Part shown: positions 1 through 64,000 of the stretch, piece after piece
Layout of the letters: every line of letters begins with the position of its first letter
Numbering within the stretch: position 1 is the stretch's first letter
Assembly: GCA_965211995.1 (NCBI GenBank)
Contig: OZ243040.1
Location: forward strand, 1,031,620-1,095,619
Length of the DNA stretch: 64,000 nucleotides
Reading direction: 5' to 3'
From: Candidatus Oxydemutatoraceae bacterium
GTDB lineage: Bacteria > Pseudomonadota > Gammaproteobacteria > Poriferisulfidales > Oxydemutatoraceae
Program-made: the position numbers and the translations under genes
The notes under the pieces: generated by a model
What the model was told of the DNA's origin: nothing
The model's input: only the letters and a program-made list of their open reading frames with translations
Database searches by the model: none

Positions 1-143
1 TTCAAGACGCCGTGGTAATGACCGAGATGTAGCTTGCCCGTCGGTCGCATACCCGAAAGGACGCGCTGGCCTTGAGAAGTGGAAACGTTCAAATGTTCGG
101 CAAACTGATACGCGCGGATGATATACGGAAAACCCCGAACAGT

Positions 144-1827
<1,684 letters not shown>

Positions 1828-1909
1828 TCAAGTCCGCAACGCAACCCGCCGCAGCCGCGGATAACGCGAATGAACGCAAAGCGGAAACGGCAAGAGACAG
1901 GTTGGATGC

Positions 1910-2010
1910 AAATCTGAAGTGCGGCGTTGACCCGCTGTCCCCCGGCGCCCGCCGCGTCGTCCTTTGCCTTTCCTCTCCCCCGCCGACCGGGCTGCGTGAA
2001 AGTGTCGTCA
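1910..2010. repeat. Partial copy of the roughly 190-bp MITE-like element (TIR-type end tctgaagtgcggcg...)
   Basis: The sequence aatctgaagtgcggcgttgacccgctgtcc...ccgccgaccgggctgcg matches the left portions of the copies at 43115 and 21866. Confidence 0.45.
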
Positions 2011-2171
2011 TGCGGGAGACACTTAAACCCGGGCCTATTTGTGACACGCTTTGCTTTACAGAACGCCGCACCCGGCCCCTCCGTTCATCCACGCCCCCCG
2101 GCGCCAGGCGACCCCAGTACGACCGCCACCACCCCACACCGATCTCCTCCGATCCCGCCATCTCATGTCAA

Positions 2172-2997
2172 TCATCCGGCCTCGCCATTGGACCCGGGCC
2201 GTTGCGCTTCACTTTGCGCGCCTGCGAGTGCTCCGGATACCGCATCCCCCACAGACGCCGCTCGCGGCAACTCCCCGGCGGGGACGGGTACGCGTCCCCC
2301 GGACCTTGACCCAATTTCAAAACCCTGGTGCGGTCGCTGCTCGTTGTATTCCCGGCGAAATTCATTAAACGCCCGCGGTTGTGCGCTGCGGTTGCCCGCA
2401 GGCGGACTCGCCGCCGCTTCCTCGAACGTGCGGTGCATATTTTGGAACTGTAGAATTAGTTGAACCAGCCATGAGGTCATAAAGGATGCCGACAACAGTT
2501 TTGGGTGCCGCGCAGGCTTACATTGAACGTTTCGGGTCGCTCGAGGTTAGTTTTATTACGCTTGGCGATGACAACGATTTTGGGAAACGTTTAATTCGCG
2601 TAAGCAAATGCGGCAGTGGAGTCAGGCAAGCGCATGAACGAAGCAGCCTTTGAACGGGACTTTCTGGCAACATTGCCCGCCGGCACTCTGCTGTAATGAT
2701 TAAGCGCATACACGTTAACCAGAACGTGATACGGGCAGCCGCTTCCTCAAGCGTGCGGTGCATACGCTCGCAACACCCGTTCTCCTGCGCACGCCCCCGC
2801 GCTGTTCGCGCCGGCATCACCTCCCGCTTCAGCCCCGCACCGTCTGCGGACTCAATCCCCCCCAAAGACACCGCCGCAAACGGCCGGCCGTTGTCCGTGC
2901 GTACCGTCTCCGGCAGACCGTATTCCTCAAACCCCCGCACCGACACCCGCCGCACCGCCTGTGCCTCAGGCACGTTGCAACACCGGCAGGCCGGCAA
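2172..2997 (-). pseudogene. IS481/IS3-superfamily transposase remnant (integrase rve core fragments)
   Basis: ORF 2518..2997(-) has GLPETVRTDNGRPFAA...ENGCCERMHRTLEEAAA, which is the integrase core. ORF 2172..2495(-) has MHRTFEEAA...FNEFRREYNEQRPHQ, which is the rve C-terminus. The two fragments share a duplicated roughly 22-nt segment (cttcctcgaacgtgcggtgcat / cttcctcaagcgtgcggtgcat) at 2420-2445 and 2745-2768, and there is no intact N-terminal HTH. I call it degraded. Confidence 0.55.
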
Positions 2998-3157
2998 GCA
3001 ACGGCCGGGGTTGGCGCTGAGCGTCGGCGGCTGACAATGCCGCGCGCCGCCCGTCTTGAAAAGTTGTCCTTAATCCGCGGGGGTTCGTGTAACCCGCACA
3101 TTCATCTTGACAATATAAAAACGATATAATCGCGGTTTCACCCGTCACTTTCCTGAA

Positions 3158-4426
3158 ATGCCGCGAAAACCGAATATCTTCTACGCCCAATCCGGCGGCG
3201 TCACCGCCGTTATCAATGCCACCGCCGCCGGCGTGATCGAAACCGCGCGCCGCCACCAGGACCAGGTCGGCAAAGTCATCGCCGGACTCAACGGCATCAC
3301 CGGCGCGCTCAACGAGGAACTCGTGGACACCGGCAGGGAAAGCGAGCGGGCGATTGCGGCGCTGCGCCACACGCCCGCGGGCGCTTACGGCTCGTGCCGC
3401 TACCGCTTGCAGGACCTCAAGCAAAACCGCGCGGAATACCTGCGCCTGATCGAAGTGTTCAAGGCCCACAACATCGGCTACTTTCTGTACAACGGCGGCG
3501 GCGACTCGCAGGATACGACCCATAAAGTGTCGCTGATCGGCAAGGCGCTCGACCACCCGATCACATGCATCGGCATCCCCAAAACGGTGGACAACGATCT
3601 CGCGCACACCGACAACTGCCCGGGCTTCGGGTCGGTCGCCAAATACGTCGCGGTGTCGGTGCGCGAAGCGAGTTTCGACGTCGCCTCGATGTGCGAAACC
3701 TCGACCAAGGTGTTCATCCTCGAAGTCATGGGCCGGCACGCGGGCTGGATCGCGGCGGCCGGCGGACTCGCAAGCGAGCGCGAGGGGGAAGCGCCGCACA
3801 TCATCCTGTTCCCGGAAATCCCCTTCGGCAAGCGCGAGTTTCTCGCGCGTGTCAAACGCTGCGTCAAACGCTGCGGCTACTGCGTGATCGTCGTCTCCGA
3901 GGGCCTGCGCAACAAACGCGGGCAATTGCTCGCCGACGCCGGCACCCGCGATGCGTTCGGTCACAAGCAACTTGGCGGCGCCGCGCTGACGCTCGCCGAG
4001 ATGGTCAAGCAGGCGCTGGGCTTCAAGTATCACTGGGCGGTCGCGGACTACCTGCAACGCTCGGCACGCCACGTCGCGTCGGCGGTGGACGTCGATCAGG
4101 CTTACGTGCTGGGCTGCGCCGCGGTCGAGTTCGCGTTAGCCGGCCGCCGCTCGGTGATGGCGACGATCGTGCGCAAGTCAAACCGGCCCTACCGCTGGAC
4201 GGTCGGCGCGATTGATCTCAAGCAAGTCGCGAACCGCGAAAAGAAAATGCCGAGAAACTACATTACCAAAGACGGCTTCCATATCACGCAACGCTGCCGC
4301 ACCTACCTGGAACCGCTGATACAAGGAGAAGCCTACCCCCCGTTCAAACGCGGCCTGCCGGATTACGTCAACTTGAAAAACGTCAGGCTCGCGAAAAAAT
4401 TGCGCGCGTGGAAGCCCTCCGGATAA
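3158..4426 (+). CDS. pfp: 6-phosphofructokinase, 420-aa group typical of PPi-dependent PFK of methanotrophs
   Basis: IFYAQSGGVTAVINA, NGGGDS and IGIPKTVDNDL are PFK motifs. The roughly 420-aa length with a C-terminal extension is as in Pfp. The PPi dependence is an inference. Confidence 0.8.
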   Translation: MPRKPNIFYAQSGGVTAVINATAAGVIETARRHQDQVGKVIAGLNGITGALNEELVDTGRESERAIAALRHTPAGAYGSCRYRLQDLKQNRAEYLRLIEVFKAHNIGYFLYNGGGDSQDTTHKVSLIGKALDHPITCIGIPKTVDNDLAHTDNCPGFGSVAKYVAVSVREASFDVASMCETSTKVFILEVMGRHAGWIAAAGGLASEREGEAPHIILFPEIPFGKREFLARVKRCVKRCGYCVIVVSEGLRNKRGQLLADAGTRDAFGHKQLGGAALTLAEMVKQALGFKYHWAVADYLQRSARHVASAVDVDQAYVLGCAAVEFALAGRRSVMATIVRKSNRPYRWTVGAIDLKQVANREKKMPRNYITKDGFHITQRCRTYLEPLIQGEAYPPFKRGLPDYVNLKNVRLAKKLRAWKPSG

Positions 4427-4454
4427 ACCCGGAGACCGACGCGGACCGGAACCC

Positions 4455-5267
4455 ATGCGGGCACATTCGCTCAAGCCGGAAGAGTATCTGTTTGAACGCG
4501 AGCCGTTTTACCGTGCGACCGGCGACGAGGTCGGGGTGTTCATGCGCGCTTATGACAACCGCCTGCCGGTGCTGCTCAAGGGCCCGACCGGCTGCGGCAA
4601 AACGCGCTTCATGGAATATATGTCGTGGCGGTTGCAACAGCCGCTGATCACAATCTCGTGCCACGACGACCTGACCGCGTCCGACCTGATCGGGCGCTAT
4701 CTGCTGAAAGGCGGGGACACCGTGTGGATGGACGGGCCGTTGACGCGCGCGGTACGCAAGGGGTGCCTCTGCTATCTCGATGAGATCGTCGAAGCGCGCA
4801 AGGACACCACCGTCGTAATCCACCCGCTGTGCGACGACCGCCGCGTCCTGCCGGTGGAAAAGCACGGCGAATTGATCAGGGCCGAAGACGGCTTCTGCAT
4901 GGCGATCTCATACAACCCGGGTTATCAGAGCGTGCTGAAAGATCTGAAGCAAAGCACGCGGCAGCGCTTTGTCGCGTTGACTTTCGACTATCCCGCGGCG
5001 GCGGCTGAAAGCGAGATCGTGCGCACCGAGACCGGCCTCGACGAAACCACCGCCGGGCGCCTGGTCAAGTTCGCGGGACTGACGCGCAACCTCAAAGGCA
5101 ACGGCCTGGACGAAGGCGCAAGCACGCGCCTGCTGGTGCACGCGGCAAAACTCATCGTCTCCGGCATCGCCCCCGTCGCCGCGGTGCGCTGCTGCATCTC
5201 AGAGTCACTGAGCGACGACCCGGAGATCCTCCGCTCGGTCGAAGAACTGAGCACCTCGGTGTTCTGA
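4455..5267 (+). CDS. CbbQ/NirQ/NorQ/GvpN-family MoxR-like AAA+ ATPase
   Basis: EPFYRATGDEVGVFMRAYDNRLPVLLKGPTGCGKTRFMEYM, 270 aa, which is the canonical CbbQ size. No CbbO/NorD von Willebrand-A partner is visible. Confidence 0.8.
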   Translation: MRAHSLKPEEYLFEREPFYRATGDEVGVFMRAYDNRLPVLLKGPTGCGKTRFMEYMSWRLQQPLITISCHDDLTASDLIGRYLLKGGDTVWMDGPLTRAVRKGCLCYLDEIVEARKDTTVVIHPLCDDRRVLPVEKHGELIRAEDGFCMAISYNPGYQSVLKDLKQSTRQRFVALTFDYPAAAAESEIVRTETGLDETTAGRLVKFAGLTRNLKGNGLDEGASTRLLVHAAKLIVSGIAPVAAVRCCISESLSDDPEILRSVEELSTSVF

Positions 5268-5397
5268 ACGCGCCCCGCGGGGAACGCGCGCGAACAACCG
5301 CGGCACACGGGATAAAAAATTTGCTTGTTTTAACCGGCGCCGTGAACAAGGTGCCGCGGCGGATCGCCCGGACTGCCGCCGCAGCGGCGCCGCGTCT

Positions 5398-6375
5398 TTA
5401 GTGTCTGGGTCTTTGAATATCCTTGACTTTCCGATACTTTAAATAAGCCAGCGTGCGCTCCAGAGATTTCCAAAGATCTCTTTCCCACCTTTTCTTAAGT
5501 TTCTTTTTTTCCTTGAGCGGAATGTAATTTATAAAATGCAATAACCTGCTCATGTTCCGTTGTTCCAAAAGCCACATCATCAGACGATTAAAAAACCCCT
5601 GATTCGACGCGTAGATATTGTCTTCGATCCGGGTAGGCCACGGCTGGTAAACACAGGAAAAATACTTGAAATCGGACGGCGCATAAGGAAACCTTTGCCT
5701 ATCCGGATGGAAATGCGTGCTGTACCGGTAAGTTTCCCTGAACTCCTCTTTTTTTGAATACTCGGGGCTGCAAAAATCGTCCACGTGCTTGGTCACCAGC
5801 GATAAACACGGATTGGCGACCCGGATCGAGGCTTCCACGGCTTTTTGAATCATATAACTGTCGCAGCCCAGCGTCCCGATCAAAACGTCGTCTTTGAACC
5901 TTTTGATCGGCGCGCAAAAAATATAATTGTCATAAGAGCCCAACACGCCGTTTTCCGTCAATTCCCACTCACCGGAGGCGAAGCGTTCGTAGCGGCAGAG
6001 CGCCCATAGATGATCGGGCTTGAGTTCCCGCACCCTCCCGACCGGCGTCTCCGGATCAAAGTAAACGTCGGCATTGCTGGCGATCACGTAATCCCCCGCC
6101 AGATGCTCGTTGGCGTAGTCAAAAAATACAGTGTACTTGGGGCGCTCCCGTATAAAGATCACCTCCACTTTTTCATGCGTCAAGCCGGAATATTTGGAGG
6201 CGGCCTCTTCGCTCCCCTGAAAAAACACGATGATCCTGTCTATCTCGGTGTTGCAGTTGTTCTCCAGGCACCGCTCAAACTCGGCTTTTCTGGCCTGCTG
6301 AAACTTGCTCGCAAGCAGCGGCTGCCGCGCGGGAATACTTGTGAGCATTACAATGTCTTTCATTTCAAAAACCAC
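5398..6375 (-). CDS. Hypothetical protein in a low-GC block (possibly glycosyltransferase-like); function unknown
   Basis: A 325-aa ORF whose AT-rich codon usage contrasts with its neighbours. I recognise no diagnostic motif. Confidence 0.45.
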   Translation of the reverse strand: MVFEMKDIVMLTSIPARQPLLASKFQQARKAEFERCLENNCNTEIDRIIVFFQGSEEAASKYSGLTHEKVEVIFIRERPKYTVFFDYANEHLAGDYVIASNADVYFDPETPVGRVRELKPDHLWALCRYERFASGEWELTENGVLGSYDNYIFCAPIKRFKDDVLIGTLGCDSYMIQKAVEASIRVANPCLSLVTKHVDDFCSPEYSKKEEFRETYRYSTHFHPDRQRFPYAPSDFKYFSCVYQPWPTRIEDNIYASNQGFFNRLMMWLLEQRNMSRLLHFINYIPLKEKKKLKKRWERDLWKSLERTLAYLKYRKVKDIQRPRH

Positions 6376-6619
6376 GCTCCGCTTTCCGGAAAAGCGGCCT
6401 CACCCGGCGCAACGGCTCACGGGTTTCCCCATCTGACTTGCGGATGTTTTTATCCCGGTTCATGTAAATCAACCTGCGATGCGCCGCTGTGGATTGCCGC
6501 TGCGCTCTTGCCGGCGGCGCCCGGCGCAATCGGCGGTAAAGCCGCCTGAGCCACCCTCCGCTCAGATAGCGGCCAAAACCTATTGCGGACGAATAAGCGT
6601 TGTCCTCAATACGTGAAAG

Positions 6620-7291
6620 TTACTTGTAAATGATCTCGACGCGGCGATTTTTAGCGTGGGCTTCCTCGCCGCCGCCCTCAACCGCCGGCCTTTCCTCGCC
6701 GTAACTGATCACCGACATCTGCAGCGCCTGCACCCCGTTGGCGCGCAGAAAGTTTTTCACCGCCAACGCGCGCCTCTCGCCGAGCGCCAGATTGTAGCCG
6801 GCGGAACCCCGCCTGTCGGCGTGGCCTTCGAGCGAAATTTCGACGTCCGGCTTCTCTGACAGATAATCGGCGTGCTGCATCAGCACTTCGCGGCTTGCGG
6901 GCTTGAGTTCCACCCGGTTGAAATCGAAATACACGATGATGTACCGCAGCAGCGGATTCTCGGCAATCGCGTCGCGATACGACTGGCGTTGCTCCAACTC
7001 GCCGCTGTCGCCGTACAACTCCCTGACCGTTCCCGCGACCTGTTCGGGGTAAGCCGCCGTCTCAGTCAGCTCAGTCGGCTCAGCCATCGCGTCCTCGTCC
7101 GCACTCTCCTTCACGCTCGCGGTTTCCTGCACGGGCTTGCGTTCGAGCGTTTTGGTCGCAGTGCAGCCGGCCACGGCGATGCACAACGCGATGACGAATG
7201 CGCAAAGAGAAAAGTTCACCGGGACGGGGGCCAACGGCGCACTTTCCCGGCGTGCTTGAGGGCGGGTTTCATTCTTAACCGGATTGTTCAT
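6620..7291 (-). CDS. OmpA-family lipoprotein (Pal-like peptidoglycan-associated protein)
   Basis: Lipobox LCIAVAGC, and an OmpA C-terminal domain NRVELKP...EGHADRRGSAGYNLALGERRALAV...RRVEI. Confidence 0.75.
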   Translation of the reverse strand: MNNPVKNETRPQARRESAPLAPVPVNFSLCAFVIALCIAVAGCTATKTLERKPVQETASVKESADEDAMAEPTELTETAAYPEQVAGTVRELYGDSGELEQRQSYRDAIAENPLLRYIIVYFDFNRVELKPASREVLMQHADYLSEKPDVEISLEGHADRRGSAGYNLALGERRALAVKNFLRANGVQALQMSVISYGEERPAVEGGGEEAHAKNRRVEIIYK

Positions 7292-7671
7292 TGCGTTCCC
7301 CATGGAAACAAAAATTCACGTTGCGGGTTCACGCTCCGACTCGCGATGAACGCCGAAACAGCGCGGATTATAGCAAACCCGGCGCCCGTCGGCGCACCCC
7401 GCAGCGTCCCCCCCGCAAGTTTCCACACCGGCTTTATCAGGCGTGCGCGCTTCTTCCATCTTGCCCGTGCGTGTGCGCCAAGGCAATAAAATGCAGGGTG
7501 CCGCGGGCGCCGACAACCGTGCACACGGTTATGCCGGCTGCGGTGCCGGAACAATTGGAAGGACAGGCGCGGCGGATGAGACCTGCGCCGGAGGAGCAGG
7601 CCGACCGGCGATTCTGAAACCGGGCGGTTCCCCGTAAGCGCGGCCGCGGTTGCACGCGGCTTACCCCCTCT

Positions 7672-7950
7672 TCATTCAGCAACCCTTGAGTTATTTTCAA
7701 AACTGATTCTCCAAATCCCGCAGGCCACGCTTGCCAATTTCCGTTGCCGTTGCTCGATCGTTGCGGGGGTCCATTCTGCATATCTCCCCGCGCAGTTCTT
7801 TGTTATTTGAAAACGGCTGACGGCATAAACGGGGCGCTTTTTTTCATAAGGATCGTTAGCCGCCTGTTGATTCCTTACTTCATAGAGGATGCTGTTGCCC
7901 AGCAGGGAACGCAGCGTTTTCGTTTCGGGGTTGACAATCGGCTGAGACAT
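7672..7950 (-). CDS. Small hypothetical protein (92 aa) at the edge of the low-GC island
   Basis: An ORF only, with no recognisable motif. Confidence 0.3.
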   Translation of the reverse strand: MSQPIVNPETKTLRSLLGNSILYEVRNQQAANDPYEKKRPVYAVSRFQITKNCAGRYAEWTPATIEQRQRKLASVACGIWRISFENNSRVAE

Positions 7951-8246
7951 CTTGTCTCTGTAGATTACAGAAAGGTTAACTTTGAGCCGATGATCTGCTC
8001 TTGTCTATTATAAACATTCGGACGGATTTGAAGCCCGGCGCCGTATCCAATGCACACAACACTACAGCGCGGAAAGCCGAAAAATTGCTGATTTTCCGGT
8101 GGCTGAGAATCTGGCAGAAACACACTAAAGAGAGCACAATCCCTGCCTCTTTAACCCGGAAAAACGACAGATTGCGGTTAGGATAATGATGCCGAAAAAC
8201 CCGATAACTTGAAAGCAGTTGAGATAATGTAGGCGGAGGCAAAACG

Positions 8247-9668
8247 ATGGCGGCAAAAAACAACATGAAAATTTCCGTTGAGAACTATGGCCCTATTGCA
8301 AAGGCGGAGAACATTGAACTTTGCCCGTTGACGGTGTTTGTCGGCCCTGGCAACACGGGGAAATCGTATCTTGCGATTCTGATTTACGCGTTGTTTAAGT
8401 CTTTTGAAGCAAAGCGCTTGATCTTATCGGGTTTCAGAAAGACCGGCGGGGAAAACAGCCAAAAATTAATTTTCGATGCCGAATCCATAACCGGAAATGT
8501 AGTTGATTTTCTAACAGAAATATTAGAAGAAAAGACTGAAGATATTAAATTATCAGATTTTCCTGAAGAACTGCAACAGTGGGTTAACGATGGAATTGCA
8601 CAAGCAGCGGAGCAAAATTTTCAGCGGGAGATTTCCCGTTGTATGGGGATGTCTCAAAAAGAAGGGCGTTCGATAAACACAAGATTGAAACTCAACTTGG
8701 AGGACGACCAAAAAAGACTGATGCTGGCCCCTTCCCCCACGCCCCCGAAGATGGAGATTAAAAATCCAGGCCCTGTAGGAAATATAATGGATAGATTGAT
8801 TGGATTTATGCACTTACAAAAAGATTTGGCACAAGAAATAGCAAAAAGAATGTTTCTCTATTTTATATCAGAGAAGATCCTGCGCCCCCACGGCGAGGTC
8901 AAGTCTTTCTACTTGCCTGCCGCAAGAGCAGGGATTATACAAAGCCAACGCGCTATCACGGGGGCTTTGGTGCAACGGGCCACTTTTGCGGAAACGGAAA
9001 CCTTTTCCGTGCCCCCCCTGAGCGGTATTGCGTCTGACTTCCTGCAGGAAATTATCGCTATGGATACAAGTGAAATTCCTTGCCCCGAAGTGGAAAAGAT
9101 AGCGCAGGAAATGGAAAGGGACATACTGCATGGCTCCATTAAGTCGAAAAGCCCGGAAAGGAATCAATACCCGCAATTTTCATACCAACAGAATGGGGTT
9201 GAAATTCCACTGCTGCGTGCCTCGTCCATGGTCTCGGAACTTGCCCCTGTTGTGCTGCTCATCAGACACCGGGTCGGAAAAGGCGATTTACTTATTATTG
9301 AAGAGCCTGAAGCGCATTTACACCCTGAAGCCCAGAGAAACATTGCAAAAGCGGTTGTCCATCTGGTTCGAGCGGGCGTTCGGGTCATGGTGACAACCCA
9401 CAGCGATTATTTTTTAGATCAACTTGTAAATCATGTCCGCGTTTCAAAATTGAAGAAAAATGAAGAGGGCGATCAACCGCTTCCTTTGCTGAAAGAAGAT
9501 CAAATTGGCGTCTATGTATTTAACAAGTGCACCCAGGGCACCCAGGGCACCATTACTAAAAGGTTGGATTTCGACAAAGAAAACGGATTTTCTCCCGAAG
9601 ATCATGACGAGGTGTCTTCCGGGTTGTATAACCAAACCGTCGAAATTCTGGAACAACTTGATCAATAG
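8247..9668 (+). CDS. ABC-type (AAA_21 / OLD-PtuA-AriA-GajA-like) ATPase; putative phage-defence ATPase with no nuclease partner
   Basis: N-terminal Walker A FVGPGNTGKSYLAILIYAL. C-terminal Walker B and H-loop LLIIEEPEAHLHPEAQRNIAKAVV...VMVTTHSDYFLDQL. 473 aa, in a low-GC context. The RBS is ggaggc 8 nt upstream of the start. Confidence 0.7.
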   Translation: MAAKNNMKISVENYGPIAKAENIELCPLTVFVGPGNTGKSYLAILIYALFKSFEAKRLILSGFRKTGGENSQKLIFDAESITGNVVDFLTEILEEKTEDIKLSDFPEELQQWVNDGIAQAAEQNFQREISRCMGMSQKEGRSINTRLKLNLEDDQKRLMLAPSPTPPKMEIKNPGPVGNIMDRLIGFMHLQKDLAQEIAKRMFLYFISEKILRPHGEVKSFYLPAARAGIIQSQRAITGALVQRATFAETETFSVPPLSGIASDFLQEIIAMDTSEIPCPEVEKIAQEMERDILHGSIKSKSPERNQYPQFSYQQNGVEIPLLRASSMVSELAPVVLLIRHRVGKGDLLIIEEPEAHLHPEAQRNIAKAVVHLVRAGVRVMVTTHSDYFLDQLVNHVRVSKLKKNEEGDQPLPLLKEDQIGVYVFNKCTQGTQGTITKRLDFDKENGFSPEDHDEVSSGLYNQTVEILEQLDQ

Positions 9669-9737
9669 GTGAGCAAGGCGGGGTGAATTTTTCATGCCGC
9701 GTCACAACGGGCAATTTATTTGCCGTCCGAACCTGAC

Positions 9738-10058
9738 TCATGCCCGGGCTTTTGCCCGGCTTGCTTTATGCTTTCCCGGGCGAAAGACTTGGACGTTGCT
9801 CAGAATCTTTTTCTTCCGCCGCTTCGCGCGGGCCATGGAATAGGCGTTTTGAAGACGCATCATGAATTCCGCTTCAGGCCCAAACGCTTTTTCAATCCGG
9901 AAAGCCATTTCAGCAGATAAATCCGCCCGCTCATTCACAAGAGCGGACAGTGCCTGGCGGCTTACGCCAAGCACCGCCGCCGCATTAGTGACGTTGACCT
10001 CCAAAGGCTTGAGTACTTCCTCTAGGAAGATCTAACCCGGATGCACCGGGTTCGCCAT
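9738..10058 (-). pseudogene. HigA-like (XRE-HTH) antitoxin interrupted by an in-frame TAG; no HigB toxin gene present
   Basis: ATG at 10058 encodes MANPVHPG, followed by an in-frame TAG at 10034-10032 where the family has Glu. The frame then continues ...FLEEVLKPLEVNVTNAAAVLGVSRQALSALVNERADLSAEMAFRIEKAFG...LQNAY, which is the plasmid-maintenance antidote HigA/VapI fold. The track ORF starts at a TTG at 10004. Confidence 0.55.
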
Positions 10059-10128
10059 GGGCATTTTTGTTCTCCTTTTATGGGGTTGGAACTTGATTTT
10101 GAACCGGGGGGAAATCAGTTAAACAGAA

Positions 10129-10419
10129 CTAGGAAGTAAAAAGCCTGAACAGCAAGGCGATCATCACCATGCCGACAGTGGCAAGCAACGGTATTAACCA
10201 CTTAAGAGTTTTCATCTCAGCATCCAATCGTCCGAAGTCTTCTTTAGTGGCTAATCCTTCTATTTTAGTTTCTACTCTAGTAAGCCTTTGAAGGATTTCT
10301 TTATCGCCTCCATTGCCACCATCATTATTACGGGATTGCCCCGTATTTATTCCAACAACATTATTGTTTTGTCGATTATCCATTAGACCAATGGCCTTTA
10401 TTTCTTTTGCCAATCCCAC
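10129..10419 (-). CDS. XhlA-like small membrane protein (phage-associated haemolysin/holin-like; coiled coil plus C-terminal TM)
   Basis: ILQRLTRVETKIEGLATKEDFGRLDAEMKTLKWLIPLLATVGMVMIALLF. Low GC. Confidence 0.45.
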   Translation of the reverse strand: MGLAKEIKAIGLMDNRQNNNVVGINTGQSRNNDGGNGGDKEILQRLTRVETKIEGLATKEDFGRLDAEMKTLKWLIPLLATVGMVMIALLFRLFTS

Positions 10420-10652
10420 AGGCTTACGTTATACCACCCGTTCAGGCTTTCTGCTTCTACTACAATTCCAGTACGTTTTTTTTCTTCATTAAAACCTGCA
10501 ACATCCATGACTTCATTGAGGGCACTATCAGTTTTAACAAAAAGCAAATTATCTTCTATTTGAAAACATTGCTCTTTTCCAAATTTTTTGGCTAGATCAT
10601 TCCGTAGAGAACCATTGGAACTGTCTCTTTCATATATTAGATAAACAGACAT
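10398..10652 (-). CDS. Hypothetical small protein (84 aa), low GC
   Basis: An ORF only; it overlaps the upstream gene by 22 nt. Confidence 0.3.
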   Translation of the reverse strand: MSVYLIYERDSSNGSLRNDLAKKFGKEQCFQIEDNLLFVKTDSALNEVMDVAGFNEEKKRTGIVVEAESLNGWYNVSLWDWQKK

Positions 10653-11295
10653 TTGTTAAGTACCGCTCATTAGTTGATGAAACGCTTTTTGTTAATCGTC
10701 TATTGGTTTAAGGGTTTGCGCCTTTCCTTTCAATTATTCAATTGCAGCAATAAAAAAATTCCTTTATTTTGCAATAGGCGCCATCAAAAGCAATGCAACG
10801 CACGCCCACTTGCTTGTTAATAAGCACGTAAATCTGCAGGGCGTGAGGCGCAGGCCATTGTATATAATTTCCCCAAACCAAGGCAATTGCCGTTGGTGGC
10901 GCAAGTCCGGCGCTGCCTCCTTTGCCATACATTTGGCAACAATGACGGCAGACTGTACCGCCTGACTTGATGAGACCCCTTGCGCGGCGCGGTGGCGCAG
11001 CACGAATACCTGCATTGCGTGGCCTGTTGACTCGGCGGAATGAATCGCGTTACGGGGGATATTACTTAACTTATTGATTTTTAATTAAAGTTAAGACATC
11101 TGCGGGAGGAATTTGCGGTCAACTCAACTCCTTCATTGTTGCGGAAATACAACGGCTTGTGGTGAAAACCCTTTACTTGTGGGTATTTAGTTTATATACT
11201 TTAGGGATACGTGCGCCGAGGGGAAGTGATTCCCTGATTTTCCAACAGGCGTGAAAGGTTAACTAACTTTTCAGAATAATTCTGAAAAAAAGAGG

Positions 11296-12726
11296 ATGAC
11301 AATGAAAAAGAAAATTGCGTCAATCCTTGTGTGCCTAAGCGCCACAATGTTTGGAGTCTCAACCGCGTACGGAGACGCTTTTGAGGGACTGTCCATGATG
11401 CGCATGGGCGCCTGGGAGGTGGACTTCAGCGGTAACGTCAACGCATTCTTCACCAATGGCGAGTGCGATTCCAGTGGGAATGGTGAAACCGTTTATCATG
11501 GTCTGGCCTGCGGGTCTGACGGCAACGATAGAGATTACGGCGACGTCAGAGACGGTCTGTTGCCGTCGTGGCTGAATTTCTCGGCGGCGACGACGACCGA
11601 CAACGGCATCCGCACCGCTATCCATTTGAGTTTTCAGCCGGGCACCGATACTGACAGCGGCTTCACCGAGCCTCTGGACGGTGCGCTCGGTCTAAGCAGC
11701 GTCAACTTCCGCCAGACATTTCTGACGTTCGGCAACGACGAGTTGGGCACGTTCAAGATCGGTCGGGATCTCGGGGTTTTCGGCTCCGACGCAATCCTGA
11801 ACGACATGACGCTCCTCGGCGTCGGCTCGGGTGCTCAAGGCAGCGGACATACCACGCTTGGTCGGATCGGCATCGGCTATCTGTACGCCGACTGGAAAGC
11901 CCAGGTGCAGTACCAGACGCCGAACTTCAACGGCTTTACGGTCACTGCTGCGATCGTTGATCCTTGGGGCGTAAGCACGTGGAACGGTTATGGCCCCCCA
12001 GCACCAGCAGGCGCCGCATACAGTGCCGATGACAATGACGCCGGAGGGCAGGAACAAGACACCTACGGGTTTGAAGCCAAAGTCAACTACAATACTGAGT
12101 TTGACGGCGGTTCCCTCGGTCTGTGGGTCGGCTACATCACTCAAAGCATAGACTTTGAAAACAACCTGCAAAGCGGTTGCGTTGATGGTAACGGTGCCTT
12201 TGATAGGCTAGAAACCTCGGACAACGATGCTAACCCTGATAATGTCATACCTGCCTGTACCGTTGCTAATAACAACTTTGCAGGTGACGACAGCGCAGAT
12301 GCCGATGGCTATGACATCGGTGCGAAAATCGTGTTCGGCAACTTTGACGTCGTAGCCTATTACTACGACGGCGAAGGCATCGGCACGACTTCGTTCCTGC
12401 TCGATGCTCTCGACCCGACCGGCGAGGAGCGCGATTCCGATGGCTACTACCTGCAAGCACGCTATCGTCTGCCAATCGGCACTTTGCTCGGCGTGAGCGT
12501 CGGCGAGAGCAATCTCGAAGAAACGCCTTTGGATCAAGCGCGGCTTAGTGCTGACGCTTCCTACAACCTCGTTGAAACCAGCGAGTCGTGGATTGTCGGC
12601 GCGTATCACCCGATTGGCGAGGCGTTGAACCTGGTGGTCGAATACACCAACACCGAAGCCGAGGCGCACAACGGCAACGAAGCCGAGGAAGACAGCATCG
12701 CGATCGGCGCGATCATGTTCTTTTAA
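11296..12726 (+). CDS. Outer-membrane porin (Gram-negative beta-barrel)
   Basis: Signal peptide MKKKIASILVCLSATMFGVSTAYG, alternating amphipathic beta strands rich in G/T/N/D, and a C-terminal aromatic ...AIGAIMFF. Confidence 0.75.
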   Translation: MTMKKKIASILVCLSATMFGVSTAYGDAFEGLSMMRMGAWEVDFSGNVNAFFTNGECDSSGNGETVYHGLACGSDGNDRDYGDVRDGLLPSWLNFSAATTTDNGIRTAIHLSFQPGTDTDSGFTEPLDGALGLSSVNFRQTFLTFGNDELGTFKIGRDLGVFGSDAILNDMTLLGVGSGAQGSGHTTLGRIGIGYLYADWKAQVQYQTPNFNGFTVTAAIVDPWGVSTWNGYGPPAPAGAAYSADDNDAGGQEQDTYGFEAKVNYNTEFDGGSLGLWVGYITQSIDFENNLQSGCVDGNGAFDRLETSDNDANPDNVIPACTVANNNFAGDDSADADGYDIGAKIVFGNFDVVAYYYDGEGIGTTSFLLDALDPTGEERDSDGYYLQARYRLPIGTLLGVSVGESNLEETPLDQARLSADASYNLVETSESWIVGAYHPIGEALNLVVEYTNTEAEAHNGNEAEEDSIAIGAIMFF

Positions 12727-12750
12727 TACTCTCCGGAGTATCGCTTAGAA

Positions 12751-12790
12751 CGGCGAAAGGAGCGTGGCAACCCCACGCTCCTTTTTTTTG
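12751..12790 (+). terminator. Rho-independent terminator after the porin gene
   Basis: aggagcgtggcaaccccacgctcc is a GC-rich hairpin, followed by a run of 8 T. Confidence 0.75.
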
Positions 12791-12993
12791 AATTGATCCA
12801 AAGGGACTAACCGGCAAAACCGGGGGCAATCTTCGGGGTTGTCGTTTATCCGGCGCCGGCCCTTGCGCCCGACGCTCAGCGCAAACTTCCGCTCCGAGTC
12901 TCCTTTGCCGGTTTCGGCGAACGCCCATGCTCCTTATCAATTAAGCACCGCGCAATAGCCTGTATAATCACCGCGCACACCGGCAATACCCCT

Positions 12994-13800
12994 ATGCGAC
13001 TTTTACACTTCGCCGCCTTCCGCGCACTTTGCCTCGCGTTCGCCTTTGCCACCGCGGCGGGTGCAACGGAAACTTTGTGGGAAAGCCGCGGTGAATACGT
13101 CAAGATCGCGCCGCGCGACGGCGGCACCGCCAACCAACACCCCCTCAAGATAGACCGGCAACTGCTCGCGCAGGCTTTCTCGAAACTCAGGGTCGAACCG
13201 GGTAAAAAGCAGTCGAAAGAACTGCTCGAAAGCGGCGAGGAACCCGAAATAGCACGGCTGTTCACGCCCGCGACCGCGCACCGCATCGCGAACTACGTCG
13301 CCGACGGCCTGCGCGACGCCGGCCCCGACGACGACGTCGTGTTCCGCAGCGTGGATACCGCACCGCTGCTGGGCAAACTCCTCGGCAAGCAAGTGTTCGT
13401 CACCGGGCGCGTGTTCTGGCGCAACCGCCACCTGCACGTCATCTTCGGCAAAATCCATAAGAACATAAAGAAACGCTGGCTGCTCGGCAAGGAACAAGGC
13501 TACCTGAACGCACCCGAACCGGGCGCACGCGGCAAAGCCGCCGCGCTGAAACTGCGCATCGTCGAAGGCGCCGGCATCAGCAACGCCAAGACCCGCGATG
13601 GCAAAAAGCGCCTGGATTGGGTGATGATCGAACCGCGCGCACTCGCCCGCTCCGAACCGGCAAGCAGGCGCCCCGCACCGCCGGCACGCGACCGCTCGAC
13701 CAAAGCGCGCCTGAAACGCCTGGAGCGCCTGCGCAAGGAAGGCGTGATCACCGGGAAAGAATACAAAACCAAGCGGAAAGAGATCCTCGACGAACTCTAA
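12994..13800 (+). CDS. Secreted hypothetical protein with a C-terminal SHOCT domain
   Basis: Signal peptide MRLLHFAAFRALCLAFAFATAAGA. The C-terminus LKRLERLRKEGVITGKEYKTKRKEILDEL is a SHOCT motif. Confidence 0.55.
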   Translation: MRLLHFAAFRALCLAFAFATAAGATETLWESRGEYVKIAPRDGGTANQHPLKIDRQLLAQAFSKLRVEPGKKQSKELLESGEEPEIARLFTPATAHRIANYVADGLRDAGPDDDVVFRSVDTAPLLGKLLGKQVFVTGRVFWRNRHLHVIFGKIHKNIKKRWLLGKEQGYLNAPEPGARGKAAALKLRIVEGAGISNAKTRDGKKRLDWVMIEPRALARSEPASRRPAPPARDRSTKARLKRLERLRKEGVITGKEYKTKRKEILDEL

Positions 13801-14266
13801 AGCGTGTCACGCTTGAGCGCCTTCCGAGTTGCGCCGATGCCTTTCCGAATTATTTTCTTAGGTGTCAATAGATTACGACTGCCATAGAAAAAATGTTGAA
13901 ATAGCGGAATCCCCACTTCAAGGATCACAATGAAACCCTTTTCAAGAGGAATGCTCTCTTTATGGCATCCCAGAGAATTGTCGCTGATCACCGATCCCGA
14001 GGAGATGCAAAGGGAGGTTTGGCAAGCGGTAGGAGACGCCCTGCGGTTCGCCATGAACACTTATGAGGCAACGGAAGAATATCAAGCCGCGGTTGACGCC
14101 GCCGGCCAAAGTCGTTCAGCCACGCCCAGTACTTCCACAAGGAAAGCGCAAGTCGTCGTACAAGAAGAACGTAGCGGCCCCCTGCCCGCGCCGGTAGATC
14201 CCCAGCCAAATACAATGCCAAATACAATGTGAAGTAGTCCCCGGTGCCGGGAATCGCATTATCAGC

Positions 14267-14494
14267 ATGGCCGAAAAACAGGCCGAACACCTGCAAAATA
14301 TACAAAATAAAATAACAACCGGCTATTTTAAGGAGACCGGACGCGGGCAGATTATGGCGTTTATTCTCGGGATACTCGGTATTTTGTGCGCTGCTTATCT
14401 TGGAATAAAAGGTCATGGATTTGTCGGGGTCGGATTAGGCATCATCGGCGTTTCATCAATGATGTCTCAATTTATCGTAAAACGAAAGAAATAA
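14267..14494 (+). CDS. Small two-TM membrane protein (75 aa), low GC
   Basis: FILGILGILCAAYLGIKGHGFVGVGLGIIGVSSMMSQFIV. Confidence 0.35.
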   Translation: MAEKQAEHLQNIQNKITTGYFKETGRGQIMAFILGILGILCAAYLGIKGHGFVGVGLGIIGVSSMMSQFIVKRKK

Positions 14495-14689
14495 AACGTT
14501 GAACCGGGAGCTTCTCACCAAAGAATGATGGTTTGAGATGAAACCAGTTTTGAGTTTCCGTGCGGTTATCGTTCCCCGGCGAAGAAGGCTTTCGCTTTGC
14601 TTAGGATTGCGCACTCGATCTTCAAGCGCTCATGTTCCTTGCGTGCCGGCTTTCCTCCTGAATGGAATTGGCCTTACCCCGTTTTAACG

Positions 14690-15311
14690 GACACCGGTTT
14701 AGACTGAGGCCTCCTGCTGTTCATACACGGTGGGCGGCGTGTAATTGACTCCGCATCGGTGTCGGGAAAGTTCGGCGCGCGCACCTGCTGTTCATACACG
14801 GTGGCGGCGTGTAATTGACGGCGGAATGCCGGCGCCGCTGATTATAAAAGACCTCGATCTACTCGAACACCGAAGTCCTTGCCTGCTCGCGGGTTGCATA
14901 GCGTTCAGAGTGCACCAGCTCCCGCTTCAGGGTGGCGAAGAAACTCTCCATCACCGCATTGTCGTGGCAGTTGCCGCGGCGCGACATCGAACAGGTGATG
15001 CCGTTGGACTCAAGCAGCCACCGATAGTCGTGCGAGGCATACTGACTGCCGCGGTCGGAGTGCAGCAGCAGTCCCTCGACTTTGCCGCGCCGCCACAGCG
15101 CCATCCTCAAGGCTTCGCCCGCCAGTTGCCGCGTCATGCGCTTCGCCATCGCCCGGCCCACCACCGCCCGTGAATACAACTCGAGCACCACGGCCAGTGA
15201 CTTTCCCCCGCTTCGACGGACACCGGCTGAGACTGAATCCCCCCGGCGCCGGGTCGGCGGTGCCGGACTTCCGCTACATCCGCCGCAAGCGGAACAACCC
15301 TTCCAGAACAC
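14690..15311 (-). mobile_element. IS3-family insertion-sequence remnant (OrfB integrase-core fragment with an in-frame TAG; duplicated end sequences)
   Basis: ORF 14859..15311 carries LLHSDRGSQYAS...GITCSMSRRGNCHDNAVMESFFATLKRELVHSERYATREQARTSVFE, then a TAG where the family has Tyr, then IEVFYNQRRRHSA. The N-terminal half is absent. The end-like sequence acggacaccggtttagactga(g/a) recurs at 14690 and 15222, and cctgctgttcatacacggtgg(g)cggcgtgtaattgac recurs twice at 14719-14757 and 14782-14819. Confidence 0.6.
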
Positions 15312-16482
15312 CGCCGTCGCTGGTGAAATACAGCGCGCCGTCAGGCCCGAACGCGACGCCGACAGGCCGCGCGAGGCGCTCGCCCGCGGCGTCCTGAAAG
15401 CCCTCGATCAGGGCCACGACGTCGCCGGCCCTGTCGCCGTTGAAGCGCACCAGCGCAACCCACGGCGGTCGGCGGGTGGCTCTCTCGCCGAAGAAGCCCC
15501 CGTGCGGGCGCGTCGCCCATGAACCGTGCAGTGCGACGGCCGCGTCGCCGGCTTTCACAACCCCCTGAACGCCCCCCTGATCACGCGTTGCAAACGCCAC
15601 GCCCATCGGCCCGTTACGCGCCGGAAACGTCGCGACGGGTGCGGCGGCGTCTTCACGCGGCGGCGTCCCGCCGATGCAGTGGTCACGCTTGATCTCGCGC
15701 CCGTCAAACCAGAACCACGGCATCCCGTGAAACGAGCCTGCTTCCAGGCGCGCGAAATACTCGGGCGGCTGCGCATAGCCGTGATGGTCGGGGCCATGAT
15801 TGCTTGCGTACAACACCCCGCTGCGCGGATGCCAGTCGAAGCCGATCGGGTTGCGCAGACCCGCGGCGTAGGGCTTCCAATACGGCTCCCTGCCTTTTTC
15901 GACCAACACAAACACCCCGCCGCGCCGGTCCTGAAAACGATAACCGTCGTCTAAATACTGATCGCTGCAGTTGCCGCTGATGCCGAGGCTCGCGTAAATC
16001 CGCCGGTCCGGCCCGACGCCGATGCTGCGGCTCGAGTGCCCGCCGCCCGGCGGCAACGCCGCGACCCGCGTGAAGTCGCCGTCTTTGAGAGCACCTTTGG
16101 GAGGGTCGCCCGGACGGTACGGCGCGCGATAAACGCCGTCGTTCTTTGCGACGAACAAGACACCGCTGCGCAACGCAACACCGTGCGGGAAATTGCTGAG
16201 CTCGGCATAGACCGACACGCGCGTATAAGGCGGCTCAATGCGATAGACGCGCCCCGCGTTCGAGCCGGCGAGCAACGCGCCGGTGCCGTCAAACACCATA
16301 AGCCGGGGGCCTTTCATCTCGGCGAGACGTTCGAGCACGTAACCCGCCGGCAGTTTCAACCGCCAAGTCTTGCCGCCGACTTCAAAAGGCTGCTCGGAAT
16401 ACTCAAAGGCCGCGGCGGGCGCGGCGGCGATCACCGCCGCTGCGATGACCGTTCCGAAAACTCTCGACTGCCTCGTGTTCAT
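15274..16482 (-). CDS. PQQ-dependent sugar dehydrogenase (soluble glucose/L-sorbosone dehydrogenase family, beta-propeller)
   Basis: Signal peptide MNTRQSRVFGTVIAAAVIAAAPAAA. Family motifs are present (...NHGPDHHGYAQPPEY..., RNPIGFDWHP). 402 aa. Confidence 0.7.
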   Translation of the reverse strand: MNTRQSRVFGTVIAAAVIAAAPAAAFEYSEQPFEVGGKTWRLKLPAGYVLERLAEMKGPRLMVFDGTGALLAGSNAGRVYRIEPPYTRVSVYAELSNFPHGVALRSGVLFVAKNDGVYRAPYRPGDPPKGALKDGDFTRVAALPPGGGHSSRSIGVGPDRRIYASLGISGNCSDQYLDDGYRFQDRRGGVFVLVEKGREPYWKPYAAGLRNPIGFDWHPRSGVLYASNHGPDHHGYAQPPEYFARLEAGSFHGMPWFWFDGREIKRDHCIGGTPPREDAAAPVATFPARNGPMGVAFATRDQGGVQGVVKAGDAAVALHGSWATRPHGGFFGERATRRPPWVALVRFNGDRAGDVVALIEGFQDAAGERLARPVGVAFGPDGALYFTSDGGVLEGLFRLRRM

Positions 16483-16945
16483 TGCGACGACTTAAAGACA
16501 CTTGATGCCGTCAAAATTATTTCCTTTGAGCAAAGCGCGTTCATCGCGGCACCTCAAAGCAGCGGCGGCGGCGCGTCTGCCGGCCTCAACCCCCCCGCTT
16601 GCGAATACAGTTTAACGGCAATCGCCTCGATTACGCGGGCGAGCGCGTCTTCAATGCCCCCCTCAAGTTGATTGTGCCCGACGCCGTTGACCGCCGCTGC
16701 GATGACCGCCCCGAAAACTTTCGACTGCCTCGTGTTCATCGCGACGACTTAAAGACACTCGATGCCGTCAAAATTATTCCCTTTGAGCAAGCGCGTTCAT
16801 TGCAGCCCCTCAAAGCAACGGCGGCGGCGCGCCTGCCAGCCTCAAACCCCCGCCTGCGAATACAGTTTAACGGCAATCGCCTCGATCACGCGGGCGAGCG
16901 CGTCTTCGATGCCCCTTTCGTGTTGATTGTGCCCGGCGCCGTTGA
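16436..16945. repeat. Roughly 255-bp tandem duplication (2 copies, about 92% identity) of the pip 3' end, the intergenic spacer and the gsdh 5' end
   Basis: The units begin accgccgctgcgatgaccg(t/c)(t/c)ccgaaaact at 16436 and 16691. Copy 1 creates the chimeric ORF 16554..16739 (MNTRQSKVFGAVIAAAV joined to the pip C-terminus GIEDALARVIEAIAVKLYSQAG). Confidence 0.75.
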
Positions 16946-17804
16946 CTATGGTCACCGAACCCTGCGGCCAACGCTGCGCCAGGGCGTAGGCCGACAGCGG
17001 CGGGCACAGCAGGTCGTAGCGCGCTTGCACGATTCCCCCCGGCACATCGCGCAGCCGGCCGGCCTCAGCGAGCAATTGCCCGGGCCGCAAAAAGCAGCCG
17101 TGCGAAAAATAATGCGCCTCCATGCGCGGCGTCGAAGGCCGCGGCCTGTCGTCCGCTGCACGTGCGCTGGCGGCGAGGTCGGGCAAGTCCGGACATAATT
17201 CCGACAACGCACGCTCGTAATCGTGCCATACGTAACTTGCGGGCAGCGACACCGCCGGGTCGTCATCCAGAATACGCCGGTAATACGCCGCGAGCGGCGC
17301 CGGCCTTTCGGCTTCGGGGAGATAAGCGATGAACGCCGCGTACAACTCAGGGTAGATCATCCGCGGCAGCGTGATGAACGCACACTGCAACTCGTCTGCG
17401 CCGCCGAGGAACAGCGAGCGCACGGCGATGCCGGTGGTGCGCTCGGGATGGGCTTCGGCGTAAGCAATCGCGAGCAGCGCACCCCACGAACCGCCGACCA
17501 CGAGCCAGCGTTCAATGCCGAAACGCTCGCGCACCGTCTCGAGGTCGGCGATCAAATCCTGCGTGGTATTGCTCTCGAGGCAGCCCTTCGGCGTGCTGTC
17601 GCCGGCGCCGCGCTGATCGGGCGCGATGATGCGGAAATAGCGCAGATCAAACAGGTCCCACAGCGAGGAATGGCAGCCGCTGCCCGGTCCGCCGTGCAGA
17701 AACACAACGGGGATGCCGTCGGCGTCGCCGTATTCCTTGACCGACAGCGTATGCGGAGGGGCGACGGCGATCTCGTGCCGGTCAACGGGTTCAACTTCCG
17801 GCAT
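16842..17804 (-). CDS. pip: Prolyl aminopeptidase (proline iminopeptidase, S33 alpha/beta hydrolase)
   Basis: MPEVEPVDRHEIAV...VVFLHGGPGSGCH and WLVVGGSWGALLAIAYAEAHPERT (the GGSWG nucleophile elbow). Start chosen at Met 17804; the track ORF extends to 17873. Confidence 0.85.
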   Translation of the reverse strand: MPEVEPVDRHEIAVAPPHTLSVKEYGDADGIPVVFLHGGPGSGCHSSLWDLFDLRYFRIIAPDQRGAGDSTPKGCLESNTTQDLIADLETVRERFGIERWLVVGGSWGALLAIAYAEAHPERTTGIAVRSLFLGGADELQCAFITLPRMIYPELYAAFIAYLPEAERPAPLAAYYRRILDDDPAVSLPASYVWHDYERALSELCPDLPDLAASARAADDRPRPSTPRMEAHYFSHGCFLRPGQLLAEAGRLRDVPGGIVQARYDLLCPPLSAYALAQRWPQGSVTIVNGAGHNQHERGIEDALARVIEAIAVKLYSQAGV

Positions 17805-18912
17805 GGACGACCTTGACCGGCACTTTGAAGCCGATGCGCCGGTAATCGAATCTTTCGTCCCGCCGGTCCGCATCGAGCATCGCGATATTCACGAGCCGCT
17901 CGTGATGGTCGGAGAACTCGCACGCCGGATCCATGTTGGCGGCGTCGCCGGTGATCGCGAACGCCTGGCAACGGCAGCCGCCCCAGTCTATTTCACGGCG
18001 CTCGCAGCCGCGGCACGTCTCGGGCATCCAATCGGTGCCGCGGTATTTCTCGAACGCTGTCGAATGTTGCCAGATATCCTTAAGGCTGCGCTCCTTGAGA
18101 TTGTCGAACTCAAGCGCGGTGATGCTTTCGGCCGCGTGGCACGGCAGCACCTTGCCCGACGGCGTCACGTTCAGGAACTGCCGCGCCCAGCCGCCCATGC
18201 AGGCTTTCGGGCGCCGCGCGTAGTAGTCGGGCACGACGTAGTCAATCACCAGTATGCCCTTGAGGCGCTCGCGTGCCTTCTCGACGACCCCGGTCGCCCA
18301 TTCGAGTTGATCGCGCTTCGGCATCAGCGCCGCGCGGTTGTGATACGCCCAGCCGTAATACTGCACGTGCGCGACTTCAAGACGCGAGGCGCCCATCTCG
18401 ACCGCGAGGTCAATGAGGGACTCGAGGTGGTGGAGGTTCATCTTGTGCACCGGCGCGTTGACGGTCAGCGGCAGGCCGTTGGCTTTGACCGCTTTCGCGA
18501 CCCTGAGCTTTTGCGCGAAACCGTCGTGGTAGCCGCCGATGCGGTTGGCGCTGTCCTCCTCGCTGTCCTGGATGCTGATCTGCACGTGGTCGAGGCCGAG
18601 TTCGGCGAACCGCGCCATGCGCGCGTCATCAATCAGCACCGCCGAGGTGATGAGGTTGGAATACAGTTTGAGTCTGCGGGCGGCGGCGATCAACTCCTCA
18701 AGGTCCTTGCGCACCGCCGGTTCGCCGCCGGAAAAGTGCACCTGCAAGACCCCCATCGCGACGGCCTGCTCGAACGCGTCTATCCATTGCTCGGTGTTGA
18801 GTTCACCGGACGAGCGCTCGAGTTCCATCGGGTTCGAGCAGTACGGACACCGCAAGGGGCAGCGGTGCGTCAATTCGCACAGCATGGACACCGGCATACC
18901 GACGCCGCTCAT
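17791..18912 (-). CDS. pqqE: PQQ biosynthesis radical-SAM protein PqqE
   Basis: MSGVGMPVSMLCELTHRCPLRCPYCSNP is the radical-SAM CxxxCxxC motif, followed by a SPASM Cys-rich C-terminus. About 373 aa from Met 18912. Confidence 0.85.
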   Translation of the reverse strand: MSGVGMPVSMLCELTHRCPLRCPYCSNPMELERSSGELNTEQWIDAFEQAVAMGVLQVHFSGGEPAVRKDLEELIAAARRLKLYSNLITSAVLIDDARMARFAELGLDHVQISIQDSEEDSANRIGGYHDGFAQKLRVAKAVKANGLPLTVNAPVHKMNLHHLESLIDLAVEMGASRLEVAHVQYYGWAYHNRAALMPKRDQLEWATGVVEKARERLKGILVIDYVVPDYYARRPKACMGGWARQFLNVTPSGKVLPCHAAESITALEFDNLKERSLKDIWQHSTAFEKYRGTDWMPETCRGCERREIDWGGCRCQAFAITGDAANMDPACEFSDHHERLVNIAMLDADRRDERFDYRRIGFKVPVKVVHAGS

Positions 18913-19440
18913 GTCCGTAAAAACCCCTTGTCGGCCAAGTCTTGAAACATCGCGGTCATGTCCTTCAATCTCCGCTCCGCGGGCGCGTTGTTGGTCGCGC
19001 TGAGTGTGGCCGGGCGAGGCGGCCATTGCAAGTTTGGATCAGCATCGTTGCACCCATCAGCAAACGCGCTGAATATGGCCGGGCGAGGCGGCCATTGCAA
19101 AAGACGGCGGTGCGTCAATTCACACAGCCCGGACACCGGCAGGCCGACGCCGCTCATGTCCGTAAAAACCCCTTGTCGGCCAGGTCTTGAAACATCGCGG
19201 TCATGTCCTTCAATCTCCGCTCCGCGGGCGCGTTGTTGGTCGCGCTGAGTGTGACCGGGCGAGGCGGCCATTGCAAGTTTGGATCAGCATCGTTGCACCC
19301 ATCAGCAAACGCGCTGAATATGGCCGGGCGACGCGGCCATTGCAAAAGACGGCGGTGCGTCAATTCGCACAGCCCGGACACCGGCAGGCCGACGTCGCTC
19401 ATGTCCGTAAAAACCCCTTGTCGGCCAGGTCTTGAAGCAT
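18900..19440. repeat. 245-bp tandem repeat, about 3 copies, duplicating the pqqD 3' end and pqqE 5' end junction
   Basis: Track ORFs 18909..19271, 19154..19534, 18942..19190 and 19187..19435 are offset by exactly 245 nt. Each copy encodes ...KDMTAMFQDLADKGFLRT (stop) then MSGVGLPVSGLCELTHRRLLQWPPRPA.... There is a nested 24-nt sub-repeat tgcaatggccgcctcgcccggcca. Confidence 0.8.
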
Positions 19441-19671
19441 CGCGGTTATGTCCTTCAATATCTGCTCCGCGGGCGCGTTGTAGGCCGCGCTGAGCTTGGC
19501 GGAAATATCTTTCACCGTTGTGCGCCCGTCGCATAGTTTCAGGGTGTCAAGCGCCGGGGCGTCGGGCTCAAGCAAACGCTCCGGCGCGAGCAGCACCCAG
19601 CGCCCGCGCGTCTCGTCGTGGTGCAGTCTGACGTGGTCGGGCAGAAATGGCATCGAGCCTGCCGACACCAT
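19399..19671 (-). CDS. pqqD: PQQ biosynthesis protein PqqD
   Basis: RWVLLAPERLLEPDAPALDTLKLCDGRTTVKDISAKLSAAYNAPAEQILKDITAMLQDLADKGFL. The start is uncertain; candidates are the Met at 19671 or 19653, and the track ORF extends to 19749. Confidence 0.75.
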   Translation of the reverse strand: MVSAGSMPFLPDHVRLHHDETRGRWVLLAPERLLEPDAPALDTLKLCDGRTTVKDISAKLSAAYNAPAEQILKDITAMLQDLADKGFLRT

Positions 19672-19732
19672 GCAGCGCGCACGGTCGCCGCTTGGGGCGC
19701 CGTTTTGACCGCCGTTCTGAGCGGTCGCCGGG

Positions 19733-20476
19733 TTATTCATCGGACACAAAGCAGCCGGGCGGCGTCAGCCCCGGCTCGACGTAGGCAAAATGCAGCGCGT
19801 CCAACTGGCTCCACAGCACGTCGCACTTAAAGCTCAACGCATTCAGTGCGCTTTCCTGCTGCTCGGCGGTGCGCGCATTGTCGAGCACGTATTGCAGCGC
19901 AAAGTCCACGTCGCGGCGCGCCTGCGTCAGCCGCGGCTTGAAATACGCGAGCAGTTCCTCGGTGATGAAGTCGTAATTGGCAAGCATCCCGGCCATGCGC
20001 TCGGCGATGATCACCGGTGAGAAGATCTCGGTCAGCGACGACGCAACCGCGTCGAGCAACGGCGCCTCGGAAACGAAATGAACGTAGGCGTCCGCCGCAA
20101 AGCGCGCAGCCGGCAGCACGCCGTCCTGCGAGACCACGTAGGCGCGGTCGAGGCCGAGACCGTCGGTCAACTTAAGCCAGCGCTCGATGCCGCCCTTGCC
20201 CGGTTCGTCGCCGTCGTGATCGGCGATGCGCCGGCGCCACTCGCGCCTCAGGTCGTGGTCGGGAATGCGCGCCATCAGCCGCGCGTCCTTGACCGGGATC
20301 GCCGCCTGGTAGCAATAGCGGTTCAGCGCCCATGCCCGCACCTGCCCCTTGTTCAACTTGCCGGTGTGCAGCAAGCGGTGAAACGGGTGTTTGTCGTGAT
20401 AGCGCTCCTCGCCAATCCTGCGCAGGCGCCGTTCGAGTTGCTCGGCGCTCACCGGCCGGTCAAGTTGGATTTTCAT
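19733..20476 (-). CDS. pqqC: Pyrroloquinoline-quinone synthase PqqC
   Basis: 247 aa with the HDKHPFHRLLHTGKLNKGQVRAWALNRYCYQAAIP family signature. Confidence 0.85.
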   Translation of the reverse strand: MKIQLDRPVSAEQLERRLRRIGEERYHDKHPFHRLLHTGKLNKGQVRAWALNRYCYQAAIPVKDARLMARIPDHDLRREWRRRIADHDGDEPGKGGIERWLKLTDGLGLDRAYVVSQDGVLPAARFAADAYVHFVSEAPLLDAVASSLTEIFSPVIIAERMAGMLANYDFITEELLAYFKPRLTQARRDVDFALQYVLDNARTAEQQESALNALSFKCDVLWSQLDALHFAYVEPGLTPPGCFVSDE

Positions 20477-21402
20477 AAGTCAATGACCTGCCCGTCGTAC
20501 GACACCCGCCACCCCGCGTCCTCGACGATCCTGCGCTCGGGCGAGTCCTCGAGCAGCACCGGGTTGGTGTTGTTGACGTGGATATAGACCTTGCGCCCGA
20601 CCGCGACGTCGCGAAAGGCCGCGAGCGAACCGCCCTCGCCGTTCATGCTCATATGCCCCATCCTCGCGCCGGTCTTGTGGCCGACGCCGGCGGTGATCAT
20701 CTCGTCGTCGCGGAACAAAGTGCCGTCAAAAAGCACCAGGTCGGCACCGTCGAGACGCCGCTTCAGATCATCGGGCAAGTCGGCGCAGCCGGGGATGTAA
20801 TAGAACACGGCGTCTTGATGCAGGCTGCGGATGCGCAGGCCGACCGTGTCGCCTTCGCGGGTGCCGAAATCCGCCCCCCGGCTTGCGTCTTCCATGAACA
20901 GCGCAACCTTGCCGGGTACCGCGAAAGGCTCGATCTCGAGGCCGAGCGGCGCACCCGCGGCGTCGGCGACTTCAAACGGCGACGACAGCACAAAGGTGTC
21001 GCGCTTGACGTATTCGGGATTGAGCACGTTGAAAATCGAATTGTTCGCGAGGATTGACCGCACCCGGTCCGAGGTGTAGAGCCGGAAAGGCTCACTCTCG
21101 CGCATCGTCAGCAGCCCGGCGATATGGTCCACGTCACCGTTGGTCAGCACCACGGCCTTGATCGGGCTGCTTCTGAGGCCTTCGCGGGGATGCAGTTGCT
21201 CGGTTTGGTTGATCTGCTGGCGCAGGTCGGGCGAGCAGTTTAAGAGAACGAAGTTTTTACCGTCTGCGGTGACGGCAACGGAAGATTGGGTTCTTGAAAA
21301 AGCCCGAACACTGCCGCCCCTCGCGAGACGACAGTGTTCAGTATTACAGTTCCACTGGGGGAAACCTCCTCCGGCTGCTGCGCCCAGAACGATGATCCGC
21401 AT
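20473..21402 (-). CDS. pqqB: PQQ biosynthesis protein PqqB (metallo-beta-lactamase fold)
   Basis: MRIIVLGAAAGGGFPQWNCN...NGDVDHIAGLL, 309 aa. ATGA overlap with pqqC. Confidence 0.85.
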   Translation of the reverse strand: MRIIVLGAAAGGGFPQWNCNTEHCRLARGGSVRAFSRTQSSVAVTADGKNFVLLNCSPDLRQQINQTEQLHPREGLRSSPIKAVVLTNGDVDHIAGLLTMRESEPFRLYTSDRVRSILANNSIFNVLNPEYVKRDTFVLSSPFEVADAAGAPLGLEIEPFAVPGKVALFMEDASRGADFGTREGDTVGLRIRSLHQDAVFYYIPGCADLPDDLKRRLDGADLVLFDGTLFRDDEMITAGVGHKTGARMGHMSMNGEGGSLAAFRDVAVGRKVYIHVNNTNPVLLEDSPERRIVEDAGWRVSYDGQVIDL

Positions 21403-21460
21403 GGTTACGTTTCACTGTCTGACCGCCGGCTTTGGAGACGGAAAACCCCCTATCTGACGA

Positions 21461-21544
21461 TTAGGAAATTTCCGCGCATGCGTAGCAGTTGATTTCCATG
21501 CCAACTGCGGTTTCCTTAATCGAAGGTGCTTTCCATAATTTCAT
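21461..21544 (-). CDS. pqqA: PQQ precursor peptide PqqA (27 aa)
   Basis: My translation of the minus strand gives MKLWKAPSIKETAVGMEINCYACAEIS, with the E-x-x-x-Y pair (EINCY) that is crosslinked in PQQ. There is a ggagga RBS 7 nt upstream. It lies immediately upstream of pqqB and is not in the ORF track because it is under 60 aa. Confidence 0.7.
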   Translation of the reverse strand: MKLWKAPSIKETAVGMEINCYACAEIS

Positions 21545-21865
21545 GGTTAGTCCTCCATATTACGTTGTTAGCTAACAATCCCCGGAGATTGCCGACGCTT
21601 CAACAGCGCCTTCTCTCACCGAGCACGGCATTATATCTTTTGGGAGGGGAAAGACTCAAGCGGAATCTATGCTGATTTTGAATACATGGTATGGCGAAAT
21701 CCGATAAAATCCGCATCAAACCGCCAAAAATCGCCCTTCGGAGAGGTGTTCATCCCGAGGCGCTCCGGCAGAACCGTTCACGTCGCTCTCTGCGTGGTTG
21801 CATTGGCCTTGCGTAAGGTGGTCGTCCTGAGACGCCTCGGCAGGGGCAACGGGGCGCGCGGGCTA

Positions 21866-21995
21866 AGTCTGAAGTGCGGCGCCCGCCCGTTATCCTCCGG
21901 TGCCCGCCCGCGTCGTTTTCTGGATTCCCCCCGCCGCTGACCGGGCCGACAATACGCCGGGTAGCGGCACTCCCTCCCGGAAAGTGCGGAATCAA
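21866..21995. repeat. MITE-like element copy (partial or degenerate)
   Basis: agtctgaagtgcggcgcccgcccgttatcctccggtgcccgcccgcgtcg...ggaaagtgcgg resembles the left half of the copy at 43115. Confidence 0.4.
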
Positions 21996-22336
21996 AAGCA
22001 GCGGATCTCTGCTTCGGCTTGCGCTTCCTTGAGTTTCTCGACCGACTTCCTCACCCACTCGACGTCCCGGAACATCGCGGTGCGGTCGCCCGGCATCAGC
22101 CGCATCCTCACGGCGGTTTCAGCATCAACGTATTCGTCGTAAGACATCCGCTCCGCGATCGTATCCACCGCACAGGAACATCTGCCGATCATGATCTCGG
22201 ACGCGCCGTTGCTGCTCATGCAGGCGAACACGTACTCGGCGCGCGCACGGGTCGGGAAGTCGTTGGCGGACGCCGCCGCCAAGCCCAGCATCAGCGCAAC
22301 GGCCGCCGCTCCCGTAATCATTTTGTTCATTGCCAT
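21992..22336 (-). CDS. Small secreted (signal-peptide) protein of unknown function in the xox cluster
   Basis: MAMNKMITGAAAVALMLGLAAASA is a signal peptide. 114 aa including 4 Cys. Confidence 0.45.
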   Translation of the reverse strand: MAMNKMITGAAAVALMLGLAAASANDFPTRARAEYVFACMSSNGASEIMIGRCSCAVDTIAERMSYDEYVDAETAVRMRLMPGDRTAMFRDVEWVRKSVEKLKEAQAEAEIRCF

Positions 22337-22349
22337 AACACGTTTCCCC

Positions 22350-23639
22350 CTATTCTTTCGGCTCCGCCGGTTCGAGGCGGTTAAAAACCATGCGCACGGA
22401 TTCCAGCGGCTCGGCGTCGGTCTCTTCCCCCACGATCAGTGTCGAGATGCTGTAGATGTATCCGGGGATGGATGCGCTCAGTATAAATTCGTAGAGTTTG
22501 CCTGTATAGCCCTGATACCTCTTGTCGTCGCCCCTGCCCGCCAGCGGCCGCATAAACACCTTGCGCGCTTTCAGTTTGCGCCCGCCGCGGGTCACGGTCA
22601 CTTCTTCGCTGTGTGTGCCGGTGCGAAACGCCTGCCGCAGTAGATGGCGGAAGTGATGGTGCGTGACGCGGCGACCGCCGCTCATTTTCTCCACGTCCCA
22701 TTGCAGGAAATACATGATCGCCGGATTGGAGTGGAAGTTTGTGATGTCGGCGAACGGCCTTTTGTTGACGCCGCTCAAAAACTCGACGCTTAAATTTTTA
22801 GCCCCGTCTTCGGCGACCCGGGTGATCTCGAGCGTCACCTGGTCTTCGATCTCGCGGGCGTGCGATCCCGCTTGGCGAAAATCGTAATGCAGCACGGACT
22901 CGGAAGCCACGTTCTCGAGGTGGGGAGTGTCGAACAGCAGCCGCTGCTCTTTGGTGTATTCATCATCAGCGCCGGGGGCGGCTTTAGGCGCGGTGTCCGC
23001 AACGGCGGCGCGCACGCCATCGGCGGCGGCGGTTTGAGGCGCCCGCGGAATCTCTCTGAATTCAGGCATCTTCACCGGGTCGCTGAGCTCAAGCGGATAG
23101 CCCATCAACTCCCACTCGTCGGTGCCGCCCGGAAACCAATAAACGTTACGGTAACCCAGCGCGATCGCTCTTTTAGCGGAGTTCCACGACATCCAGCAGT
23201 CAATCAGGCAGTAAAACACGAGCGGGCGTTGTTTGTTCCGCGCCGTCAGCCGCTCGAGGTTCTCGTTCAGGTATTCCTCAAACACCGGCGAGATGTCGCC
23301 GTCGCCGACGTTCGGCAACCATGCGCTGCCTGGGATATTGCGCCGCGGCGGCGTCCGCCACAAGTTCCCGGGCGGAAAGTCCGGCGGCTTGCGCATCAGC
23401 GGCAGCACGTCGATCAGCGCGGGTTCGCGTTCAAGCAAAACGTGCAACTGCCGGGCATTGACCACGGTCGCGCCGCGCAGGGTCGCGGGCGTCGGCGTGC
23501 GGTATTCGTCCATGCGGTAGCCTTCCGGCTCTGCGACGAAATCGGCGGCGGCGGCAACGCGCGCGCACGCCATCCACGCGAGCGCACACAGCAGCGCCAA
23601 TGTATATCGGTATCCGGCTGCGCGTCCCACCGCGTTCAT
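22350..23639 (-). CDS. Periplasmic rhodanese-domain protein resembling the PQQ-dependent-catabolism-associated CxxCW-motif family
   Basis: Signal peptide MNAVGRAAGYRYTLALLCALAWMACARVAAAADF. Rhodanese-like segment PLVFYCLIDCWMSWNSAKRAIALGYRNVYWFPGGTDEWE. The C-terminal roughly 250 aa are unassigned. I chose the start at Met 23639 because the 75 aa upstream of it in the track ORF look non-coding. Confidence 0.5.
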   Translation of the reverse strand: MNAVGRAAGYRYTLALLCALAWMACARVAAAADFVAEPEGYRMDEYRTPTPATLRGATVVNARQLHVLLEREPALIDVLPLMRKPPDFPPGNLWRTPPRRNIPGSAWLPNVGDGDISPVFEEYLNENLERLTARNKQRPLVFYCLIDCWMSWNSAKRAIALGYRNVYWFPGGTDEWELMGYPLELSDPVKMPEFREIPRAPQTAAADGVRAAVADTAPKAAPGADDEYTKEQRLLFDTPHLENVASESVLHYDFRQAGSHAREIEDQVTLEITRVAEDGAKNLSVEFLSGVNKRPFADITNFHSNPAIMYFLQWDVEKMSGGRRVTHHHFRHLLRQAFRTGTHSEEVTVTRGGRKLKARKVFMRPLAGRGDDKRYQGYTGKLYEFILSASIPGYIYSISTLIVGEETDAEPLESVRMVFNRLEPAEPKE

Positions 23640-24559
23640 TGTTCCACCAAAGGCACGTTGTACTCGGCCAGAATCGCGTTTATTTTCTCCTGATTCTTGC
23701 GGATCAACTTGTTCAATTCGCGCTTCCATTGTATTTCGCCGCTCCTGACTCCCATCGTGATCCGAAACACCATGCGGTGTTCGTCGCTGTTGTCGGCGGC
23801 CATCGGCACGACTTTGAAGCGCGAGCCGTTGCGCCGGTTCAGCCAGCCCGCGACCGGCCCCCACAAAACGGCGACGTCGAGATTGCCGGCGAGCACGTCC
23901 TTGAGGATCCGCTCCGAGGGCAACTCCGTGCCGGTATTCGTCACCGGCCGGTACGACACCATCTGCGTAATCAGGCCGTTCTCAAGCAGCAGCCCCGTCG
24001 GCGGCGCGCCCCCGATCAGGCCGATGCGCAGTTCGCGGTCTTTCAGCACCTTGTCGGACAGCGAAGCCAACTCGAAATCGGCGTCGGCGCGATACACCAA
24101 TGCAAACGCCGAAGAGTAATACGGATTGGTGTTCAAAAGCAGTTCGTGAGCCGCCGATATGCCGACGATCAAGTCGCAGCGCCTGGCGTTCAGCGTATCG
24201 CGCACGAACCTCGGGCCGAGGCTTTGGGAAAACCACGCGTAGGTCAGCGGAATACCGAGTTCGGCGGCGACCAACTCGGCGATCTTGTTCTCGAAACCTT
24301 CGCCGGCACGGTTGGAGTAAGGCAGATTGTCCGGGGCGCTGCACACGAGCAGCGTGGCGCGCCCTTTGATTTCAGTGCCGCCGTCAACCGCGCGTGCCTC
24401 AACGGCGGTGAACAACGCCGCCCCGGCAAACGCCGCGGCGAAAACCGCGGCCGCGGCCGCGCCCGCGACGACCCGCAAAAAAAAGCGGCCGGGCGGATTC
24501 AAGTTCGCAGTACGGCGTTGGCCCGTCATTCTTTTATGCCTATCCGCTTCATCTGCGGA
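23636..24559 (-). CDS. xoxJ: MxaJ/XoxJ periplasmic binding protein of the methanol-oxidation system
   Basis: LLVCSAPDNLPYSNRAGEGFENKIAELVAAELGIPLTYAWF...RCDLIVGISA...LDVAVLWGPVAGW is the MoxJ family signature. Start inferred at Met 24559. Confidence 0.75.
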   Translation of the reverse strand, partial: SADEADRHKRMTGQRRTANLNPPGRFFLRVVAGAAAAAVFAAAFAGAALFTAVEARAVDGGTEIKGRATLLVCSAPDNLPYSNRAGEGFENKIAELVAAELGIPLTYAWFSQSLGPRFVRDTLNARRCDLIVGISAAHELLLNTNPYYSSAFALVYRADADFELASLSDKVLKDRELRIGLIGGAPPTGLLLENGLITQMVSYRPVTNTGTELPSERILKDVLAGNLDVAVLWGPVAGWLNRRNGSRFKVVPMAADNSDEHRMVFRITMGVRSGEIQWKRELNKLIRKNQEKINAILAEYNVPLVEQ

Positions 24560-24760
24560 TTTATTCTTAACTGCATCAATCTGCGGATTGATCTTTTGGC
24601 CCCACAAACTGCGCGGATCGCCGCAGACGCCAAGCCGTCCTGTTTGAGCCTCAGGCGAGGCCGCAAAGCGCCCGCCCCTCTTTCTTCTGTCGCACTCCGG
24701 GCTGGAATCCGCCCTGCGGCTTTTCGTCACTTGTCGGCCCCGGCGATGACCCAACCGCAC
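24545..24760. repeat. Dispersed repeat family 2 (catctgcggatttat... tgtttgagcctcaggcga.gccgc ...gcactccgg.ctg.aa), copy A
   Basis: About 75% of its positions match 52925-53080. It shares the gcactccggactgaaag-type end with the MITE family. Confidence 0.5.
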
Positions 24761-24792
24761 TGAGCAATATGCAAAAACGGCGCTTGGAAAAC

Positions 24793-25293
24793 TCAGCTGC
24801 CCAAACAGACGTCGTCGCGCTCTTTCGCCGCCGCCGGCTTGGGCTGCTTGTTCGCCGGACGGTTGGTGCCGAGCACGCCGTCGGCCCTGGCGACGAGGTA
24901 GGCGTAGATGTCATCCACGAAACACATCACGTTGGGGTCCGTCGCGAAAGAAGGCATGCTGCTTTGCGCGGTCGTGCTCATGGTGGTAAGCCCGTTGACC
25001 ACTACTTCGAAGTATCTCTCGTAAGTCAGCCCTTTCTTATTGAAAGCATCGAGCAGACTCGGGGCGAATGAACCGCCGAGGCCCGCCGGGCCGTGGCAGG
25101 TGTGGCAGACCGCGTGATAGCGGCGATAGCCGTTGAACGTGTACCAGTCAATCCTGCTTTCCGCGTCCAGGTTGTACGGCTTGTCTTCGGCCACGGCGTC
25201 GGACGCCGGAAAAGAAATCAAAAGCACGCCCGCCAACAGCGCGAAAAACGCTCCGGTCAGGCGGCGGCCGGTCACCGTTTGCTTAACTTGCAT
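24793..25293 (-). CDS. xoxG: Cytochrome cL (MxaG/XoxG), electron acceptor of methanol dehydrogenase
   Basis: A single haem site CHTCHG, a signal peptide, and about 166 aa. Confidence 0.75.
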   Translation of the reverse strand: MQVKQTVTGRRLTGAFFALLAGVLLISFPASDAVAEDKPYNLDAESRIDWYTFNGYRRYHAVCHTCHGPAGLGGSFAPSLLDAFNKKGLTYERYFEVVVNGLTTMSTTAQSSMPSFATDPNVMCFVDDIYAYLVARADGVLGTNRPANKQPKPAAAKERDDVCLGS

Positions 25294-25418
25294 CCGCGTA
25301 TCCATTTTTTTAAAGCCTTATAACAATCAAAAAATCGTCGTTAAAAAAATACCCGGGGGTTGCACTAGGTGCGCCCCCGGGTACCGGATAAAAACGTTCT
25401 CTTTCTAAACGTCTGCGA

Positions 25419-27218
25419 TTAAAGAGAGAACACAGTCAGAGCACCGCCGAGGCGGGTGTAGTCCGAAAGACGGCGATAGCCGCCCACGGCACCGAGACCG
25501 TCAGTGTCATTTGTCAGACCCGCGGCCATGCCGATGCCGGCCCAACCACCGACGCCCGACAGGATGGCAATATATTGCTTGCCCTTATGCTCGTAGGTCG
25601 TGACGTTGCCGATGATGCCCGACGGGGTTTTGAACTTGTACAGCTCTTTCCCGCTCTTGGCGTCAACCGCTTTGAGATAGCCTTCCAGCGTGCCGTAGAA
25701 AACGACACCGCCCGCCGTCGCAAGCGCGCCGCTCCAAACCGAGAATCTCTCGGGCTTGGACCAGACGATCTTGCCTTTGCTGGCGTCCCAGGCGATGAAG
25801 TTGCCCATGTGATCGCCGCCCGGGGCGGGATACATTTTCAGCGTGGCGCCGACGTACAACTGACCCACCGTGTAACTCACCCGATGCGGCTCGTAGTCCA
25901 TGCACACGTGATTCGTGGGCACGTAGAACAAACCGGTCTGAGGCGAGAAAGAAGCGGGCTGCTGGTCTTTGGTTCCCAGAGCGGCGGGGCAGATGCCCGT
26001 GGTATTCACGTCTTCACCCTGGTGACCCGTGCTGTACCTGTCCACCACCTGCGGACGACCCGTCTTCATGTCAACGTGGGTAGCCCAGTTGACCGCGGGA
26101 TCGAATTTTTCCGCGACCAGCAATTCGCCCGACTCGCGGTCCAGCGTGTAGCCGAAACCGTTGCGGTCGAAGTGCACCAGCGCTTTGCGCGTTCTCCCGT
26201 TGACCTCAATATCGGCCAGGATCATCTCGTTGATGCCGTCATAGTCCCACTCGTCGTGAGGCGTCATCTGATAAACCCATTTGGTATGGCCGGTGTCGGG
26301 GTCGCGCGCAAAAATGGTCATTGACCATTTGTTGTCGCCCGGACGCTGAACCGGATTCCACGTGCTCGGATTACCCGAGCCGTAATAAATCAAATTCAGT
26401 TCGGGGTCGTATGAAAACCAACCCCAGGTCGTGCCGCCGCCGATTTTCCATTGGTCGCCTTTCCAGGTTTTGACACCGGAATCGGTACCGACGGATTGGC
26501 CGAGATGGGTGGTCTTCGCACTCATCAGGGTGTCCGAATCGGGACCCATCGAGTAGCCGCGCCACACTCGCTTGCCGCTCTTGATGTCGTACGCGGTCAA
26601 ACTGCCGCGGACGCCGTACTCGCCGCCGCTGATGCCGACGTAGATCTTGTCGTTGACGACCATCGGCGCCGCGGTTCCGGTTTCGGCCTTGCTGACGTCA
26701 CCGTTGGTGGCGCTCCACTCGACCTTGCCGCTCTTGGCGTTCAGAGCGACCAGTTTGGTGTTGGCCTGGTACAGGAAAACCTTGCCGTCGGCGTAAGCCA
26801 ACCCGCGGTTGACGGTGTCGCAGCACAAAACCCCGACCCCGTACTCGTGCTCGAGCACTTCGGGCTGTGACGGCACGTATTCCCAAACGATCCTCGCGTC
26901 CTCGTCCAAATCGAGCGCGAACACCTTGTTCGGAAAAGGCGTGTGCACGTACATCATGCTGCCGATGATCAACGGGCCGCCTTCGTGGCCACGAAGAACT
27001 CCCGTCGAGAAAGACCAGGCAACGTTCAAGTCATTGACGTTGCCGGCGTTGATTTGATCGAGTTCAGAGTAACGGTGATTGGCGTAATTACCGGTAGGCA
27101 TCACCCACTGCTTAGCATCGTGTTGCAACTTCAGCAGTTCACTGTTTGCCTGCGCGACGGACGCCGCACCGAAACTCAGAACTATGGCGATCAGAAGAAA
27201 TTTCGTCGATATCTTCAT
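25419..27218 (-). CDS. xoxF: PQQ-dependent methanol dehydrogenase large subunit, lanthanide (XoxF) type
   Basis: 599 aa, signal peptide, the vicinal disulfide [10 protein letters not shown], and the tryptophan-docking propeller. It has DEWDYDG (Asp-x-Asp after the catalytic Asp, i.e. the lanthanide ligand). There is no mxaI small-subunit gene, and the gene order is F-G-J. Confidence 0.8.
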
Positions 27219-27536
27219 GATCGACTACCCTCCTTTATTTAAATAAAGATTCAGGCCGCTGTACCTGCAAAAACAAGGCCAAACCGCCCGAAGCCGGAAG
27301 AGAATAACACATTTTGGATATTCCTTACGGAATACGCCCGATTAGACAACCCCCGGACAGTTCCGGCCAGAATAGCCCGTACAAAAGCGTTTTTAATAGA
27401 TTATTCCGGTCTCAACGATTCCCGGCCGCCCCGTGCCCCAAGCCTCCCAATGGAGCCGGCAGCCCTGATTCTGTGAAAATGTCCCATTCTTCGTATGATA
27501 GTGCTGCAAACCGCACAGCCGGAGGCGCCAGCCCTC

Positions 27537-29231
27537 ATGCCGGATAAACCAAGCCAGCCGAGCGACATCGAAATCGCCGCGCAAGCGAAAATGCGCCGCA
27601 TCTCGGACGTCGCCGCAGAAAAACTCGGGATCGACGCCGGCGTCCTCGAACTCTTCGGCCACCACAAAGCCAAAATCCCTCTCGACTTCATCGCCTCGCT
27701 GAACGAGCGCCCGACGGGCAAGCTGATCCTGGTCACCGCGACGCACCCGACGCCGCGCGGCGAAGGCAAAACCACGACCACGATCGGCCTCGGCGACGCA
27801 CTCAATCGCATCGGCAAAAAAACGATTATGTGCATCCGCGAGCCGTCGCTGGGCCCGTGCTTCGGGATCAAGGGCGGCGCGGCCGGCGGCGGGTACGCGC
27901 AAGTCGTGCCGATGGAGGACATCAACCTGCACTTCACCGGCGATCTGCACGCGGTTTCCCTCACGCACAACCTGCTCGCGGCCCTGATCGACAATCATAT
28001 CCACCACGGCAACGCGCTCGGGCTCGACCCGCGGCGCACCAGTTGGAAACGGGTGGTTGACCTCAACGACCGCTCGCTGAGAAAAATCGTCGTCGGCCTC
28101 GGCGGCACCGTCAACGGCTACCTGCGCGAAGACGGCTTCGACATCGTCACCGCCTCCGAAGTGATGGCGATCCTGTGCCTGTCGTCGTCGCTTGCGGAGC
28201 TCAAGCGCCGCCTCGGCAGCATCGTCATCGGCTACAACTACGCGGGCGAGATGGTGCGCGCCGCCGACCTCAAGGCGCACGGCTCGATGGCCGCGCTGCT
28301 CAAGGACACGCTCAAGCCCAACCTCGTGCAGACGCTGGAGAACAACCCAACGCTGGTGCACGGCGGCCCGTTTGCGAACATCGCCCACGGCTGCAACTCG
28401 ATCATCGCGACCAAGTGCGCGCTCAAACTCGCCGACTACGTGATCACCGAAGCGGGCTTTGGCGCCGACCTCGGCGCCGAGAAGTTCTTTGATATCAAGT
28501 GCCGCAAGGCCGGCCTCGCACCCTCGCTCGCCGTCATCGTCACCACGGTGCGCGCGTTGCAGTACCACGGACATCACCACCCGCGACGCCGGGAAGCCGA
28601 CACGCTCAAAACGCTCGAAAAAGGCATCGCCAACCTCGAACGCCACATAGACAACATCCGCAACTGCTTCCAACTGCCGTGCCTGGTCGCGATCAACCGC
28701 TTCAGCGAAGACCGCGACGAGGAATTGGCCTTGATCATCGAAAAAGCGGCGGCGCACGGCGCCGAAGCGGTGATCGCCGACCACTGGGCCGGCGGCGGCG
28801 CCGGCGCCGAAGATCTCGCCCGCGCGGTGGTTGACGCGACCGCCGGCGAACCGCCGCCGCTGCAATTCGCCTACGATGAAAGAGACACCCTGTGGCAGAA
28901 AATCGAAAAAATCGCCAAGAAGATCTACGGTGCCGGCGAAGTGATCGCGGACATGAAAATACGCAACCGCATCCACTACTATCAGGAAAACGGCTACGGC
29001 CACTTCCCCGTCTGCATCGCCAAAACCCAGTACTCTTTCTCTACCGACCCGCAACTGCGGGGCGCGCCGTCCCGGCACATCGTGCGCCTCAACGACATCT
29101 CGCTGTCGGCGGGCGCCGAATTCTTCGTCGTCGGCTGCGGGCATATCCAAACCATGCCCGGTTTGCCCAGGGAGCCGGCGGCCAACTTCATAGACGTTGA
29201 CAAAGACGGCAAGATCAGCGGGCTGTTCTGA
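27537..29231 (+). CDS. fhs: Formate--tetrahydrofolate ligase
   Basis: [41 protein letters not shown], about 564 aa. Start chosen at [17 protein letters not shown]; the track ORF starts 14 codons earlier. Confidence 0.9.
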
Positions 29232-29459
29232 ACCCGGCGGCGGGGTTCAAGCCGGGGCTCAGGGCAACCCGCCCGGGTTGCGGGGTAAACCCGTCCCTGT
29301 GCGCCGCCGCCTGAGCCGCGATTTGCGCCAAACGACACCGGGCGGGCTTATGACCCGACCCGCCAAACGCCCCGCACTACTTGGAATGCCTTAGCCGGCG
29401 GGGGTTAAAAGAAACGTGCTCGTTAATAAAGAGGACAAGAAAATTCTCTACTTCCTTTT

Positions 29460-30518
29460 CTATCTTTCGGTAAGCATCCGTATAGAAAATCTTGCTCCTT
29501 TGCGGCATAACGATTTATTGCCAAATAAAGATGTCTGAGTTTCTGAGTGGCCGCTGTTTTTACCGTTGCCGGATTGTTCATTGAGGGTATTTCGATCCCA
29601 AAAAACGCCGTCGGAATAACCTTGTATCGCTTTGTTTAATTCCGCCATTTCCAGCCGTTTTTCGGCAAGGCAGCTATAGAGTTCATCTATTTCAATGCCC
29701 ACGTAATTTCTTCCCAGCTTTTTTGCAACAACGGAGGTAGTCCCAGAGCCGAGAAAGGGATCAAAGACGACATGACCGGGTTTTGAACTTGCGAGAAGAA
29801 TTTTTGCAATCAACTTCTCCGGTTTCTGAGTCGGATGATCCGTGTTTTCCGGCATCGACCAAAAAGGAATCGTGATATCGGTCCAAATGTTTGATGGGTG
29901 CGTCAGGCGGTATTTTCCGTTTTCCTCCTCGCTCCAATCTTTGGCTTTTCCAGAATCATCGCGATAAGGAGCGATGACCTTTCTTTTCATTTTTACCGCC
30001 GCAACGTTAAAATAATAATCTTTTGACATCGTGCAAAACCACATATCCTCAGAGTTGTTTTTCCAGTTTGTTTTTGCGCCGCGCCCTTTCTCTCTTTCAA
30101 ACGTTATGCGGTTTTGAATTTCAAAATGCTTCCCGGCAACATTGAAAATCCCCCCGGACGATTTCCAATCCCCGCAAATGTAAACAGAGGCCGTCGGCTT
30201 CAACAGGCGCACCATTTTGCTTATCCATGAATCCAGCCAGTTCTCGTATTTTTCCGATTCCATTTCCTTAAACACGGCAAGATTGAAAGTTTTATTGAGA
30301 TTATATGGAGGATCGACAAAGGCAATATCCACAAACTTATCAGGCAAATAGTCCAACACTTCAAAAGTATCCTGCTGTATTGTTTTATTCAAGACCTCAC
30401 CGACGGAAGCCGGCCCGTCAATTTTGACAAGCCGTTTCTTGTATTTAGCCCAGTCGTTATCGCTTAAATCAATGGTGCGATTGCGCGGGGCTTTTTCTTT
30501 TGGCTTTTCACTATTCAC
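29460..30518 (-). CDS. Orphan beta-class DNA methyltransferase (N6-adenine or N4-cytosine), low GC
   Basis: Motif IV DPPY (FVDPPYN) precedes motif I FDPFLGSGTT, which is the beta-class order. AT-rich codon usage. No adjacent restriction endonuclease ORF. Confidence 0.8.
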   Translation of the reverse strand: MNSEKPKEKAPRNRTIDLSDNDWAKYKKRLVKIDGPASVGEVLNKTIQQDTFEVLDYLPDKFVDIAFVDPPYNLNKTFNLAVFKEMESEKYENWLDSWISKMVRLLKPTASVYICGDWKSSGGIFNVAGKHFEIQNRITFEREKGRGAKTNWKNNSEDMWFCTMSKDYYFNVAAVKMKRKVIAPYRDDSGKAKDWSEEENGKYRLTHPSNIWTDITIPFWSMPENTDHPTQKPEKLIAKILLASSKPGHVVFDPFLGSGTTSVVAKKLGRNYVGIEIDELYSCLAEKRLEMAELNKAIQGYSDGVFWDRNTLNEQSGNGKNSGHSETQTSLFGNKSLCRKGARFSIRMLTER

Positions 30519-30546
30519 GCTTGCTTTGCTCAGTCCACCAAACGGT

Positions 30547-30634
30547 TGGCGGAGAGGGAGGGATTCGAACCCCCGGACCGTCGCCGGTCAACGGTTTTCA
30601 AGACCGCCGCTTTAGACCACTCAGCCACCTCTCC
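30547..30634 (-). tRNA. tRNA-Ser: tRNA-Ser (anticodon UGA), class II with long variable arm
   Basis: RC is GGAGAGGTGGCTGAGTGGTCTAAAGCGGCGGTCTTGAAAACCGTTGACCGGCGACGGTCCGGGGGTTCGAATCCCTCCCTCTCCGCCA. It has a 7-bp acceptor stem, a 3-bp D stem, anticodon loop CT-TGA-AA, a 16-nt variable arm, a TPsiC loop TTCGAAT and an encoded CCA. Confidence 0.85.
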
Positions 30635-30848
30635 CGGACGGAATCCACGCATATTACACAAAACCGGCGGCGGCGGCGGCGATCCCGGCGCTCAGCCGCG
30701 GCAAACACTACCCGGCGCTCGCACAAGGCGGCAGCGGCAATCCCGGCGCCCACCCCCCGTGAATCCCTTGTTTTTTTGAACGCCGCCCCCATCTTTGATA
30801 GACTAACGGATGGTTTTCAACGCCCCGATATAAACCTGCAATAAAGAG

Positions 30849-31517
30849 GTGAAAAACATGGAATACGCTTCAACTCAATCGCGCGCCGGCGTACTCGCGA
30901 CCAACAAGGTCATACGCAACACCTATCTGTTGCTGACCATGACCTTGCTGACGTCCGCGATCACCGCGGCCATCGCGATGGCCAGCCGCGCAAGTTTCGT
31001 GAACCCGATCCTGATGCTGGTGGTGTTCATCGGCATGCCGTTCGTGATCTATCGCCTCAGAAACAGCGCCTGGGCATTGCCCGTCACTTTCCTGTTCACC
31101 GGCTTCATGGGCTACGTACTCGGCCCGATCCTCAATGTGTATCTTGGGTTGCCGAACGGGCCGCAGGTCGTGATGGCGGCATTCGCGACCACCGCCGTCA
31201 TGTTCTTCGGCCTGTCGGGCTACGCGCTGATGACGCGCCGCGACTTCAGTTTCATGGGCGGCTTTCTCTTCACCGGCTTGCTCGTGCTGATCGGCGCAGT
31301 CATCCTCAACCTGTTCATGTCCATCCCGGCGCTGTCGCTGACGATTTCGGCGGCGGCCGTGATCCTGATGACCGGCATGATCCTGTATGACACCAGCCGC
31401 ATGGTGCACGGCGGCGAAACCAACTACATCGTGATGACGGTTTCGATGTTCGCCAGCATCTACGTGCTGTTTATACATTTGTTGAACCTGTTCTCGTTCT
31501 TCGGCGGCAACGATTAA
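30849..31517 (+). CDS. Bax inhibitor-1/YccA-family membrane protein
   Basis: Seven predicted TM segments, and YDTSRMVHGGETNYIVMTVSMFASIYVLFIHLLNLF is the family C-terminal motif. Confidence 0.75.
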   Translation: MKNMEYASTQSRAGVLATNKVIRNTYLLLTMTLLTSAITAAIAMASRASFVNPILMLVVFIGMPFVIYRLRNSAWALPVTFLFTGFMGYVLGPILNVYLGLPNGPQVVMAAFATTAVMFFGLSGYALMTRRDFSFMGGFLFTGLLVLIGAVILNLFMSIPALSLTISAAAVILMTGMILYDTSRMVHGGETNYIVMTVSMFASIYVLFIHLLNLFSFFGGND

Positions 31518-31537
31518 CCCGCAATTCCCCCGCGCCG

Positions 31538-32356
31538 ATGCAAAGGCCCGCTTCGGCGGGCCTTTTTCTGAGCCCCCCACAAGCGGCGCTCACCGGTCGC
31601 CTCAACGACGCCTCTCCTTCAATCCGCCTCGGGTTTGACTCGGTAAAAAATTTATTCTTGAAACCGGGAAAGAATTACGGCTGGCCGCACGTATTGTACG
31701 GAACGAACTACGGGCAACACATCTGGCCGCCGAGCGCGAGGCAAGACGAACACCAGGGGTATGAACAGCCCGCGTTTGTCTGGACTCCCTCGATCGGCGT
31801 ATCCAACCTGATCGCAGTGGAGGGGGATTTATTTCCGCTGTGGAAAAACGACCTGCTGGTCGGCTCACTCAAAAAGATGACGCTGTTCCGGCTGCAAATG
31901 CATGAGCACCGCGTCATCTACAGCGAGCCCATTAAAATTGGGCGGAGAATCCGGGATCTGACGGAAACCCCCAACGGGGAAATTTTTATCTGGACGGACG
32001 CACAAAGCATGATCCGGCTGCGCCCGGCGGACGCCTTGCCGAAAAAGGGCGAAACCATTGCCGCAGCCGGCAAGCGGCTGTTTTTCAAATGTATCGGCTG
32101 CCACAGCATCAAGCCGAACGTCCCGCACGGCATCGGACCCAATTTGCACAGCGTCTATAACAGCCCGATTGCACGGCAGGCCGGATACAACTACTCGCCG
32201 GCGCTGCGAGCCAGGTCCGCACAGCGGTGGACTCGCGCAAACCTCGATCTTTTCCTGCAAGACCCCGCGGCTTTCGCTCCCGGCACCACCATGCAAATAA
32301 ACACCCCCGACGACTACGAGCGCCGGGCGCTGCTGCATCACCTGCAAAACAATTGA
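31538..32356 (+). pseudogene. 5'-truncated remnant of a PQQ-dependent sugar dehydrogenase fused to a cytochrome c domain
   Basis: It begins mid-propeller (...GKNYGWPHVLYGTNYG...), so about 250 aa of the GSDH domain are missing. The C-terminus is a class-I cytochrome c (KCIGCHSIKPNVPHGIGPNLHSV...). It has no signal peptide and starts 21 nt after the upstream gene's stop. Confidence 0.5.
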
Positions 32357-32361
32357 CGGCG

Positions 32362-32856
32362 CTACTGCGGCGGCGTCTCGCCCGCGTCGGCGGCGATTAC
32401 CGCGTCCCCGACGGTCACGCGTCCGCCGACGCGCACAACCGCGGTCAGGCCGCCGTGACCGCGCATCGCATTCAAGCCGCCGCGCCCGACCGTCTCCTCC
32501 ATGCGTGCACACGGATGGCAGTCGCCGGTGCTTTCAAGCACCACCTCGCCAATACGAAAGCGCCTGCGCTTCAGCGCGCACAAATTAACGCCGGACACGA
32601 CAAAATTGCGCCTCAGCGCGGCGGGCTCGACGGCGGCGGCGCCGGCAAAGCGCGCAATCAACGGCAGGTGTTCGTGCTGGATCAGCGTCACCTGGCGCCG
32701 GCCCGCCCGGCGGGCGGCGTGGTCGCCGACGAGGCCGCGCCCGGCGATCAACTCGGCGGACTCGACCGCAACGACGCTGCCGCGATGCGCCTTGCGGAGG
32801 CCGATCCATTCGAGGCGTCCGGCGGCGGTCGCACGCGTCTCAGACAAGGGCGCCAT
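32362..32856 (-). CDS. MOSC-domain protein (YiiM-like)
   Basis: RNFVVSGVNLCALKRRRFRIGEVVLESTGDCHPCARMEE is the MOSC signature with its conserved Cys. Confidence 0.7.
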   Translation of the reverse strand: MAPLSETRATAAGRLEWIGLRKAHRGSVVAVESAELIAGRGLVGDHAARRAGRRQVTLIQHEHLPLIARFAGAAAVEPAALRRNFVVSGVNLCALKRRRFRIGEVVLESTGDCHPCARMEETVGRGGLNAMRGHGGLTAVVRVGGRVTVGDAVIAADAGETPPQ

Positions 32857-32889
32857 CAGGCCGCGTGCCGGCACGCGCACCGGCTCCGC

Positions 32890-34578
32890 TCAATCGTCCA
32901 GGTGGTGCTTCTCGTGCACCGGTTTCATCAAGGCGTTGCTGATCAAAGCGATGAACAGCAGCGCCGCCATCAGGTACATCGTCGTATTGTACAAAGACGG
33001 CGTCGGGTCAACCGTGCCCGGTGGCGCGATCTCCATCAGTTTCGCGATCGTCACGGTCTTGCTTTCCACCAATATCTCGAGCTCTTCAATGCCCGCGCCG
33101 AACGTCTCCATAAACTTCTGCGGCGACACTTTCTCGACGATCCGGCTGATCTCGCTGAGCATCGTGTTCTTGCGCAGCGAGGTGATCGCGAGCGGGCCAA
33201 GCACCCCGGCGACGCTCCACGCGGTCAGCAGCCGCCCGTGGATCCCGCCGACGTAGCGGGTGCCGAAAATGTCGGCGAGATAGGCCGGTATCGTCGCGAA
33301 GCCGCCGCCGTAGAAAGTGAAAATGATCATCGTCGCCGCGTAAAACACCACCAGCCAGAAGACCGACGGATGCAGATTCACCTGTTGCGCGGTCAGCGGG
33401 ATCGACAGATACAGCAGAATGCCGGCCGCAAAAAACACCCAGTAGGTGTTGCGCCGCCCCAATTTGTCGGACGCGCTCGCCCAAATAAGGCGCCCGACCA
33501 TGTTGAACACGCTGATCATCAGGACGTAGGTCGCGGCGAACGCGCCGTCCACGATGTTCGGCAGCGTGGTGCCGAAGATCTCGCTCATCATCGTCTTGGC
33601 GACGCCGATCACGCCGATGCCGGCGGTCACGTTGAAGCACAGCACGATCCACAACTGATAGAACTGCGGGGTCTTCAGCGCCTGGTCGATGTCCACGTCG
33701 CGGTGGGAGATCATGCGCTTCGCCGCGTCTTCCTTGCTCGGCGGCTCCCAGTCTTTCGGCTTCCAGCCCGGCGCCGGCAGACGATAGGCGAACGCGGCGA
33801 TTATCATCACCGTGAAATAGATCAGGCCCAGCGCGAAAAACGCTTGGGCGACGCCGACCGAACCGGTGCCGACCACGTACACCCCTTCGGGTCCCGGCAC
33901 GATCATCTGCGCGGCTTCGCCGGCGCCGACAACGACGACTTCCTTGAGTTCGCCGCCGATCTCGGCAAAGCGCCGCCCGAGGCGGGTAACCAACTGCACC
34001 GTGTCGGTCGCGCCCAGATACTGCGGCGCTTCATGAAACGCCTTGATAAAGAATTCCTTGAGCGGCGCACCGATCATCGCGCCGCCGCCGAAACCCATGA
34101 TCGCCATCCCGGTCGCCATGCCGCGCCGGTCGGGGAACCAGCGGATCAGGGTGCTCACCGGCGAGACGTAACCGAGGCCGAGGCCGCAGCCGCCGATCAC
34201 GCCGTAACCGAGATACACCAGCCACAACTGATGCAAAGCGATGCCGCAACCGCCGACGATGTAGCCGCCGCCCCACAGGCACGCCGCCGTCACGCCGACC
34301 GTGCGCGGCCCGACCGTTTCGAGCCAGCGCCCGGCAAACGCCGCCGCAAGCCCCAGAAACACGATCGAAACCGTGAAGATCCACACCACGCCGCGCAGGC
34401 TCCAATCGTCCGCCGCGCTGGTGGCAACGCCCAGCACCTTGACCAGCGCCGGGTTATAGATGCTCCAGGCGTACACCGAACCGATGCACAAGTGAATTGC
34501 GACCGACGCCGGCGGCACCCGCCAGCGGTTGAAATCCGGCCCGGCAATGATGCGCTCTTTTGACAGCAAACCCGCCAT
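32890..34578 (-). CDS. MFS transporter, oxalate/formate antiporter (OFA)-like family
   Basis: 12-plus TM segments, an MFS 2-3 loop motif GRWLETVGPR-type, 562 aa with an extended central loop. Confidence 0.65.
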   Translation of the reverse strand: MAGLLSKERIIAGPDFNRWRVPPASVAIHLCIGSVYAWSIYNPALVKVLGVATSAADDWSLRGVVWIFTVSIVFLGLAAAFAGRWLETVGPRTVGVTAACLWGGGYIVGGCGIALHQLWLVYLGYGVIGGCGLGLGYVSPVSTLIRWFPDRRGMATGMAIMGFGGGAMIGAPLKEFFIKAFHEAPQYLGATDTVQLVTRLGRRFAEIGGELKEVVVVGAGEAAQMIVPGPEGVYVVGTGSVGVAQAFFALGLIYFTVMIIAAFAYRLPAPGWKPKDWEPPSKEDAAKRMISHRDVDIDQALKTPQFYQLWIVLCFNVTAGIGVIGVAKTMMSEIFGTTLPNIVDGAFAATYVLMISVFNMVGRLIWASASDKLGRRNTYWVFFAAGILLYLSIPLTAQQVNLHPSVFWLVVFYAATMIIFTFYGGGFATIPAYLADIFGTRYVGGIHGRLLTAWSVAGVLGPLAITSLRKNTMLSEISRIVEKVSPQKFMETFGAGIEELEILVESKTVTIAKLMEIAPPGTVDPTPSLYNTTMYLMAALLFIALISNALMKPVHEKHHLDD

Positions 34579-34717
34579 GTTGCCTCCTAAAAAATAATGG
34601 TCAGTTGTTGAAGCCGCTGAGAGACGCCGGCACCGCTTTGATCTCCTGTGCGTGAAAGCGCCTTAGAGCAAAGCGTCTTCAGCCGGCGAATTCTCGCGTA
34701 TTCCGCCCCTGAAACCA

Positions 34718-35308
34718 TCAGTTGTTGAAACCACTGAGATACGCCGACACCGCTGCGATCTCCTCTGCGCTGAAAGTCTTGAGCAAGGTGTTTTTAGCCG
34801 GCGAATTCTTGCGTATTCCGGCCTTGAAGTCGAGCATGGTTTTCAAAAGATATTCATAATGCTGACCCGAGGCCCGCGGGACGCGGCTGTTGCCTTCAAA
34901 GCCGCCGAGGTGGCACTGCACGCACTGTCCCGCGCCGACGACCCGCTTGCCAAGCGCGATCTGCTCCGGCGTCGCCTTGAAAGCGGCGGCGGCCCATGCC
35001 TGCTCGGAGAAATACTCCGCGATCAGCAACATTTCATCTTTTTCCAGCGCCGCGGCCAGCGGCTGCATGATCGGGCTCTCCCTGAGACCCGACTTGAAGT
35101 CCTTGAGTTGAACGTACAGGTAATACAGATGTTGTCCGGCAAGTACCGGGTTTTGAGGGATTTGCGAGACGCCCTTCTCGCCGTGGCACACGATACAGGT
35201 CGTGAGTTTGTCGCGCACCGGCGCGTACTTGTCGTCCGCGGCGTGCAACCATGAAGAACACAACACGACGGCGGCAAATATCGGCCATTTGAAGGCAGCC
35301 CCGTTCAT
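34718..35308 (-). CDS. Dihaem cytochrome c (c4/c553-like), probable electron acceptor of the adjacent PQQ-ADH
   Basis: Two CxxCH motifs (CIVCHG and CVQCHL) plus a signal peptide. Confidence 0.7.
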   Translation of the reverse strand: MNGAAFKWPIFAAVVLCSSWLHAADDKYAPVRDKLTTCIVCHGEKGVSQIPQNPVLAGQHLYYLYVQLKDFKSGLRESPIMQPLAAALEKDEMLLIAEYFSEQAWAAAAFKATPEQIALGKRVVGAGQCVQCHLGGFEGNSRVPRASGQHYEYLLKTMLDFKAGIRKNSPAKNTLLKTFSAEEIAAVSAYLSGFNN

Positions 35309-35382
35309 GCCGTAAAAAAGCACCCGCACGACCCCCGTGCGGGTGCTTGCATTCCATCTGCGTCGAACCCGGCGGCGCGCCG

Positions 35383-37092
35383 TCAGTGCGCCAGGGAATA
35401 CGCAATGATCTCGTTGCCGCGCTTGTAGTTCAACTGAACGTTGCCGCCGGCGGCCACGACGATGTACTGCGTGCCTTTCACGTTATACGCGGCCGGCGGC
35501 GCATTCACGCCGGCGTCGGCTTGGTCCTGCCACAACAACTCACCGGAAGTCGAGTCGTAAGCCTTGAACAGGCCGTTGCCCTCGCCGGTGAACAACAGAC
35601 CGCCGGCCGTCGCCAGAATGCCGCCGATCATCGGCTGCTCGGTCTTGACCTTCCAGGCGATTTTCCCGGTGTTGTAGTTGACCGCCGTGACGTTGCCCCA
35701 CTGCTCTTCGCTCTCGATCACCTTGAAAGCGCCGCCGAGCCAGAGTTTGCCGCCCGGATAAGGGGTTTCCTCGACGTGGTAGGTCATCGGCTGGTGCAGA
35801 TTGATCGCATACGCAAGATGCTGCGTCGGGTCAATCGCCATCGGCGACCATTCGACCCCGCCGTTGGCACCCGGCAGCATGCGCGCACCTTCGGCCGTCG
35901 GCAGCACCCAGCGATTTTCCTGCGACACCATCGGCTCGGAGAACCGGATCAGGCTGCAATCATCGGCGCGATGAACATAGACGTAGCCGGTCTTGCCGCC
36001 GTGCAGAATACCCTTGACCTTGTTGCCGCGTGCGTCCTCGACCGTCGTAATGACCGGGGGGCTGACCGCGTCCAGATCCCAAACGTCGTGGGCGATGTAC
36101 TGGAAGTGGCATTGGTATTCGCCCTTTTCGAGGTCAACCGCAACCAGCGAATTGGTGTACAGATTATCTCCGGGGCGGATCGCGCCGTACAGGTCCGGCG
36201 ACGGGTTGCCCACCATGAAATAGACCATGCCGGTCTCGCGGTCAATCGCCATGTTCTGCCACACGCCGCCACCCAGCGTTTTATACGGGTCGCCCAGTTT
36301 CTTGAGCGCCGCTTTCTCAGCCTTGATGTCGCGCAGCATATCCTTGCCGGTCGCGTCGGTCTTCGCCCAAACGCCGACCGAGTTCTCCGGAATCGTATGG
36401 AAAGTCCACAGCAGTTTGCCGGTATCGGCGGCGTAAGCCTTCACGAACCCGCGGATGCCGTATTCGCCGCCGTTGGTGCCGATCAGCACTTTGCCTTCGA
36501 CCACGGTCGGCGCCATCGTTTCGCTGTAGCCGAGTTCCGGGTCGGCAATCTGCCGCTCCCACAGCAGTCTGCCGTTGCCGGCGTCGAGCGCAACCAACTT
36601 GGCGTCGAGGGTGCCCATGAAGACCTTGCCGCCGTAAACGGCTACGCCGCGGTTATTCGGCCCGCAGCAGTAGGTCGTGATCGGCCCCATCTTGTGCTTG
36701 TAATGCCACAACTGCTCGCCGGTCGCGGCGTCCAGCGCATAGGCGTGGTTGAACGAGGTGGTGACGTACATCACGCCGTCAACGACGATCGGCGTCACCT
36801 CCATGGATTCCACCACTTCGGTTTTGAAGACCCACGCCCGTTTCAGATGCCTTACGTTGGAGCGGTCGATCTGCCGGGCACGGTAATACCGGGTCTGGCT
36901 GTAATTGCCGTTGGTGTGAAGAAAATTATTGGAGTCCCCCGCGGCATGGTCAAGCATATCCTGAGTGACCGTCCGCATATTGCCGTACAGGGTGCCACCG
37001 CCGACTTCCTCCCCCGCCCAAACGCAAACGGCGGAAAACGAAAACAGACAGCCAACCAACATCCTCCAAGTCAAAGATTGATAGCGTTTCAT
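35383..37092 (-). CDS. Second PQQ-dependent alcohol dehydrogenase (type I quinoprotein, lanthanide-type Asp; XoxF/PedH/ExaF-like)
   Basis: Signal peptide, the vicinal disulfide YCCGPNNRG, tryptophan-docking repeats, and [10 protein letters not shown] (Asp-x-Asp). Start chosen at [11 protein letters not shown]. The antisense 597-aa ORF 35347..37140 is spurious. Confidence 0.75.
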
Positions 37093-37304
37093 ACCGAAAC
37101 CCCTCCTCGGTGGTTTATTGAGAAACAAAAGAATCGCTGATTATAGCCCCAAACCCGAGACCCGCCCGCCGCCGCGGCAGTCAAAATCAACTGCCTGCCT
37201 GCAACAATATGCTAAAAATATATGTAAAATCGCATTTATGAATATTGCACCGCCTCCGCCGGAACCTTGACAACGGGAACTGCGAGTGACCGACAATAGC
37301 CGGC

Positions 37305-38297
37305 ATGAACAGAAGGACTTTTTTAGAGCTGAGCGCCGGCTTGCTGCTCGGCAGCGTCTCCGCCGCGGGGTTGCCCACGCCCGCTCATCCAAAGCCCGCG
37401 GGCACCGGGCTTGCTTATGACCCGCTGTTTCTCGAACACCAACTCGAGCCGGGACATCCGGAGTCGCCGCACCGCTTGCACGCCGCGAGGGACGGCCTCA
37501 AACGCAACGGCCTGCTCGCAAGAACCGTAAAACTGAATCTGCTTGAGGATATCGAGCCGCACATGCTGCGCGTTCATACCGCTGAGCACGTCGCCTCCAT
37601 CAAGCGCCGTTACGGACACAGCCACAAAGTGGCGATGGCGGCGACCGCGGCGGGACTCGCGGCGACCGCGGCGGTCTGCGAGAGCCGGCTCGGCAACGCG
37701 TTCTGCCTGACCCGCCCGCCCGGACACCACGCTTTGAACACCGGGCGCGAAGAGGGCTTTTGCTATTACAACACGGTGGCGGTCGCCGCGCGCTACGCCC
37801 AGAAGACCCACGGACTTGCAAAAATACTTATAGTCGATTGGGATTATCACCACGGCAACGGCACCGAAGCCGCCTTCTACGACGACCCGTCGGTGCTGTT
37901 CTTCTCAACCCACGACCGCCGCGCGTATCCGGGCACCGGCGACCCGCGCAGAACCGGCGCGGGCAGAGGGGAAGGCTACAACATCAACGTCCATCTCGAC
38001 TGCGGCGCCACCGACGCGGACCTCGCGGCGGCGTTCAACCGGCACCTGCTGCCCGCGGCCGACGCCTTCAAGCCCGACCTCGTGATCATCTCCGCCGGCT
38101 TCGACAGCCGCAAGGATGACACCCTCGGCTGCTTCGATGTCAGCGACGACGGTTTTGCCGAACTGACGAAAATAATGACGCGCTTCGCCGGACGGCACTG
38201 CGAAGGGCGTTTGGTGTCGGTGCTCGAAGGCGGGTACAATCCACCGGGGCTGGCGAGCGCGGTCGCGTCTCACGTTAAAGCCCTGTTGGACGCCTGA
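37305..38297 (+). CDS. Histone-deacetylase-family (HDAC/AcuC-like) amidohydrolase with a Tat signal peptide
   Basis: The twin-arginine leader MNRRTFLELSAGLLLGSVSAAG, and HDAC motifs ...RPPGHHA...DWDYHHGNGTE...ISAGFD...EGGY. Confidence 0.75.
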   Translation: MNRRTFLELSAGLLLGSVSAAGLPTPAHPKPAGTGLAYDPLFLEHQLEPGHPESPHRLHAARDGLKRNGLLARTVKLNLLEDIEPHMLRVHTAEHVASIKRRYGHSHKVAMAATAAGLAATAAVCESRLGNAFCLTRPPGHHALNTGREEGFCYYNTVAVAARYAQKTHGLAKILIVDWDYHHGNGTEAAFYDDPSVLFFSTHDRRAYPGTGDPRRTGAGRGEGYNINVHLDCGATDADLAAAFNRHLLPAADAFKPDLVIISAGFDSRKDDTLGCFDVSDDGFAELTKIMTRFAGRHCEGRLVSVLEGGYNPPGLASAVASHVKALLDA

Positions 38298-38301
38298 CAC
38301 T

Positions 38302-39165
38302 TTGAACTCACCGCTCACAACCGCCGGCAAAACCGCGCTGCTTGCCTGCCTGCTGTCGCTCCTGCCGTCAATTCCGGGCGCAGCCGAAGACGCCCGGCAA
38401 TTGAACTTCCGCCTGTTCGAGGCCGCCGGGAAAGGCGATTCGGATGAGGTGCGCACGCTGCTCGGTCGGGGCGCTTCGGTCAAGGCGCGCAACCGTTTCG
38501 GCAACACCGCGCTGATCTACGCCGCGCGAGGAGGACACGCCGCCGTCTTGAAGTTGCTGGTCAAACGCGGCGCGGACGTTAATCAGCCCAACCTCAACCG
38601 GGAGTCGGCTTTGATCAACGCCGCGAAGAACGGCCACTTGGAGGCCGCGAAATTCCTGATCGCCACAGGCGCGGACGTCAATCAAAACAGCCTCAGGCAC
38701 ATTACCGCGCTGACCGAAGCGGTTTACGCCGAACACGCGGCGCTGGTCAAACTGCTGCTCGCGCACGGCGCCGACGTCAACGTGATGGACAACTCGGACA
38801 AAACCGCGCTGGTGTACGCGGCGAGTCACTGCAACCGCGAGATCTTCGACGCGCTGATGGAAAACAAACCCGACGTGAACCGCCGCCTCGGCAACGATTT
38901 AACGCTGTTGATATGGGCGGCGGCGTACGGACACCGGCATTGTGTTGACCGGCTGATCCACGCGGGCGCCGAACTCGACGCACAGGACAACCGCGGACGC
39001 AACGCCGTGATGGCGGCGGCGGAAGCGGGCTTTAAGGGAGTCGTCGAATTGCTCGCCGCAAACGGCGCCCCTCTCGAAAGCCGCGATCTGCAAGGCAGCA
39101 CCGCCGCCGATTTGGCACGAGCCAACGGCAAACAAGACGTCGTGCGCTACCTCCTGTCCCGATAA
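38302..39165 (+). CDS. Secreted ankyrin-repeat protein (about 7 ANK repeats)
   Basis: A signal peptide, then repeated GNTALIYAARGGHAAVLKLLVKRGADVN-type units. Confidence 0.8.
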   Translation: MNSPLTTAGKTALLACLLSLLPSIPGAAEDARQLNFRLFEAAGKGDSDEVRTLLGRGASVKARNRFGNTALIYAARGGHAAVLKLLVKRGADVNQPNLNRESALINAAKNGHLEAAKFLIATGADVNQNSLRHITALTEAVYAEHAALVKLLLAHGADVNVMDNSDKTALVYAASHCNREIFDALMENKPDVNRRLGNDLTLLIWAAAYGHRHCVDRLIHAGAELDAQDNRGRNAVMAAAEAGFKGVVELLAANGAPLESRDLQGSTAADLARANGKQDVVRYLLSR

Positions 39166-39640
39166 AACGAGTCTCACCCCCGCGAAGCCGGCCCGGCGCC
39201 GTGTTGCCCGCCCGCAGGCATCCGCGAATGACGCGGGTTCGCCCGCCGCTTCAAGCCAGTGGCCGCACCGCGACGCACACCTTCTTTCATTGGACGTCAC
39301 CCGCTATCTTCTGAACCGATATAGCGAGTCTCACCCCCGCGAAGCCGGCCCGGCGCCGTGTTGCCCGCCCGCAGGCATCCGCGAATGACGCGGATTCAGT
39401 CCACCGCTTCAAGCCAGCGGCCGCACCGCACGCACACTTTCTTTCATTGGATGTCACCCGCTATCTTCTGAACCGATATAGCAAGTTTCACCCCCGCGAA
39501 GCCGACCCGGCGCCGTGTTGCCCGCCCGCAGGCATCCGCGAATGACGCGGGTTCAGTCCGCCGCTTCAAGCCAGCGGCCGCACCACGAAACGAGGCGTCT
39601 TTTTATTGCCGCGTCACCGTGCTCGATGATCTCCCGGCCG
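39166..39640. repeat. 155-bp tandem repeat, 3 copies, intergenic
   Basis: The unit starts (a/g)acgagtctcacccccgcgaagccggcccggcgccgtgttgcccgcccgcaggcatccgcgaatgacgcgg at 39166, 39321 and 39477. Confidence 0.75.
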
Positions 39641-39680
39641 TCCATATACGGCGCGAGCGCTTCAGGCAGACGCCAATTTC

Positions 39681-39830
39681 CAGTCCGAAGCGCGATAAAA
39701 GAAAGCAGAGCAGACCGCTGAAAACCGCTCCCCTCTCAAGGGGAAGCCGGCCGGTGGGGGGAATACAAAAGACGACGCGGGCGGGCGCCGGAGGATGACG
39801 CCGGGCCAACGCCGCACTTCAGACTTGAAA
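39681..39830. repeat. MITE-like element copy with TIRs (cagtccgaagcgcg ... cgccgcacttcagacttg)
   Basis: It is flanked by a roughly 65-bp divergent duplicate of the serS 3' end (39606-39670 against 39907-39975). Confidence 0.6.
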
Positions 39831-39899
39831 CCGGCGGCGCACGCGGCCTTGTTGCCGATCTTAAGGCTTCAATTGGCGGATGCCGCCCGTTGCAATGCG

Positions 39900-41180
39900 T
39901 CACGCATCGCCGCGCTCAATGATCTCCCGGCCGTCCATGTACGGCACGAGTGCTTCGGGCAGGCGCACGCGGCCTTTCTCATCCTGGAAGTTTTCGAGCA
40001 CGGCGACCAACGTGCGCCCGACCGCGAGGCCGGAGCCGTTCAAACTGTGCACAAGTGCGGGCTTGCCCCCGCCCTTGCGTACGCGCGCCTGCATCCGCCG
40101 CGCCTGAAAATCCGTCATATTGCTGCACGACGAGATCTCACGGTAACGCCGCTGTCCCGGCAGCCACACTTCAAGATCATAAGTCCGGGCCGACGCAAAC
40201 CCGAGATCGCCCGCACACAACTCCATCACCCGGTAAGGCAGCCCCAGAGCCTGCAATACCGCTTCGCCGTGGCCGGTCAACTCTTCCAGCGCCGCCGCCG
40301 AATCCCCGGCCCGAACGATCTGCACCATTTCGACTTTCTCGAACTGATGCTGACGGATCAACCCGCGCGTGTCCTTGCCGTAGGAGCCGGCTTCCGAGCG
40401 AAAGCACGGCGTGTGCGCGACCCACTTCACCGGCAACTCGTCTTCCGCGAGGATCTTGTCGCGGCACAGATTCGTCAACGGCACTTCCCCCGTCGGGATC
40501 AGGTAATAACCGCCCGCGGTCAGCGCAAACAAATCTTCCTCAAACTTCGGCAACTGCCCGGTGCCGTAGAGACAATCGGCGTTCGCGATATACGGCGCAT
40601 AAACCTCGCGGTAGCCGTGCCGATCGACCTGCACGTCGAGCATGAAACGGGTCAGCGCGCGCTGCAACTTCGCGAGTTCCCCGAACAGCACCGTGAAACG
40701 CTTGCCGGCGAGTTTCGCCGCGGCCTGGTTATCCATCAGCCCCAGACCTTCCGCGACCGCAACGTGGTCTTTGACCTCGAATGCAAACGCCGGCGGCTCG
40801 CCCCAGCGCCTTCTCTCGACGTTGTCGCTTTCGTCCTTGCCGTCCGGCACCGCGGCGTCCGGCAGATTCGGCACGCCCGACAACAGCGCGTCCAGCGTCG
40901 CCTGCGTTTGCGTCAGTTGCCCCGCGCACGCCTCAAGCCGGCGTTTGAGGTCCTCCCCCGATCGCAGCAACTCATCCGCGTCCGCGCCTTCGGCTTTCGC
41001 TGCGCCGACGGCCTTGGCGTTCAACCTGCTCTGATTTTTTAATTCCTCGACTTCGACCTGCCCCCGCTTGCGCCGCTCCTCGGCCTTGCGGTAAGCCTCG
41101 CGATCGAAGCCGAAGCCTCTGCGCCTGAGCGCGGCGACGACGCTTTCGTGATCGGTTCGCAGTAACTTCGGGTCGAGCAT
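39900..41180 (-). CDS. serS: Seryl-tRNA synthetase
   Basis: 426 aa, an N-terminal coiled-coil arm, and class II motifs (...[27 protein letters not shown]...). Confidence 0.92.
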
Positions 41181-41254
41181 GGTGGAAATTTAGACAACCG
41201 CGGGAGGGTCTGCCTATAATTGAACCGCGGATATTGCAACAAAACCCGCTGAAA

Positions 41255-41830
41255 TCCAAACGCAAGCGTCGGACGATGCTCAACGCCTGCCTCGTGCCCG
41301 GCACGTCCGCCCGGCTCAATCGGCGCCGGGCTGAGCGAGGACGCCGACCGGGTCGGGAAAATGCCAAAGACCAGCCTCGTGTTTCCGCTGTCACTGAACG
41401 CGCCGCCCTCGTCCGCCGCCATCGCGGCTGTTCATATCATCCACCCTGTTTGAAACCCCCGTCACAGCACTTCCCGGCGGTCATTTCGGAACCGATGTCT
41501 TTTTGACCCGCACCAGCGCTGTACGCGCGCCAAACGATGATCGCCGCCTGCCTCGTGCCCGGCAGGTCCGCCTGGCTCAATCGGCGCCGGGCTGAGCGAG
41601 GACGCCGACCGGGTCGGGGAAATGCCAAAGACCGGCCCCGTGTTTCCGCTGTCACTGAACGCGCCGCCCTCGTCCGCCGCCGTCGCGGCTGTTAATATCA
41701 CCCCCCATGTTTGAAAACCCCGCCACCCGGTAATACCATCGGCAGGTCCGGGTTCATATCATCCACCATGTTTGAAACCCCCGTCACAGCACTTCCCGGC
41801 GGTCATTTCGGAACCGATATCTTTTTGATC
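41255..41830. repeat. Roughly 265-280-bp tandem duplication (2 degenerate copies plus the functional copy) of the promoter and 5' coding region of the downstream antiporter gene
   Basis: cctcgtgcccggca(c/g)gtccgcc(c/t)ggctcaatcggcgccgggctgagcgaggacgccgaccgggtcggg...tgtttgaaacccccgtcacagcacttcccggcggtcatttcggaaccgat(g/a)tctttttga recurs at about 41288, 41549 and 41768 (the real start codon). Confidence 0.7.
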
Positions 41831-42958
41831 TACACCGGCGCGGCGCTGCTGGCGACACTGGCGCTGTACGCGCGTCAAACGATGATCGTCGCCTACATCG
41901 TGGTCGGCATGCTGCTCGGCCCGGTCGGCGCCGGACTGATCGAGGACGCCGACCAGGTCAGGGAAATGTCGGAGATCGGCATCATGTTCCTGCTGTTTCT
42001 GTTGGGGCTCGATCTGTCGCCGGTCAAACTGATGAAATTGCTGCGCTCGATGACGCTGATCACCGGCGCCAGTTCGCTGCTGTTCGGCGCTCTCGGCGTC
42101 GTGTTCGGCCTGCTGTGGGGAGCCGCCGTGAACGATGCGCTGGTCCTCGGCGCGGCGCTGATGTTTTCGAGCACGATCATCGGCCTGAAACTGTTGCCGA
42201 CAACCGTCCTCCACCACAAGCCCACCGGCGAGACCATCATCAGCATTCTGCTGTTGCAGGACGCGCTCGCGATCCTGGTGCTGCTCGGGATCCGCCTCGC
42301 CGGCGAAGACCTGTCGCGGGCCGCCGCCGCCGTGCCGCTGCTCGCATTGCCGCTGCTTGCCGGCGGCGTCTATCTGGTGCAGAAACACGTGATCAGCCGC
42401 TGGTTTGAAAAATTCGACACCATCCGCGAATACCTGCTGCTGCTCGCGATCGGCTGGAGCGTCGGCGTCGCCGAACTCGCGGAATTCGTCGGCCTGTCGC
42501 GCGAGATCGGCGCCTTCATCGCCGGCATCACGCTCGCCGCCAACCCGATCGCCCTGTACATCGCGGAATCGCTCAAGCCGATCCGCGACTTCTTTTTGAT
42601 CATCTTCTTCTTCTCCTTAGGCGCGAGCGTGGACCTCGACGTGATGATCGAGGTCGCGGTCCCCGCGCTGATCCTCGCGGCGCTGATCCTTACGCTCAAG
42701 CCTGCAACGTTCAACTTTCTGCTGCGGAGATCGGGCGAAGAGCGGCAGCGCTCGCTCGAAACCGGCGTGCGCCTCGGCCAGGGCAGCGAGTTCTCGCTGC
42801 TGATCGCGGCGCTCGCGGTCAACGTCGGCGTGATCTCACTCACAACCGCGACGCTGATCCAGACCGTCGTGCTGCTGACCTTCCTGATCTCGCCCTACCT
42901 GATTGTGATGCGCTACCCGACGCCAATCGGGCTGACCGAGAAACTGCGCCGCGATTAA
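41768..42958 (+). CDS. CPA2-family cation:proton antiporter (KefB/NapA-like)
   Basis: 12 TM segments with the Na_H_exchanger fold (IVAYIVVGMLLGPVGAGLIEDADQVREMSEIGIMFLLFLLGLDL). Start chosen at Met 41768; the track ORF starts 19 codons upstream, inside the repeat. Confidence 0.75.
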   Translation: MFETPVTALPGGHFGTDIFLIYTGAALLATLALYARQTMIVAYIVVGMLLGPVGAGLIEDADQVREMSEIGIMFLLFLLGLDLSPVKLMKLLRSMTLITGASSLLFGALGVVFGLLWGAAVNDALVLGAALMFSSTIIGLKLLPTTVLHHKPTGETIISILLLQDALAILVLLGIRLAGEDLSRAAAAVPLLALPLLAGGVYLVQKHVISRWFEKFDTIREYLLLLAIGWSVGVAELAEFVGLSREIGAFIAGITLAANPIALYIAESLKPIRDFFLIIFFFSLGASVDLDVMIEVAVPALILAALILTLKPATFNFLLRRSGEERQRSLETGVRLGQGSEFSLLIAALAVNVGVISLTTATLIQTVVLLTFLISPYLIVMRYPTPIGLTEKLRRD

Positions 42959-43114
42959 CACCGCCGCCGCCCCCGCGTCGCCCGCCTGAATCAAGGCCGC
43001 AGCGAAGCGAGCCGGAAGGGAAAAGCCGGAAGATCAATCCGCGGATTTTGCAAATGAACGCAACTCGGGAGCGTGGCAAAACCGGGCGGCGCGGCGGAGT
43101 CGCCGGATCCACAA

Positions 43115-43345
43115 GCCTGAAGTGCGGCGTTGACCCGTCATCCTCCGGCGTCCGCCGCGTCGCCCTGCATTTCCCCCCCTGCCCGGTTGCGGGCGGCGGC
43201 GACACGCCGGCCCTGTTGGCGCCCGCCCGCGTCGTCTTTTGTCTTTCTCCCCGCCGGTCGGGCTGCACCCGGCCGACTCCCCCTTGAGGGTGGATGATTT
43301 TCAACGGCCTGCTCTGCTTCCTTTGCCGCACTTCGGACTGAAAGT
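43115..43345. repeat. MITE-like element copy (longest copy; perfect TIRs ctgaagtgcggcg / cgccgcacttcgg)
   Basis: About 230 bp, between the antiporter and the adhesin gene. Confidence 0.6.
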
Positions 43346-43394
43346 CGGCGCATCCCCGCTGAGCGCAGCAAACCTTACCCGCCTGCGTCATCTG

Positions 43395-43625
43395 CGAATC
43401 ATTTCAGACTGTTTCATCTCCGCTTTAACCGCGGCTTTATCTGAGGGTCATTGCACCCCGTTTCATCTCTGCCTTAACCAATCGCCTTATCTGCGGGGCA
43501 TTGCGCCCCGTTTCGTCTCCGCCTTAACCAATCGCCTTATCTGCGGGGCATTGCGCCCCGTTTCGTCTCCGCCTTAACCCATCGCCGCATCTGCGGAAAT
43601 CCGCGTCATCCGTGGATCATTACAA
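43395..43625. repeat. Roughly 58-bp tandem repeat, 4 copies
   Basis: The unit is gtttc(a/g)tctc(c/t)gcc/tttaacc.atcgcc.tatctgcggggcattgcgcccc. The last copy degenerates into the palindrome gcggaaatccgc. Confidence 0.65.
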
Positions 43626-43752
43626 ACCGTTTTGGCTGCGCTCGAACGAGCGGCTTTATCTGCGCGACCCGGCGTCGTCCGCCCGCTTCACGGATAGAGA
43701 AATTAAACCGCGAAAGTGCGCAGAAGCGCCGGAGTCAGTCAGGAAACAGTAT

Positions 43753-46700
43753 CTAACCCGTGGTTAGACAACGACGGAGAGCCGTGCGCCGGCGATTGGC
43801 GCCGGAAACCAGAAAACCCATTGCCAGTATCAGCAGCCAGCCCCACTCCATTGCGCCGCCGCCGCCACCGCCGCCACCGGTGCTACCGCCACCGCCACCG
43901 CCACCGCCGCCGCCACTGCCGCCGCTCAGCGCGCTGGGGTCATGAATCACCCCGTTTCTCAATCTGTCCGCGTCATTGATGCGGCCGTCCTGGATCTCCA
44001 CCAGCAGGCACTCGTCCCCCACGTTCATGCCGGAGTCACTCGCCCGGCGCCAGATGCCGGGAAGCGACTCCCTGTCATCTCTCCGCTGCGCGTTAAGTCC
44101 GGGGCACGGCGCCGGCGCGCCGTAGTAATCATCTAACGGCGCTATCGCCCCGGTCGTGAATCGGCCGTTCCAGCCGTCTTCACCGGTGTACTTGCGCAGA
44201 CGTGCGCCGGCGAACTCCACCGCGCGCGCCAGCGGGATCACCACGCTTGCCAGGCCGCCGTTCCCTACCCCGCTCACGTGGAAATCAAACACCCCGGTCT
44301 CCGCGTAGCGCGGCGGCGTGCTGACCCCTCCGGTCGCGGCATCTACAGGCGTACTGCCGTCCGGGATCTGCGCCGACTCAGGCGCGACCTGCATCGCCGC
44401 CAAGGCATAGCCGCCGTACCCGACCCGAGGATCTCCCGTGCCGGATATCTCCAGAAACGCATTATCCCTTACCCGCAGCCGCCGAGTGCCTTCGCCAAGA
44501 TCCGGGTCGGGGCTCATCACGGGACCGAAACCAAACAAGACGTTGCCTCTCAATTGGATCCCGCACGCCAGAGAAATTCCGAGGTCCGGGTTGTCAGGGT
44601 CTATACCAAAAGTAGCGGGCACGGTTAATTCCAAGTCCAATCTCATCGCCGGCGAAAAATCCCCAAGTAGGATATTTCCATCAGACGGGAAAGTAACACT
44701 AGCCGTTCCCGTTTCCGTTGTTATCGTTATTTCAGGACTTCCGACGAAATTCTCATCCAGCCTCATGCCGTTAAAGGATACCTCCGCGGTGACGCGCTGC
44801 ACGCCGCTGCCGCGATTGGTAATGTCGGCCCCCATCATAATCACGGTCGCACCGGTATTCGCGTCAAGTGTGGCTTCGCATTGGTCAATGTTCACCGTGA
44901 AGAGCGAGGTGACATCAATATTCCTGGGGGGATCATCACCTTCGTCGATCTCATTATCGGCAACCACCGACACGAGCAGTCTTCCTGGTTCTATTTCATC
45001 CTCGCCGCTTGGGACGATGCCCCGGATCAGCACCTCGATCAAATCGCCCACCCGAATGTCGCTAACATCCAGGAAACTCACCCCCACCGCCGTTGCCGTC
45101 CCGGCGGTCGCAGGCACCGTCGCCATTCCCGGCACGCCATTGACCGTCAGCGGCGTCGTTGACACGCGGTTGCGCAGCATCGCCGTCACCTGATAGTGGA
45201 GGATGGTTTCCTCTGTGGGCCCAATCGTGAACACAAAACCCCCGCTCCCGATCGCCACCCGGGTCAAATCGGGAGGATCCGCAAAGAGCAGGACGCGGTC
45301 GGAAGAGGGCGGCGGCTCGTCCTCGACCTCGACCTCGACGTTGCCTGTTGTGACCCGCTGCGCGAGGGGAAGACCGGGCGGCACCCGACTCACCAACTCC
45401 ATGAACGGCGTGAAATCGGCAATGCGCAGCGACAGATCTGCCGTCCCCAACGTGACCTCGGCGGTCATGCGGGTGGCGGCCTGGGTCAGCGTGAGCGTAA
45501 CGGGCGGCGTGACGCCGGTAACCTCCACTTCCAACGTGAATTCGAACGACGACTCGTCCAGAATATCCTGCGACACGGCCACCGACACCGGCACCATCAC
45601 CTGCGCATTGGCGTTGGTCACCGAGTTCACCTCAAACCCCACCAGCGGCTGAACGTAGAAAATCTGTGTCCGCATCGTCAGTTCGCCGTTTACATCGGTG
45701 GCGACCCACAGCACCGACCTCAAAAACGAACCCAAATCAATAGAGCGATCATCCGCATCTCCATTGGGCCCCACCCTCGTGCAGTGTTCGTCGAGTGTTT
45801 CCAGCACTCGCACCGGCGCCGGCCCGGCAATCCTGTCCAACTCCATCCTGCACTCATCCGTGTACTCATAGGCGCGCAATTCCACGCAGCGGTCGCAACT
45901 CGTCTCCGGCACCGGTATCCGGGACGTCCGCCCCGGGCGGATAAAGATCGTTTCGCCACGGACCAACGTCCCCCCTCCCACCGTGTCAACCGTGATCACC
46001 GCTTCCGAGGCGCTCACCCTGAGTTGGAACGTCCGCATCACCGTTGAGGTCTCGCCGTCGTACGCCGAGATCGTCACCGTGTAGCCTCCCAGATCCGCGT
46101 CGTTATCCACCGTGCCGCTGACCGCGCCCGTCGCTATGCCCGTCGTCCCGTCCATCTTTGGATCGTAGGTGAGGCCGGCGGGCAGGCCGGTCACGGTCAC
46201 AGTCACCGCGTTGTTGTCCGTCGCCACGACTCGAAACGGCGTGATCGTCTGACCGCGGGAGTAGAACCTGTATCCCGGAGGCCTGTCGGCCGGGGGCATC
46301 GTAATCACCGGCGGCACACCGTTCACTCTCATTGTGAACGTCGCCACCACCGGATCGTTCACGCCGTCGTTCGCCGTGACCGTCACCAGGTAGTCCCCTG
46401 CGGCCGCGTCGTTATCCACCGTGCCGCTGACCATGCCCGTTGCCAAGTCGTAATTGAGGCCGGCGGGCAAACCGGCTACGTCCGCCGTCACCGCGTCGTT
46501 GTCCGTCACCGTGACCGGAAACGCCGTGATCGGCTGCGCCTGAGTGGTTTCTACAATGTTTTCCGGGACCGTGATCACCGGCGCCCTGTTGGTTATCGTC
46601 ATCGTGAACTGCACCTGAACCTCTGGATTCACTTGGTCGTTCACTGAGATCACCACCGTGTAGTCCTGCTCCCTGACTGTGTCGGACGCCACTGTGCCGC

Positions 46701-49098
46701 TGATTATGTCCGTCCTTGGGGTGTAGATGAGGCCGGAAGGCAGGGGGGCCACCCTCTTTCTCGCATCCGTGCCGGTGTTTGTAATCGTCAACTGCAACAC
46801 GACTGTCTCGCCCTGATCGTATTCCTGGTCCCCCGGGTGGGTGATATCCGGCGGCGCATCAATCAACGTTATGGTGAACTCCGCCATCGCGCTCTCCCCC
46901 ATCTCATCGGTCGCCGTGACCACCACCGTGGTGACCCCTATGGGCGCGTTGGGTCTCACCGTGCCGCTTACCACTATCATGCCCATGCCGTCGTTGTTGA
47001 TGGTTAGTGGTTGATCGTTGTCTGGTGTTGCGCTAAGGCCGTTGCTCGGCAAGCCGCCCACGTCCACCGTCACCACTCCGCTATCAATCACTTCGATATT
47101 GAACGGCTCAATTCTCTGGCTTTGCTTGTAAATCCTGTTCCCCGGCTCGGTGATGGTAATATCCGGCGGCGCATTCGTTATTTCTATATCAAACGCCTCC
47201 TCCGTCACCGGACTGTTCACGCCGTCGTTCGCCATGATCCTCACTGAGTAGATCTGCACCGGCGCGTTGCGCGCCACTGTGCCGCCGACATTGCCCGTCT
47301 CCGCATTGTAGTTGAGGCCGTTGGGCAAGTTGGTTACCGTCACCGTCAGCGGGTCGCCGTCATCCGTCACCGTGATCTGAAACGGCTCAATCATCTGCCC
47401 CTGGGTGAATACAAAGCCCCCCGGGCCAGTAATTTCCGGCGGCGCATTCGCCTCCACTGTCATCAGAAACGTGCTTGCCACCGCACCCTCTTCGTCTGTC
47501 GCCATAACCATCACTATGTAATCTCCCACCCGCGCGTTGTCATTCACCGTGCCGCTTATTTCCGCTCTGCCGCCGGTCAGCAGTGCAGGGTCACCTGGCG
47601 AAACCGGAACTTCAGTTGCGACGAGGCCGACGGGCAGGCTGCCGGCGTCCACGGTCACGCTGACCGGGTCGGTATCGTCCGCATGAATCACGAACGGCGT
47701 AATGTCCCGGCCCTGAGTCACACTTCTGCCATTTATCTGGTCCAGGTTGGTGAACACCGGCGGCACATTGGTCACCGTCATTTGGAATGTTGCCGTCGGC
47801 GAGTTCGCGCCGTCGTTCGCCGTCACCGTCACCGTGTAGTCCCCTGCCTGCGCGTTGCGCGCCACCCTGCCTGTCACTTCGACTGTTGCTTCACTGCCAC
47901 CGGGCGGCTGTCCGCTATTGAAACGGAATACCGGTTCGTCGAGGCCATCGGGCAGACCGTCCACCGTCACCGTCAGCAGGTCGCCGGCTATGTCCGTTAC
48001 CGTGATCGTGATCGACGGGAGGATCTCCTGCCCCTGGGTGAATTCTAAAATCTCCGTCGGGACCGTGATCACCGGCAGCGCGTTGAGCACCCTGAGGTCG
48101 AACATCACCGTCGGCGTGCTCACGCCGTCGCCCGCCGTGATTATCGCCGTGTAGGCCCTCACTTCCGCGTTGTTCTCCACCGTGCCGCCCACGCTCTCCG
48201 CCTCCGGATCATACTCAAGGCCGGCAGGCAGGTCGTCCACCGTCACCATCAGCAAGTCATCGGCTATGTCCGTCACCACGATCGGGATCGGCGGGGAAAC
48301 CGTCTCGCCCTGGGTGAATACGAAGTCCCCCGGGTCAGTAATTTCCGGCGGCGCATCGTTCACCGTCATCTGGAACGTTGCCGTCGGCGTGCTCGCGCCA
48401 TCGCCCGCCGCAATCGTCACCGTATAAGTCCCCGCTTCCGCGTTGTTCGCCACCTGGTCATCAATCGTGACCTCGACTGTGACCACGGCCACAGCCGGGG
48501 CGCCGGCCGTGCTTGTCTCCAGGCTGTGGCTGAGGCCGTCGGGCAGACCGACCACCGTCACCGTTGGTAAGTCGTTGCCAATGTCCGTCACCTGAACCGT
48601 GATCGGCGGGAAAACCGTCTCGCCCTGGGTGAACGTGAAAGTCTCCGCCGGGACAGGAATCACCGGCGGCGCATTGAGCACCGCTATGTCAAACGTTACT
48701 GGCTGGAACTCCTGCGTGCTCCCGCCCTGCTCCTCGCTCAGCCGAAAAGTCGCACTAATCGTCGTCATGTAGGTCATCGCTTCCACGTTGTTCGCCACCG
48801 TGCCGACCAATCCTTCCGTCGCCGAGTCATACTCAAGACCGGCAGGCAGACCGGTCACAGACACCATCACATTGCTAATGCCCAGCACTAGAGCGCCGTC
48901 ACTGTCGCGCACCCCCGTTAACACAATCGGGACCGGGAGAATCGTCTGGCCTTGGGTGAACACCTGGTTCCCCGGAGGAGTGATCGCGGGGCCGGGGAAT
49001 GCTTGGGCGGCGGCAAAATCAGCCTGCAACAACAAGCCGAGCGCCAAGACCGCGAAGCCGCCCGGAAATATCAGCGATAAAAGCCGCGACCGTCTCAT
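43753..49098 (-). CDS. Giant secreted adhesin-like protein (1781 aa) with 11-12 Ig-like (cadherin/He_PIG-type) repeats and a GlyGly-CTERM-like C-terminal sorting signal
   Basis: Signal peptide MRRSRLLSLIFPGGFAVLALGLLLQADFAAAQA. Repeats of about 95 aa follow (APPxIT.PG.FVFTQGETV.P..I.VTD...DLLTVTV.GLP.GLEYD....VGGTV.NNA..G.YTV.ITA.DG...PTATF.MTV.N), then a roughly 700-aa non-repetitive region. The C-terminus is SGGSGGGGGGGGGGSTGGGGGGGGAMEWGWLLILAMGFLVSGANRRRTALRR (Gly run, TM helix, Arg cluster). Confidence 0.8.
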   Translation of the reverse strand: MRRSRLLSLIFPGGFAVLALGLLLQADFAAAQAFPGPAITPPGNQVFTQGQTILPVPIVLTGVRDSDGALVLGISNVMVSVTGLPAGLEYDSATEGLVGTVANNVEAMTYMTTISATFRLSEEQGGSTQEFQPVTFDIAVLNAPPVIPVPAETFTFTQGETVFPPITVQVTDIGNDLPTVTVVGLPDGLSHSLETSTAGAPAVAVVTVEVTIDDQVANNAEAGTYTVTIAAGDGASTPTATFQMTVNDAPPEITDPGDFVFTQGETVSPPIPIVVTDIADDLLMVTVDDLPAGLEYDPEAESVGGTVENNAEVRAYTAIITAGDGVSTPTVMFDLRVLNALPVITVPTEILEFTQGQEILPSITITVTDIAGDLLTVTVDGLPDGLDEPVFRFNSGQPPGGSEATVEVTGRVARNAQAGDYTVTVTANDGANSPTATFQMTVTNVPPVFTNLDQINGRSVTQGRDITPFVIHADDTDPVSVTVDAGSLPVGLVATEVPVSPGDPALLTGGRAEISGTVNDNARVGDYIVMVMATDEEGAVASTFLMTVEANAPPEITGPGGFVFTQGQMIEPFQITVTDDGDPLTVTVTNLPNGLNYNAETGNVGGTVARNAPVQIYSVRIMANDGVNSPVTEEAFDIEITNAPPDITITEPGNRIYKQSQRIEPFNIEVIDSGVVTVDVGGLPSNGLSATPDNDQPLTINNDGMGMIVVSGTVRPNAPIGVTTVVVTATDEMGESAMAEFTITLIDAPPDITHPGDQEYDQGETVVLQLTITNTGTDARKRVAPLPSGLIYTPRTDIISGTVASDTVREQDYTVVISVNDQVNPEVQVQFTMTITNRAPVITVPENIVETTQAQPITAFPVTVTDNDAVTADVAGLPAGLNYDLATGMVSGTVDNDAAAGDYLVTVTANDGVNDPVVATFTMRVNGVPPVITMPPADRPPGYRFYSRGQTITPFRVVATDNNAVTVTVTGLPAGLTYDPKMDGTTGIATGAVSGTVDNDADLGGYTVTISAYDGETSTVMRTFQLRVSASEAVITVDTVGGGTLVRGETIFIRPGRTSRIPVPETSCDRCVELRAYEYTDECRMELDRIAGPAPVRVLETLDEHCTRVGPNGDADDRSIDLGSFLRSVLWVATDVNGELTMRTQIFYVQPLVGFEVNSVTNANAQVMVPVSVAVSQDILDESSFEFTLEVEVTGVTPPVTLTLTQAATRMTAEVTLGTADLSLRIADFTPFMELVSRVPPGLPLAQRVTTGNVEVEVEDEPPPSSDRVLLFADPPDLTRVAIGSGGFVFTIGPTEETILHYQVTAMLRNRVSTTPLTVNGVPGMATVPATAGTATAVGVSFLDVSDIRVGDLIEVLIRGIVPSGEDEIEPGRLLVSVVADNEIDEGDDPPRNIDVTSLFTVNIDQCEATLDANTGATVIMMGADITNRGSGVQRVTAEVSFNGMRLDENFVGSPEITITTETGTASVTFPSDGNILLGDFSPAMRLDLELTVPATFGIDPDNPDLGISLACGIQLRGNVLFGFGPVMSPDPDLGEGTRRLRVRDNAFLEISGTGDPRVGYGGYALAAMQVAPESAQIPDGSTPVDAATGGVSTPPRYAETGVFDFHVSGVGNGGLASVVIPLARAVEFAGARLRKYTGEDGWNGRFTTGAIAPLDDYYGAPAPCPGLNAQRRDDRESLPGIWRRASDSGMNVGDECLLVEIQDGRINDADRLRNGVIHDPSALSGGSGGGGGGGGGGSTGGGGGGGGAMEWGWLLILAMGFLVSGANRRRTALRRCLTTG

Positions 49099-49461
49099 GG
49101 GACGATGGCGCGGAAACGGGTGTTAAATTGGCACATTCGGTGGTTTCGAATCCAATCTATAAGCGCGGAACTTTACGGGAAAAAACGGCTGAAAGCAATA
49201 AACGCCCTCCCCATGCCGCCATAGACCGCGAGTTATAGCGCGGAATTTTATCACAGCCTCGTCCGGGAGGGCGCGGCTTCACAGCCCCCGACGAGGCTGT
49301 GGAAACGGCGAGAGGACGCGGAAACAGTGGCTTTCGCAACCGGTCGCCCCGGTTCCTCAAGCGGACTTGAAGCGTTGCGTATTGCCGGTGTGGAAGACTC
49401 GCCGGTTTTCCACCGCGGTCGCCGCAATCACGGCGCCGCCGGTCAAAGATTTTCGGCCACA

Positions 49462-49670
49462 GGCACCGCCCTTAAAATCAAACCCGCCGGTAAAACCGTG
49501 CAATGATTCTTGCGCCGGCACGTGAAGCATTGGATTAAAATCAAACCCGCTGATACATCTTCGCAACGATTCTTTCGTTAGCGCGTGAAACACTTGCTCA
49601 AAATCAAAACCGCCGGTAACACTTCGCAACAGCGATCCCCGCTTATTCGCAACGCCCGAAAATCAGGGGC
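49462..49670. repeat. Roughly 63-bp tandem repeat, about 3.5 copies, upstream of the adhesin gene
   Basis: The unit starts aaaatcaaa(a/c)ccgc(c/t)g(g/a)ta.....tt.gcaa.g.ttc. Track ORF 49357..49629 shows the resulting repeated GGFDF peptide, which is spurious. Confidence 0.6.
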
Positions 49671-50106
49671 CGGACAAAGATTTGAGCAGCCCCAGACAGG
49701 CGTCTTCGACAAAGTCCAGCACCGTGTCGTATCCGCGCCCCCCGTCCGTGAACAGCACCTCCTCCGCGTCGAACGCGCGTGAGTATTCCATCAGCAGGCC
49801 GGCGCGCGCGCCCTGCGCCCGCACGCACAGCAAGTTGTCCTTGTCGGCGGCGAGAATCAGATCAAACCGCGCGGCGGCGGTGAACGGACACGAGCGCAGT
49901 CCCGACAGGTCATAGCCGCGCAACGCCGCCGTCGCGCACATCTTCGGGTCCGGCAGGCAACCCGGCAATGCGTGCGTGCCCGCCGAAGCCACTCGCATCG
50001 CAAGCCCCGCGTTCTCGCTCAGATAACGAAACACCGCCTCGGCCGCAATCGAGCGGCAGATATTCTGCGAGCAGACGAACAACACGGATCGAGCGGACTT
50101 AAACAT
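49663..50106 (-). CDS. Low-molecular-weight protein-tyrosine phosphatase (or arsenate-reductase-like LMW-PTP)
   Basis: MFKSARSVLFVCSQNICRS is the CX5R P-loop. 147 aa from Met 50106; the 227 N-terminal codons of the track ORF are antisense to epmA and spurious. Confidence 0.8.
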   Translation of the reverse strand: MFKSARSVLFVCSQNICRSIAAEAVFRYLSENAGLAMRVASAGTHALPGCLPDPKMCATAALRGYDLSGLRSCPFTAAARFDLILAADKDNLLCVRAQGARAGLLMEYSRAFDAEEVLFTDGGRGYDTVLDFVEDACLGLLKSLSGP

Positions 50107-50195
50107 CGGCCCAGTCGAAGCGGCAGAGACTCTGCGGACAAACGAACAACACGGATCGGGTGGACTCAGGCATCGGCCCAGTCGAAAGCAAGTGT
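50075..50195. repeat. Roughly 65-bp direct duplication of the epmA stop / PTP start junction
   Basis: acgaacaacacggatcg(a/g)g(c/t)ggact(t/c)a(a/g)(a/g)catcggcccagtcgaa appears twice. One copy keeps the epmA TGA and the other keeps the PTP ATG. Confidence 0.65.
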
Positions 50196-51074
50196 CGCAG
50201 CGACGCTGTCGGCGCCGGCGATGCACATCAGCGCGCGGTCCACGCCGAGCGACGCGCCGGCGCAGTCCGGCAGGCCTCGCTCGAATGCATTGAGCAGGGC
50301 CTCGCTGACGACGCGCCTGGGTTTGCCGGCCTCGCCGCGGCGGTCGTTGTCGGCCGAGAAGCGGCGGCGGCACTCGGCGGCGTCGGTTAATTCGGTGTAG
50401 CCGTTGACCAACTCGACCGCGCCGAGATAGACCTCGAAACGCTCGGCGACGCCCTGCGTGACGCGCGCGAGCAACGCCTGATCGGGCGGGTAGCCGCTGA
50501 CGAAAGTCAGCCGGTCGCCGGGGAAGCGCGTGCGCGCGACCGTATCCATCAGAAAATCCAGCGCGGCGGCGCGGTCGCGACAAGTGCCGAAGCCGTGCTC
50601 GCGCGCCTGCGCGATGCAGACGTCGGCGCCGGCCCGCCACGGGTCGAGCCCGAGCGCGTCGGCGAACACCTCGCGCAACGCAACGAAGTCGGAGCCGGGC
50701 AGCGGACGGCGCAGGCCGAACAAACGGTGCAGCAACTCGTCGGTCTCCCCGGTCAAGCGGCGGCAGTCCCAGCCGCAGCGGTACCATTCGAGCATCGTGA
50801 ACTCCGGGTTGTGCAAAGCGCCGACTTCGTGCGCGCGGAAAACCTTGCCGATCTGATAGATGTCGCCGCTGCCCGCGACGAGCAGGCGCTTCATCGCGAA
50901 CTCGGGCGAGGCGCGCAGGTAGCGGCCGTCCGCCGCGATCAATTCAACGTGCGGGTCGCTCGCGGGCGCCGACTCGAGGCACGGGGTCTCGACCTCAAGC
51001 ACGCCGCGGCGGTGGAAGAACTCCCGAATCGCCGCGAGCGCCGCGGCGCGCAACCGGAGAGATGACGATGCCAC
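50166..51074 (-). CDS. epmA: EF-P--(R)-beta-lysine ligase (PoxA/GenX/YjeA, class II lysyl-tRNA-synthetase paralogue)
   Basis: 302 aa with the class-II aaRS core motifs (FRAHEVGALHNPEFTMLEWY..., GYTELTDAAE...). Confidence 0.85.
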   Translation of the reverse strand: MASSSLRLRAAALAAIREFFHRRGVLEVETPCLESAPASDPHVELIAADGRYLRASPEFAMKRLLVAGSGDIYQIGKVFRAHEVGALHNPEFTMLEWYRCGWDCRRLTGETDELLHRLFGLRRPLPGSDFVALREVFADALGLDPWRAGADVCIAQAREHGFGTCRDRAAALDFLMDTVARTRFPGDRLTFVSGYPPDQALLARVTQGVAERFEVYLGAVELVNGYTELTDAAECRRRFSADNDRRGEAGKPRRVVSEALLNAFERGLPDCAGASLGVDRALMCIAGADSVAATLAFDWADA

Positions 51075-51088
51075 CGGCGTCCCCCCGC

Positions 51089-51655
51089 CTACTTCACTCT
51101 GCCGATGTACTCCCCGGTGCGCGTCTTGATGCGGAGGGTTTCGCCTTGCTCGATGAACAACGGCACTTTTACGGTCGCGCCGGTTTCGAGCAGCGCCTGC
51201 TTGGTACCGCCGGTTGCGGTGTCGCCGCGCACGCCGGGGTCGGTTTCGGCGACCTTGAGTTCGACAACGTGCGGCGGCTCAACCGCGATCGGCGCGCCGT
51301 TGTAGAGCACCGCGACGCACTTGTCCTGTTCCTTGAGCCAGTAGCGGGCGTCGCCGACAACACTCGCGGGCGCGGCGTGCTGGTCGTAGGTCGCGGGGTT
51401 CATGAAGTGCCACTCACCGCCGTCGTTGTACAGATACTGCAATTCAAGTTCCATCACGTCGGCGGCCGCGACGCTCTCACCCGACTTGTAAGTGCGGTCA
51501 ACCACGCGCTGCGTCAGCAGGTTCCTGAGCTTGACGCGGTTGAACGCCTGCCCCTTGCCCGGCTTTACGAACTCGTTCTCGAGGATTGCGTGCGGTTCTC
51601 CATCCACGATGATCTTGAGACCGCCTTTGAATTCATTGGTGCTATAGTCCGGCAT
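51089..51655 (-). CDS. efp: Elongation factor P
   Basis: 188 aa, with the modified-lysine loop VKPGKGQAFNRVK, and three OB/KOW domains. Confidence 0.92.
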   Translation of the reverse strand: MPDYSTNEFKGGLKIIVDGEPHAILENEFVKPGKGQAFNRVKLRNLLTQRVVDRTYKSGESVAAADVMELELQYLYNDGGEWHFMNPATYDQHAAPASVVGDARYWLKEQDKCVAVLYNGAPIAVEPPHVVELKVAETDPGVRGDTATGGTKQALLETGATVKVPLFIEQGETLRIKTRTGEYIGRVK

Positions 51656-51711
51656 CGCGCCCCGCCCCGCGGAAAATCGGTCGGCCCGGTTGGGAACCGC
51701 GCATACTACAC

Positions 51712-52722
51712 TTGATGAACGACCGCTGGCAACAAGAATTGCAAAACTCGGTCACGCGCGTCGCCGATCTTTTGCACGCGCTCGAACTCGACCCCGACGA
51801 GTTGCCGTTCGCCCGCGATATCAAAGACTTCCCGACGCGGGTGCCGCGCCCTTATCTCGCGCGCATACGCAAGCGCGACGCCGGCGACCCGCTGCTGCGC
51901 CAGGTGCTGCCGGTCGCCGACGAGACCATTCATTCCCCCGGATACGCCGTTGATCCGGTCGGCGATCTCGGCGCGCACCGCGGCGGCGGCGTCCTGCACA
52001 AATACCACGGCCGGGTGCTGCTGGTCGTCACCGGCGCCTGCGCGATCCACTGCCGCTACTGCTTCCGCCGCCACTTCCCCTACGCCGGGCACGCGCTCGC
52101 ACGCAGCCTCGACCGCGCGCTCGCCTACGTCGCGCGCGACGCGAGCGTCGAGGAAGTCATTCTGAGCGGCGGCGACCCGCTGAGCCTGAGCAACCCGCGG
52201 CTGTTTGAGTTGTGCCGGCGGATCGAAAGCATCGCCCACGTACGGCGCATCCGCATACACACCCGCCTGCCGATCGTCGTGCCGTCGCGTCTGGAAGACG
52301 AGTTATGCAACTGGCTCAACCGCCGCCCGAAACGCTACCTCGTGGTCTTCCACATCAACCATCCGGCGGAGATCGCAACCGACGTCGAGCGCGCGGTATC
52401 ACGCCTGACGGCGCCGACGCTGATGAACCAGGCGGTGCTGCTCAAAGGCGTGAACGACGACGCCCGCACCCTCGCCGACCTGAGCCGCAAGTGCTTCGGC
52501 GCGGGCATTTTGCCGTATTACCTGCACCTGCTCGACCGCGTGCGGGGCGCGGCGCATTTCGAAGTCGACGCGGCGCGCGCGCAGGCGCTGATGCGCGAAC
52601 TTGCAACCCTGCTTCCGGGGTATCTCGTACCGCGGCTTGCACGCGACGACGGCGGCCCCTCAAAACAATTCCCGCTGCAACACGCCGGCAGTGAACGCCC
52701 GCGTCCTTCGCGCACAACTTGA
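51712..52722 (+). CDS. epmB: EF-P beta-lysylation protein EpmB (lysine 2,3-aminomutase-like radical SAM, YjeK)
   Basis: CAIHCRYCFRR is the radical-SAM motif. The C-terminus LPGYLVPRLARDDGGPSKQFPL matches the YjeK end. It is divergent from efp-epmA. Confidence 0.88.
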   Translation: MMNDRWQQELQNSVTRVADLLHALELDPDELPFARDIKDFPTRVPRPYLARIRKRDAGDPLLRQVLPVADETIHSPGYAVDPVGDLGAHRGGGVLHKYHGRVLLVVTGACAIHCRYCFRRHFPYAGHALARSLDRALAYVARDASVEEVILSGGDPLSLSNPRLFELCRRIESIAHVRRIRIHTRLPIVVPSRLEDELCNWLNRRPKRYLVVFHINHPAEIATDVERAVSRLTAPTLMNQAVLLKGVNDDARTLADLSRKCFGAGILPYYLHLLDRVRGAAHFEVDAARAQALMRELATLLPGYLVPRLARDDGGPSKQFPLQHAGSERPRPSRTT

Positions 52723-52880
52723 TCCACCCGTGCCGAGGCTTGCACGCGACGACGGCGGCCCTTCAAAACAATTCCCGCTGCAACACGCCGGCAGTGAACG
52801 CCCGCGTCCTTCGCGCACAACTTGATCCACCCGTGCCGAGGCTTGCACGCGACGACGGCGGCTCTTCAAAGCAGTCCTCG
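52632..52880. repeat. 102-bp tandem repeat, about 2.5 copies, duplicating the last roughly 30 codons of epmB
   Basis: cttgcacgcgacgacggcgg.c.ttcaaaacaattcccgctgcaacacgccggcagtgaacgcccgcgtccttcgcgcacaacttgatccacccgtgccgagg is repeated. Track ORFs 52601..52825 and 52719..53468 re-encode ...VPRLARDDGGPSKQ.... Confidence 0.7.
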
Positions 52881-52924
52881 GATTCAAGCCTGAACACAAC
52901 GTCTGCCCGTCATCCTCTTGTGCC

Positions 52925-53080
52925 TGTCCGCCTCATCTGTGGATTTATCTTTGACCGGGCTGTCTTGTTTGAGCCTCAGGCGATGCCGCGCAACGCTTGC
53001 CTTCTTCCTTTTACCGCACTCCGGACTGAAAGAAGTCCCCGCTCCCGCATCAACCGCAAGCCGTCGTCGAAAGACGCCGG
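52925..53080. repeat. Dispersed repeat family 2, copy B
   Basis: cgcctcatctgtggatttatctttgacc...cttgtttgagcctcaggcgatgccgcgc...gcactccggactgaaag matches 24545-24760. Confidence 0.5.
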
Positions 53081-53173
53081 CGCGACCGCCGCGAGCCTGG
53101 TCCAAACCCGCCCCCCAATGCTTGTCGGCAACGAATTGCCGGCCGGCGGGAACTTTGCGTCACTTGGCCCGGA

Positions 53174-54058
53174 TTACCTCCGCTCGAGTGCGCCGATGCG
53201 CTCGGCGAGCGGTGGATGGCTCATGAACAGGCGCTTCAGCCCCGTAGCGCCGCCGCCCCTGATGCCGAAAGCCGCGAACTGCTTCGGCAGGTCGGGGGTT
53301 TCGTGCACCGCTTGCAGGCGCTTGAGCGCGGCGATCATCCGGTCGCGTCCCGCGAGGCGCGCACCGCCCTCGTCGGCACGGAATTCACGGCGGCGTGAAA
53401 ACCACATAACGATAGTCGTCGCCAGGATCGACAAGACGATCTGCGCGAGGATCGAAGTGATGAAGTAGGCCGGACCGTAGCCGTGTTGCGATCTGAACAC
53501 CACGCGGCTCACGATATGGCCGATGATGCGCGACAGGAAAATCACGAACGTATTGATCACGCCCTGGATCAGGGTCAGCGTCACCATATCGCCGTTGGCG
53601 ACGTGGCTGATCTCGTGGCCGAGCACCGCCTCGACCTCGCCGGGTTCCAGCGTGTGCAACAGCCCCTCGCTGACCGCGACCAGCGCCTTGTTGCGGAACA
53701 TCCCGGTTGCGAACGCGTTCGGCTGCGACGACGGAAAAACCCCGACTTCGGGCCTCGCGATGCCCGCGGCTTCGGCCTGCCGTGCGACCGTATCAAGCAG
53801 CCATTTTTCCTTGCCGCCGCCCGGCCCGGCGATGACTCTGACACCCAGCGAGCGCTTCGCCATCGCCTTCGACATCGCGAGCGAAATAAAGGCGCCGGAC
53901 ATGCCGAACGCCGCCGAGATGATCAGCAAACCGGTCAGGTTGAGATCCGATCCGCTTCTTAAGAGCAGGTTTTCAACGCCGAACAGGCTCAGCGTAATGT
54001 TCAATACGAACAAAACCGCGAGGTTGGTCGCCATCAGCAAAGCGATCCTTGTCAACAT
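53174..54058 (-). CDS. htpX: Protease HtpX (M48 zinc metalloprotease, membrane)
   Basis: HEISHVANGD is HExxH. Four TM segments. 294 aa. Confidence 0.9.
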   Translation of the reverse strand: MLTRIALLMATNLAVLFVLNITLSLFGVENLLLRSGSDLNLTGLLIISAAFGMSGAFISLAMSKAMAKRSLGVRVIAGPGGGKEKWLLDTVARQAEAAGIARPEVGVFPSSQPNAFATGMFRNKALVAVSEGLLHTLEPGEVEAVLGHEISHVANGDMVTLTLIQGVINTFVIFLSRIIGHIVSRVVFRSQHGYGPAYFITSILAQIVLSILATTIVMWFSRRREFRADEGGARLAGRDRMIAALKRLQAVHETPDLPKQFAAFGIRGGGATGLKRLFMSHPPLAERIGALERR

Positions 54059-54640
54059 AGCGCATCCTCCACTTCGAGACGGTCAATGCTGCGGCAGCTC
54101 TGAGGCAACTTGTGCCCGCGCCGCAATGTTCAATACGAACAAAACCGCGAGGTTGGTCGCCATCAGCAAAGCGATCCTTGTCAACATAGCGCGTCCTCCA
54201 CTCCGAGACGGTCAACGCTGCGGCAGCCCTGAGGCATCTTGCGCCCGCGCCGCAATGTTCAACACGAACAAAACCGCGAGATCAGTCGCCATCAGCAAAG
54301 CGATCCTCATCAGCATAGCGCGTCCTCCACTTCGAGACGGTCAACGCTGCGGCAGCCCTGAGGCAACTTGTGCCCGCGCCGCAATGTTCAACACGAACAA
54401 AACCGCGAGATCAGTCGCCATCAGCAAAGCGATCCTCATCAGCATAGCGCGTCCTCCACTTCGAGACGGTCAACGCTGCGGCAGCCCTGAGGCAACTTGT
54501 GCCCGCGCCGCAATGTTCAACACGAACAAAACCGCGAGATCAGTCGCCATCAGCAAAGCGATCCTCGTCAGCATAGCGCGTCCTCCACTTCGAGACGGTC
54601 AACTTTGCGGCAGCCCTGAGGCAACTTGCGCCCGCGCTGC
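54057..54640. repeat. 129-bp (43-codon) tandem repeat, about 4.5 copies, duplicating the htpX promoter-proximal region and first roughly 20 codons
   Basis: The unit boundaries, marked by atagcgcgtcctccact(t/c)cgagacgg, are at 54057, 54186, 54315, 54444 and 54573. On the minus strand each unit contains ATG CTG ATG AGG ATC GCT TTG CTG ATG GCG ACT GAT CTC GCG GTT TTG TTC GTG TTG AAC ATT GCG ... TGA. That is a 34-aa [37 protein letters not shown], which is a copy of the HtpX TM1. Confidence 0.8.
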
Positions 54641-57156
54641 CCGCGCCGGCCGCGGTAATGCGCCAGATCGGCGAACGCGATGCGCTTGAGGCGGCGCCCG
54701 GCATGCACGATCAGCGTCTGTCCCGGCTGCACGCAGATCGCGGCCGCAAGGCTTTCCTCGCCTGAAGCCAGGCGGCTTTTCGGTATATTGATCAACTTGT
54801 TGCCCCGCCCCTTTGACAATACCGGAATCTCCGCCAGCGGCACGACCAGCATATAGCCTGCGCTGCCGACCGCCACGGCGAGACCGGTCTTCGGGTCGCC
54901 CGCGGACGCCGCGGCGAGCGCGTGCGCGCCTTGGGGCACGCTCAACACTTGCTTGCCGGCGCGCTTGTGCGAGACGGTGTCGCCGAAACGCACCAGCAGT
55001 GCATAGCCGTGGCTGCTCGCGAGCAGATGCAAGCGGTCGCCGCCGCCGGTCATCACGCCGACGAAGTTCGTCGCTTCCGACAATGAAAAACAACTGCTGA
55101 GCGGCTCGCCCTGCCCGCGCGGCGACGGCAGGCTGCGCGCAGGCAGGCTGTAGCAACGGCCGCGCCCGTCGAGGAAAACCGCGTCGCGGCGGTTGTCGCC
55201 GCGCGCGATCGCGAGGAAAGCGTCTTTGGTGCGGTATTCAAGCGCCGCGGCGTCAACCTCGTGCCCGCGCACCACGCGCACCCACCCCATCCTCGACAAT
55301 ACGATCGAAAGATTTTCGACCGGCACCAACTGTTCATGTTTAAGTTCCTCGGCCGCGCCGCGCGCGACCAGCCGGGTGCGCCGTTCGTCGCCGCAGGCTG
55401 CGACGTCCGCCTTGAGTTCTTTTTTGACCAGGGTCTTCAGGCGCCGCGCCGACTTCAGGTACGCTTCGACGTCTTTTTTCTGCGCGCTCAGTCTCCGCTG
55501 CTCCTCGCGGATACGGATTTCCTCGAGTTTCGACAACTGGCGCAAACGGATCTCGAGGACCGCGCGCACCTGCACCTCGCTGAGCTTGAAGCGGCGCATC
55601 AACTCGGCCCCGGGGTCGTCCTCCTTGCGAATGATCGCGATCACCGCATCGAGATTGAGATACACGATCATCAGCCCGCCGAGTTCTTCGAGACGGCGGT
55701 TGATCTTAGCGAGGCGCCACGCGAGGCGGCGGCGGACCGTGTCCTTCCTGAAGTCGAGCCATTCGCCGAGCAGTGCCTTGAGCGTTTTGACCTGCGGCTT
55801 GCCGTCGTTGCCGATCACGTTGAAATTGACGCGGCGGTTGTATTCGAGGTCGGTGGTCGCGAACAGGTGCGACATCAGGCGCTCGCGGTCAACGCGCTTG
55901 CCGCGCGGCACCAGCACGAGCCTGACCGGATGCTCCTGGTCGGACTCGTCGCGCAGGTCCTCGATCCACGGCAATTTTTTGTCCCTGACCTGCGCCGCGA
56001 TCTGCTCGAGCACGCGCGTCGCCGACACCTGGTACGGCAGCGAAGTGATTACGATCTCGCCCCGCTCGACAACGCAGGTCGCGCGGATGCGGATCATCCC
56101 GGCGCCGTGCTCGTAGATCCCGCGCACGTCCCCGGTGTCGCTGACAATCTCGGCGCCGCCCGGAAAATCCGGCCCGCGCACGTCTTCAAGCAACTCGGCC
56201 AGCGTCGCTTTGGGCGAGTCGAGCAGGCGGATGCACGCCGCCGCCACTTCGCCGAGGTTGTGCGGCGGGACATCGGTCGCCATGCCGACGGCGATGCCCG
56301 AGGTGCCGTTCAGCAACAGGTTCGGCAGCCGCGCCGGCAGGCGCACGGGCTCCTCGAGCGTGCCGTCGAAGTTCGTGCGCCAGTCGGTCGTGCCCTGATC
56401 CAACTCTTCGGTCAGCGTCTTGGCGTAGGCGCTCAGGCGCGCTTCGGTGTAGCGCATCGCCGCGAACGACTTGGGGTTGTCAATCGAGCCCCAGTTGCCC
56501 TGTCCGTCGATCAGCGGGTAGCGGTAACCGAAAGGCTGCGCCATCAGCACCATCGCCTCGTAGCAGGCGGCGTCGCCGTGCGGGTGATACTTGCCGATCA
56601 CGTCGCCGACCGTGCGTGCGGACTTTTTCGGTTTGGCGCCGGCGTTGAGTCCGAGTTCGGACATCGCATAAACGATCCGCCGCTGCACCGGCTTCAGACC
56701 ATCGCCGAGAGCGGGCAGCGCGCGGTCGAGCACGACGTACATCGAGTAGTCGAGGTAGGCGCGCTCGGCGAACTCGACCAGCGGAACCCGGCTGGCGGGG
56801 GCGGCGGGGACGGCTTGCCGCGGGGGCTTGCCGCCGCCTTTCTTGACCGGGGCGCCGGCTTCAAGTTTGAACGCCGGCCCGTCGTCCTCTTGCGTCCGTC
56901 CGCGGCGTCTTTTGTATTTCCCCCCACCGCCCGGGCTGCGCCCGGCCGACTTTCCCTCAAGGGGAGAGTGTTCTTCAGCGGCCTGCGCTTTTTTCTTTGG
57001 CCGCACTTCGGACTGGAAGTTGGCGGCTTCCTTTACGACAGATTTCTTTGCGCCGGCTTTAGCGGATTTTTTCTTCGCGGCCACCTTGACGGATTTTTTC
57101 TTCGCGGCTTCCTTAGCGGCTCTCCGGACGGCGCCTTTTGCAACGACTCTTGCCAC
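54568..57156 (-). CDS. parC: DNA topoisomerase IV subunit A (ParC), with an unusual N-terminal extension
   Basis: The conserved core starts ...[44 protein letters not shown] at about 56800 and carries the active-site Tyr region ...[10 protein letters not shown]. There is no ATG/GTG/TTG between the MITE copy and the core. The only in-frame starts are a GTG inside the MITE (about 56990) or the GTG at 57156, which lies 5 nt after the HAD-gene stop. The latter would add an Ala/Lys-rich tail, [22 protein letters not shown]. Confidence 0.8.
56865..57020. repeat. MITE-like element copy (inverted orientation relative to the copy at 58155) inside the parC 5' region
   Basis: ggcttcaagtttgaacgcc...gtcttttgtatttcccccc...ccctcaagggg...ccgcacttcggactgg. 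Confidence 0.6.
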
Positions 57157-57160
57157 CGCG

Positions 57161-58090
57161 TCACTCGCTCAAATGACCGGGCGCAGTGCCGACGCTGCTT
57201 TCGAGTTGGCGCGCGCGCCGCTCGACGATGCCGTCGGCGACGTCTCTCGCGGTGCGCATCAGCCAGCGCCAGGTCGGCGTATCGGTGCGGTAGTCGGCCG
57301 GCCCCATCGCATCTACGCGCCGCTCCTTGTGCAGCAGGTCGTAGGCCTGGTCGTAGGCGAGTTCGGAGTGCGGATTGTGCACCGCGTAAGTGCGTCCGCC
57401 GAGGCGCTTGACCACCGAAAACACCGGCACGTCGCTCGGCCCGTCGGCGACGTAGATCATCTGCGGGATCGGCACGCGCCGCTCGCTTTCCTCCATGCGC
57501 GCGTTCACGTCGATGCCGGGCTCGACGTTGACGCCCTTGTTGATCTCGAAAATCGCGCGCGTCTTGGTGGTGTGATCGAGCACGTAGCCGATCGAAGACA
57601 AGCGCGTGCGCCCGTCGCCGCCCCGCTCGTCGAGCAACTCGCAGCCCCACACCCCGTCGAGATGACCGTGCAACGCGCTGCCGGCGATCATCTGCCGCAG
57701 GCCGGTGCTGACGACGTAGTGCTCGACCTTGATGTCGTGCGCTTGGTACGGCTCGCGTTCCAGCACCCGCTTCATCTCGTCGAAAAATTCCGGCAACCCC
57801 GGATAGAACTCAAGTTCGGCGCCGAGCGCGCGCAATTTGTCGTTGTTCAGCCCCTCGAAGACGCCGCGGCGCACGTAATCGAGAATATGACTCAGGTACA
57901 GCACCTCGTTGGACGTCTGATCGCAACCCTGCTCCTTGTACTTATCGGGCAGTTGATTGACTTCGTCCCAGAAAGCGCGCTCCTCAATGCCGTAGGCGGC
58001 GAACAGCGGCGCCTGCATGTGACCCGGAATCAGGGTCTTGTCAAAATCCCAGATCACCGCGACGATGTTTTGCGAAAAAAACTGCGTCAT
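57161..58090 (-). CDS. HAD-superfamily hydrolase
   Basis: Motif [13 protein letters not shown] (DxDxT). 309 aa. It lies between parE and parC and is bracketed by an inverted MITE pair. Confidence 0.65.
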
Positions 58091-58154
58091 GCCGGAGCCT
58101 GCGCGAGATTGCCCCTGCCGGCGAGCCGTCCGCGGCGCCCGTAGCCGGGAATTT

Positions 58155-58320
58155 CAACTGCCAGTCCGAAGCGCGGCCAACGGCAGAAAAGCAGGCCGCC
58201 GAAAATCACTTTTTCCCTGAGGGGAAGCCGGCCGGGCGCAGTCCGGCCGGTGGGGGGAAATACAAAAGACGCCACGGACGGACGCAAGAGGACGGCGGGA
58301 CGGCGTTCAAACTTGAATCC
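58155..58320. repeat. MITE-like element copy, flanked by a roughly 155-bp divergent duplication of the parE 3' end / HAD 5' end junction (57985-58140 against 58340-58500)
   Basis: ccagtccgaagcgcgg...ccctgaggggaagccggccggg...ggtggggggaaatacaaaagacgcc...cgttcaaacttgaatcc. The upstream duplicate retains the first roughly 35 HAD codons (MTRLFSQTLVAVIRDFGKTLIPG...) fused to nothing. Confidence 0.6.
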
Positions 58321-58445
58321 GGCGCCCCGGAAAGCGCGCTCCCCGAAGCCGCAGGCGGCGAACAGCGGCGCCTGCACGCAGCCCGGGATCAGGGTCTTGC
58401 CGAAATCCCGGATCACCGCGACGAGGGTTTGCGAAAACAACCGCG

Positions 58446-60335
58446 TCATGCCAGATCCTGCGCGAGGTTGCCCTTGTCGGCGAGCCATGCGCGGCGCTCG
58501 GACGCACGCTTGCGTGCAAGCAGCATGTCCATCGTCTCCTCTTCGGCGGCGCCCGCTGCGTGCACCAGTTGCAGCAGGCAGCGGCGCTCCACGATCATCG
58601 TGGATTCCCTGAGTTGTTGCGGGTTCATCTCGCCGAGTCCCTTGAAGCGCGTGATCCGCGCGCGCGCCGCGTCCCTCTGCGTAAGACCCGCGAGGCAGCG
58701 GTCGCGCTCCTCTTCGTTGTTCGCGTAGTGCACGTCCTTGCCGACGTCGATGCGAAACAGCGGCGGCACCGCGACGTAGGTGTGCCCGGCGGCGACCAGT
58801 TTCGGAAAGTGCCTGACGAACAGCGCGGCGAGCAAAGTCGAGATGTGCAGCCCGTCGGCGTCGGCGTCGGCGAGGATGCAAACCTTGCCGTAACGCAGCC
58901 CGGCGAGGTCGTCGCTGCCGGGCTTGACCCCGATCGCGGTCGCGATGTCGTGGATCTCCTGCGATGCGAGCACGTCGTCGGTGGCGGCCTCCCAGGTGTT
59001 CATGATCTTGCCGCGCAGCGGCATCACCGCTTGGAAGCGCCGGTCGCGCGCCTGCCGCGCCGAGCCGCCCGCCGAGTCGCCCTCGACCAGGAACAACTCG
59101 TTCTCGCCGAGGTCGCTCGAAGCGCAGTCGGCGAGTTTGCCCGGCAGCGCGAGGTTCAGGAACATGCTTTTGCGCGGCTGCTTTGCGTTCTTGCGGCGGC
59201 GCTTGTGCGCGTTCGCGAGCGCGAGTTCGACGATGCGTCCGCCCTCGCGCGGGTGGCGGTTCAGCCACAGGCTCAGCGCGTCTTTGGTCACGCTTTGCAC
59301 CACCGCGGCCGCTTCCTTGTGGGTCAGGCGCTCCTTGGTCTGGCCCGCGAACTGCGGATTTTCGATCTTCAAGGACAGCAGGTAGCAGACGTTCGACCAA
59401 AAGTCGTCGGGCGCCGGCTTGACGTTCTTCGGCGTCAATTCATGGAACTGCATGAACTCGCGCACCGCCTCGACAACCCCCGCGCGCAGGCCGCTGACGT
59501 GGCTGCCGCCCTGCGGCGTCGGCACCAGATTGACGTAACTCTCGGCGGGCGGCGGCGCGTCCTCGCCGACCCAGTTCAAGCACCACGCCAGTTCGTGGTC
59601 CTCGCCCGCGTGGCTGTCGCTGATGTTCTCGCCGAGCAGCAAGACGCACCCGTCGGCGAGCGAGTTGAAGTATTCGGGCAGCCCGTTCTGATAGCACCAC
59701 TCGCTGCGGTCGCCGCCGCGCTCGTCTTCGAGCGTGATGCGCAAGCCCGGACACAGCACCGCCTTTGCGCGCAGCAACCGGCGCAGACGTTTGCGGTCGA
59801 AGCGCACGCTGTCGAAAAACTCAGGGTCGGGGCGGAAGCGGATAGCCGAGCCCGAGGCGCGTTTTGCCGTCTTGCCGACCTCTGCGAGCGGACCCGTCGC
59901 CTTGCCGCCGCTGAAAGCCATGTTGTATTCCTTGCCGCCGCGCTTGATCCAGATCTCGAGGTGCTGCGACAAGGCGTTGACCACCGACACGCCGACCCCG
60001 TGCAGGCCGCCGGCGTAGCGGTAATGGCGGTCCGAGAACTTGCCGCCCGAATGCAGCGTCGTCAAAATCACCTCGACGCCGGAGCATTTGCGCTGAGGGT
60101 GCTTATCCACCGGCATGCCGCGCCCGTCGTCGCGCACGCTCAGCGAGTGGTCGCGGTGCAGCGTGATCTCGATCACGCCGGCGTGTCCCGCCAGCGCTTC
60201 ATCCACGCTATTATCTATGACTTCCTGCGCAAGATGGTCGGGGCTCGCGGTGTCGGTGTACATGCTCGGGCGCTTTCGCACCGGGTCGAGCCCGCTCAGG
60301 ATCTCGATTGAAGCCGCATCGTAGGAGGCGTGCAT
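58446..60335 (-). CDS. parE: DNA topoisomerase IV subunit B (ParE)
   Basis: MHASYDAASIEILSGLDPVRKRPSMYTDT...EVIDNSVDEA are the GHKL ATPase motifs. A Toprim EGDSAGGS is present. 630 aa, matching ParE size rather than GyrB. The 50 extra N-terminal codons in the track are Arg-rich junk. Confidence 0.88.
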   Translation of the reverse strand: MHASYDAASIEILSGLDPVRKRPSMYTDTASPDHLAQEVIDNSVDEALAGHAGVIEITLHRDHSLSVRDDGRGMPVDKHPQRKCSGVEVILTTLHSGGKFSDRHYRYAGGLHGVGVSVVNALSQHLEIWIKRGGKEYNMAFSGGKATGPLAEVGKTAKRASGSAIRFRPDPEFFDSVRFDRKRLRRLLRAKAVLCPGLRITLEDERGGDRSEWCYQNGLPEYFNSLADGCVLLLGENISDSHAGEDHELAWCLNWVGEDAPPPAESYVNLVPTPQGGSHVSGLRAGVVEAVREFMQFHELTPKNVKPAPDDFWSNVCYLLSLKIENPQFAGQTKERLTHKEAAAVVQSVTKDALSLWLNRHPREGGRIVELALANAHKRRRKNAKQPRKSMFLNLALPGKLADCASSDLGENELFLVEGDSAGGSARQARDRRFQAVMPLRGKIMNTWEAATDDVLASQEIHDIATAIGVKPGSDDLAGLRYGKVCILADADADGLHISTLLAALFVRHFPKLVAAGHTYVAVPPLFRIDVGKDVHYANNEEERDRCLAGLTQRDAARARITRFKGLGEMNPQQLRESTMIVERRCLLQLVHAAGAAEEETMDMLLARKRASERRAWLADKGNLAQDLA

Positions 60336-60473
60336 GATTAAAAGCAAGGTGATAAACGATGAATTATAAACCAGGCCCTCCGACGTCGGACGCCGACCGG
60401 CCCGCGCCGCGGCACGCCCGCAGCGGCGGCGGCGGGCATTAACGCGACGACGACACCGAACGCTGCGGCGGCG

Positions 60474-63400
60474 ATGAACACCCACACCACGACGGCCCTA
60501 AACGTAATTGAGGCGGCGGCGCCGAACGTCAACGCGGCGGTGTCGGCTTCCGCCGGCACCGGCAAGACCTGGCTGCTGGTGACGCGGCTGCTGCGGCTGC
60601 TGCTCGCCGGGGAACCGCCCGCCTCGATCCTCGCGATCACGTTCACGCAGAAAGCCGCCGCTGAGATCCGCACAAGGCTGACCTCGACGCTGCGCGACTG
60701 GACGCGCGCCGACGACGCCGCGCTCAAGCGCGAACTCGAGCACCTCGGCGCCGCGCCCGCGCAGGTGCGGCGCGCGCGCGCACTGTACGAAACGCTGATC
60801 TACGCCGAAAACGACATCCGCATCCTGACCTTCCACGCGTTCTGCGCGGAGATCCTCGAGCGCTTTCCGTTCGAGGCCAAAGTCCCGCCGGGGTTCGAGA
60901 TCTGCACCGAGGAATGGGAGTTGCAGGACGAGGCGCTGAACCGGTTGTACACGGCGGCGGCCGGTCCCGCTCAGGCCACGGCGCGGGCGCTGCAAACGTT
61001 GTTTGAAGCCTGCGGCGGGCTGGCCAGCACCAACCTCGCGCTCAGGAACTTCCTGAACCACCGCAACGACTGGCTCGCCTACGTCGAACCGGACACACAA
61101 ACGCCGGCGCAGACCGCGACCCGGCACTTGAGCGAAATGCTCGGCGTCGAGCCCGAAGACGCCGAACGCGGCATCGTGCTCGACGCGCCGACGCGCGAAC
61201 TGCTCGCACGGCACGCGCGGCTGCTCGCGCTGCACGACACCCAAACCTTCCGCGGACACACCGCTGCGATCGACCACTTTCTCGCGTCCGGCGCGGAAGC
61301 CGGCGCGGAAACGCTGCCGGCGCTGCTCGACTGCTTTTTCAAACGGGACGGCGGCGAGCGAGCGCACGAATTCACGGGCAACGCGTTCCGCCAGGCGCTG
61401 GGCCCCGAGTACGCCGAGTTTGACGCCGGGCGGGCGGCGCTGGCCGCAACGCTGACGACGCTCAAGGAAGTGTTACTCAAGCGCCGGACCTTGTGCCGCA
61501 ACCGCGCGTGGTACGTCGCGGGACAGCACCTGGCCGACATCTACCGCGAACTCAAACTCGCGCGCCGCCAACTCGACTTCAACGACCTCGAATGGCTCGC
61601 GTGCCGCGTATTGAACCGCGAAGACGACGCGCAGTGGATCCAGTACCGCCTGAACGAGCGCATCCGCCACGTATTGGTTGACGAATTCCAGGACACCAAC
61701 CCGCAGCAGTGGCAACTGCTCAAGCCGCTGCTCGAAGAAATGGCGTCGCAGCAGGACGGCGGCAGCGCGTTCATCGTCGGCGACGTCAAGCAGTCCATCT
61801 ACGGGTTCCGCCGCGCCAGCCCGGAGTTGCAGGACGAAGCCGGGAACTGGCTGTGCCGGCACATGGGCGGGCGGCTTTACACCACCGACGTCTCGCGGCG
61901 CTCCTCGCCGGCGGTGGTCGAATTCGTCAACCGCGTGTTCGACCCGGCCGGCGGGAACGAGGACGGCGGCGGCGGTGAACGCGGCAAAGCGCCGATGCTG
62001 CCCGGCTTCAGGACGCACGTCAGTCATCTCGATACGCCGGGCGGCGTCATCGTGCTGCCGTTCGCCGAAAAACAACCGGCCGCGGAGGCGCCGCGCGAGT
62101 GGCGCCGCATCCTGCGCGACCCGCCCGCGCCCGGCGGCGCTTTGCCCGCGCTCGCGGAAGGCGAGCGGATCGCCGCGTACATCGCGCGCATGGTCGGCGA
62201 CCGCGTCGCCGTGCACGACCGCGACGGCCGCGTGCGCCCGCTGCGCTTCGGCGACGTCACCTTGCTGTTGCGGAGACGCACGCGGCTCGACTGCTACGAG
62301 CAGGCGCTGGTCAAGGCCGGCATCCCCCACACCAGCGGGCGCACGGAAAAACTGTTCGGCTCGCTCGAAATCGCGGACCTGCTCGCGCTGCTTCAATTCC
62401 TGGTCAACCACGAGCGCAATCTCGATCTTGCGCAGGTGCTGCGCAGCCCGATCTTCGCCGCCACCGACGAGCAGTTGATCGCGCTGGCGCAAACCGCGGA
62501 CGGCTGCTGGTTCGCGCGTCTCGGGCGGCAGCACGGCGACGCCGGCCTGCAACGCGCACACGCATTGCTCAGCGACTGGATCGAGGCCGCGCGCACGCGG
62601 CTGCCGGCGCACGACCTGCTCGACCGCGTCTATCGCGAAGGCGACGTAATCCACCGCTACCGCTGCGCCGCGCCGGACGAGGAACAAGACCTGGTCGAGA
62701 AAAACCTGGTGAGCCTGCTCGACCACTCGCTCGAATTTGAAAGCGGGCGCTACCCGGACGTCGCGCATTTCGCGCGCAGCCTGAAGCGCCGCATCGCGCG
62801 CGCCCGCGGCGGGCGCGCGGCGCTGACGACGAGCATCGAACCCGACGACCTCGACCGCGTGCGCATCCTGACCATCCATCAGGCGAAAGGCCTCGAAGCG
62901 CCGGTGATCGTCCTCGCCGACTGCGGCAAGCAGAAAAAAAAAGCCGGCGCCTACGGCGTGCTCGCCGACTGGCCGCCCCACGGCGAACAGCCCGCCAACT
63001 TCCGGCCCGAAACGCGGCCCAAGGAAGCCGGGCAGGCCGCTGAAAATCGCCCCCCCCTCGGGGGGGAGGCGCCCGGGTTGCACCCGGCCGGTGGGGGGGA
63101 ATACACAAAACAACGCGGGCGGGCGCCGGAAGACGACGGGGCTACGCCGCACTTCAGACTTGAATCCGGCCCCGCGCATTTCCTGCTGGTGCCGAAATCC
63201 GGCCACGTTGACGCTTTCACCGAACAGTGCAAGCGCCGCCTCGAACAACGCGAAGCGAGAGAAGACGCGAACCTGCTGTACGTGGCGTTGACGCGCGCGC
63301 GCCAGTACCTGGTCATCTCAGGCAGCGGCAGCGAGCCCGCGGCCGACTGGTACGGGCTGCTCGAATCTCGCGCACCGAAAACGGTGACGGAGTTTGAAAC

Positions 63401-64000
63401 GGTGGCCGCCGAAGTCCCGGCGGATCAGGCGGCGGCCGCCGAAACCGCCGCCGAGAACGCCGCCGAATACAAGCCGCTGCCGGCGGCGCCCGCACTCGAG
63501 ATCCGCCCGCACGCGCTGGTCGGTGCAACGCCCGGCCGCGCAAGCGCCGCCGCGCGCATCGAAGACGAGGACGGGCAACTGCGCGGACAGGTGATCCACT
63601 ATGCCCTGAAACTGTTGAGCGAGCGCGCCGCAGAAGACGAACTGCAAAGCACCCTCGCCGCGCGCTTCCCGCAGGCTTCGGCGCACCTGCACGAGTGGCT
63701 CGAGCGCGCACGCGCGCTGGTCGCCGACGAGTCGCTGCGCGAATTGTTCGACGACGCGCGCTACGAACAGGTATTGAACGAAGCGCCGATCTCGTTCGTG
63801 CACGACGGCGACTCGTATTTCGGCGTGATTGACCGGGTGTGCGTCGGCCGTGACGCGATCTGGCTGGTTGACTACAAAACGCACGCGGCGCCGGACGCAC
63901 GCGCCGCGGCGCTCAAGGCACACTACGCCGCACAGATGCACGCCTACTACCTGGGCGTGGCGAAACTATGGCCGGGACGCACGGTGCGCACCTCGCTGCT
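60474..64000 (+). CDS. AddA/RecB/UvrD-family helicase-nuclease (SF1 helicase plus C-terminal PD-(D/E)XK nuclease), 3' partial at the window end; carries a MITE copy within the coding frame
   Basis: It is not in the ORF track, consistent with an ORF that never terminates inside the window. ATG at 60474 gives MNTHTTTALNVIEAAAPNVNAAVSASAGTGKTWLLVTRLL (Walker A). Further in, in the same frame as 60474 and 63864 by line-anchored position counts, are VLVDEFQDTNPQQW (motif II, 61671), RILTIHQAKGLEAPVIVLAD, LLYVALTRAR.QYLVISG and the terminal nuclease motif HDGDSYFGVIDRVCVGRDAIWLVDYKTH. The track shows no ORF in that frame between 60115 and 64000. Confidence 0.7.
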   Translation, partial: MNTHTTTALNVIEAAAPNVNAAVSASAGTGKTWLLVTRLLRLLLAGEPPASILAITFTQKAAAEIRTRLTSTLRDWTRADDAALKRELEHLGAAPAQVRRARALYETLIYAENDIRILTFHAFCAEILERFPFEAKVPPGFEICTEEWELQDEALNRLYTAAAGPAQATARALQTLFEACGGLASTNLALRNFLNHRNDWLAYVEPDTQTPAQTATRHLSEMLGVEPEDAERGIVLDAPTRELLARHARLLALHDTQTFRGHTAAIDHFLASGAEAGAETLPALLDCFFKRDGGERAHEFTGNAFRQALGPEYAEFDAGRAALAATLTTLKEVLLKRRTLCRNRAWYVAGQHLADIYRELKLARRQLDFNDLEWLACRVLNREDDAQWIQYRLNERIRHVLVDEFQDTNPQQWQLLKPLLEEMASQQDGGSAFIVGDVKQSIYGFRRASPELQDEAGNWLCRHMGGRLYTTDVSRRSSPAVVEFVNRVFDPAGGNEDGGGGERGKAPMLPGFRTHVSHLDTPGGVIVLPFAEKQPAAEAPREWRRILRDPPAPGGALPALAEGERIAAYIARMVGDRVAVHDRDGRVRPLRFGDVTLLLRRRTRLDCYEQALVKAGIPHTSGRTEKLFGSLEIADLLALLQFLVNHERNLDLAQVLRSPIFAATDEQLIALAQTADGCWFARLGRQHGDAGLQRAHALLSDWIEAARTRLPAHDLLDRVYREGDVIHRYRCAAPDEEQDLVEKNLVSLLDHSLEFESGRYPDVAHFARSLKRRIARARGGRAALTTSIEPDDLDRVRILTIHQAKGLEAPVIVLADCGKQKKKAGAYGVLADWPPHGEQPANFRPETRPKEAGQAAENRPPLGGEAPGLHPAGGGEYTKQRGRAPEDDGATPHFRLESGPAHFLLVPKSGHVDAFTEQCKRRLEQREAREDANLLYVALTRARQYLVISGSGSEPAADWYGLLESRAPKTVTEFETVAAEVPADQAAAAETAAENAAEYKPLPAAPALEIRPHALVGATPGRASAAARIEDEDGQLRGQVIHYALKLLSERAAEDELQSTLAARFPQASAHLHEWLERARALVADESLRELFDDARYEQVLNEAPISFVHDGDSYFGVIDRVCVGRDAIWLVDYKTHAAPDARAAALKAHYAAQMHAYYLGVAKLWPGRTVRTSL
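63000..63170. repeat. MITE-like element copy located inside the helicase coding sequence (between helicase motifs V and VI)
   Basis: ...gccgctgaaaatcgccccccc(c)tcggggggaggcgcccgggttgcacccggccggtgggggggaatacacaaaacaacgcgggcgggcgccggaagacgacggggctacgccgcacttcagacttgaatccgg aligns to copy 39681-39830 across its length. Confidence 0.6.

Follow-up and report, generated by a model that had tools for sequence, protein, structure and literature searches.

A MITE-like repeat family inserted in frame in genes of a gammaproteobacterium and its resemblance to Rickettsia palindromic elements

Relation to described repeat elements

In-frame selfish DNA within essential genes is documented best in Rickettsia, and REP sequences are known as extragenic elements. 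A considerable proportion of the Rickettsia palindromic elements (RPEs) is located in frame within genes and adds a conserved peptide to a protein that stays intact (Ogata et al. 2000; PMC10969869). In-frame fusions are made by RPEs as well as by other intragenic MITEs (PMC10969869, PMC5896051). For QMITE1 and QMITE2 of Coxiella burnetii, short direct repeats of variable sequence have been described, which are 2–3 nt long in the case of QMITE1 (PMC5896051).

The element characterised here is of a known kind, but constitutes a new family, which is MITE-like and shows RPE-like behaviour. It resembles RPEs in being a multicopy palindromic repeat of approximately 150–180 bp, in having a considerable share of its copies in frame inside unrelated housekeeping genes, and in featuring neither a transposase nor a clear mobilising enzyme. 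The present host is an uncultured gammaproteobacterium with a G + C content of 61%, whereas Rickettsia is an AT-rich alphaproteobacterium. The peptide found here is rich in Gly, Pro, Arg and Glu and probably disordered, and only two of the nine copies in the window (the whole 64-kb stretch of DNA analysed) are genic, which also sets the family apart from RPEs. Judging from host phylum and base composition, homology to RPE-1 to RPE-10 is unlikely.

Small size, terminal inverted repeats (TIRs), dispersed occurrence and subfamilies with shared ends are features in common with bacterial MITEs such as QMITE1/QMITE2, Correia/NEMIS and ERIC. As in these families, there are copies that overlap with ORFs and code for basic peptides, and the 2–3 nt direct repeats of QMITE1 resemble a candidate 3-bp duplication of the novel element. 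However, the present copies are much more diverged than those of active MITE families and show no sign of acting as sRNAs or promoters. The likeness to REP/REPIN sequences consists of GC-rich inverted arms with a small hairpin each, many copies in spacers and the lack of an obvious target-site duplication (TSD). In contrast to these, the present element is longer, has a conserved interior and occurs inside genes, and no RAYT was found in the window ORFs scanned.

Copies and anatomy of the family

Profile searches with nhmmer yielded nine copies of an inverted-repeat element of approximately 175 bp within the window, located where the original prediction of a MITE-like family with 7–9 copies in 64 kb had placed them. 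Five copies are full-length, two retain the 3' part only and two belong to a variant. Copy lengths range from 163 to 248 bp, and the five full-length copies share pairwise identities of 71–85%. When profiles were built from the other four copies, each of the five core copies was recovered at E ≤ 2e-29; the profile test is not circular, and the repeat family is real. The nine copies sum up to 1,703 nt, which corresponds to 2.7% of the window; the designation as a major genome constituent was an overstatement extrapolated from this one window.

Two of the core copies are located in genes. The copy at 56853–57025 (minus strand, nhmmer E 7e-49) is in frame in the Lys/Ala-rich N-terminal tail of ParC, and the copy at 62993–63171 (plus strand, E 2e-47) is in frame in addA, where it is read as ANFRPETRPKEAGQAAENRPPLGGEAPGLHPAGGGEYTKQRGRAPEDDGATPHFRLESG. 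The closest relative of the parC copy, with 85% identity, is found at 58152–58324 (plus strand, E 7e-48), between parE and the HAD gene and antisense to both. The intergenic copy at 39671–39836 (plus strand, E 2e-42) lies just downstream of serS (assigned by Pfam), has a short internal deletion and features the best-kept TIR (20/24 positions). The fifth core copy, at 43103–43350 (minus strand), occupies the spacer between a Na/H exchanger gene and a He_PIG giant gene. It contains an internal tandem duplication of approximately 75 nt and accordingly gave two nhmmer matches (43196–43349, 7e-40, and 43108–43178, 1e-9).

The remaining copies, all on the minus strand, were evaluated with a profile of the core copies only. 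At 21855–22041, the 3' two-thirds (21865–21988) and one TIR arm are preserved, with a match at 1.5e-14 to profile positions 56–169. At 1900–2089, upstream of adk, the 3' half (1904–1995) and one TIR arm are left, matching positions 87–175 at 1e-11. The variant copy at 52876–53038, which adjoins a tandem array of 2.4 units of 103 nt (TRF), has ends of approximately 40 nt each in common with the core family and a different middle part; it was matched at 52879–53033 (1e-9, positions 6–176). In the other variant copy, at 24491–24714, directly 5' of the TTG start of a gene for a MoxJ-like binding protein, only the two ends were matched (1e-3 and 0.02), and its assignment to the family relies on an identity of 74% with 52876–53038. 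The variant had been thought to share one end with the main family, but it shares both.

The consensus of 177 bp, GCCAACTTCCAGTCCGAAGYGCGGCC ... CGCCGCACTTCAGACTTGAAKCCGGC, has imperfect TIRs of approximately 27 bp and ends of the GCCAACTTCCAGTCCGAAGYGCGG type. The TIR core CCGCRCTTCRGACT occurs 10 times in the window compared to 0.18 matches expected; a longer TIR pattern yielded 13 matches compared to 1.1 expected, 12 of which are true arms. Small size, TIRs and dispersal in both orientations hold as predicted, although the TIRs are imperfect. They span 24–32 bp; in the best copies, 20/24, 20/27 and 26/32 positions pair (the last of these values belonging to the 32-nt TIR of 24491–24714), and the TIRs of the others are decayed. 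TIRs had been ascribed to all copies, but those at 1900 and 21855 keep a single recognisable arm each. Similarly, exact or nearly exact versions of tacaaaagacg and cccctcaagggg are present in only three to four copies, whereas these motifs had been attributed to all.

The consensus corresponds to 59 codons and has three stop-free frames. A transposase ORF was found neither in the element, whose open frame comprises these 59 codons only, nor among the window ORFs scanned with Pfam, and no Pfam domain covers the insert in ParC or the other hosts. The family has three characteristics of MITEs, namely a small size (roughly 50–600 bp) without a transposase ORF, TIRs and multiple dispersed copies.

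In-frame insertions in host proteins

The parC gene (54568–57156, minus strand) codes for subunit A of topoisomerase IV (862 aa; PF00521, E 8e-134, domain from residue 145). The element-derived stretch is part of the annotated protein (P0138, 862 aa), whereas the N-terminal tails of ParC of two relatives, L064 and L065, align without it. The second host gene, addA (60474–63998, plus strand), encodes a UvrD-type helicase-nuclease and runs off the window. Its product in the window is 100% identical to the full protein of 1193 aa (P0001) and features the Pfam domains UvrD-helicase and PDDEXK_1; the element copy sits between helicase motifs V and VI. The reading frame of the element is identical in ParC and AddA. 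While the original prediction was right in placing two copies within genes, the family is not devoid of coding capacity as had been stated, since the in-gene copies are open, in frame and part of both proteins.

The insert in AddA comprises 60 aa and was found in the source protein alone; all 14 homologues lack it. Compared to the empty-site DNA of L064 and L065, in whose syntenic loci no element copy is present, addA has exactly 180 extra nt. In an AF2 model of AddA, residues 836–897 form an unstructured loop between two strands with pLDDT values of 24–29, a low confidence that is expected anyway as no other aligned sequence covers the insert. The inserted loop is probably disordered. The inserted peptide is a Gly/Pro/Arg/Glu-rich, low-complexity sequence without a Pfam match. 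An intein or intron was considered and rejected: the insert is only 60 aa long, the residue at the downstream junction in AddA is Pro, and Rfam intron families were not found.

The family is not restricted to the window. With a profile of the peptide, nine further copies were found that are read through in proteins whose genes lie outside the window, on the same contig of 1.94 Mb (1,943,614 nt); a cluster look-up placed all matches (P0126–P0134) on this contig. SecA contains an in-frame copy and has approximately 116 extra residues relative to SecA of E. coli, RibE has 64 extra residues between the positions equivalent to residues 82 and 83 of structure 4e0f, and in GspB the copy is located in a linker. 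Protein P0126 contains three tandem units, each made up of the element and 19 residues of genuine SecA sequence (67% identity to SecA over 82 aa, ungapped); the SecA copy was duplicated along with host flank. With concatenated peptides as the query, a protein search yielded SecA and ParC of the source genome only. A word-indexed search with the peptide alignment gave no matches and missed even the source AddA, so that its negative outcome carries no information.

The behaviour is that of RPEs: insertion in unrelated, conserved genes is in frame, preserves the ORF and uses one frame. The use of a single frame is an unbiased observation for ParC and AddA only, because the copies in SecA, RibE and GspB were found with a profile that covered one frame and are biased to that frame.

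These insertions add a second clear case of in-frame selfish DNA in essential genes, from an unrelated gammaproteobacterium that is GC-rich and whose genome comprises approximately 1.9 Mb. An additional loop of approximately 60 residues is found in each of at least four core enzymes (topoisomerase IV, AddA, SecA and riboflavin synthase), which points to mobile DNA as a source of lineage-specific protein insertions. Annotators should mistake such inserts neither for errors nor for inteins, and the host proteins provide natural experiments on sites that tolerate large loops. The practical reach is small, since in the public data searched the family seems to occur in a single genome; the element appears lineage-restricted. 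True copies were not found in the other genomes, metagenomes and viral collections searched, and the peptide profile had no match outside the source genome among 1.84 billion proteins. When GTDB species representatives, JGI metagenomes and IMG/VR were scanned for exact 19-mers, only single matches at chance level were obtained, in unrelated taxa. A profile check of these loci yielded short, weak matches in the seed area (L011, L014, L018 and L066) and no full-length copy.

Mode of spread

The most probable explanation is, in our view, an old family of non-autonomous, MITE-like DNA transposons that is tolerated in frame within genes. Such an element would be mobilised in trans by a transposase that is encoded elsewhere or has since been lost. 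Together with a 3-bp target duplication, its 59 codons would give an insert of 180 nt that keeps the frame of the host gene. As the stop-free frames and the length of the insert maintain the reading frame, copies landing in tolerant parts of a protein, such as disordered tails or surface loops, would survive and be translated as an additional Gly/Pro/Arg/Glu-rich loop of approximately 60 residues.

Comparison with the empty site in addA, the single comparator for a TSD, revealed CCC or CCCGC repeated at both junctions, an ambiguous repeat of 3–5 bp. If the element ends are set as GCC...GGC, a perfect 3-nt flanking repeat (GCC/GCC) is also obtained for the parC copy; this definition, with boundaries picked after inspection, gives a 3-nt flank match in two of five copies. 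The lack of an unambiguous TSD is evidence against the MITE-like explanation. An autonomous IS with matching ends was not found: the window ORFs scanned contain no transposase, and a plasmid search for a related IS yielded no match. Recent transposition lacks support, as the copies are only 71–85% identical; they are old and have probably lost their mobility.

A far less likely explanation is spread by recombination or replication (template switching, segmental duplication), which would have brought the element, sometimes along with adjacent host DNA, to new sites and to tandem-duplication junctions. The HAD gene is flanked by an inverted pair of copies, as predicted, and one of these (58152–58324) is itself bracketed by two direct repeats of 178 nt with 85% identity. 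Repeat 57964–58141 contains the functional HAD start and a pseudo 3' end of parE, and repeat 58323–58500 contains the real 3' end of parE and a decayed duplicate of the first 42 codons of HAD; the ancestral ATGA stop/start overlap is still visible in L065. This A-E-A arrangement, with the host duplication stopping some 10 nt or less from either end of the element, is in line with copying by recombination, as are the three tandem units with 19 SecA residues in P0126, the internal duplication of approximately 75 nt in 43103–43350 and the tandem arrays, which are found beside the SecA copy and no more than 100 nt away from four copies. Neither the bracketing duplication nor the SecA copy with host flank is predicted by a simple cut-and-paste transposase. 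On the other hand, the insertion in addA is clean, with 180 nt and a host duplication of at most 5 nt. L064, the closest relative, has the same kind of junction duplications without any element, indicating that they are an element-independent trait of the lineage. Elements and arrays also both crowd the small intergenic space, so that their proximity may be due to chance; by our estimate, the association is not significant given the intergenic preference of both. It is rather doubtful that there is no TIR transposase and that replicative, template-switching copying creates, or is captured at, the tandem-duplication junctions of this lineage. If this were true, the 178-nt duplication, the triplicated element with SecA flank and the abutting arrays would be footprints of the mechanism. 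A composite transposon around HAD was rejected, as the gene is flanked by parE and parC also in two relatives without the element.

Slightly less probable still is a REPIN-type element, composed of two inverted palindromic REP units and a spacer and moved by an IS200/IS605-like RAYT without target duplication. The small hairpin in each arm (ACTTC-CAGTCC-GAAGT and TTCA-GACT-TGAA), visible in the folds, and the missing clear TSD agree with such an origin. However, the internal 120 nt are as conserved as the arms, unlike the spacer of a REPIN, the copies within parC, addA, secA and ribE are at odds with a strictly extragenic element, a Y1 transposase is absent among the window ORFs scanned, and folds of the whole element are not unusually stable.

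We regard it as quite improbable that the element is a selected cis-acting signal (a structured RNA or a bidirectional or intrinsic terminator cassette) multiplied for its usefulness. On the reverse strand, the core copies do show a GC hairpin followed by TCTTTTGT, a motif that is antisense in both in-gene copies, and three copies are located at convergent gene ends. In a convergent spacer, however, either orientation is downstream of a gene, and the region contains 18 terminator-like sites compared to 19.4 in shuffled sequences, i.e. no excess. Rfam gave no match with the gathering threshold, and none when E-values up to 1 were allowed. The hairpins, whose stability had been suggested as a check, do not exceed shuffled sequences in stability (fold z-scores of − 0.75, + 0.59 and − 0.41), and the RNAalifold covariation term is unfavourable (+ 4.74). 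Changes in the arms are also uncompensated: in copy 62993, the 5' arm alone is altered, and in copies 56853 and 58152, 6 nt were lost from the 3' arm alone.

A role of the 60-residue peptide as a functional module of proteins, with the intergenic copies as decayed coding remnants, is highly implausible: ParC, AddA, SecA, RibE and GspB do use one and the same frame, which is open in the intergenic copy 58152–58324 as well, but the host proteins are unrelated to each other, the peptide is of low complexity, lacks a Pfam match, is missing from all homologues of the proteins compared (AddA, SecA and RibE) and was found only in the source genome among the 1.84 billion proteins, and the inverted repeats of the DNA and the occurrence of both orientations in spacers indicate a DNA element.

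The element family and its ends

The core of the terminal inverted repeat (TIR), CCGCRCTTCRGACT, occurs ten times in the window (G + C content 61%) compared to 0.18 expected matches, and a longer TIR pattern 13 times compared to 1.1. The nine candidate loci aligned as one family with a shared architecture, and an nhmmer profile search of the window recovered nine of nine copies. As a control for circularity, the profile was rebuilt from the five full-length core copies alone, 39671-39836(+), 43103-43350(-), 56853-57025(-), 58152-58324(+) and 62993-63171(+), each of which was also left out in turn. Every core copy was detected by the other four with E ≤ 2e-29. The core-only profile also matched at 21865-21988 (1.5e-14), 1904-1995 (1e-11) and 52879-53033 (1e-9), while at 24491-24714(-) it matched the two ends only; the latter copy is 74% identical to 52876-53038(-). 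The original prediction of a single alignable family with TIRs is hence upheld.

The copies are 163–248 nt long and sum to 1,703 nt, which corresponds to 2.7% of the window. The core copies share pairwise identities of 71–85%, a divergence that marks them as old. Their TIRs are imperfect, the best of them matching at 20/24, 20/27 and 26/32 positions, and the arms differ consistently (5' TTCCAGTCCGAAG versus 3' TTCAAGTCTGAAG). Adjoining copy 43103-43350, a 50-nt unit (GTTTCATCTCCGCCTTAACCAATCGCCTTATCTGCGGGGCATTGCGCCCC) is repeated 3.7 times at 43411-43596, and its motif TTATCTGCGG resembles CATCTGCGGATTTAT in the middle of the two variant-B copies (24491-24714 and 52876-53038).

Copies within protein-coding genes

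Based on GC3 frame analysis and Pfam, copy 56853-57025 lies within parC (54568-57156, reverse strand, 862 codons) and copy 62993-63171 within the gene of an AddA-type helicase-nuclease (60474->63998, forward strand). Both copies are sense-oriented, open and in the same reading frame, which contradicts the earlier assignment of no coding capacity. In translation, the element reads ...FKLEAGA in ParC and ANFRPETRPKEAG...HFRLESG in AddA.

A search with AddA retrieved the source protein (P0001, 1193 aa), encoded on a 1,943,614-nt contig. Its closest relatives are 55–64% identical (BLASTP), and the named distant relatives belong to the Gammaproteobacteria. In an alignment of 15 sequences, an insert of 60 residues was present only in the source protein, between ...TIHQAKGLEAP... 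and ...LLYVALTRAR..., motifs V and VI, respectively, of SF1 helicases. The syntenic loci of two relatives (L064 and L065) have the gene order M48-parC-HAD-parE beside a divergent addA, and both lack the element. Their empty addA sites read GAACGGCCCGACCATTTCCTG and GACCGCCCCGCGAATTTCCTG; the filled site in the window reads GAACAGCCCGCCAACTTCC...[180 extra nt]...GAATCCGGCCCCGCGCATTTCCTG. In the AlphaFold model of AddA the fold is kept, and insert residues 836-897 (pLDDT 24-29) form an unstructured loop between two strands, weak evidence since no other alignment row covers the insert.

The parC copy sits within the Lys/Ala-rich N-terminal tail of ParC. L065 has a short version of this tail, and 93-nt repeats have lengthened it in L064. 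In this clade the tail is hypervariable. Tandem repeats within it were observed at 6016-6360 of L064 (93 nt × 3.7) and at 57043-57106 of the window (27 nt × 2.4).

A profile built from three element peptides and run against 1.84 billion representative proteins yielded five clear matches (P0126, P0127, P0129, P0132 and P0134), the remaining matches being of low complexity; a further protein search added SecA (P0137) and ParC (P0138). All seven proteins are encoded on the same 1,943,614-nt contig and six of them, all but ParC, outside the window. The family is therefore not confined to the window, and at least 18 copies are known. Residues 4-524 and 641-935 of SecA align with residues 9-532 and 541-835 of E. 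coli SecA; about 116 extra residues after the GRGTDIVLGG motif comprise five repeats of 11 residues each and then the element peptide. In RibE, 64 additional residues fall precisely between positions 82 and 83 of structure 4e0f, and in GspB the element peptide is located in a linker.

Mechanism, class and alternatives

From GCC to GGC, the consensus measures 177 nt (59 codons), and three of the six frames contain no stop codon. A 3-bp target duplication added to 177 nt would give the 180-nt insert measured at addA. With these ends, which were set post hoc, the flanking trinucleotides match perfectly at addA (CCC/CCC) and parC (GCC/GCC), not at three other copies, and are suggestive of such a duplication. 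We favour a non-autonomous TIR transposon: its length, a whole number of codons, and its open frames would permit its persistence in tolerant protein regions. In size, TIRs and copy number the element conforms to a MITE, as it does in having no transposase; within the window, the scanned ORFs contained no transposase domain. Unbiased evidence for same-frame use comes from two genes only, for which agreement by chance, given three open frames, is about 1 in 3. The element behaves in the same way as the Rickettsia palindromic elements (PMC10969869) and is more loosely similar to intragenic MITEs such as Coxiella QMITE1 (PMC5896051). It represents a second clear case of selfish DNA lying in frame within essential bacterial genes.

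The main alternative, in which the element would spread by recombination or replication, sometimes along with host DNA, we consider unlikely. Three features speak in its favour. Copy 58152-58324 is flanked by a 178-nt direct repeat (57964-58141 and 58323-58500, 85% identical) in an A-E-A arrangement at the parE stop/HAD start junction, in which repeat ends and element ends are at most about 10 nt apart. Each unit joins the last 51 nt of parE to the initial 127 nt of HAD, two genes that overlap as ATGA in L065. The arrangement has left the first 42 codons of HAD as a decayed second copy, together with a pseudo 3' end of parE. Tandem arrays lie less than 100 nt from four element copies. P0126, a hypothetical protein of 409 aa, is a threefold tandem repeat of one unit, the element peptide with 19 residues of genuine SecA sequence attached (ADWWAWHEAVVAAG compared to ADWQARHEAVVTAG in SecA); the SecA copy was duplicated along with its host flank. 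However, similar gene-junction duplications occur without any element in L064, the closest relative, and the addA insertion is clean; the association is therefore treated as possibly coincidental.

Many diverged (90–97%) tandem duplications of 100–260 nt copy gene junctions in the window (53996-54637, 18862-19494, 39145-39588, 52626-52870, 41266-41726 and 16419-16790). For example, five copies of a 129-nt unit, each repeating the 23 terminal parC codons, separate parC from the M48 peptidase gene; in L065 these two genes overlap. L064 features similar duplications of 371 nt × 2 and 93 nt × 3.7 and 323/394-nt repeats at the parE end. L065 is free of such duplications. Such duplications look like a lineage trait independent of the element.

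Stable RNA hairpins, suggested as a check on the transposon-like family, were not borne out: whole-element folds did not exceed dinucleotide shuffles in stability (z = -0.75, +0.59 and -0.41). For the five core copies, RNAalifold gave an unfavourable covariation term (+4.74), changes in one arm are uncompensated in the opposite arm, and Rfam contained no match to the element even at E ≤ 1. On their reverse strand, the core copies have a weak hairpin followed by TCTTTTGT, flagged by a simple terminator scan; terminator-like sites in the region did not outnumber those in shuffles, and the motif is antisense in both genic copies. The element does not fit a reading as a structured RNA, an intein or an intron, and its copies within genes are at odds with the extragenic location of REP/REPIN elements.

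Distribution and further content of the window

The protein and DNA collections searched yielded no true copy outside the source genome, and the family is apparently restricted to one lineage. The 19-mer GCCGCACTTCRGACTKRAA, with four matches in the window, gave scattered single matches only in 185,579 species representatives, JGI metagenomes and IMG/VR, collections from which the source genome is apparently absent. When these loci were rescanned with element profiles, only L011, L014, L018 and L066 matched, in short and weak stretches around the seed, and none held a full-length copy. The plasmid collection contained no related sequence.

A low-GC island (42–50% compared to 61%) spans about 8000-11000 and includes an AAA_15 ATPase gene (8247-9668) matching the PADLOC models PD-T4-4_A (5e-39) and AriA. 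An acquired locus for anti-phage defence is probable here; no partner gene was found. The regions 17791-21402, 25419-27218, 35383-37128, 27495-29231, 38302-39165 and 43753-49098 encode pqqB/C/E, two PQQ-dependent dehydrogenases, a MoxJ-like binding protein with cytochrome c, formate-tetrahydrofolate ligase, an ankyrin-repeat protein and a 1781-aa protein with He_PIG Ig-like repeats. This gene content suggests a methylotroph-like organism with a small genome (1.94 Mb), which is possibly host-associated.

Follow-up and report, generated by a model that had tools for sequence, protein, structure and literature searches.

A decaying low-GC defence island and its probably orphaned ABC-type ATPase in a Candidatus Oxydemutatoraceae genome

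Genes and features of the island

The DNA analysed here is a stretch of 64,000 nucleotides (64 kb; hereafter the window) from a contig, at least 1.9 Mb long, belonging to a Candidatus Oxydemutatoraceae bacterium. Between positions 7650 and 11290 its GC content is 45.6%, against 62.3% in the remainder of the window; this is the lowest value among all 3.6-kb windows, the next non-overlapping minimum being 55%. A first-pass annotation, made from the letters alone, had described a block differing sharply in composition from its flanks and had named uniform GC as the finding that would overturn it; the contrast is borne out. The same island is carried by a sister contig, L001, which is syntenic with the window, at 96–97% DNA identity, from PFK through to the porin-like gene. 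The features of the island are as follows.

7650..11290, no strand: low-GC island (composition; same island in L001)
7672..7950, minus strand: remnant of a type IV restriction enzyme of the GmrSD/HEC-06 type (DUF262+DUF1524) (Pfam, PADLOC, tblastn)
8247..9668, plus strand: ABC-type ATPase (AAA_15/AAA_21), intact, 473 aa (ORF, Pfam, PADLOC, structure comparison)
9669..9729, plus strand: nuclease-gene relic (alignment with L001)
9738..10064, minus strand: higA pseudogene, HigA-family HTH antitoxin (NCBIfam, comparison with L001)
10129..10419, minus strand: 96-aa protein combining a coiled-coil segment with a hydrophobic helix at its C terminus (‘XhlA-like’)
10398..10652, minus strand: ORF84, from a rare family of 80–100-aa proteins with a C-terminal NGWY..LWDW motif
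10653..11295, no strand: AT-rich spacer (44.8% GC) with no recognisable gene, upstream of the porin-like gene 11296..12726

At the island, neither att-like flanking direct repeats nor enrichment of promoters or terminators rose above chance, and no tRNA gene adjoins it, the sole one in the window being for Ser at 30547..30634. An exact-protein look-up of CbbQ returned L001 only, and a metagenome scan with PFK gave no relative above 73% identity and none sharing the OmpA/porin synteny; the searches thus yielded no empty site from which the insertion site of the island could be defined.

The ATPase

The 473-aa ORF has the Walker A (GPGNTGKS), Walker B (LLIIEEPEAHLHP; IIEEPE) and TTHS motifs that had been annotated, matches Pfam AAA_15 (7.9e-26) and AAA_21 (8.9e-15), and is preceded 8 nt upstream of its start by GGAGG. 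A 9-nt in-frame duplication lies inside the gene at 9531–9548. Its best PADLOC matches are PD-T4-4_A (5.3e-39), PDC-M47A (9.2e-31) and AriA, and the AriA, Old and GajA profiles all match its C-terminal half. Because it scores 133 bits on PD-T4-4_A and 105 bits on PDC-M47A, where true members score 234–767 bits, we place its family on a distant branch. The nearest solved structures are PtuA, from Septu and retron systems (Foldseek E 6e-11 to 4e-10), and the heads of Rad50/SMC proteins. Taken with the profiles, these matches make the earlier ABC/OLD-type classification broadly right. Plasmid and phage collections held distant relatives only, at 34% identity or less.

Septu PtuAB, OLD, Gabija GajA and PARIS AriA have ABC ATPases of the same broad clade, but the effector of Septu (PtuB) is an HNH protein and that of OLD, Gabija and PARIS a TOPRIM domain, and the window locus has neither domain nor such a neighbour. 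Septu membership was rejected on an NCBIfam PtuA score of 21.3 bits (cut-off 500) together with the lack of an adjoining HNH gene; OLD, Gabija and PARIS were rejected since TOPRIM, DUF4435 and DUF3696 gave no match in the ATPase or its neighbours. The search for HNH was likewise negative across the ATPase and neighbouring ORFs, and the C-terminal DUF3696-type domain for which a check had been suggested found no Pfam match in the ATPase at E ≤ 0.1. The absence of an HNH, TOPRIM or DUF4435 partner nearby was therefore correctly noted, but it concerned the wrong kind of partner, that of this family being a PD-(D/E)xK-fold protein of ∼157 aa (see below).

A housekeeping ABC/SMC-family protein with conserved synteny, which the first-pass annotation had named as a refuting identity, would account for the distant fold similarity to Rad50/SMC heads. 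Its probability is negligible: NCBIfam matches to transporters, FtsE and EttA reach 13–19 bits against cut-offs of 200–800, the GC content is aberrant, and the context is not conserved across homologues, whose neighbours include RM, methylase and toxin–antitoxin genes and of which a single item, a nuclease gene, is kept. The scores and the non-conserved context rule this identity out.

A conserved partner gene in related loci

In 74 of 82 related loci a partner HMM finds a gene of ∼157 aa directly 3′ of the ATPase relative and on the same strand; its start falls within tens of nucleotides of the ATPase stop in 73 of these 74, and intact copies adjoin or overlap that stop. Among the other loci, several contain copies that are frameshifted or degraded, and two (L055 and L067) have no recognisable partner. 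Nearly all outgroup loci, at 34–60% ATPase identity, carry the nuclease gene at the same position. The partner is cysteine-rich, with conserved cysteines, belongs to no Pfam family and has an invariant D...ExK motif. A structural model (pLDDT 92) matches only nucleases of the restriction-endonuclease (PD-(D/E)xK) fold; the fold is taken from this model because the partner-family profile gave nothing significant against PDB sequences (best E 0.3). With that modelled fold and a D...(D/E)xK catalytic motif, the partner is a predicted nuclease.

Several described systems pair an ABC ATPase with a small protein of this sort. PDC-M47, a candidate two-gene system in PADLOC (example: Annamia dubia plasmid pANN4383.03), has an ABC ATPase of ∼460 aa followed by a protein of ∼185 aa; no paper naming it was found in the literature searched. 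Its small protein shares with the partner family the motif RCD(Y/F)..(E)xK(x)G..Q(L/F), and the partner family matches PDC-M47B at 1e-4 to 3e-6 with an hhalign probability of 92.9%. The ATPases, in contrast, are only ∼25% identical (105 bits, where a true member reaches 767), and the partner of the present family is shorter (∼157 aa), has conserved cysteines and is deleted in the window. PD-T4-4 (Vassallo et al. 2022, PMC9519451; Escherichia coli plasmid pSCU-105-5) has the same order, ATPase then small PD-(D/E)xK nuclease, and is counted among PD-(D/E)xK nuclease–NTPase systems (bioRxiv 10.1101/2025.07.10.664194). On its ATPase profile the window protein scores 133 bits, against 364–410 bits for the E. 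coli member, and the partner family shows no match to PD-T4-4_B at E ≤ 1 and none significant by hhalign. WonAB of the Vibrio cholerae WASA-1 prophage and the ‘OLD-ABC ATPase + novel REase’ operons (PMC12137116), which we compared by description, likewise join an ABC-ATPase sensor bearing a C-terminal extension to a small PD-(D/E)xK nuclease. The catalytic Lys of the nuclease stands at a similar position (K71 in WonB, K84 in the L001 partner), whereas the motif positions of WonA (K34, E300, H333) imply shorter inserts than those of the window ATPase (K39, E353, H385).

The intact module thus forms a branch of the PD-T4-4/PDC-M47/WonAB class that has many members but no annotation, and combines an ABC ATPase sensor of ∼470 aa with a small nuclease effector; current PADLOC models catch this branch only weakly. 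It spans many phyla, archaea included.

Metagenome-assembled lineages that carry the branch include Poribacteria, Caldilineaceae, Dehalococcoidia and Cenarchaeum, all typical sponge symbionts. This spread across phyla and sponge-symbiont lineages suggests extensive horizontal exchange.

In such a module composite ATP sites would mediate dimerisation of the ATPase, which would hold or activate the small nuclease via its conserved C-terminal extension; on sensing of infection, nuclease activity would be released and the cell or phage halted (abortive infection). These steps are drawn by analogy from WonAB and PD-T4-4, whose defence mechanism this branch probably shares. Phage protection needing both genes has been shown for WonAB only, where wonA by itself gives no phenotype and the nuclease belongs to the PD-(D/E)xK type (PMC12137116).

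Loss of the nuclease gene in the window

In L001 an intact ORF of 163 aa (7225..7716) starts right at the ATPase stop, and two further loci (L002 and L003) have this ORF after their ATPase homologues. The window has no intact small PD-(D/E)xK nuclease gene 3′ of its ATPase. What it retains there is a relic in two parts: the first 6 nt of the L001 ORF (GTGAGC) and 55 nt (9675..9729) from the middle of the gene (codons for ..GGVSFFIKHHDGPFICRP), the latter with 47/55 identities to L001 and conserved flanks. Compared with L001, the window is short of 286 bp and 211 bp (497 bp in total), with junctions at 9674|9675 (L001 7230|7517) and 9729|9730 (L001 7572|7784). A tblastn search with the L001 partner matched only 9688..9747, and there is no other copy in the 64-kb window. 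By this alignment the nuclease gene was lost through two deletions, of 286 bp and 211 bp, that spared 55 nt of its interior, and without that gene the module cannot work as encoded in the window.

An indel between two sequences is not polarisable from those two alone, and one might read the window as the ancestral state and the gene in L001 as gained by insertion. Nothing specific favours this. The 55 nt that the window keeps match the middle of the nuclease gene and lie between two separate gaps, and nearly all of the outgroups have the gene in this place; relic and outgroups together refute the insertion reading in effect, and we regard it as scarcely credible. An origin of the deletions, and of the TAG codon in higA described below, in assembly or sequencing error also has to be weighed. 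Each of the two sequences derives from a metagenome assembly, the name of the L001 contig suggests ∼4x coverage, and the single-base TAG, taken alone, could be an error. Such artefacts are nevertheless very unlikely, as there are three independent differences of 211–332 bp with clean junctions in collinear DNA of 96–97% identity, which is atypical of read errors. The third of these is L001's own lesion, a 332-bp deletion by which ORF84 and the XhlA-like gene have become fused, in a copy of the island with nuclease and higA intact. The same island bears different lesions in two sister contigs, a clear-cut case in nature of defence genes turning over rapidly.

With the nuclease gene deleted from the window, the ATPase ORF itself shows signs of relaxed constraint at the sequence level. 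Its dN/dS relative to L001 is 0.62 (based on 62 differences), compared with 0.06 for PFK and 0 for CbbQ, and it departs from near-invariant (≥97%-conserved) family residues at S35G, M231I and F338L. Since the L001 ATPase, whose system is intact, is also altered at conserved sites (R244Q, R375Q), relaxed selection is not assignable to the window lineage alone.

Another reading makes the ATPase a functional stand-alone defence or regulatory protein, or the partner of an effector whose gene lies elsewhere in the genome. With an intact ORF, all ABC motifs and a good Shine–Dalgarno sequence it may be expressed and do something; L055 and L067 exist without a recognisable partner; and the search for another partner covered 64 kb of the much longer contig. 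We nonetheless judge this reading improbable. The partner is adjacent in 74 of the 82 loci, its relic in the window marks the loss as secondary, the 64 kb hold no second copy, the WonAB ATPase alone is without phenotype (PMC12137116), and the dN/dS value and the altered near-invariant residues tell against it. Of the two options that the first-pass annotation had offered, a novel single-gene system and a decayed two-gene system, the second is upheld and the first is not.

Other decayed genes and the reading of the island

The ORF 7672..7950, which had been set down as a small unknown ORF, is not unknown: it matches Pfam GmrSD_C (8.2e-10, profile positions 78–137 of 138) and PADLOC HEC-06 (7.7e-18, positions 492–568 of 569). 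In tblastn with a 570-aa Pseudanabaena DUF262 protein, residues 500–568 match here and nothing else in the window does. By these alignments it is the last ∼70–77 residues of an enzyme of ∼570 aa, and a third decayed defence gene. The match is to the C-terminal DUF1524 tail of GmrSD/BrxU/HEC-06 type IV enzymes; of the full enzyme (∼560–600 aa) the window copy has lost both the DUF262 domain and the HNH motif, which in HEC-06 stands at residues 471–472, upstream of the retained tail.

The TAG-interrupted HigA without HigB is confirmed. An in-frame TAG at 10032..10034 (codon 9 from the second ATG, codon 11 from the first) replaces the GAG found in L001 (HPGEIFLEE), and the 88-aa ORF downstream of the stop scores 64.6 bits on NCBIfam TIGR02607, above the curated cut-off of 47.7. 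No toxin domain occurs in the neighbouring ORFs of the window, and L001 also has no HigB. Unlike HigBA, the locus has a small membrane protein gene upstream where HigB would be; with the antitoxin ORF broken and no adjoining HigB/RelE-type toxin, membership in a HigBA module was rejected.

Three damaged genes therefore share the island: the nuclease (deleted), the GmrSD-type enzyme (truncated) and higA (nonsense codon). The low-GC patch represents a defence island undergoing decay rather than a new single-gene system; we are confident, short of certainty, that it was horizontally acquired and that the ATPase is the orphaned half of a two-gene module. The result is of little consequence for the window itself: what could pass for a ‘lone defence ATPase’ is left over from a two-gene system, and the patch as a whole amounts to a few dead defence genes.

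The XhlA-like protein and ORF84

The first-pass annotation had called the protein at 10129..10419 XhlA-like and regarded it and the small ORFs as phage-derived. Neither label is sustained, the matches being below threshold. XhlA (PF10779) gives E 0.054 and 14.1 bits against a gathering cut-off of 34.7, and membership in that family was rejected on this score; DUF2730 (E 0.0019) is also below its cut-off, and the PHROG matches are weak (phrog_6324, 2.6e-5; holin phrog_689, 7e-4). ORF84 matches no family in Pfam, PADLOC, NCBIfam or PHROG.

A nuclease-free function for which the orphan ATPase is kept (as regulator, decoy or partner of an effector elsewhere), or an undescribed membrane-toxin module formed by ORF84, the small membrane protein and the HigA-like protein under a HigA-type repressor, can be imagined, but we think either a long shot. 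A conserved module of HigA and membrane protein is not supported, because among 5.8 billion proteins the XhlA-like protein has only two homologues, of which the one from another lineage (L166) has no HigA beside it.

ORF84 and the start of the XhlA-like gene overlap; the same pairing occurs in L166. The ORF84 family has 21 representatives at E ≤ 1e-3, in which G61, G71 and W78 are invariant; ORF84 and the small membrane protein both belong to very rare families.

Architecture and composition of the island

The low-GC patch at 7650..11290 is a decaying defence island, and its ATPase is the one surviving component of a divergent two-gene module of the PD-T4-4/PDC-M47/WonAB class, in which an ABC ATPase is accompanied by a small nuclease-type protein. 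GC content is 45.6% within the island, against 62.3% elsewhere in the window; it ranks lowest among all 3.6-kb windows, the next-lowest non-overlapping one having 55%. This bears out the sharply different composition claimed in the first-pass annotation, whose ORFs were all found as placed.

Genes and gene remnants of the island (window coordinates)
7672..7950, minus strand: GmrSD/HEC-06-type C-terminal tail (Pfam GmrSD_C, 8.2e-10; PADLOC HEC-06, 7.7e-18, profile positions 492-568 of 569)
8247..9668, plus strand: ATPase ORF, 473 aa, with motifs GPGNTGKS, LLIIEEPEAHLHP and TTHS
10129..10419, minus strand: XhlA-like ORF, with a coiled-coil segment and a C-terminal hydrophobic helix
10398..10652, minus strand: ORF84, with no library match

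The ATPase ORF is open, with GGAGG upstream. Pfam identifies it as AAA_15 (7.9e-26) and AAA_21 (8.9e-15) and finds no DUF3696, a type of C-terminal domain for which a check had been advised. Residues ~395-473 of the ATPase form a conserved C-terminal extension. Among solved structures, its model (pLDDT 77) comes closest to PtuA of Septu and retron systems and to Rad50/SMC heads.

Loss of the partner gene

The closest homologue of the ATPase (91% amino-acid identity) lies on L001, an 11-kb ENA contig of a sister strain, collinear with window 2341..13491 at 96-97% DNA identity; the two share the gene order PFK, CbbQ, glycosyltransferase-like gene, OmpA, island, porin-like gene. On L001 a 163-aa ORF (7225..7716), termed the partner, begins at the first base after the ATPase stop codon. 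ORFs of ~155 aa clearly similar to it likewise follow the ATPases of two further loci, L002 (ATPase 60% identical) and L003 (57%). Base-level alignment to L001 shows that the partner gene is missing from the window, where two deletions flank a relic.

Remains of the partner gene in the window
9674/9675 (L001 7230/7517): first deletion junction, 286 bp gone from the window
9675..9729 (L001 7517..7572): partner relic, 47/55 identical, where L001 codes GGVSFFIKHHDGPFICRP
9729/9730 (L001 7572/7784): second deletion junction, a further 211 bp gone from the window

Since the relic is internal to the partner gene and lies between two deletions, the event was a loss in the window lineage. A tblastn search of the whole 64-kb window with 57 partner proteins found nothing besides the relic.

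L001 itself lacks 332 bp corresponding to window 10303..10634 (L001 junction 8359/8360), a deletion that leaves six codons from the start of ORF84 fused to the latter half of the membrane-protein (XhlA-like) gene and so creates an 81-aa chimera. The lesions of the two contigs are distinct, so each strain carries its own damage in the same island.

Conservation of the two-gene module

ATPase loci were sought in one genome per species with an alignment of 41 ATPases (A2) as query, yielding 79 loci, and partners were identified with an HMM seeded with three partner ORFs and then iterated. The partner is present in 74 of 82 loci; in 73 of the 74 it shares the strand of the ATPase and starts no more than tens of nucleotides from the ATPase stop. 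Four copies carry frameshifts. Of the eight loci that gave no match, one lies on a contig that stops at the ATPase; a disrupted ATPase is found in two, a degraded partner relic in one, and in two others a divergent ORF with a D...ExK-like motif. The two-gene state is the rule in the family, and loss or decay of the partner is recurrent. The lone ATPase had been read as either a novel single-gene system or a decayed two-gene system; the relic in the window and the frequency of the partner in related loci do not support the former, and together with the deletion they bear out the latter.

Intact modules (loci L004-L082) occur in MAGs of many phyla, with more than 20 loci in Poribacteria and others in Dehalococcoidia, Caldilineaceae, Nitrospirales, Gammaproteobacteria, Paracoccaceae, Latescibacterota and Spirochaetia; archaeal carriers are Cenarchaeum, Nitrosopumilaceae, Thermofilales and Haloquadratum. 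The list contains many lineages typical of sponge symbionts, and this points to broad horizontal exchange of the module within the sponge-symbiont community. The wider value of these results lies mostly in this unannotated, widely exchanged ATPase-nuclease branch, and less in the window copy.

Several genomes have two separate copies of the module (locus pairs L030/L064, L024/L062 and L075/L081), and two partner-type nuclease ORFs lie at most 2 kb apart in L027 (5406-5984, 7232-7753) and L034 (4908-5477, 7053-7640). L014 and L071, which lack the usual partner, each have a neighbouring ORF with a D...E-x-K-like motif (L014 5436..6125, minus strand, IADVVLH...IAECK; L071 5473..6090, plus strand, CDLVAIV...IEAKSG) that may encode an alternative nuclease partner or a very divergent one.

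The partner protein

Partners have a median length of 167 aa as ORFs extracted here and of about 157 aa as called proteins. The family had no match in Pfam, PHROG or PDB sequences. Its alignment has an invariant Asp (D65, L001 numbering) and Glu (E82) and a near-invariant Lys (K84), Gln (Q96) and three or four Cys, within the motif RCD(Y/F)hh ... P(h)E(L/F)K.G ... QL..G. A Cys4 metal site is predicted for the protein. An AlphaFold2 model of one member (pLDDT 92, pTM 0.90) puts the Asp where one central strand begins and the ExK where the next one ends, with a long helix after it; the predicted fold is restriction-endonuclease-like, with a conserved acidic/Lys motif.

Relation to known defence systems

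Among PADLOC models the window ATPase best matches PD-T4-4_A (5.3e-39, 133 bits), then PDC-M47A (9.2e-31) and AriA (2.2e-28); partner proteins match only PDC-M47B, weakly (1e-4 to 3e-6). As in the present family, a small protein follows the ATPase in the reference loci of PD-T4-4 (E. coli plasmid pSCU-105-5; A 410 bits, B 147 bits) and PDC-M47 (Annamia plasmid pANN4383.03; A 767 bits, B 205 bits). Profile comparison links the partner family to the Annamia B protein with 92.9% probability (E 3.6e-7) over the CD...ExK...Q core; the comparison with E. coli PD-T4-4_B is not significant. Judged by these profiles, the family is homologous at least to PDC-M47 and forms a distant branch that is a canonical member of neither the PD-T4-4 nor the PDC-M47 profile set.

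PD-T4-4 is classed as a system of a PD-(D/E)xK nuclease and a P-loop NTPase (bioRxiv 10.1101/2025.07.10.664194), and WonAB of V. cholerae is described as an OLD-type ABC ATPase with a small PD-(D/E)xK nuclease; WonAB needs both genes, wonA alone giving no phenotype, and its activation shuts down translation and aborts infection (PMC12137116). The accessions of WonA and WonB are AWB73975.1 and AWB73976.1, and those of an OLD-ABC and REase pair of Anaerovibrio are SHI83489.1 and SHI83462.1. In WonAB the nuclease is proposed to dock on the C-terminal extension of the ATPase. The present family follows the same logic of ATPase plus small nuclease. By analogy with these two systems, an ATPase dimer would sense infection and then activate the nuclease, the outcome would be abortive infection, and the orphan window ATPase would be inert for defence.

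Constraint on the window ATPase

The window and L001 ATPases differ by 43 non-synonymous and 19 synonymous changes (dN/dS 0.62); the same comparison gives 0.06 for PFK, 0 for CbbQ and 0.26 for the porin-like gene. At columns at least 97% conserved among 39 other family members the window protein has S35G (within the P-loop segment), M231I and F338L, and the L001 protein has R244Q and R375Q at columns 92-95% conserved. A perfect 9-nt tandem duplication in the window gene (ACCCAGGGC x2, 9531..9548) adds Thr-Gln-Gly (TQG) in frame and is missing from L001 and from other family members. This pattern is compatible with relaxed constraint on the ATPase, not attributable to the window or L001 lineage singly.

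Other genes of the island

Only residues 500-568 of a 570-aa Pseudanabaena DUF262 protein match the GmrSD/HEC-06 tail, and nothing further matches in the window; the HNH motif of HEC-06 (residues 471-472) lies upstream of the surviving tail, which is identical in L001. This ORF is a dead GmrSD/HEC-06-type fragment.

The higA gene, on the minus strand from 10064, reads M-P-M-A-N-P-V-H-P-G-TAG-I-F-L-E-E, with the stop at 10032..10034; the ORF beyond it scores 64.6 bits on the NCBIfam HigA model (cut-off 47.7). On L001 the gene is intact (95 aa, MTMANPVHPGEIFLEE...), with GAG in place of TAG. Neither the window nor L001 has a HigB-like gene, and the earlier description of an interrupted, HigB-less HigA is upheld.

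Phage origin, proposed for the XhlA-like and small ORFs, is not established: the XhlA-like ORF has sub-threshold Pfam matches (DUF2730, 0.0019; XhlA, 0.054) and weak PHROG matches (an uncharacterised family, 2.6e-5; a holin family, 7e-4), and just two homologues among 5.8 billion proteins. ORF84 has 21 family representatives among 1.84 billion proteins, with the motif G...G.V...NGWY..LWDW; these are genuine proteins, and the family is rare. On L166, the sole contig outside the window lineage with the XhlA-like membrane protein, an ORF84-like gene precedes the membrane-protein gene and no HigA follows; the two therefore look like a pair, with HigA probably outside it. In the 6510-aa protein P0248 the last 30 residues of ORF84 (G.V...NGWY..LWDW) are matched 14 times, so the motif may be a small repeatable domain.

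Surroundings

The ATPase/relic and higA converge on a GC-rich hairpin (CCGGGCTTTTGCCCGG) that runs into a T-rich tract (9744..9759). This element is kept in L001 and is probably a terminator that the two convergent genes share. The porin-like protein (11296..12726, plus strand, 476 aa; L001 9023..10447) carries a signal peptide, ends in Phe and matches nothing in Pfam or NCBIfam. It is mostly conserved between window and L001, except for one wholly different stretch of ~45 residues (NNLQSGCVDGNGAFDRLETSDNDANPDNVIPACTVANNNF in the window, GNLQNGCVNGTGAFTALRGYDAAGVATADCAGGDTIGF in L001) that looks like a hypervariable surface loop.

To the right of the island, at a distance of 3.5 kb, is a truncated transposase (14859..15311, minus strand), which matches the Pfam rve integrase core (3.7e-20) as well as rve_2 and rve_3; a low-GC patch at 13750..14750 (GC 0.47-0.52) adjoins it. 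Another patch, 5251..6250 (0.48-0.53), spans the 325-aa glycosyltransferase-like gene 5398..6375. A third, 29000..31000 (0.51-0.53), surrounds the only tRNA gene of the window, Ser-TGA (30547..30634); this patch, too, may have been acquired.

Follow-up and report, generated by a model that had tools for sequence, protein, structure and literature searches.

The window analysed here (the whole stretch of DNA, 64 kb of a 1.94-Mb contig) comes from an uncultured gammaproteobacterium of 62% G+C with methylotroph-like genes, and between 16.4 and 58.5 kb it carries 12 local direct duplications with units of 50–261 nt, two to five copies each and 76–97% identity between copies by self-blastn (Table 1). 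Self-blastn, TRF and a direct-repeat search were used to recover the loci and Pfam to identify the genes. Ten of the 12 duplications straddle a start or stop codon and two are purely intergenic; an out-of-frame duplication inside a gene was found at none of the 12 window loci. Decoy 5′ or 3′ gene ends, that is truncated gene fragments, are present at 10 loci, and the affected genes are all intact, with the length of their orthologues (Pfam and comparison with relatives). At nine loci the copies form pure in-register head-to-tail arrays, the exceptions being a 102-nt filler at pqqD/E and MITEs at two loci.

Table 1. Local direct duplications in the window, with the values given for each locus in the preliminary description.
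Feature	Position	Strand	Unit and copies	Identity	Composition	Preliminary description
pip 3′/gsdh 5′ duplication	16433..16946	-	257 nt x2	91%	last ~105 nt of pip, stop, ~110-nt spacer, first ~45 nt of gsdh	255 bp x2, 16436-16945
pqqD 3′/pqqE 5′ array	18862..19494	-	245 nt x2.6	92-96%	143 nt of pqqD 3′/pqqE 5′ around ATGA overlap, plus 102 nt extra	245 bp x3
cytochrome c 3′ end duplication	34601..34834	-	117 nt x2	~80-83%	ends at stop codon	
ankyrin-repeat gene 3′ array	39136..39588	+	157 nt x2.8	90-95%	last 30 nt of gene, stop, 127 nt downstream	intergenic array of 155 bp
serS 3′ end duplication	39606..39990	-	64 nt + ~22 nt	86%	decoy 39606-39673 and ~39837-39860, split by MITE 39674-39836	~65 bp x2 around a MITE
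Na+/H+ exchanger 5′ end	41266..41996	+	261-nt unit, ~3 nested copies	77-92%	promoter-proximal region and first ~210 nt of gene	'kefB-like' 5′ end, ~270 bp x3
intergenic array	43390..43596	.	50 nt x3.7	86-92%		58-bp array
intergenic array	49472..49630	.	63 nt x2.5	76%	between PTP stop and adhesin start	63-bp array
epmA stop/PTP start duplication	50039..50186	-	67 nt x2.2	79-84%		~65 bp x2
epmB 3′ end + stop array	52626..52870	+	103 nt x2.4	97%		102 bp x2.5
parC 3′/htpX 5′ array	53993..54637	-	129 nt x5.0	90-100%	last ~63 nt of parC, first 66 nt of htpX	htpX 5′ end, 129 bp x4.5
parE stop/HAD start duplication	57964..58497	-	175-184 nt x2	86%	MITE 58155-58322 at junction of the two copies	~155 bp x2 around a MITE
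minor event beyond main range	14713..14819	.	37 nt repeated 71 nt apart	97%		

Every locus of the preliminary description was found again by self-alignment, TRF and repeat search, with small corrections only. The identities of 85–95% given there widen to the range above and the unit sizes of 58–300 bp become 50–261 nt, while two to five copies stands. At pip/gsdh, epmA/PTP and epmB the locus holds with adjusted lengths, ends or copy numbers; at pqqD/E and htpX the unit length was right but the copy number was not, and the htpX array also holds the parC 3′ end. The parE/HAD layout around a MITE is as described but with a unit of 175 nt, whereas at serS the duplication is real but the MITE interrupts the decoy and does not lie between the copies. 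The ‘kefB-like’ gene encodes the Na+/H+ exchanger, the ‘155’ array is not intergenic as it includes the end of the ankyrin-repeat gene, the ‘58’ array has a period of 50 nt, and the 63-bp array stands as given. The cytochrome c duplication had been overlooked.

Where two genes meet, the real ends lie in the outer copies. In gene orientation, copy 1 at pip/gsdh completes pip and has a decoy start of gsdh, while in copy 2 a decoy end of pip is followed by the real start of gsdh. The pqqD/E array is built in the same way, with the real end of pqqD in copy 1 and the real start of pqqE (18912) in the last copy; a search identified no source for the 102-nt part of this unit. In the htpX array the first copy likewise holds the real end of parC, and the last copy the real start of htpX (54058). 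Each of its four decoy htpX starts opens a 34-codon ORF, and copies 3 and 4 of this array are 100% identical. The cytochrome c decoy occupies the spacer ahead of the MFS transporter gene; at serS a 45-nt spacer follows the decoy and the real serS end begins at 39897 (stop 39900). For the exchanger the real start is the ATG at 41768, and the two decoys, which contain indels, are 91–92% alike and 77–79% identical to the real copy. The epmB unit includes a 17-codon C-terminal extension made by loss of the ancestral stop codon. PTP is a low-molecular-weight phosphotyrosine phosphatase. The array at 43390–43596 lies between the convergent exchanger and adhesin genes and adjoins MITE copies. It should be noted that copy numbers such as 2.4, 2.6 and 2.9 require extra nested events or later deletions.

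The duplication load in this bacterium is about 10 times the usual one, in agreement with the claim that the number of events exceeds chance: other gammaproteobacterial loci used as controls gave 26 clusters in 1.387 Mb, or 1.2 per 64 kb, compared with 12 in the window (Poisson P ~6e-9). The share of tandem repeats (TRF 2/7/7) is 3.7% in the window and 0.27% in the controls, and reaches 6.8% in locus L082 of the closest relative. Comparison with ~190 kb of related DNA indicated that the trait is restricted to a clade, and to this extent it is lineage-specific as had been proposed. L082 has six events in 21 kb, at other boundaries than those of the window, L085 has one in 11.6 kb and genome D (loci L084, L086 and L088) three in 63 kb, whereas no event was found in 63 kb of two more distant relatives (genome C, loci L083 and L087, together with L081). 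Short extra ORFs with parE, CitMHS and 4HFCP_synth domains have been called as genes in L082 and L088.

The relatives also reveal the ancestral state, as single-copy junctions were found in them for parE/HAD, parC/htpX, epmA/PTP, epmB, pqqD/E, cytochrome c and serS/exchanger. The suggestion that stop and start codons originally overlapped is borne out by this comparison of orthologous loci at four junctions (pqqD/E, parE/HAD, parC/htpX and epmA/PTP), where the single-copy overlaps are 4–8 nt. An ATGA overlap is seen in single-copy relatives at parE/HAD and pqqD/E (the latter junction is single-copy in L085 and L086, and the 4-nt overlap is shown by L085), parC/htpX overlap by 7 nt in L082, L083 and L084, all single-copy, and epmA/PTP by 8 nt (ATGCCTGA). 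The cytochrome c 3′ end is single-copy in L085 with a 51-nt spacer, and the exchanger 5′ region in L081, L087 and L088, with a 54–174-nt spacer to serS.

The preliminary description placed the duplications exactly on gene boundaries, which might suggest a process directed at them. A null model built on the 12 events, in which duplications were placed uniformly at random on gene maps of duplication-free relatives, does not bear this out. Under this model 83% of random duplications are intragenic, and the probability that none of 12 would be so is 3.7e-10; if only non-intragenic events are considered, however, 10.2 of 12 are expected to fall on a boundary and 10 were observed. The genome is ~93–95% coding with spacers of 0–100 nt, so that a non-intragenic event nearly always includes a gene end. 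A boundary-spanning duplication is harmless because one intact copy of each gene stays, whereas an intragenic one breaks the gene. The tandem repeats that do occur within genes all have periods divisible by 3 (12, 27, 6/9/12, 21 and 12 nt, and adhesin domains of 270–318 nt), as does the 93-nt repeat within parC in L082. Gene-edge placement thus needs no targeting and is probably the residue left by selection from untargeted duplication.

The alternative that keeps a role for the boundary itself is that duplications form preferentially at gene ends, for example through transcription or translation termination, or are selected because they separate coupled overlapping genes. Four of the 10 boundary events do split pairs that overlap by 4–8 nt in relatives, and two junctions have been struck independently by repeats, parE/HAD in the window and L082 and pqqE/pip in L085 and L086, although repeated hits at one junction are expected where permissive sites are few. 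Against it, the boundary count equals the expectation from the filter, five of the 10 boundary events touch a single gene end (cytochrome c, ankyrin, serS, epmB and the exchanger), breakpoints are spread from 0 to ~210 nt inside genes, and the decoys are decaying with indels and without sign of maintenance. We therefore regard such direction as unlikely; selection to uncouple genes, one of the three causes proposed initially, is unnecessary, as in half of these events just one gene is affected.

Of those three causes, slippage at micro-homologies is the one favoured by the junctions. The youngest event, in L086 (295 nt x2, 99% identity), has a perfect 9-nt microhomology (GGTCGAACG), the L085 junction has one of 7 nt, and at epmA/PTP an imperfect ~15-nt direct repeat with its copies 67 nt apart fits the junction and is already present in single-copy orthologues. 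Microhomology is just 0–2 nt at pip/gsdh, htpX, L082 addA, the L082 370-nt unit and L088; older junctions have decayed, but these cases include two fairly young events (L082 370 nt x2 and the htpX array). Slippage would be the only formation route in this reading, yet a second one, for example end-joining of staggered breaks, may operate beside it.

The units themselves have little in common. An all-against-all blastn of 18 units matched only the orthologous parE overlap, no junction motif common to the units was found, and at the Rfam gathering score the only match was tRNA-Ser, so that the units belong to no known RNA family; a dispersed repeat or known RNA family was rejected on these grounds. 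The decoys decay by ordinary point mutation and indels: 70 of 94 mismatches between copies (74%) are transitions, they run in both directions, and some decoys have indels. A diversity-generating retroelement, in which changes fall at the adenines of one copy, was likewise rejected, as the mismatches involve all four bases and both directions; Pfam scans of the window's main ORFs gave no reverse transcriptase.

Divergence between copies might instead reflect donor distance rather than age, if diverged fragments from related strains had been added beside the resident copy by illegitimate recombination. In the oldest events the identity between copies (76–84%; 77–86% in the comparison made for this alternative) is indeed about that to orthologues in related genomes, and a pqqE decoy motif (TTGCAATGGCCG) is closer to L085 than the resident copy is. 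In all younger events, however, the copies are nearest to each other (90–100%, versus 74–84% to any orthologue), the copies in an array follow one another head to tail in exact register, and arrays of three to five copies with identical neighbours (htpX copies 3 and 4) require local amplification. Import thus appears very unlikely, and for the oldest events we assume an origin within the genome.

Still less probable is that the duplications are by-products of mobile elements, either as long target-site duplications made at MITE insertion or as repair scars after MITE excision, the latter having been among the causes first proposed. A MITE does lie within ~10 nt of the parE/HAD copy junction, where direct repeats flank the element as in transposon target-site duplication, and another lies in the serS duplication; but the serS element interrupts one copy, the decoy, and decoy DNA is among the few places where an insertion is harmless. 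Ten of the 12 loci have no element, the unit lengths vary from 50 to 370 nt, very long for target-site duplications, arrays reach five copies, three other MITE copies (in addA, in parC and at 43.2 kb) have no flanking duplication, and L082, L085, L086 and L088 have duplications and no detectable MITE. Target-site duplication was rejected as a candidate on this evidence, and the MITE explanation as a whole is already largely refuted. Finally, an assembly artefact, whether through repeats that were collapsed or expanded or through strain variants joined in tandem, is scarcely credible: the source is a metagenome-assembled contig, but the arrays are at most 730 nt long, copies differ by 3–24% with indels and a MITE insertion, like events occur in four independent assemblies, and coding avoidance (P = 4e-10) with frame-keeping intragenic repeats could not be produced by an assembler.

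We consider it probable that the pattern results from microhomology-mediated tandem duplication that is frequent and leaves long-retained copies, with purifying selection acting as a filter. The lineage would undergo unusually frequent tandem duplication of segments of 50–370 nt and keep the extra copies for long. Duplications would arise at any position, when the template slips or is switched between short direct repeats, and existing arrays would expand through further slippage or unequal exchange. Purifying selection would purge frame-shifting duplications inside genes, while one spanning a start or stop would be harmless, its outer copies staying joined to their genes and a decoy gene end being left mid-way. 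Nearly every tolerated duplication would then include a gene end, giving the boundary pattern, and overlapping genes would be pulled apart. Behind the excess would lie duplications forming at a raised rate, together with slow deletion or weak selection. More tentatively, it is possible that the clade has a heritable ‘duplicator’ state, such as a change in the way Okazaki fragments are processed (Pol I 5′ nuclease) or the loss of single-strand exonucleases, that raises short tandem duplication by an order of magnitude.

The preliminary statement that nothing of this kind had been described as a systematic feature is too strong, as Ehrlichia ruminantium and the literature on microhomology-mediated tandem duplication cover the process; the closest precedent is the genome-wide tandem repeats of E. 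ruminantium (Collins et al. 2005 PNAS 102:838; Frutos et al. 2006 J Bacteriol 188:2533). Collins et al. reportedly found that most of the 32 pseudogenes of that species are repeat-associated truncated gene fragments, attributed to ongoing duplication, and the decoy gene ends seen here are comparable. In E. ruminantium 201 repeats, averaging 139 nt in period and with 92% identity, make up 6.3% of the genome (PMC3287509), a density of long-period repeats like that of the window and L082 with the same TRF settings (the former value being for 64 kb only), and identical settings give 0.38% for E. coli (PMC3287509). These repeats occupy non-coding DNA, in arrays that grow and shrink (PMC10710844). 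However, that alphaproteobacterium is obligately intracellular and AT-rich, and only 62–64% of its DNA is coding, in contrast to the GC-rich gammaproteobacterium studied here. The reading of gene-end position as a selection filter, with the separation of overlapping pairs, was worked out here and to our knowledge is not in Collins et al. or Frutos et al.

Microhomology-mediated tandem duplications appear de novo in bacteria, where long GC-rich microhomology promotes them, and essential genes contain few of them other than in-frame ones or those close to the 3′ end (PMC8639346; bioRxiv 10.64898/2026.02.28.708716). In that process single-copy segments between short direct repeats double head to tail and may become arrays. 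The segments studied here were likewise single-copy and were doubled head to tail, with microhomologies of 9, 7 and ~15 nt at some junctions, but several junctions have almost none. Moreover, these duplications are fixed, and old ones have diverged by up to 24%, rather than being subclonal and reversible, and their density is far above that of typical bacteria. In the tandem duplication–random loss of animal mitochondria, boundaries between abutting genes are also duplicated and redundant partial copies decay as pseudogene spacers; there, whole genes are usually involved and gene order changes, whereas here only gene ends are duplicated and the order is kept.

These results provide a quantitative example of a striking positional pattern that arises from selection on untargeted mutation, and a concrete route by which overlapping bacterial genes are separated and intergenic DNA is made from coding sequence, with four pairs whose ancestral state is documented. 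The results also flag a clade of ~2-Mb gammaproteobacterial genomes that differ greatly in lineage from the classic outlier E. ruminantium but match its repeat load, and gene content across the clade could reveal what sets the rate at which bacteria form short tandem duplications or retain the copies. In practice, the decoy starts and ends mislead gene callers, as with the short extra ORFs of L082 and L088. If the duplicator state is real, it would be a continuous source of intergenic DNA and would separate overlapping genes within operons; it would also seed small decoy ORFs, like the four in the htpX leader, able to take on regulatory or coding roles, and the clade would be a natural system in which to watch spacers, leaders and new ORFs emerge from coding sequence.

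Duplications in the window, which is 64 kb of a 1.94-Mb contig, were called by self-alignment (blastn), Tandem Repeats Finder (TRF) and a repeat finder. All of the loci listed in the preliminary description were found again, together with one that it had not listed (the 3' end of a cytochrome c gene), and the set comprises 12 local direct duplications between 16.4 and 58.5 kb with units of 50–261 nt, 2–5 copies (non-integer numbers in three arrays) and 76–97% inter-copy identity. Pfam scans agreed with the gene names already assigned: pqqB-C-D-E, pip (a proline-iminopeptidase-type hydrolase), gsdh (glucose/sorbosone dehydrogenase), serS, a Na+/H+ exchanger, epmA, efp, epmB, PTP (a low-molecular-weight phosphotyrosine phosphatase), htpX, parE, a HAD hydrolase and parC. 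Viewed along the direction of the genes, the loci are built alike: the unit takes in a start or a stop codon, or the two together; the outermost copies run on into the body of each gene and are intact, and those between them are decoy gene ends. Every affected gene is as long as its orthologues (HtpX 294 aa, PTP 151, EpmA 302, HAD 309, PqqE 373, exchanger 396 and SerS 426 aa). In ten of the 12 events a gene end lies within the unit, with five units carrying ends from two genes (pip/gsdh, pqqD/E, epmA/PTP, parC/htpX and parE/HAD) and five the end of one (cytochrome c, an ankyrin-repeat gene, serS, epmB and the exchanger), while two are purely intergenic; none of the 12 is an out-of-frame duplication inside a gene. 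As parC lies directly upstream of htpX, the 129-nt array there holds the parC 3' end besides the htpX 5' end. At epmB the stop codon of the relatives is replaced by CAA, and the resulting 17-codon C-terminal extension is included in the 103-nt duplicated unit. The pqqD/E unit has a 102-nt non-pqq part in which a 36-nt stretch is directly repeated at a spacing of 69 nt, the second copy extending 9 nt into the pqqD-derived part; this 102-nt part aligned to the pqqE continuation of the window genome and of two relatives (loci L085 and L086) no better than shuffled sequence did, and had no match elsewhere.

Coordinates of duplications, mobile-element-like repeats (MITEs) and other features in the window and in loci of relatives
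Sequence	Positions	Strand	Feature
Window	34601-34834		Duplication at cytochrome c 3' end
Window	43390-43596		Intergenic duplication
Window	49472-49630		Intergenic duplication
Window	18996-19100, 19241-19345		102-nt non-pqq part of pqqD/E unit
Window	52670-52722		CAA in place of epmB stop; C-terminal extension
Window	14713-14819		37-nt segment repeated 71 nt apart, 97% identity
Window	57043-57106		27-nt in-frame repeat in parC
Window	52870-53174		Remainder (~300 nt) at place of symporter-type gene
Window	62996-63173	+	MITE in addA
Window	56855-57022	-	MITE in parC
Window	43205-43340	-	Full or partial MITE copy
Window	43102-43162		Full or partial MITE copy
Window	21865-21936		Full or partial MITE copy
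Window	1904-1966		Full or partial MITE copy
Window	8000-12800		Low-G+C island
Window	8247-9668		AAA_15/AAA_21 ATPase ORF
Window	11296-12726		476-aa ORF without Pfam match
Window	29460-30518		DNA methylase gene
Window	30547-30634		tRNA-Ser
Window	31538-32356		ORF with partial GSDH match and cytochrome c domain
L082	7385-7729		93-nt in-frame repeat in parC
L082	5969-6429, 10965-11381		Decoys called as short genes
L088	1521-1945		Decoys called as short genes

The number of duplications had been described as far above chance, and this was borne out when the identical pipeline was run on control loci from Gammaproteobacteria, retrieved through EpmA and 1.387 Mb in total: these controls held 26 duplication clusters (1.2 per 64 kb) compared with 12 in the window (Poisson P ~6 × 10⁻⁹). 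The tandem-repeat share (TRF 2/7/7) was 3.7% in the window vs 0.27% in the controls; at these settings E. coli has a published share of 0.38% and Ehrlichia ruminantium one of 6.3% (PMC3287509). The duplications are thus confirmed as a statistically strong observation.

Their position at gene boundaries had been read as a clue to mechanism, and on this point the preliminary description was wrong. Segments of the 12 observed lengths were placed at random on the gene maps of duplication-free relatives (92.5–95% coding, with spacers mostly of 0–130 nt), and 83% fell wholly within genes, 15% across a gene end and 2% in purely intergenic DNA. The probability that none of 12 would be intragenic is 3.7 × 10⁻¹⁰ under this placement, which shows that gene interiors are truly avoided. 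Among the placements that were not intragenic, however, a gene end was spanned in 10.2 of 12 expected vs 10 of 12 observed, so that the comparison of the 12 window events with random positions gave no boundary excess beyond that avoidance and the boundary placement is the geometry of surviving duplications. Duplications would form without targeting, those that break a reading frame inside a gene would be removed by purifying selection, and nearly all survivors would then span gene ends. The reading-frame constraint is a second signature of this filter: every period of the intragenic tandem repeats is divisible by three (pfk 12 nt; parC 27; an adhesin 6/9/12, with Ig-like domains of 270–318; addA 21 and 12; and parC of the relative L082, 93), whereas the boundary and intergenic units (257, 245, 157, 261, 50, 67, 103 nt, etc.) have no such constraint. 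The same signature argues against assembly artefact as the source of the duplications, since an assembler is blind to gene positions and yet the intragenic periods keep the frame.

The source organism is an uncultured gammaproteobacterium with methylotroph-like genes (PQQ-dependent dehydrogenases, pqq genes and formate-tetrahydrofolate ligase). An EpmA scan of a species-representative genome collection gave closest relatives of ≤49% identity, and JGI-derived homologues in protein searches were ≤74% identical, but these searches also yielded metagenome-assembled relatives at 77–89% identity, from which eight loci (L081–L088) were fetched. The gene order addA, parE, HAD, parC, htpX, epmB, efp, epmA, PTP is conserved. 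In L083 and L084 the genes overlap at parE/HAD (4 nt, ATGA), parC/htpX (7 nt) and epmA/PTP (8 nt), and all three junctions are single-copy; the overlapping ancestral state deduced in the preliminary description is correct. Likewise there is one copy of the pqqD/E junction in L085 (with a 4-nt ATGA overlap) and L086 and one of the cytochrome c end in L085, and the serS–exchanger spacer is 54–174 nt in L081, L087 and L088 vs 587 nt in the window. A Na+/sulfate-citrate symporter-type gene between htpX and epmB in L082, L083 and L084 is gone from the window.

The relatives differ in how many events they carry. L082, the closest to the window (HtpX 86%), has six in 21 kb, among them duplications at the addA 5' end (157 nt ×2), a sulfate/citrate-type transporter 5' end (370 nt ×2) and the cysS 3' end (161 nt ×2), a complex array at parE/HAD built only of parE 3' fragments, and the 93-nt parC repeat (×3.7). 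L085 (PqqE 89%) has one in 11.6 kb. The genome comprising L084, L086 and L088 (HtpX 83%) has three in 63 kb, at pqqE 3'/pip 5' (L086; 295 nt ×2, 99% identity), at the junction of a DUF447 gene with the downstream 4HFCP_synth gene (212 nt ×3) and upstream of a Bax1-I gene. The genome comprising L083 and L087, taken together with L081 (HtpX 83% and 79%), has none in 63 kb, compared with 18 in 85 kb for the window plus L082 (P ~5 × 10⁻⁵). As the event loci differ between genomes and the ages form a continuum, the process is ongoing and, as first proposed, lineage-specific. Decoys are called as short genes in L082 (a 78-aa 'DNA_gyraseB_C' ORF and a 138-aa 'CitMHS' ORF) and in L088 (70–71-aa '4HFCP_synth' ORFs), so gene counts in related assemblies are inflated by the duplications. 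The parC repeat of L082 encodes a lysine/alanine-rich, histone H1-like N-terminal tail; the window parC has a shorter basic tail with an in-frame repeat of its own, and the tails in L083 and L084 are short.

In the youngest event (L086) the 9-nt sequence GGTCGAACG at the pqqE end recurs without mismatch, as a direct repeat, 295 nt downstream in pip; slippage or template switching between microhomologies classically leaves such a trace. The L085 junction has 7 nt of microhomology, and at epmA/PTP an imperfect direct repeat of ~15 nt with a 67-nt spacing, which fits the junction, is already present in the single-copy orthologues. For some events microhomology is thus demonstrated, in line with slippage, one of the candidates first put forward. 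Other junctions show just 0–2 nt, and a second route of formation may exist. Once formed, arrays grow further in place: at htpX the third and fourth copies have the same sequence, and the first two have derived states in common. Young copies are 90–100% identical to each other vs 74–84% to any orthologue and so arose in the window genome; an origin in imported DNA is rejected for them on this ground, a rejection that does not extend to the oldest events. Transitions make up 74% of the inter-copy differences, which run in both directions, and indels are present in some decoys, a pattern of neutral decay and not of directed mutagenesis. Divergence of up to 24% means that decoy DNA has persisted for long in this genome, and this persistence suggests weak deletion pressure or weak selection besides frequent formation.

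The MITE that the preliminary description placed at two of the duplications is a real element of 163–178 nt with imperfect ~18-nt terminal inverted repeats and a central hairpin. At serS it breaks up the decoy copy and at parE/HAD it lies at the junction between the two copies, and three other copies have no flanking duplication. A mobile-element origin of the duplications is rejected: the element is absent from 10 of the window loci, was not found in the relatives carrying duplications and was not detected as a family in L081–L084; when 18 units of the window and its relatives were all compared with one another, no shared sequence appeared save the orthologous parE overlap, and no motif common to the junctions was found. 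Most simply, the MITE has few places where it can insert without harm, and decoy DNA is one of them. In addA a copy in frame forms a clean 60-aa insertion in the UvrD_C region, not present in the L082, L083 and L084 orthologues, and in parC a copy lies in frame within the basic N-terminal tail; both use the same element reading frame and both of these housekeeping genes remain open, a situation that resembles Rickettsia palindromic elements. Structure prediction gave short hairpins only for the 50-nt array and the MITE (z-scores −0.1 and −1.3). A diversity-generating retroelement is rejected on the ordinary substitution spectrum, and known RNA families on tRNA-Ser being the only match.

Other features of the window are recorded in the table. 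By eye, the repeated 37-nt segment adjoins the end of an apparent IS3-type transposase remnant. The low-G+C island (47% vs ~62%) was probably acquired and may have a role in defence. An ORF close to the tRNA-Ser and DNA methylase genes has a GSDH-profile match limited to positions 211–326 and, after it, a cytochrome c domain, which suggests a dehydrogenase gene that was truncated or rearranged.

The genome-scale outcome in the window is most like the repeat-driven intergenic change of Ehrlichia ruminantium, in which, as Collins et al. reportedly found in 2005, most pseudogenes are truncated pieces of genes associated with repeats. Tandem repeats in that species expand and contract long intergenic regions (PMC10710844; PMC3287509). 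Microhomology-mediated tandem duplication is reported to arise de novo in bacteria, to be favoured by long GC-rich microhomology and to be depleted in essential genes except where it keeps the frame or lies close to the 3' end (PMC8639346; bioRxiv 10.64898/2026.02.28.708716), and the process in the window matches it. A literature keyword search gave no description of boundary-located tandem duplications in bacteria, nor was anything found there on boundary pile-up as a selection filter or on overlapping genes separated in this way; both derive directly from known principles. Of the original interpretation, a lineage-specific, slippage-like process that began from overlapping gene pairs stands, without the mechanistic meaning given to the boundaries, and the window is a rather extreme case of a known process.

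Follow-up and report, generated by a model that had tools for sequence, protein, structure and literature searches.

An intact pqqABCDE operon with a triplicated pqqD/pqqE junction, probably a product of tolerated gene-boundary duplication

The window, by which we mean the whole 64,000-nucleotide stretch of DNA that was analysed, comes from a small-genome gammaproteobacterium near the sponge-symbiont group Ca. Oxydemutatoraceae and encodes the biosynthesis of PQQ in a pqqABCDE operon. All five genes follow one another in the order pqqA-B-C-D-E in a common direction on the minus strand, and all are intact and exceed the curated family cut-offs, which confirms the complete operon reported in the first-pass annotation. 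The gene pqqA (21461-21544, minus) encodes the 27-aa precursor MKLWKAPSIKETAVGMEINCYACAEIS, which scores 32.3 bits against TIGR02107 (cut-off 20). The same annotation had proposed a PF08042 alignment as a check on this call, and a profile search returned 29.8 bits (cut-off 21.1); the Glu-x3-Tyr pair is present as E17-x3-Y21, and GGAGGA lies 6 nt 5' of the ATG as a ribosome-binding site, both as had been claimed. A promoter-like site 5' of pqqA (21630-21659, minus), composed of TTGAGT, an 18-nt spacer and TATAAT, agrees with the consensus at 10 of 12 positions in a consensus scan and is a pattern match only. Downstream of pqqA follow pqqB (20473-21402, minus; TIGR02108, 395.6 bits, cut-off 245, profile positions 1-297 of 298), pqqC (19733-20476, minus; TIGR02111, 378.3 bits, cut-off 240), pqqD (19399-19740, minus; 113 aa; TIGR03859, 67.8 bits, cut-off 46, profile positions 1-80 of 81) and pqqE (17791-18912, minus; 373 aa; TIGR02109, 561.7 bits, cut-off 381). 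PqqB, PqqC, PqqD and PqqE thereby surpass the NCBIfam equivalog cut-offs, each match spanning virtually the whole profile. PqqE additionally matches PF04055 and PF13186, contains its CxxxCxxC motif as CPLRCPYC in the real copy only, and is 89% identical, gap-free and collinear with the protein of the closest retrievable relative.

The end of pqqE is overlapped by 14 nt, likewise in relatives, by a gene for a prolyl-aminopeptidase-like hydrolase (pip; 16842-17804, minus; TIGR01249, 265 bits), and this synteny is common to the relatives L081, L084, L085 and L086; a pqqF/G-type protease gene was not found in the operon. A second junction duplication, of about 257 bp in two copies (16419-16946, minus), comprises the 3' end of pip, a spacer and the 5' end of the next gene, and yields a chimeric ORF at 16554-16739. 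That next downstream gene encodes a glucose/sorbosone-dehydrogenase-like protein of the PQQ type (15274-16482, minus; PF07995 match) with a signal peptide, and it has the same position in L081. Besides it, two genes for PQQ-dependent dehydrogenases (25419-27218 and 35383-37128) lie in the window; together the three are at most an indirect sign that the organism makes and uses PQQ.

The peculiarity of the operon is a tandem array of 2.6 units of 245 bp at the pqqD/pqqE junction (18862-19500, minus), delimited by TRF, a repeat search, self-BLAST and the unit sequences, and far beyond chance. TRF reports 18862-19494 with a period of 245, 2.6 copies, 95% matches and a score of 1161. The repeat search places copies at 18844-19088, 19089-19333 (94%) and 19334-19578 (67%), the last of which matches less well because its far half is the genuine body of pqqD. 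Each unit consists of 98 nt from the end of pqqD, 51 nt from the start of pqqE and 96 nt of filler; with 149 of 245 nt taken from the pqqD and pqqE ends and both flanking genes intact, the array has the make-up of a junction-spanning duplication. Three instances of the string ACATGAGCG, in which the pqqD stop overlaps a start codon, are present; their ATGs are at 19402, 19157 and 18912, inside ATGA overlaps at 19399-19402, 19154-19157 and 18909-18912; the pqqD TGA stop shares the first of these with the first decoy ATG, and pqqE itself begins at the third junction copy. This puts 486 nt between the stop of pqqD and the true ATG of pqqE (490 nt, or 2 x 245, including the overlap), whereas six relatives have a simple ATGA overlap. 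A triplicated junction with about 490 bp of 245-bp repeats had been noticed beforehand and is upheld by these data, as is the statement that every repeat re-encodes KGFLRT and CELTHR: each copy encodes ...NAPAE..LKD..AM.QDLADKGFLRT with its stop and then MS(D/G)VG.PVS.LCELTHR. The PqqE-derived codons number 17 per copy, rather than the roughly 20 first given. The copy number is that of one assembly of the source species. The array has no Rfam match, the sole Rfam hit within the 64-kb window being a tRNA, and a fold z of +0.6 for the unit against shuffles indicates no unusually stable RNA.

The 96-nt filler shows no significant similarity to the pqqD/pqqE flanks, which consequently do not explain the whole unit. 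In unit 2 (18996-19100, minus) it is built around a 36-nt direct repeat (19065-19100 and 18996-19031) that flanks a 33-nt insert (19032-19064), and unit 1 has the same structure at 19241-19345. As a direct continuation into pqqE the filler matches at only 15 of 27 positions, with identity falling abruptly after pqqE-derived codon 17 from about 90% to about 55%, and a 28-nt patch resembling yidC is matched or beaten by 26 of 300 shuffles. An alternative reading is that a dispersed intercistronic repeat of the MIRU or MITE type, instead of a local duplication, entered at the pqqE start. The arrangement resembles that of mycobacterial interspersed repetitive units (MIRUs), which insert at start codons and carry an internal ORF coupled at -4 nt spacing (PMC12548453), and a MITE copy of the window occupies the parE/HAD junction. 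We nevertheless regard this as very unlikely, as 149 of the 245 nt are copied from the local gene ends, the filler is unrelated to the MITE family of the window, and its two motifs are confined to the array (0 expected), with no further occurrence across the window and about 1 Mb of related loci.

The unit length of 245 equals 3n+2, so that every unit makes up a chimeric ORF of 82 codons, chained to its neighbours through ATGA. Decoy ORF 1 (19154-19402, minus; 82 aa) joins PqqE residues 1-17, the filler and approximately the last 30 residues of PqqD; decoy ORF 2 (18909-19157, minus; 82 aa) differs from it at 5 of 245 nt and ends in a TGA that overlaps the real pqqE ATG. Both open and close in an ATGA overlap, so that a stop/start chain leads from pqqD through two decoys to pqqE. 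The decoy starts that the first-pass annotation had postulated are real insofar as each extra junction copy keeps the pqqE start context, while the simple uncoupling of pqqD from pqqE that it envisaged is contradicted by decoys that run from ATGA to ATGA and make a relay possible. Judging by this arrangement, ribosomes could plausibly pass from pqqD via both decoys to pqqE, and if they did, the harm to pqqE expression would be limited. Translation of pqqE probably depends on the ATGA overlap, and at the usual spacing the gene has no good Shine-Dalgarno sequence, AAGGGG being 11 nt 5' of the ATG. These features bear on the proposal that the array is an adaptive regulatory spacer, in which selection favoured the decoy starts and the length because they reduce or adjust PqqE with respect to PqqD, or uncouple both genes. 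In its favour, coupling efficiency drops with stop-start distance and with each re-initiation (PMC12548453), and the relay frame was kept in both steps of array growth (176 nt = 3n+2; 69-nt insertion = 3n).

Comparison with relatives, another check proposed at the outset, covered six Ca. Oxydemutatoraceae-like sponge-symbiont MAGs (L001, L002, L003, L081, L084 and L086). All six possess the plain pqqD/pqqE ATGA overlap and none the repeat; the array is therefore lineage-specific, which speaks against a selected spacer. A 12-nt deletion in the pqqE N-terminus is specific to the window and common to all three of its copies, hence the duplication postdates the split from the closest relative. Other junctions of the pqq operon were duplicated independently in relatives: L085 has a duplicated pqqE/pip junction (295 bp, 99%), and in L004 both the pqqE/pip and the pip/next-gene junctions are duplicated. 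Alignment with the relatives, including their PqqD proteins, further reveals that the decoys share nine differences from the real copies in which the decoy state is the derived one and the change nonsynonymous, a tenth being synonymous and of ambiguous direction, while the real gene ends retain the state of the relatives. The decoy copies are decaying, and this accumulation of nonsynonymous changes is likewise at odds with a regulatory spacer. Decoys and real copies are about 7% divergent and the two decoys 2% (5/245), which points to duplication in two steps; for scale, four-fold-site divergence to the nearest relative amounts to 17.5%. A diversity-generating retroelement was considered as a source of the changes and rejected: they comprise G>A, T>A, A>G, T>G and C>T without an adenine bias. 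No reverse transcriptase was found among the annotated neighbouring genes.

The same alignment weighs on the idea that the 82-aa chimeric ORFs encode small proteins with a function, for instance PqqD-tail peptides that modulate PqqE. Both ORFs are open, have the pqqE start context and keep about the last 30 PqqD residues. Yet neither matches an NCBIfam or Pfam family, their exact sequences are not found among 15 billion proteins, the nonsynonymous changes strike residues conserved in relatives, and the fragment spans what we take to be only the tail of the PqqD fold. The three nonsynonymous and two synonymous differences between the decoys do not indicate constraint either, and we give a protein function hardly any credence.

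The array has company. In a census of local tandem duplications, with thresholds of 60 bp and 80% identity, the window contributed 10 events in 64 kb, Oxydemutatoraceae-like relatives 7 in 137 kb and Ca. Porisulfidus 7 in 33 kb, compared with a single event in the 767 kb of 76 control pqq loci. Tandem-duplication density is thus 40- to 160-fold above the control loci, and about 100 times the usual value in the window. The nine window events besides pqqD/pqqE, like that one, avoid gene bodies (0 of 10 inside, on a crude GC3-based map with Pfam support for some genes only); the sites are the pip/GSDH, pqqD/E, parC/htpX (129 bp x5) and parE/HAD junctions, 3' ends and intergenic positions. The duplicated copies diverge by 2-15%. 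The window also has a MITE family, one member of which lies exactly between the duplicated parE/HAD junction copies.

These structures bear on two of the alternatives. Spurious expansion of a single junction by the assembler would produce identical copies, whereas those observed differ in an evolutionarily sensible pattern (2% between decoys, about 7% against the real ends) and contain 96 nt per unit that are missing from the flanks; ten similar structures exist in the window and more in independently assembled relatives, and control long-read MAGs of other bacteria (e.g. L063 and L073) show none. We consider an artefact extremely improbable. As for the regulatory spacer, many junctions unrelated to this one, in the window as well as in relatives, have like structures. 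Of 6 comparable events, 4 have a frame compatible with a relay where 1 in 3 would be expected to, an excess that is non-significant (P about 0.10) and could hint at selection beyond mere tolerance. A regulatory role of the array in PqqD:PqqE dosage, as raised in the first-pass annotation, is possible but unsupported, and on balance we think it improbable.

We therefore favour as the probable account that neutral junction-spanning duplications were later amplified and fixed in a prone lineage, within an operon that is otherwise a standard, presumably functional pqqABCDE plus a peptidase gene. A short tandem duplication with its ends in the pqqD 3' end and the pqqE 5' end would have come first, with replication slippage or template switching as the likely source and unequal recombination as a subsequent step. 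Because one intact copy of each gene remained, it would have been nearly neutral and could become fixed. The decoy segment between pqqD and pqqE would then have decayed and gained a 69-nt secondary insertion-plus-duplication, and a much later re-duplication would have turned two junction copies into three. As one of many gene-boundary duplications in a genome where they reach about 100 times the usual density, the array looks like tolerated mutational debris rather than a control device specific to PQQ, and the lineage appears to make or keep such duplications at a very high rate. Besides the relay-frame excess, two observations count against this neutral account: simple duplication leaves the 96-nt filler unexplained, and uniform neutral decay does not predict the sharp drop in identity after codon 17.

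For the biology of PQQ these events change little, given an intact operon and encoded PQQ-dependent dehydrogenases. They do pose an annotation hazard: the chimeric fragments can be called as genes, and, with a 411-codon ORF open from 19026, gene callers may give pqqE a wrong start. More generally, overlapping and translationally coupled genes can be separated with both surviving, and decoy ORFs with ready-made starts and stops can be created. The pattern points to an unusual balance of duplication and deletion in some host-associated lineages, maybe traceable to their replication and repair gene content. We speculate, with more doubt than confidence, that sponge-symbiont Gammaproteobacteria (Ca. 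Oxydemutatoraceae-like, Ca. Porisulfidus) share an undescribed genome-wide regime, in which boundary-straddling tandem duplications of 60-360 bp arise or persist at 40-160 times the usual density and survive preferentially as translated relay ORFs that preserve coupling and avoid polarity. If true, such duplications would amount to self-made equivalents of MIRUs, continually supplying chimeric micro-ORFs and adding spacing between once-overlapping genes.

Canonical pqq operons include pqqABCDEF of Klebsiella pneumoniae and pqqABC/DE of Methylorubrum extorquens. The present operon resembles the canonical pqqABCDE in its five genes, their order, the Glu-x3-Tyr of PqqA and the radical-SAM CxxxCxxC and SPASM domains of PqqE; it departs from it in having 486 nt with two decoy ORFs made of its own gene ends between pqqD and pqqE, and a prolyl-aminopeptidase-like gene instead of a pqqF/G-type protease. 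A structural parallel is provided by MIRUs, in which a 4-nt stop/start overlap couples the small ORF to the gene that follows, an arrangement believed to keep the effect on expression small (PMC12548453). Here, too, tandem units sit between co-directional operon genes and hold an internal ORF that overlaps the flanking stop and start. Unlike MIRUs, which form one dispersed and apparently mobile family, the units are local, with their own sequence at each locus, and within the window and about 1 Mb of related loci the unit and filler motifs occur in the array only. Ehrlichia ruminantium reportedly has repeat units of about 150 bp with truncated gene fragments beside intact genes. Its tandem repeats between genes undergo active expansion and contraction (PMC10710844). 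Both are small host-associated genomes with intergenic tandem repeats, although Ehrlichia belongs to another phylum-level lineage and lifestyle. With ordinary bacterial VNTR or slippage duplications the array shares its head-to-tail arrangement, joints with hardly any microhomology or none, and subsequent amplification; what differs is the 40- to 160-fold density over controls and the retention of copies until they have diverged by 2-15%.

The five products encoded on the minus strand as pqqA (21461-21544), pqqB (20473-21402), pqqC (19733-20476), pqqD (19399-19740) and pqqE (17791-18912) all score above the cut-offs of their NCBIfam equivalog models, with Pfam in agreement, which bears out the complete pqqABCDE operon of the first-pass annotation. 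The PqqA precursor proposed there holds up as well: it scores 32.3 bits in NCBIfam (cut-off 20) and 29.8 bits for PF08042 (cut-off 21.1), it carries the E17-x3-Y21 pair, and a GGAGGA ribosome-binding site lies 6 nt 5' of its ATG. Upstream of pqqA, a consensus scan places a promoter-like TTGAGT-18-TATAAT at 21659-21630, and PqqE aligns with its closest retrievable relative end to end and with no gaps, at 89% identity. By every feature tested the locus belongs to the pqqABCDE family, except for the tight junction between pqqD and pqqE. A 17-pair stem-loop with a T-run (21304-21341, minus strand) is found soon after pqqA, within the first ~30 codons of pqqB, and read-through from pqqA to pqqB could be attenuated there.

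The end of pqqE overlaps by 14 nt with pip (16842-17804, minus strand), which encodes a prolyl-aminopeptidase-like alpha/beta hydrolase and is followed downstream by a glucose/sorbosone-dehydrogenase-like (GSDH-like) gene, in an order matching that of the relatives. In all relatives examined pip lies immediately 3' of pqqE, and the overlap is present in the window as well as in the relatives' loci L004, L081, L084, L085 and L086; its product is a candidate PQQ-pathway peptidase in a clade that lacks pqqF/G at the loci examined. Two genes for PQQ-dependent dehydrogenases (within 22350-27218 and at 35383-37128) lie nearby, so that PQQ has clients in this organism; one of them adjoins genes for a cytochrome c and a rhodanese-domain protein, again in the relatives' order. 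The window also encodes a formate-tetrahydrofolate ligase (27495-29231), an ankyrin-repeat protein (38302-39165) and a 1781-aa protein (43753-49098) with He_PIG/PKD Ig-like repeats and internal DNA repeats. Ankyrin-repeat and He_PIG/PKD Ig-like repeat proteins are often reported from sponge symbionts.

The exceptional junction is occupied by a tandem array at 18862-19494, to which TRF assigns a period of 245 bp, 2.6 copies and 95% matches, and which is recovered in agreement by a repeat search and by self-BLAST. The sequence ACATGAGCG, in which the pqqD stop overlaps an ATG, occurs three times, with the ATGs at 19402, 19157 and 18912. The triplicated 245-bp junction of the first-pass annotation is thereby upheld, but each unit holds 17 rather than roughly 20 PqqE codons: it consists of 98 nt of the pqqD 3' end, 51 nt of the pqqE 5' end and 96 nt of filler. 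This filler is a 33-nt insert flanked by a 36-nt direct repeat, and without the insert and one of the 36-nt copies the unit measures 176 nt. Since 176 and 245 are both of the form 3n+2 and the 69-nt addition is of the form 3n, any reading frame opened by a copied pqqE ATG closes exactly at the next copied pqqD TGA. Two chimeric decoy ORFs of 82 codons each (19154-19402 and 18909-19157, both minus strand) have ATGA overlaps at both ends, and the order pqqD, decoy, decoy, pqqE is chained through these overlaps. The radical-SAM motif CPLRCPYC follows only the third junction copy, that of the genuine pqqE. A 411-codon ORF (17791-19026) begins at an ATG within the repeat, in frame with pqqE, and automatic annotation may thus extend the pqqE N-terminus falsely by 38 residues.

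The decoy ORFs match no protein family among the NCBIfam and Pfam profiles and nothing in the protein collection searched, and a species-specific 22-mer had no match among the metagenome contigs searched. A diversity-generating retroelement, an Rfam family and a stable RNA structure were considered as explanations of the array and rejected, all tests being negative: Rfam gave no match to the unit, and the fold of the unit RNA is not unusual relative to shuffles (z = +0.6). A consensus scan found no internal promoter in the unit. Between the filler and the remainder of pqqD/pqqE there is no significant similarity, local alignments being no better than those of shuffles, and an ungapped continuation into pqqE from codon 17, which matches at 15 of 27 positions and retains none of the three Cys codons, is suggestive only; a derivation from the neighbouring pqqD/pqqE was rejected on these grounds. 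The same applies to a dispersed element or MITE, of which the window and the related loci searched held no further copies. Within the 33-nt insert (19032-19064 and 19277-19309), 28 nt are identical at 25 of 28 positions to yidC of L085 (15051-15078) and encode the conserved YidC motif LLMGATML, which also occurs in the window genome's own YidC protein. This score is equalled by 26 of 300 shuffled fillers and is not significant, so that a templated yidC insertion is a mere lead and was not adopted.

By PqqE and PqqC, the nearest relatives found are MAGs that carry the label Ca. Oxydemutatoraceae or 'uncultured Chromatiales'; Ca. Porisulfidus comes next, and a paper naming it deals with a sponge-associated metagenome. 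Comparison with close relatives, as the first-pass annotation had suggested, revealed a plain ATGA overlap of pqqD and pqqE and no repeat in six loci (L001, L002, L003, L081, L084 and L086). A 12-nt deletion in the N-terminal part of pqqE is common to all three window copies and absent from the relatives, which places the duplication within the window's own lineage. The decoys share 10 differences from the real gene ends over 149 positions; nine of these are nonsynonymous changes that arose in the decoys, with the real copies in the relatives' state, and one is a synonymous change of ambiguous direction. Between the two decoy units 5 of 245 positions differ (three nonsynonymous, two synonymous), and the 17.5% divergence from the closest relative at four-fold sites serves as a scale for decoy divergence. 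The simplest history of the array is that an old duplication would have given one decoy unit, that this decoy would have decayed and undergone a 69-nt secondary event, and that a recent re-duplication would have followed.

Gene ends are also duplicated elsewhere in the window. A tandem duplication of ~257 bp (16419-16946) takes in the 3' end of pip, the spacer and ~50 nt from the start of the GSDH-like gene; it creates a chimeric ORF (16554-16739) in which the GSDH-like N-terminus is joined, in frame, to the C-terminus of pip, and the joint of the duplication has no more than an imperfect match of about 16 nt. Between parC and htpX a 129-bp unit is present in five copies at 96% identity (53993-54640); it combines ~65 nt of the parC 3' end with ~64 nt of the htpX 5' end, and each copy has the htpX GGAGGA and ATG and a 34-codon decoy ORF. 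At 57964-58500 two copies (178 nt) of the ATGA junction between the parE 3' end and the 5' end of a HAD-hydrolase gene have a MITE exactly between them, and a 120-codon ORF (58087-58449) opens at the duplicated start, crosses the entire MITE and ends in a duplicated stop that overlaps the real start. Gene ends or intergenic stretches are also locally duplicated in tandem at 34601-34828, 39136-39588, 39610-39966, 41273-41996, 50039-50186 and 52626-52873; these cases include the 3' ends of a cytochrome c gene, an ankyrin-repeat gene (157 bp, 2.8 copies), serS and a radical-SAM gene (103 bp, 2.4 copies), as well as the divergent region between serS and a Na+-H+ exchanger gene.

A MITE-like dispersed element of ~170 bp with terminal inverted repeats TTCCAGTCCGAAGTGCGGC is found in both orientations at 39674-39836, 43218-43350, 56848-57026, 58155-58329 and 62993-63176. 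Short forms occur near 1907, 21865 and 43113, one short copy lying just 5' of the pqqA promoter region, and two copies lie in frames open into the downstream gene (an N-terminal extension of parC, and ORF 61473-63317). MITE insertion with very long target duplications would fit the parE/HAD case but not the serS 3' end, where the MITE sits within the decoy copy and the duplication is only short, and it was therefore rejected as a general mechanism.

When local tandem duplications are counted from 60 bp and 80% identity upward, with an offset of up to 1.5 kb, there are 10 events in the 64 kb of this window (15.6 per 100 kb), as compared with 1 event in 767 kb (0.13 per 100 kb) over 76 control pqq loci of other Proteobacteria, which take in long-read MAGs and complete genomes. 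Oxydemutatoraceae-like relatives show 7 events in 137 kb (5.1 per 100 kb), and two loci of Ca. Porisulfidus 7 events in 33 kb (21 per 100 kb); the density of events is very high in this lineage. L085 carries a pqqE/pip duplication (12173-12771; 295 bp, 99% identical), L004 a triplicated pqqE/pip junction and a 124-bp stretch of pip and the next gene, also in triplicate (6010-6775 and 7443-7833), and the Porisulfidus locus L089 six copies of 209 bp of the mnmE 3' end and two of 247 bp of the gidA 3' end (12971-14222 and 16038-16543). The duplications involving pip in L085 and L004 are independent of the window's array, and some duplicated fragments in relatives have been called as small genes by gene callers. 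On a map of crude GC3 gene calls, Pfam-backed for some genes, none of the 10 window events lies inside a gene body, whereas a random segment of 100-350 bp would, by rough estimate, fall wholly within a gene ~70% of the time, which argues for filtering by selection. A duplication with its ends in two different genes would spare both.

The units have been copied locally from gene ends, the genes themselves are intact and the decoys are decaying. The probable origin of such copies is replication slippage, or template switching, where microhomology is weak, as at the pip/GSDH joint; they were probably fixed because they are nearly neutral, and probably amplified by unequal exchange. The first-pass annotation had suggested that uncoupling or decoy starts could alter the D:E stoichiometry. 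At normal spacing pqqE lacks a Shine-Dalgarno sequence and therefore probably depends on the ATGA overlap, and translational coupling drops off fast with distance (PMC12548453). Decoys chained through ATGA overlaps would hold ribosomes on the message and hand them to pqqE. The frame needed for such a relay is also kept in the parE/HAD ORF and at pqqE/pip of L085, and is not kept in the parC/htpX or L004 cases. Altogether 4 of 6 comparable events are relay-compatible, relative to 1 in 3 expected; at P about 0.10 this is not significant, and selection for relay-compatible unit lengths is thus unproven. The functional reading is only partly supported. The array is a real structural variant of a known operon, and probably a neutral one.

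It is of interest mainly because it marks an unusual tendency, common to the lineage, to build up junction-spanning tandem duplications, of which a limited literature search found no description in these sponge symbionts. In operation the pqqD/pqqE array is like a MIRU, in which an intercistronic unit repeated in tandem carries an ORF coupled at -4 nt (PMC12548453), but it is not a dispersed sequence and hence does not belong to such a family. The genome-wide picture resembles that in Ehrlichia ruminantium, where intergenic tandem repeats expand and contract (PMC10710844).
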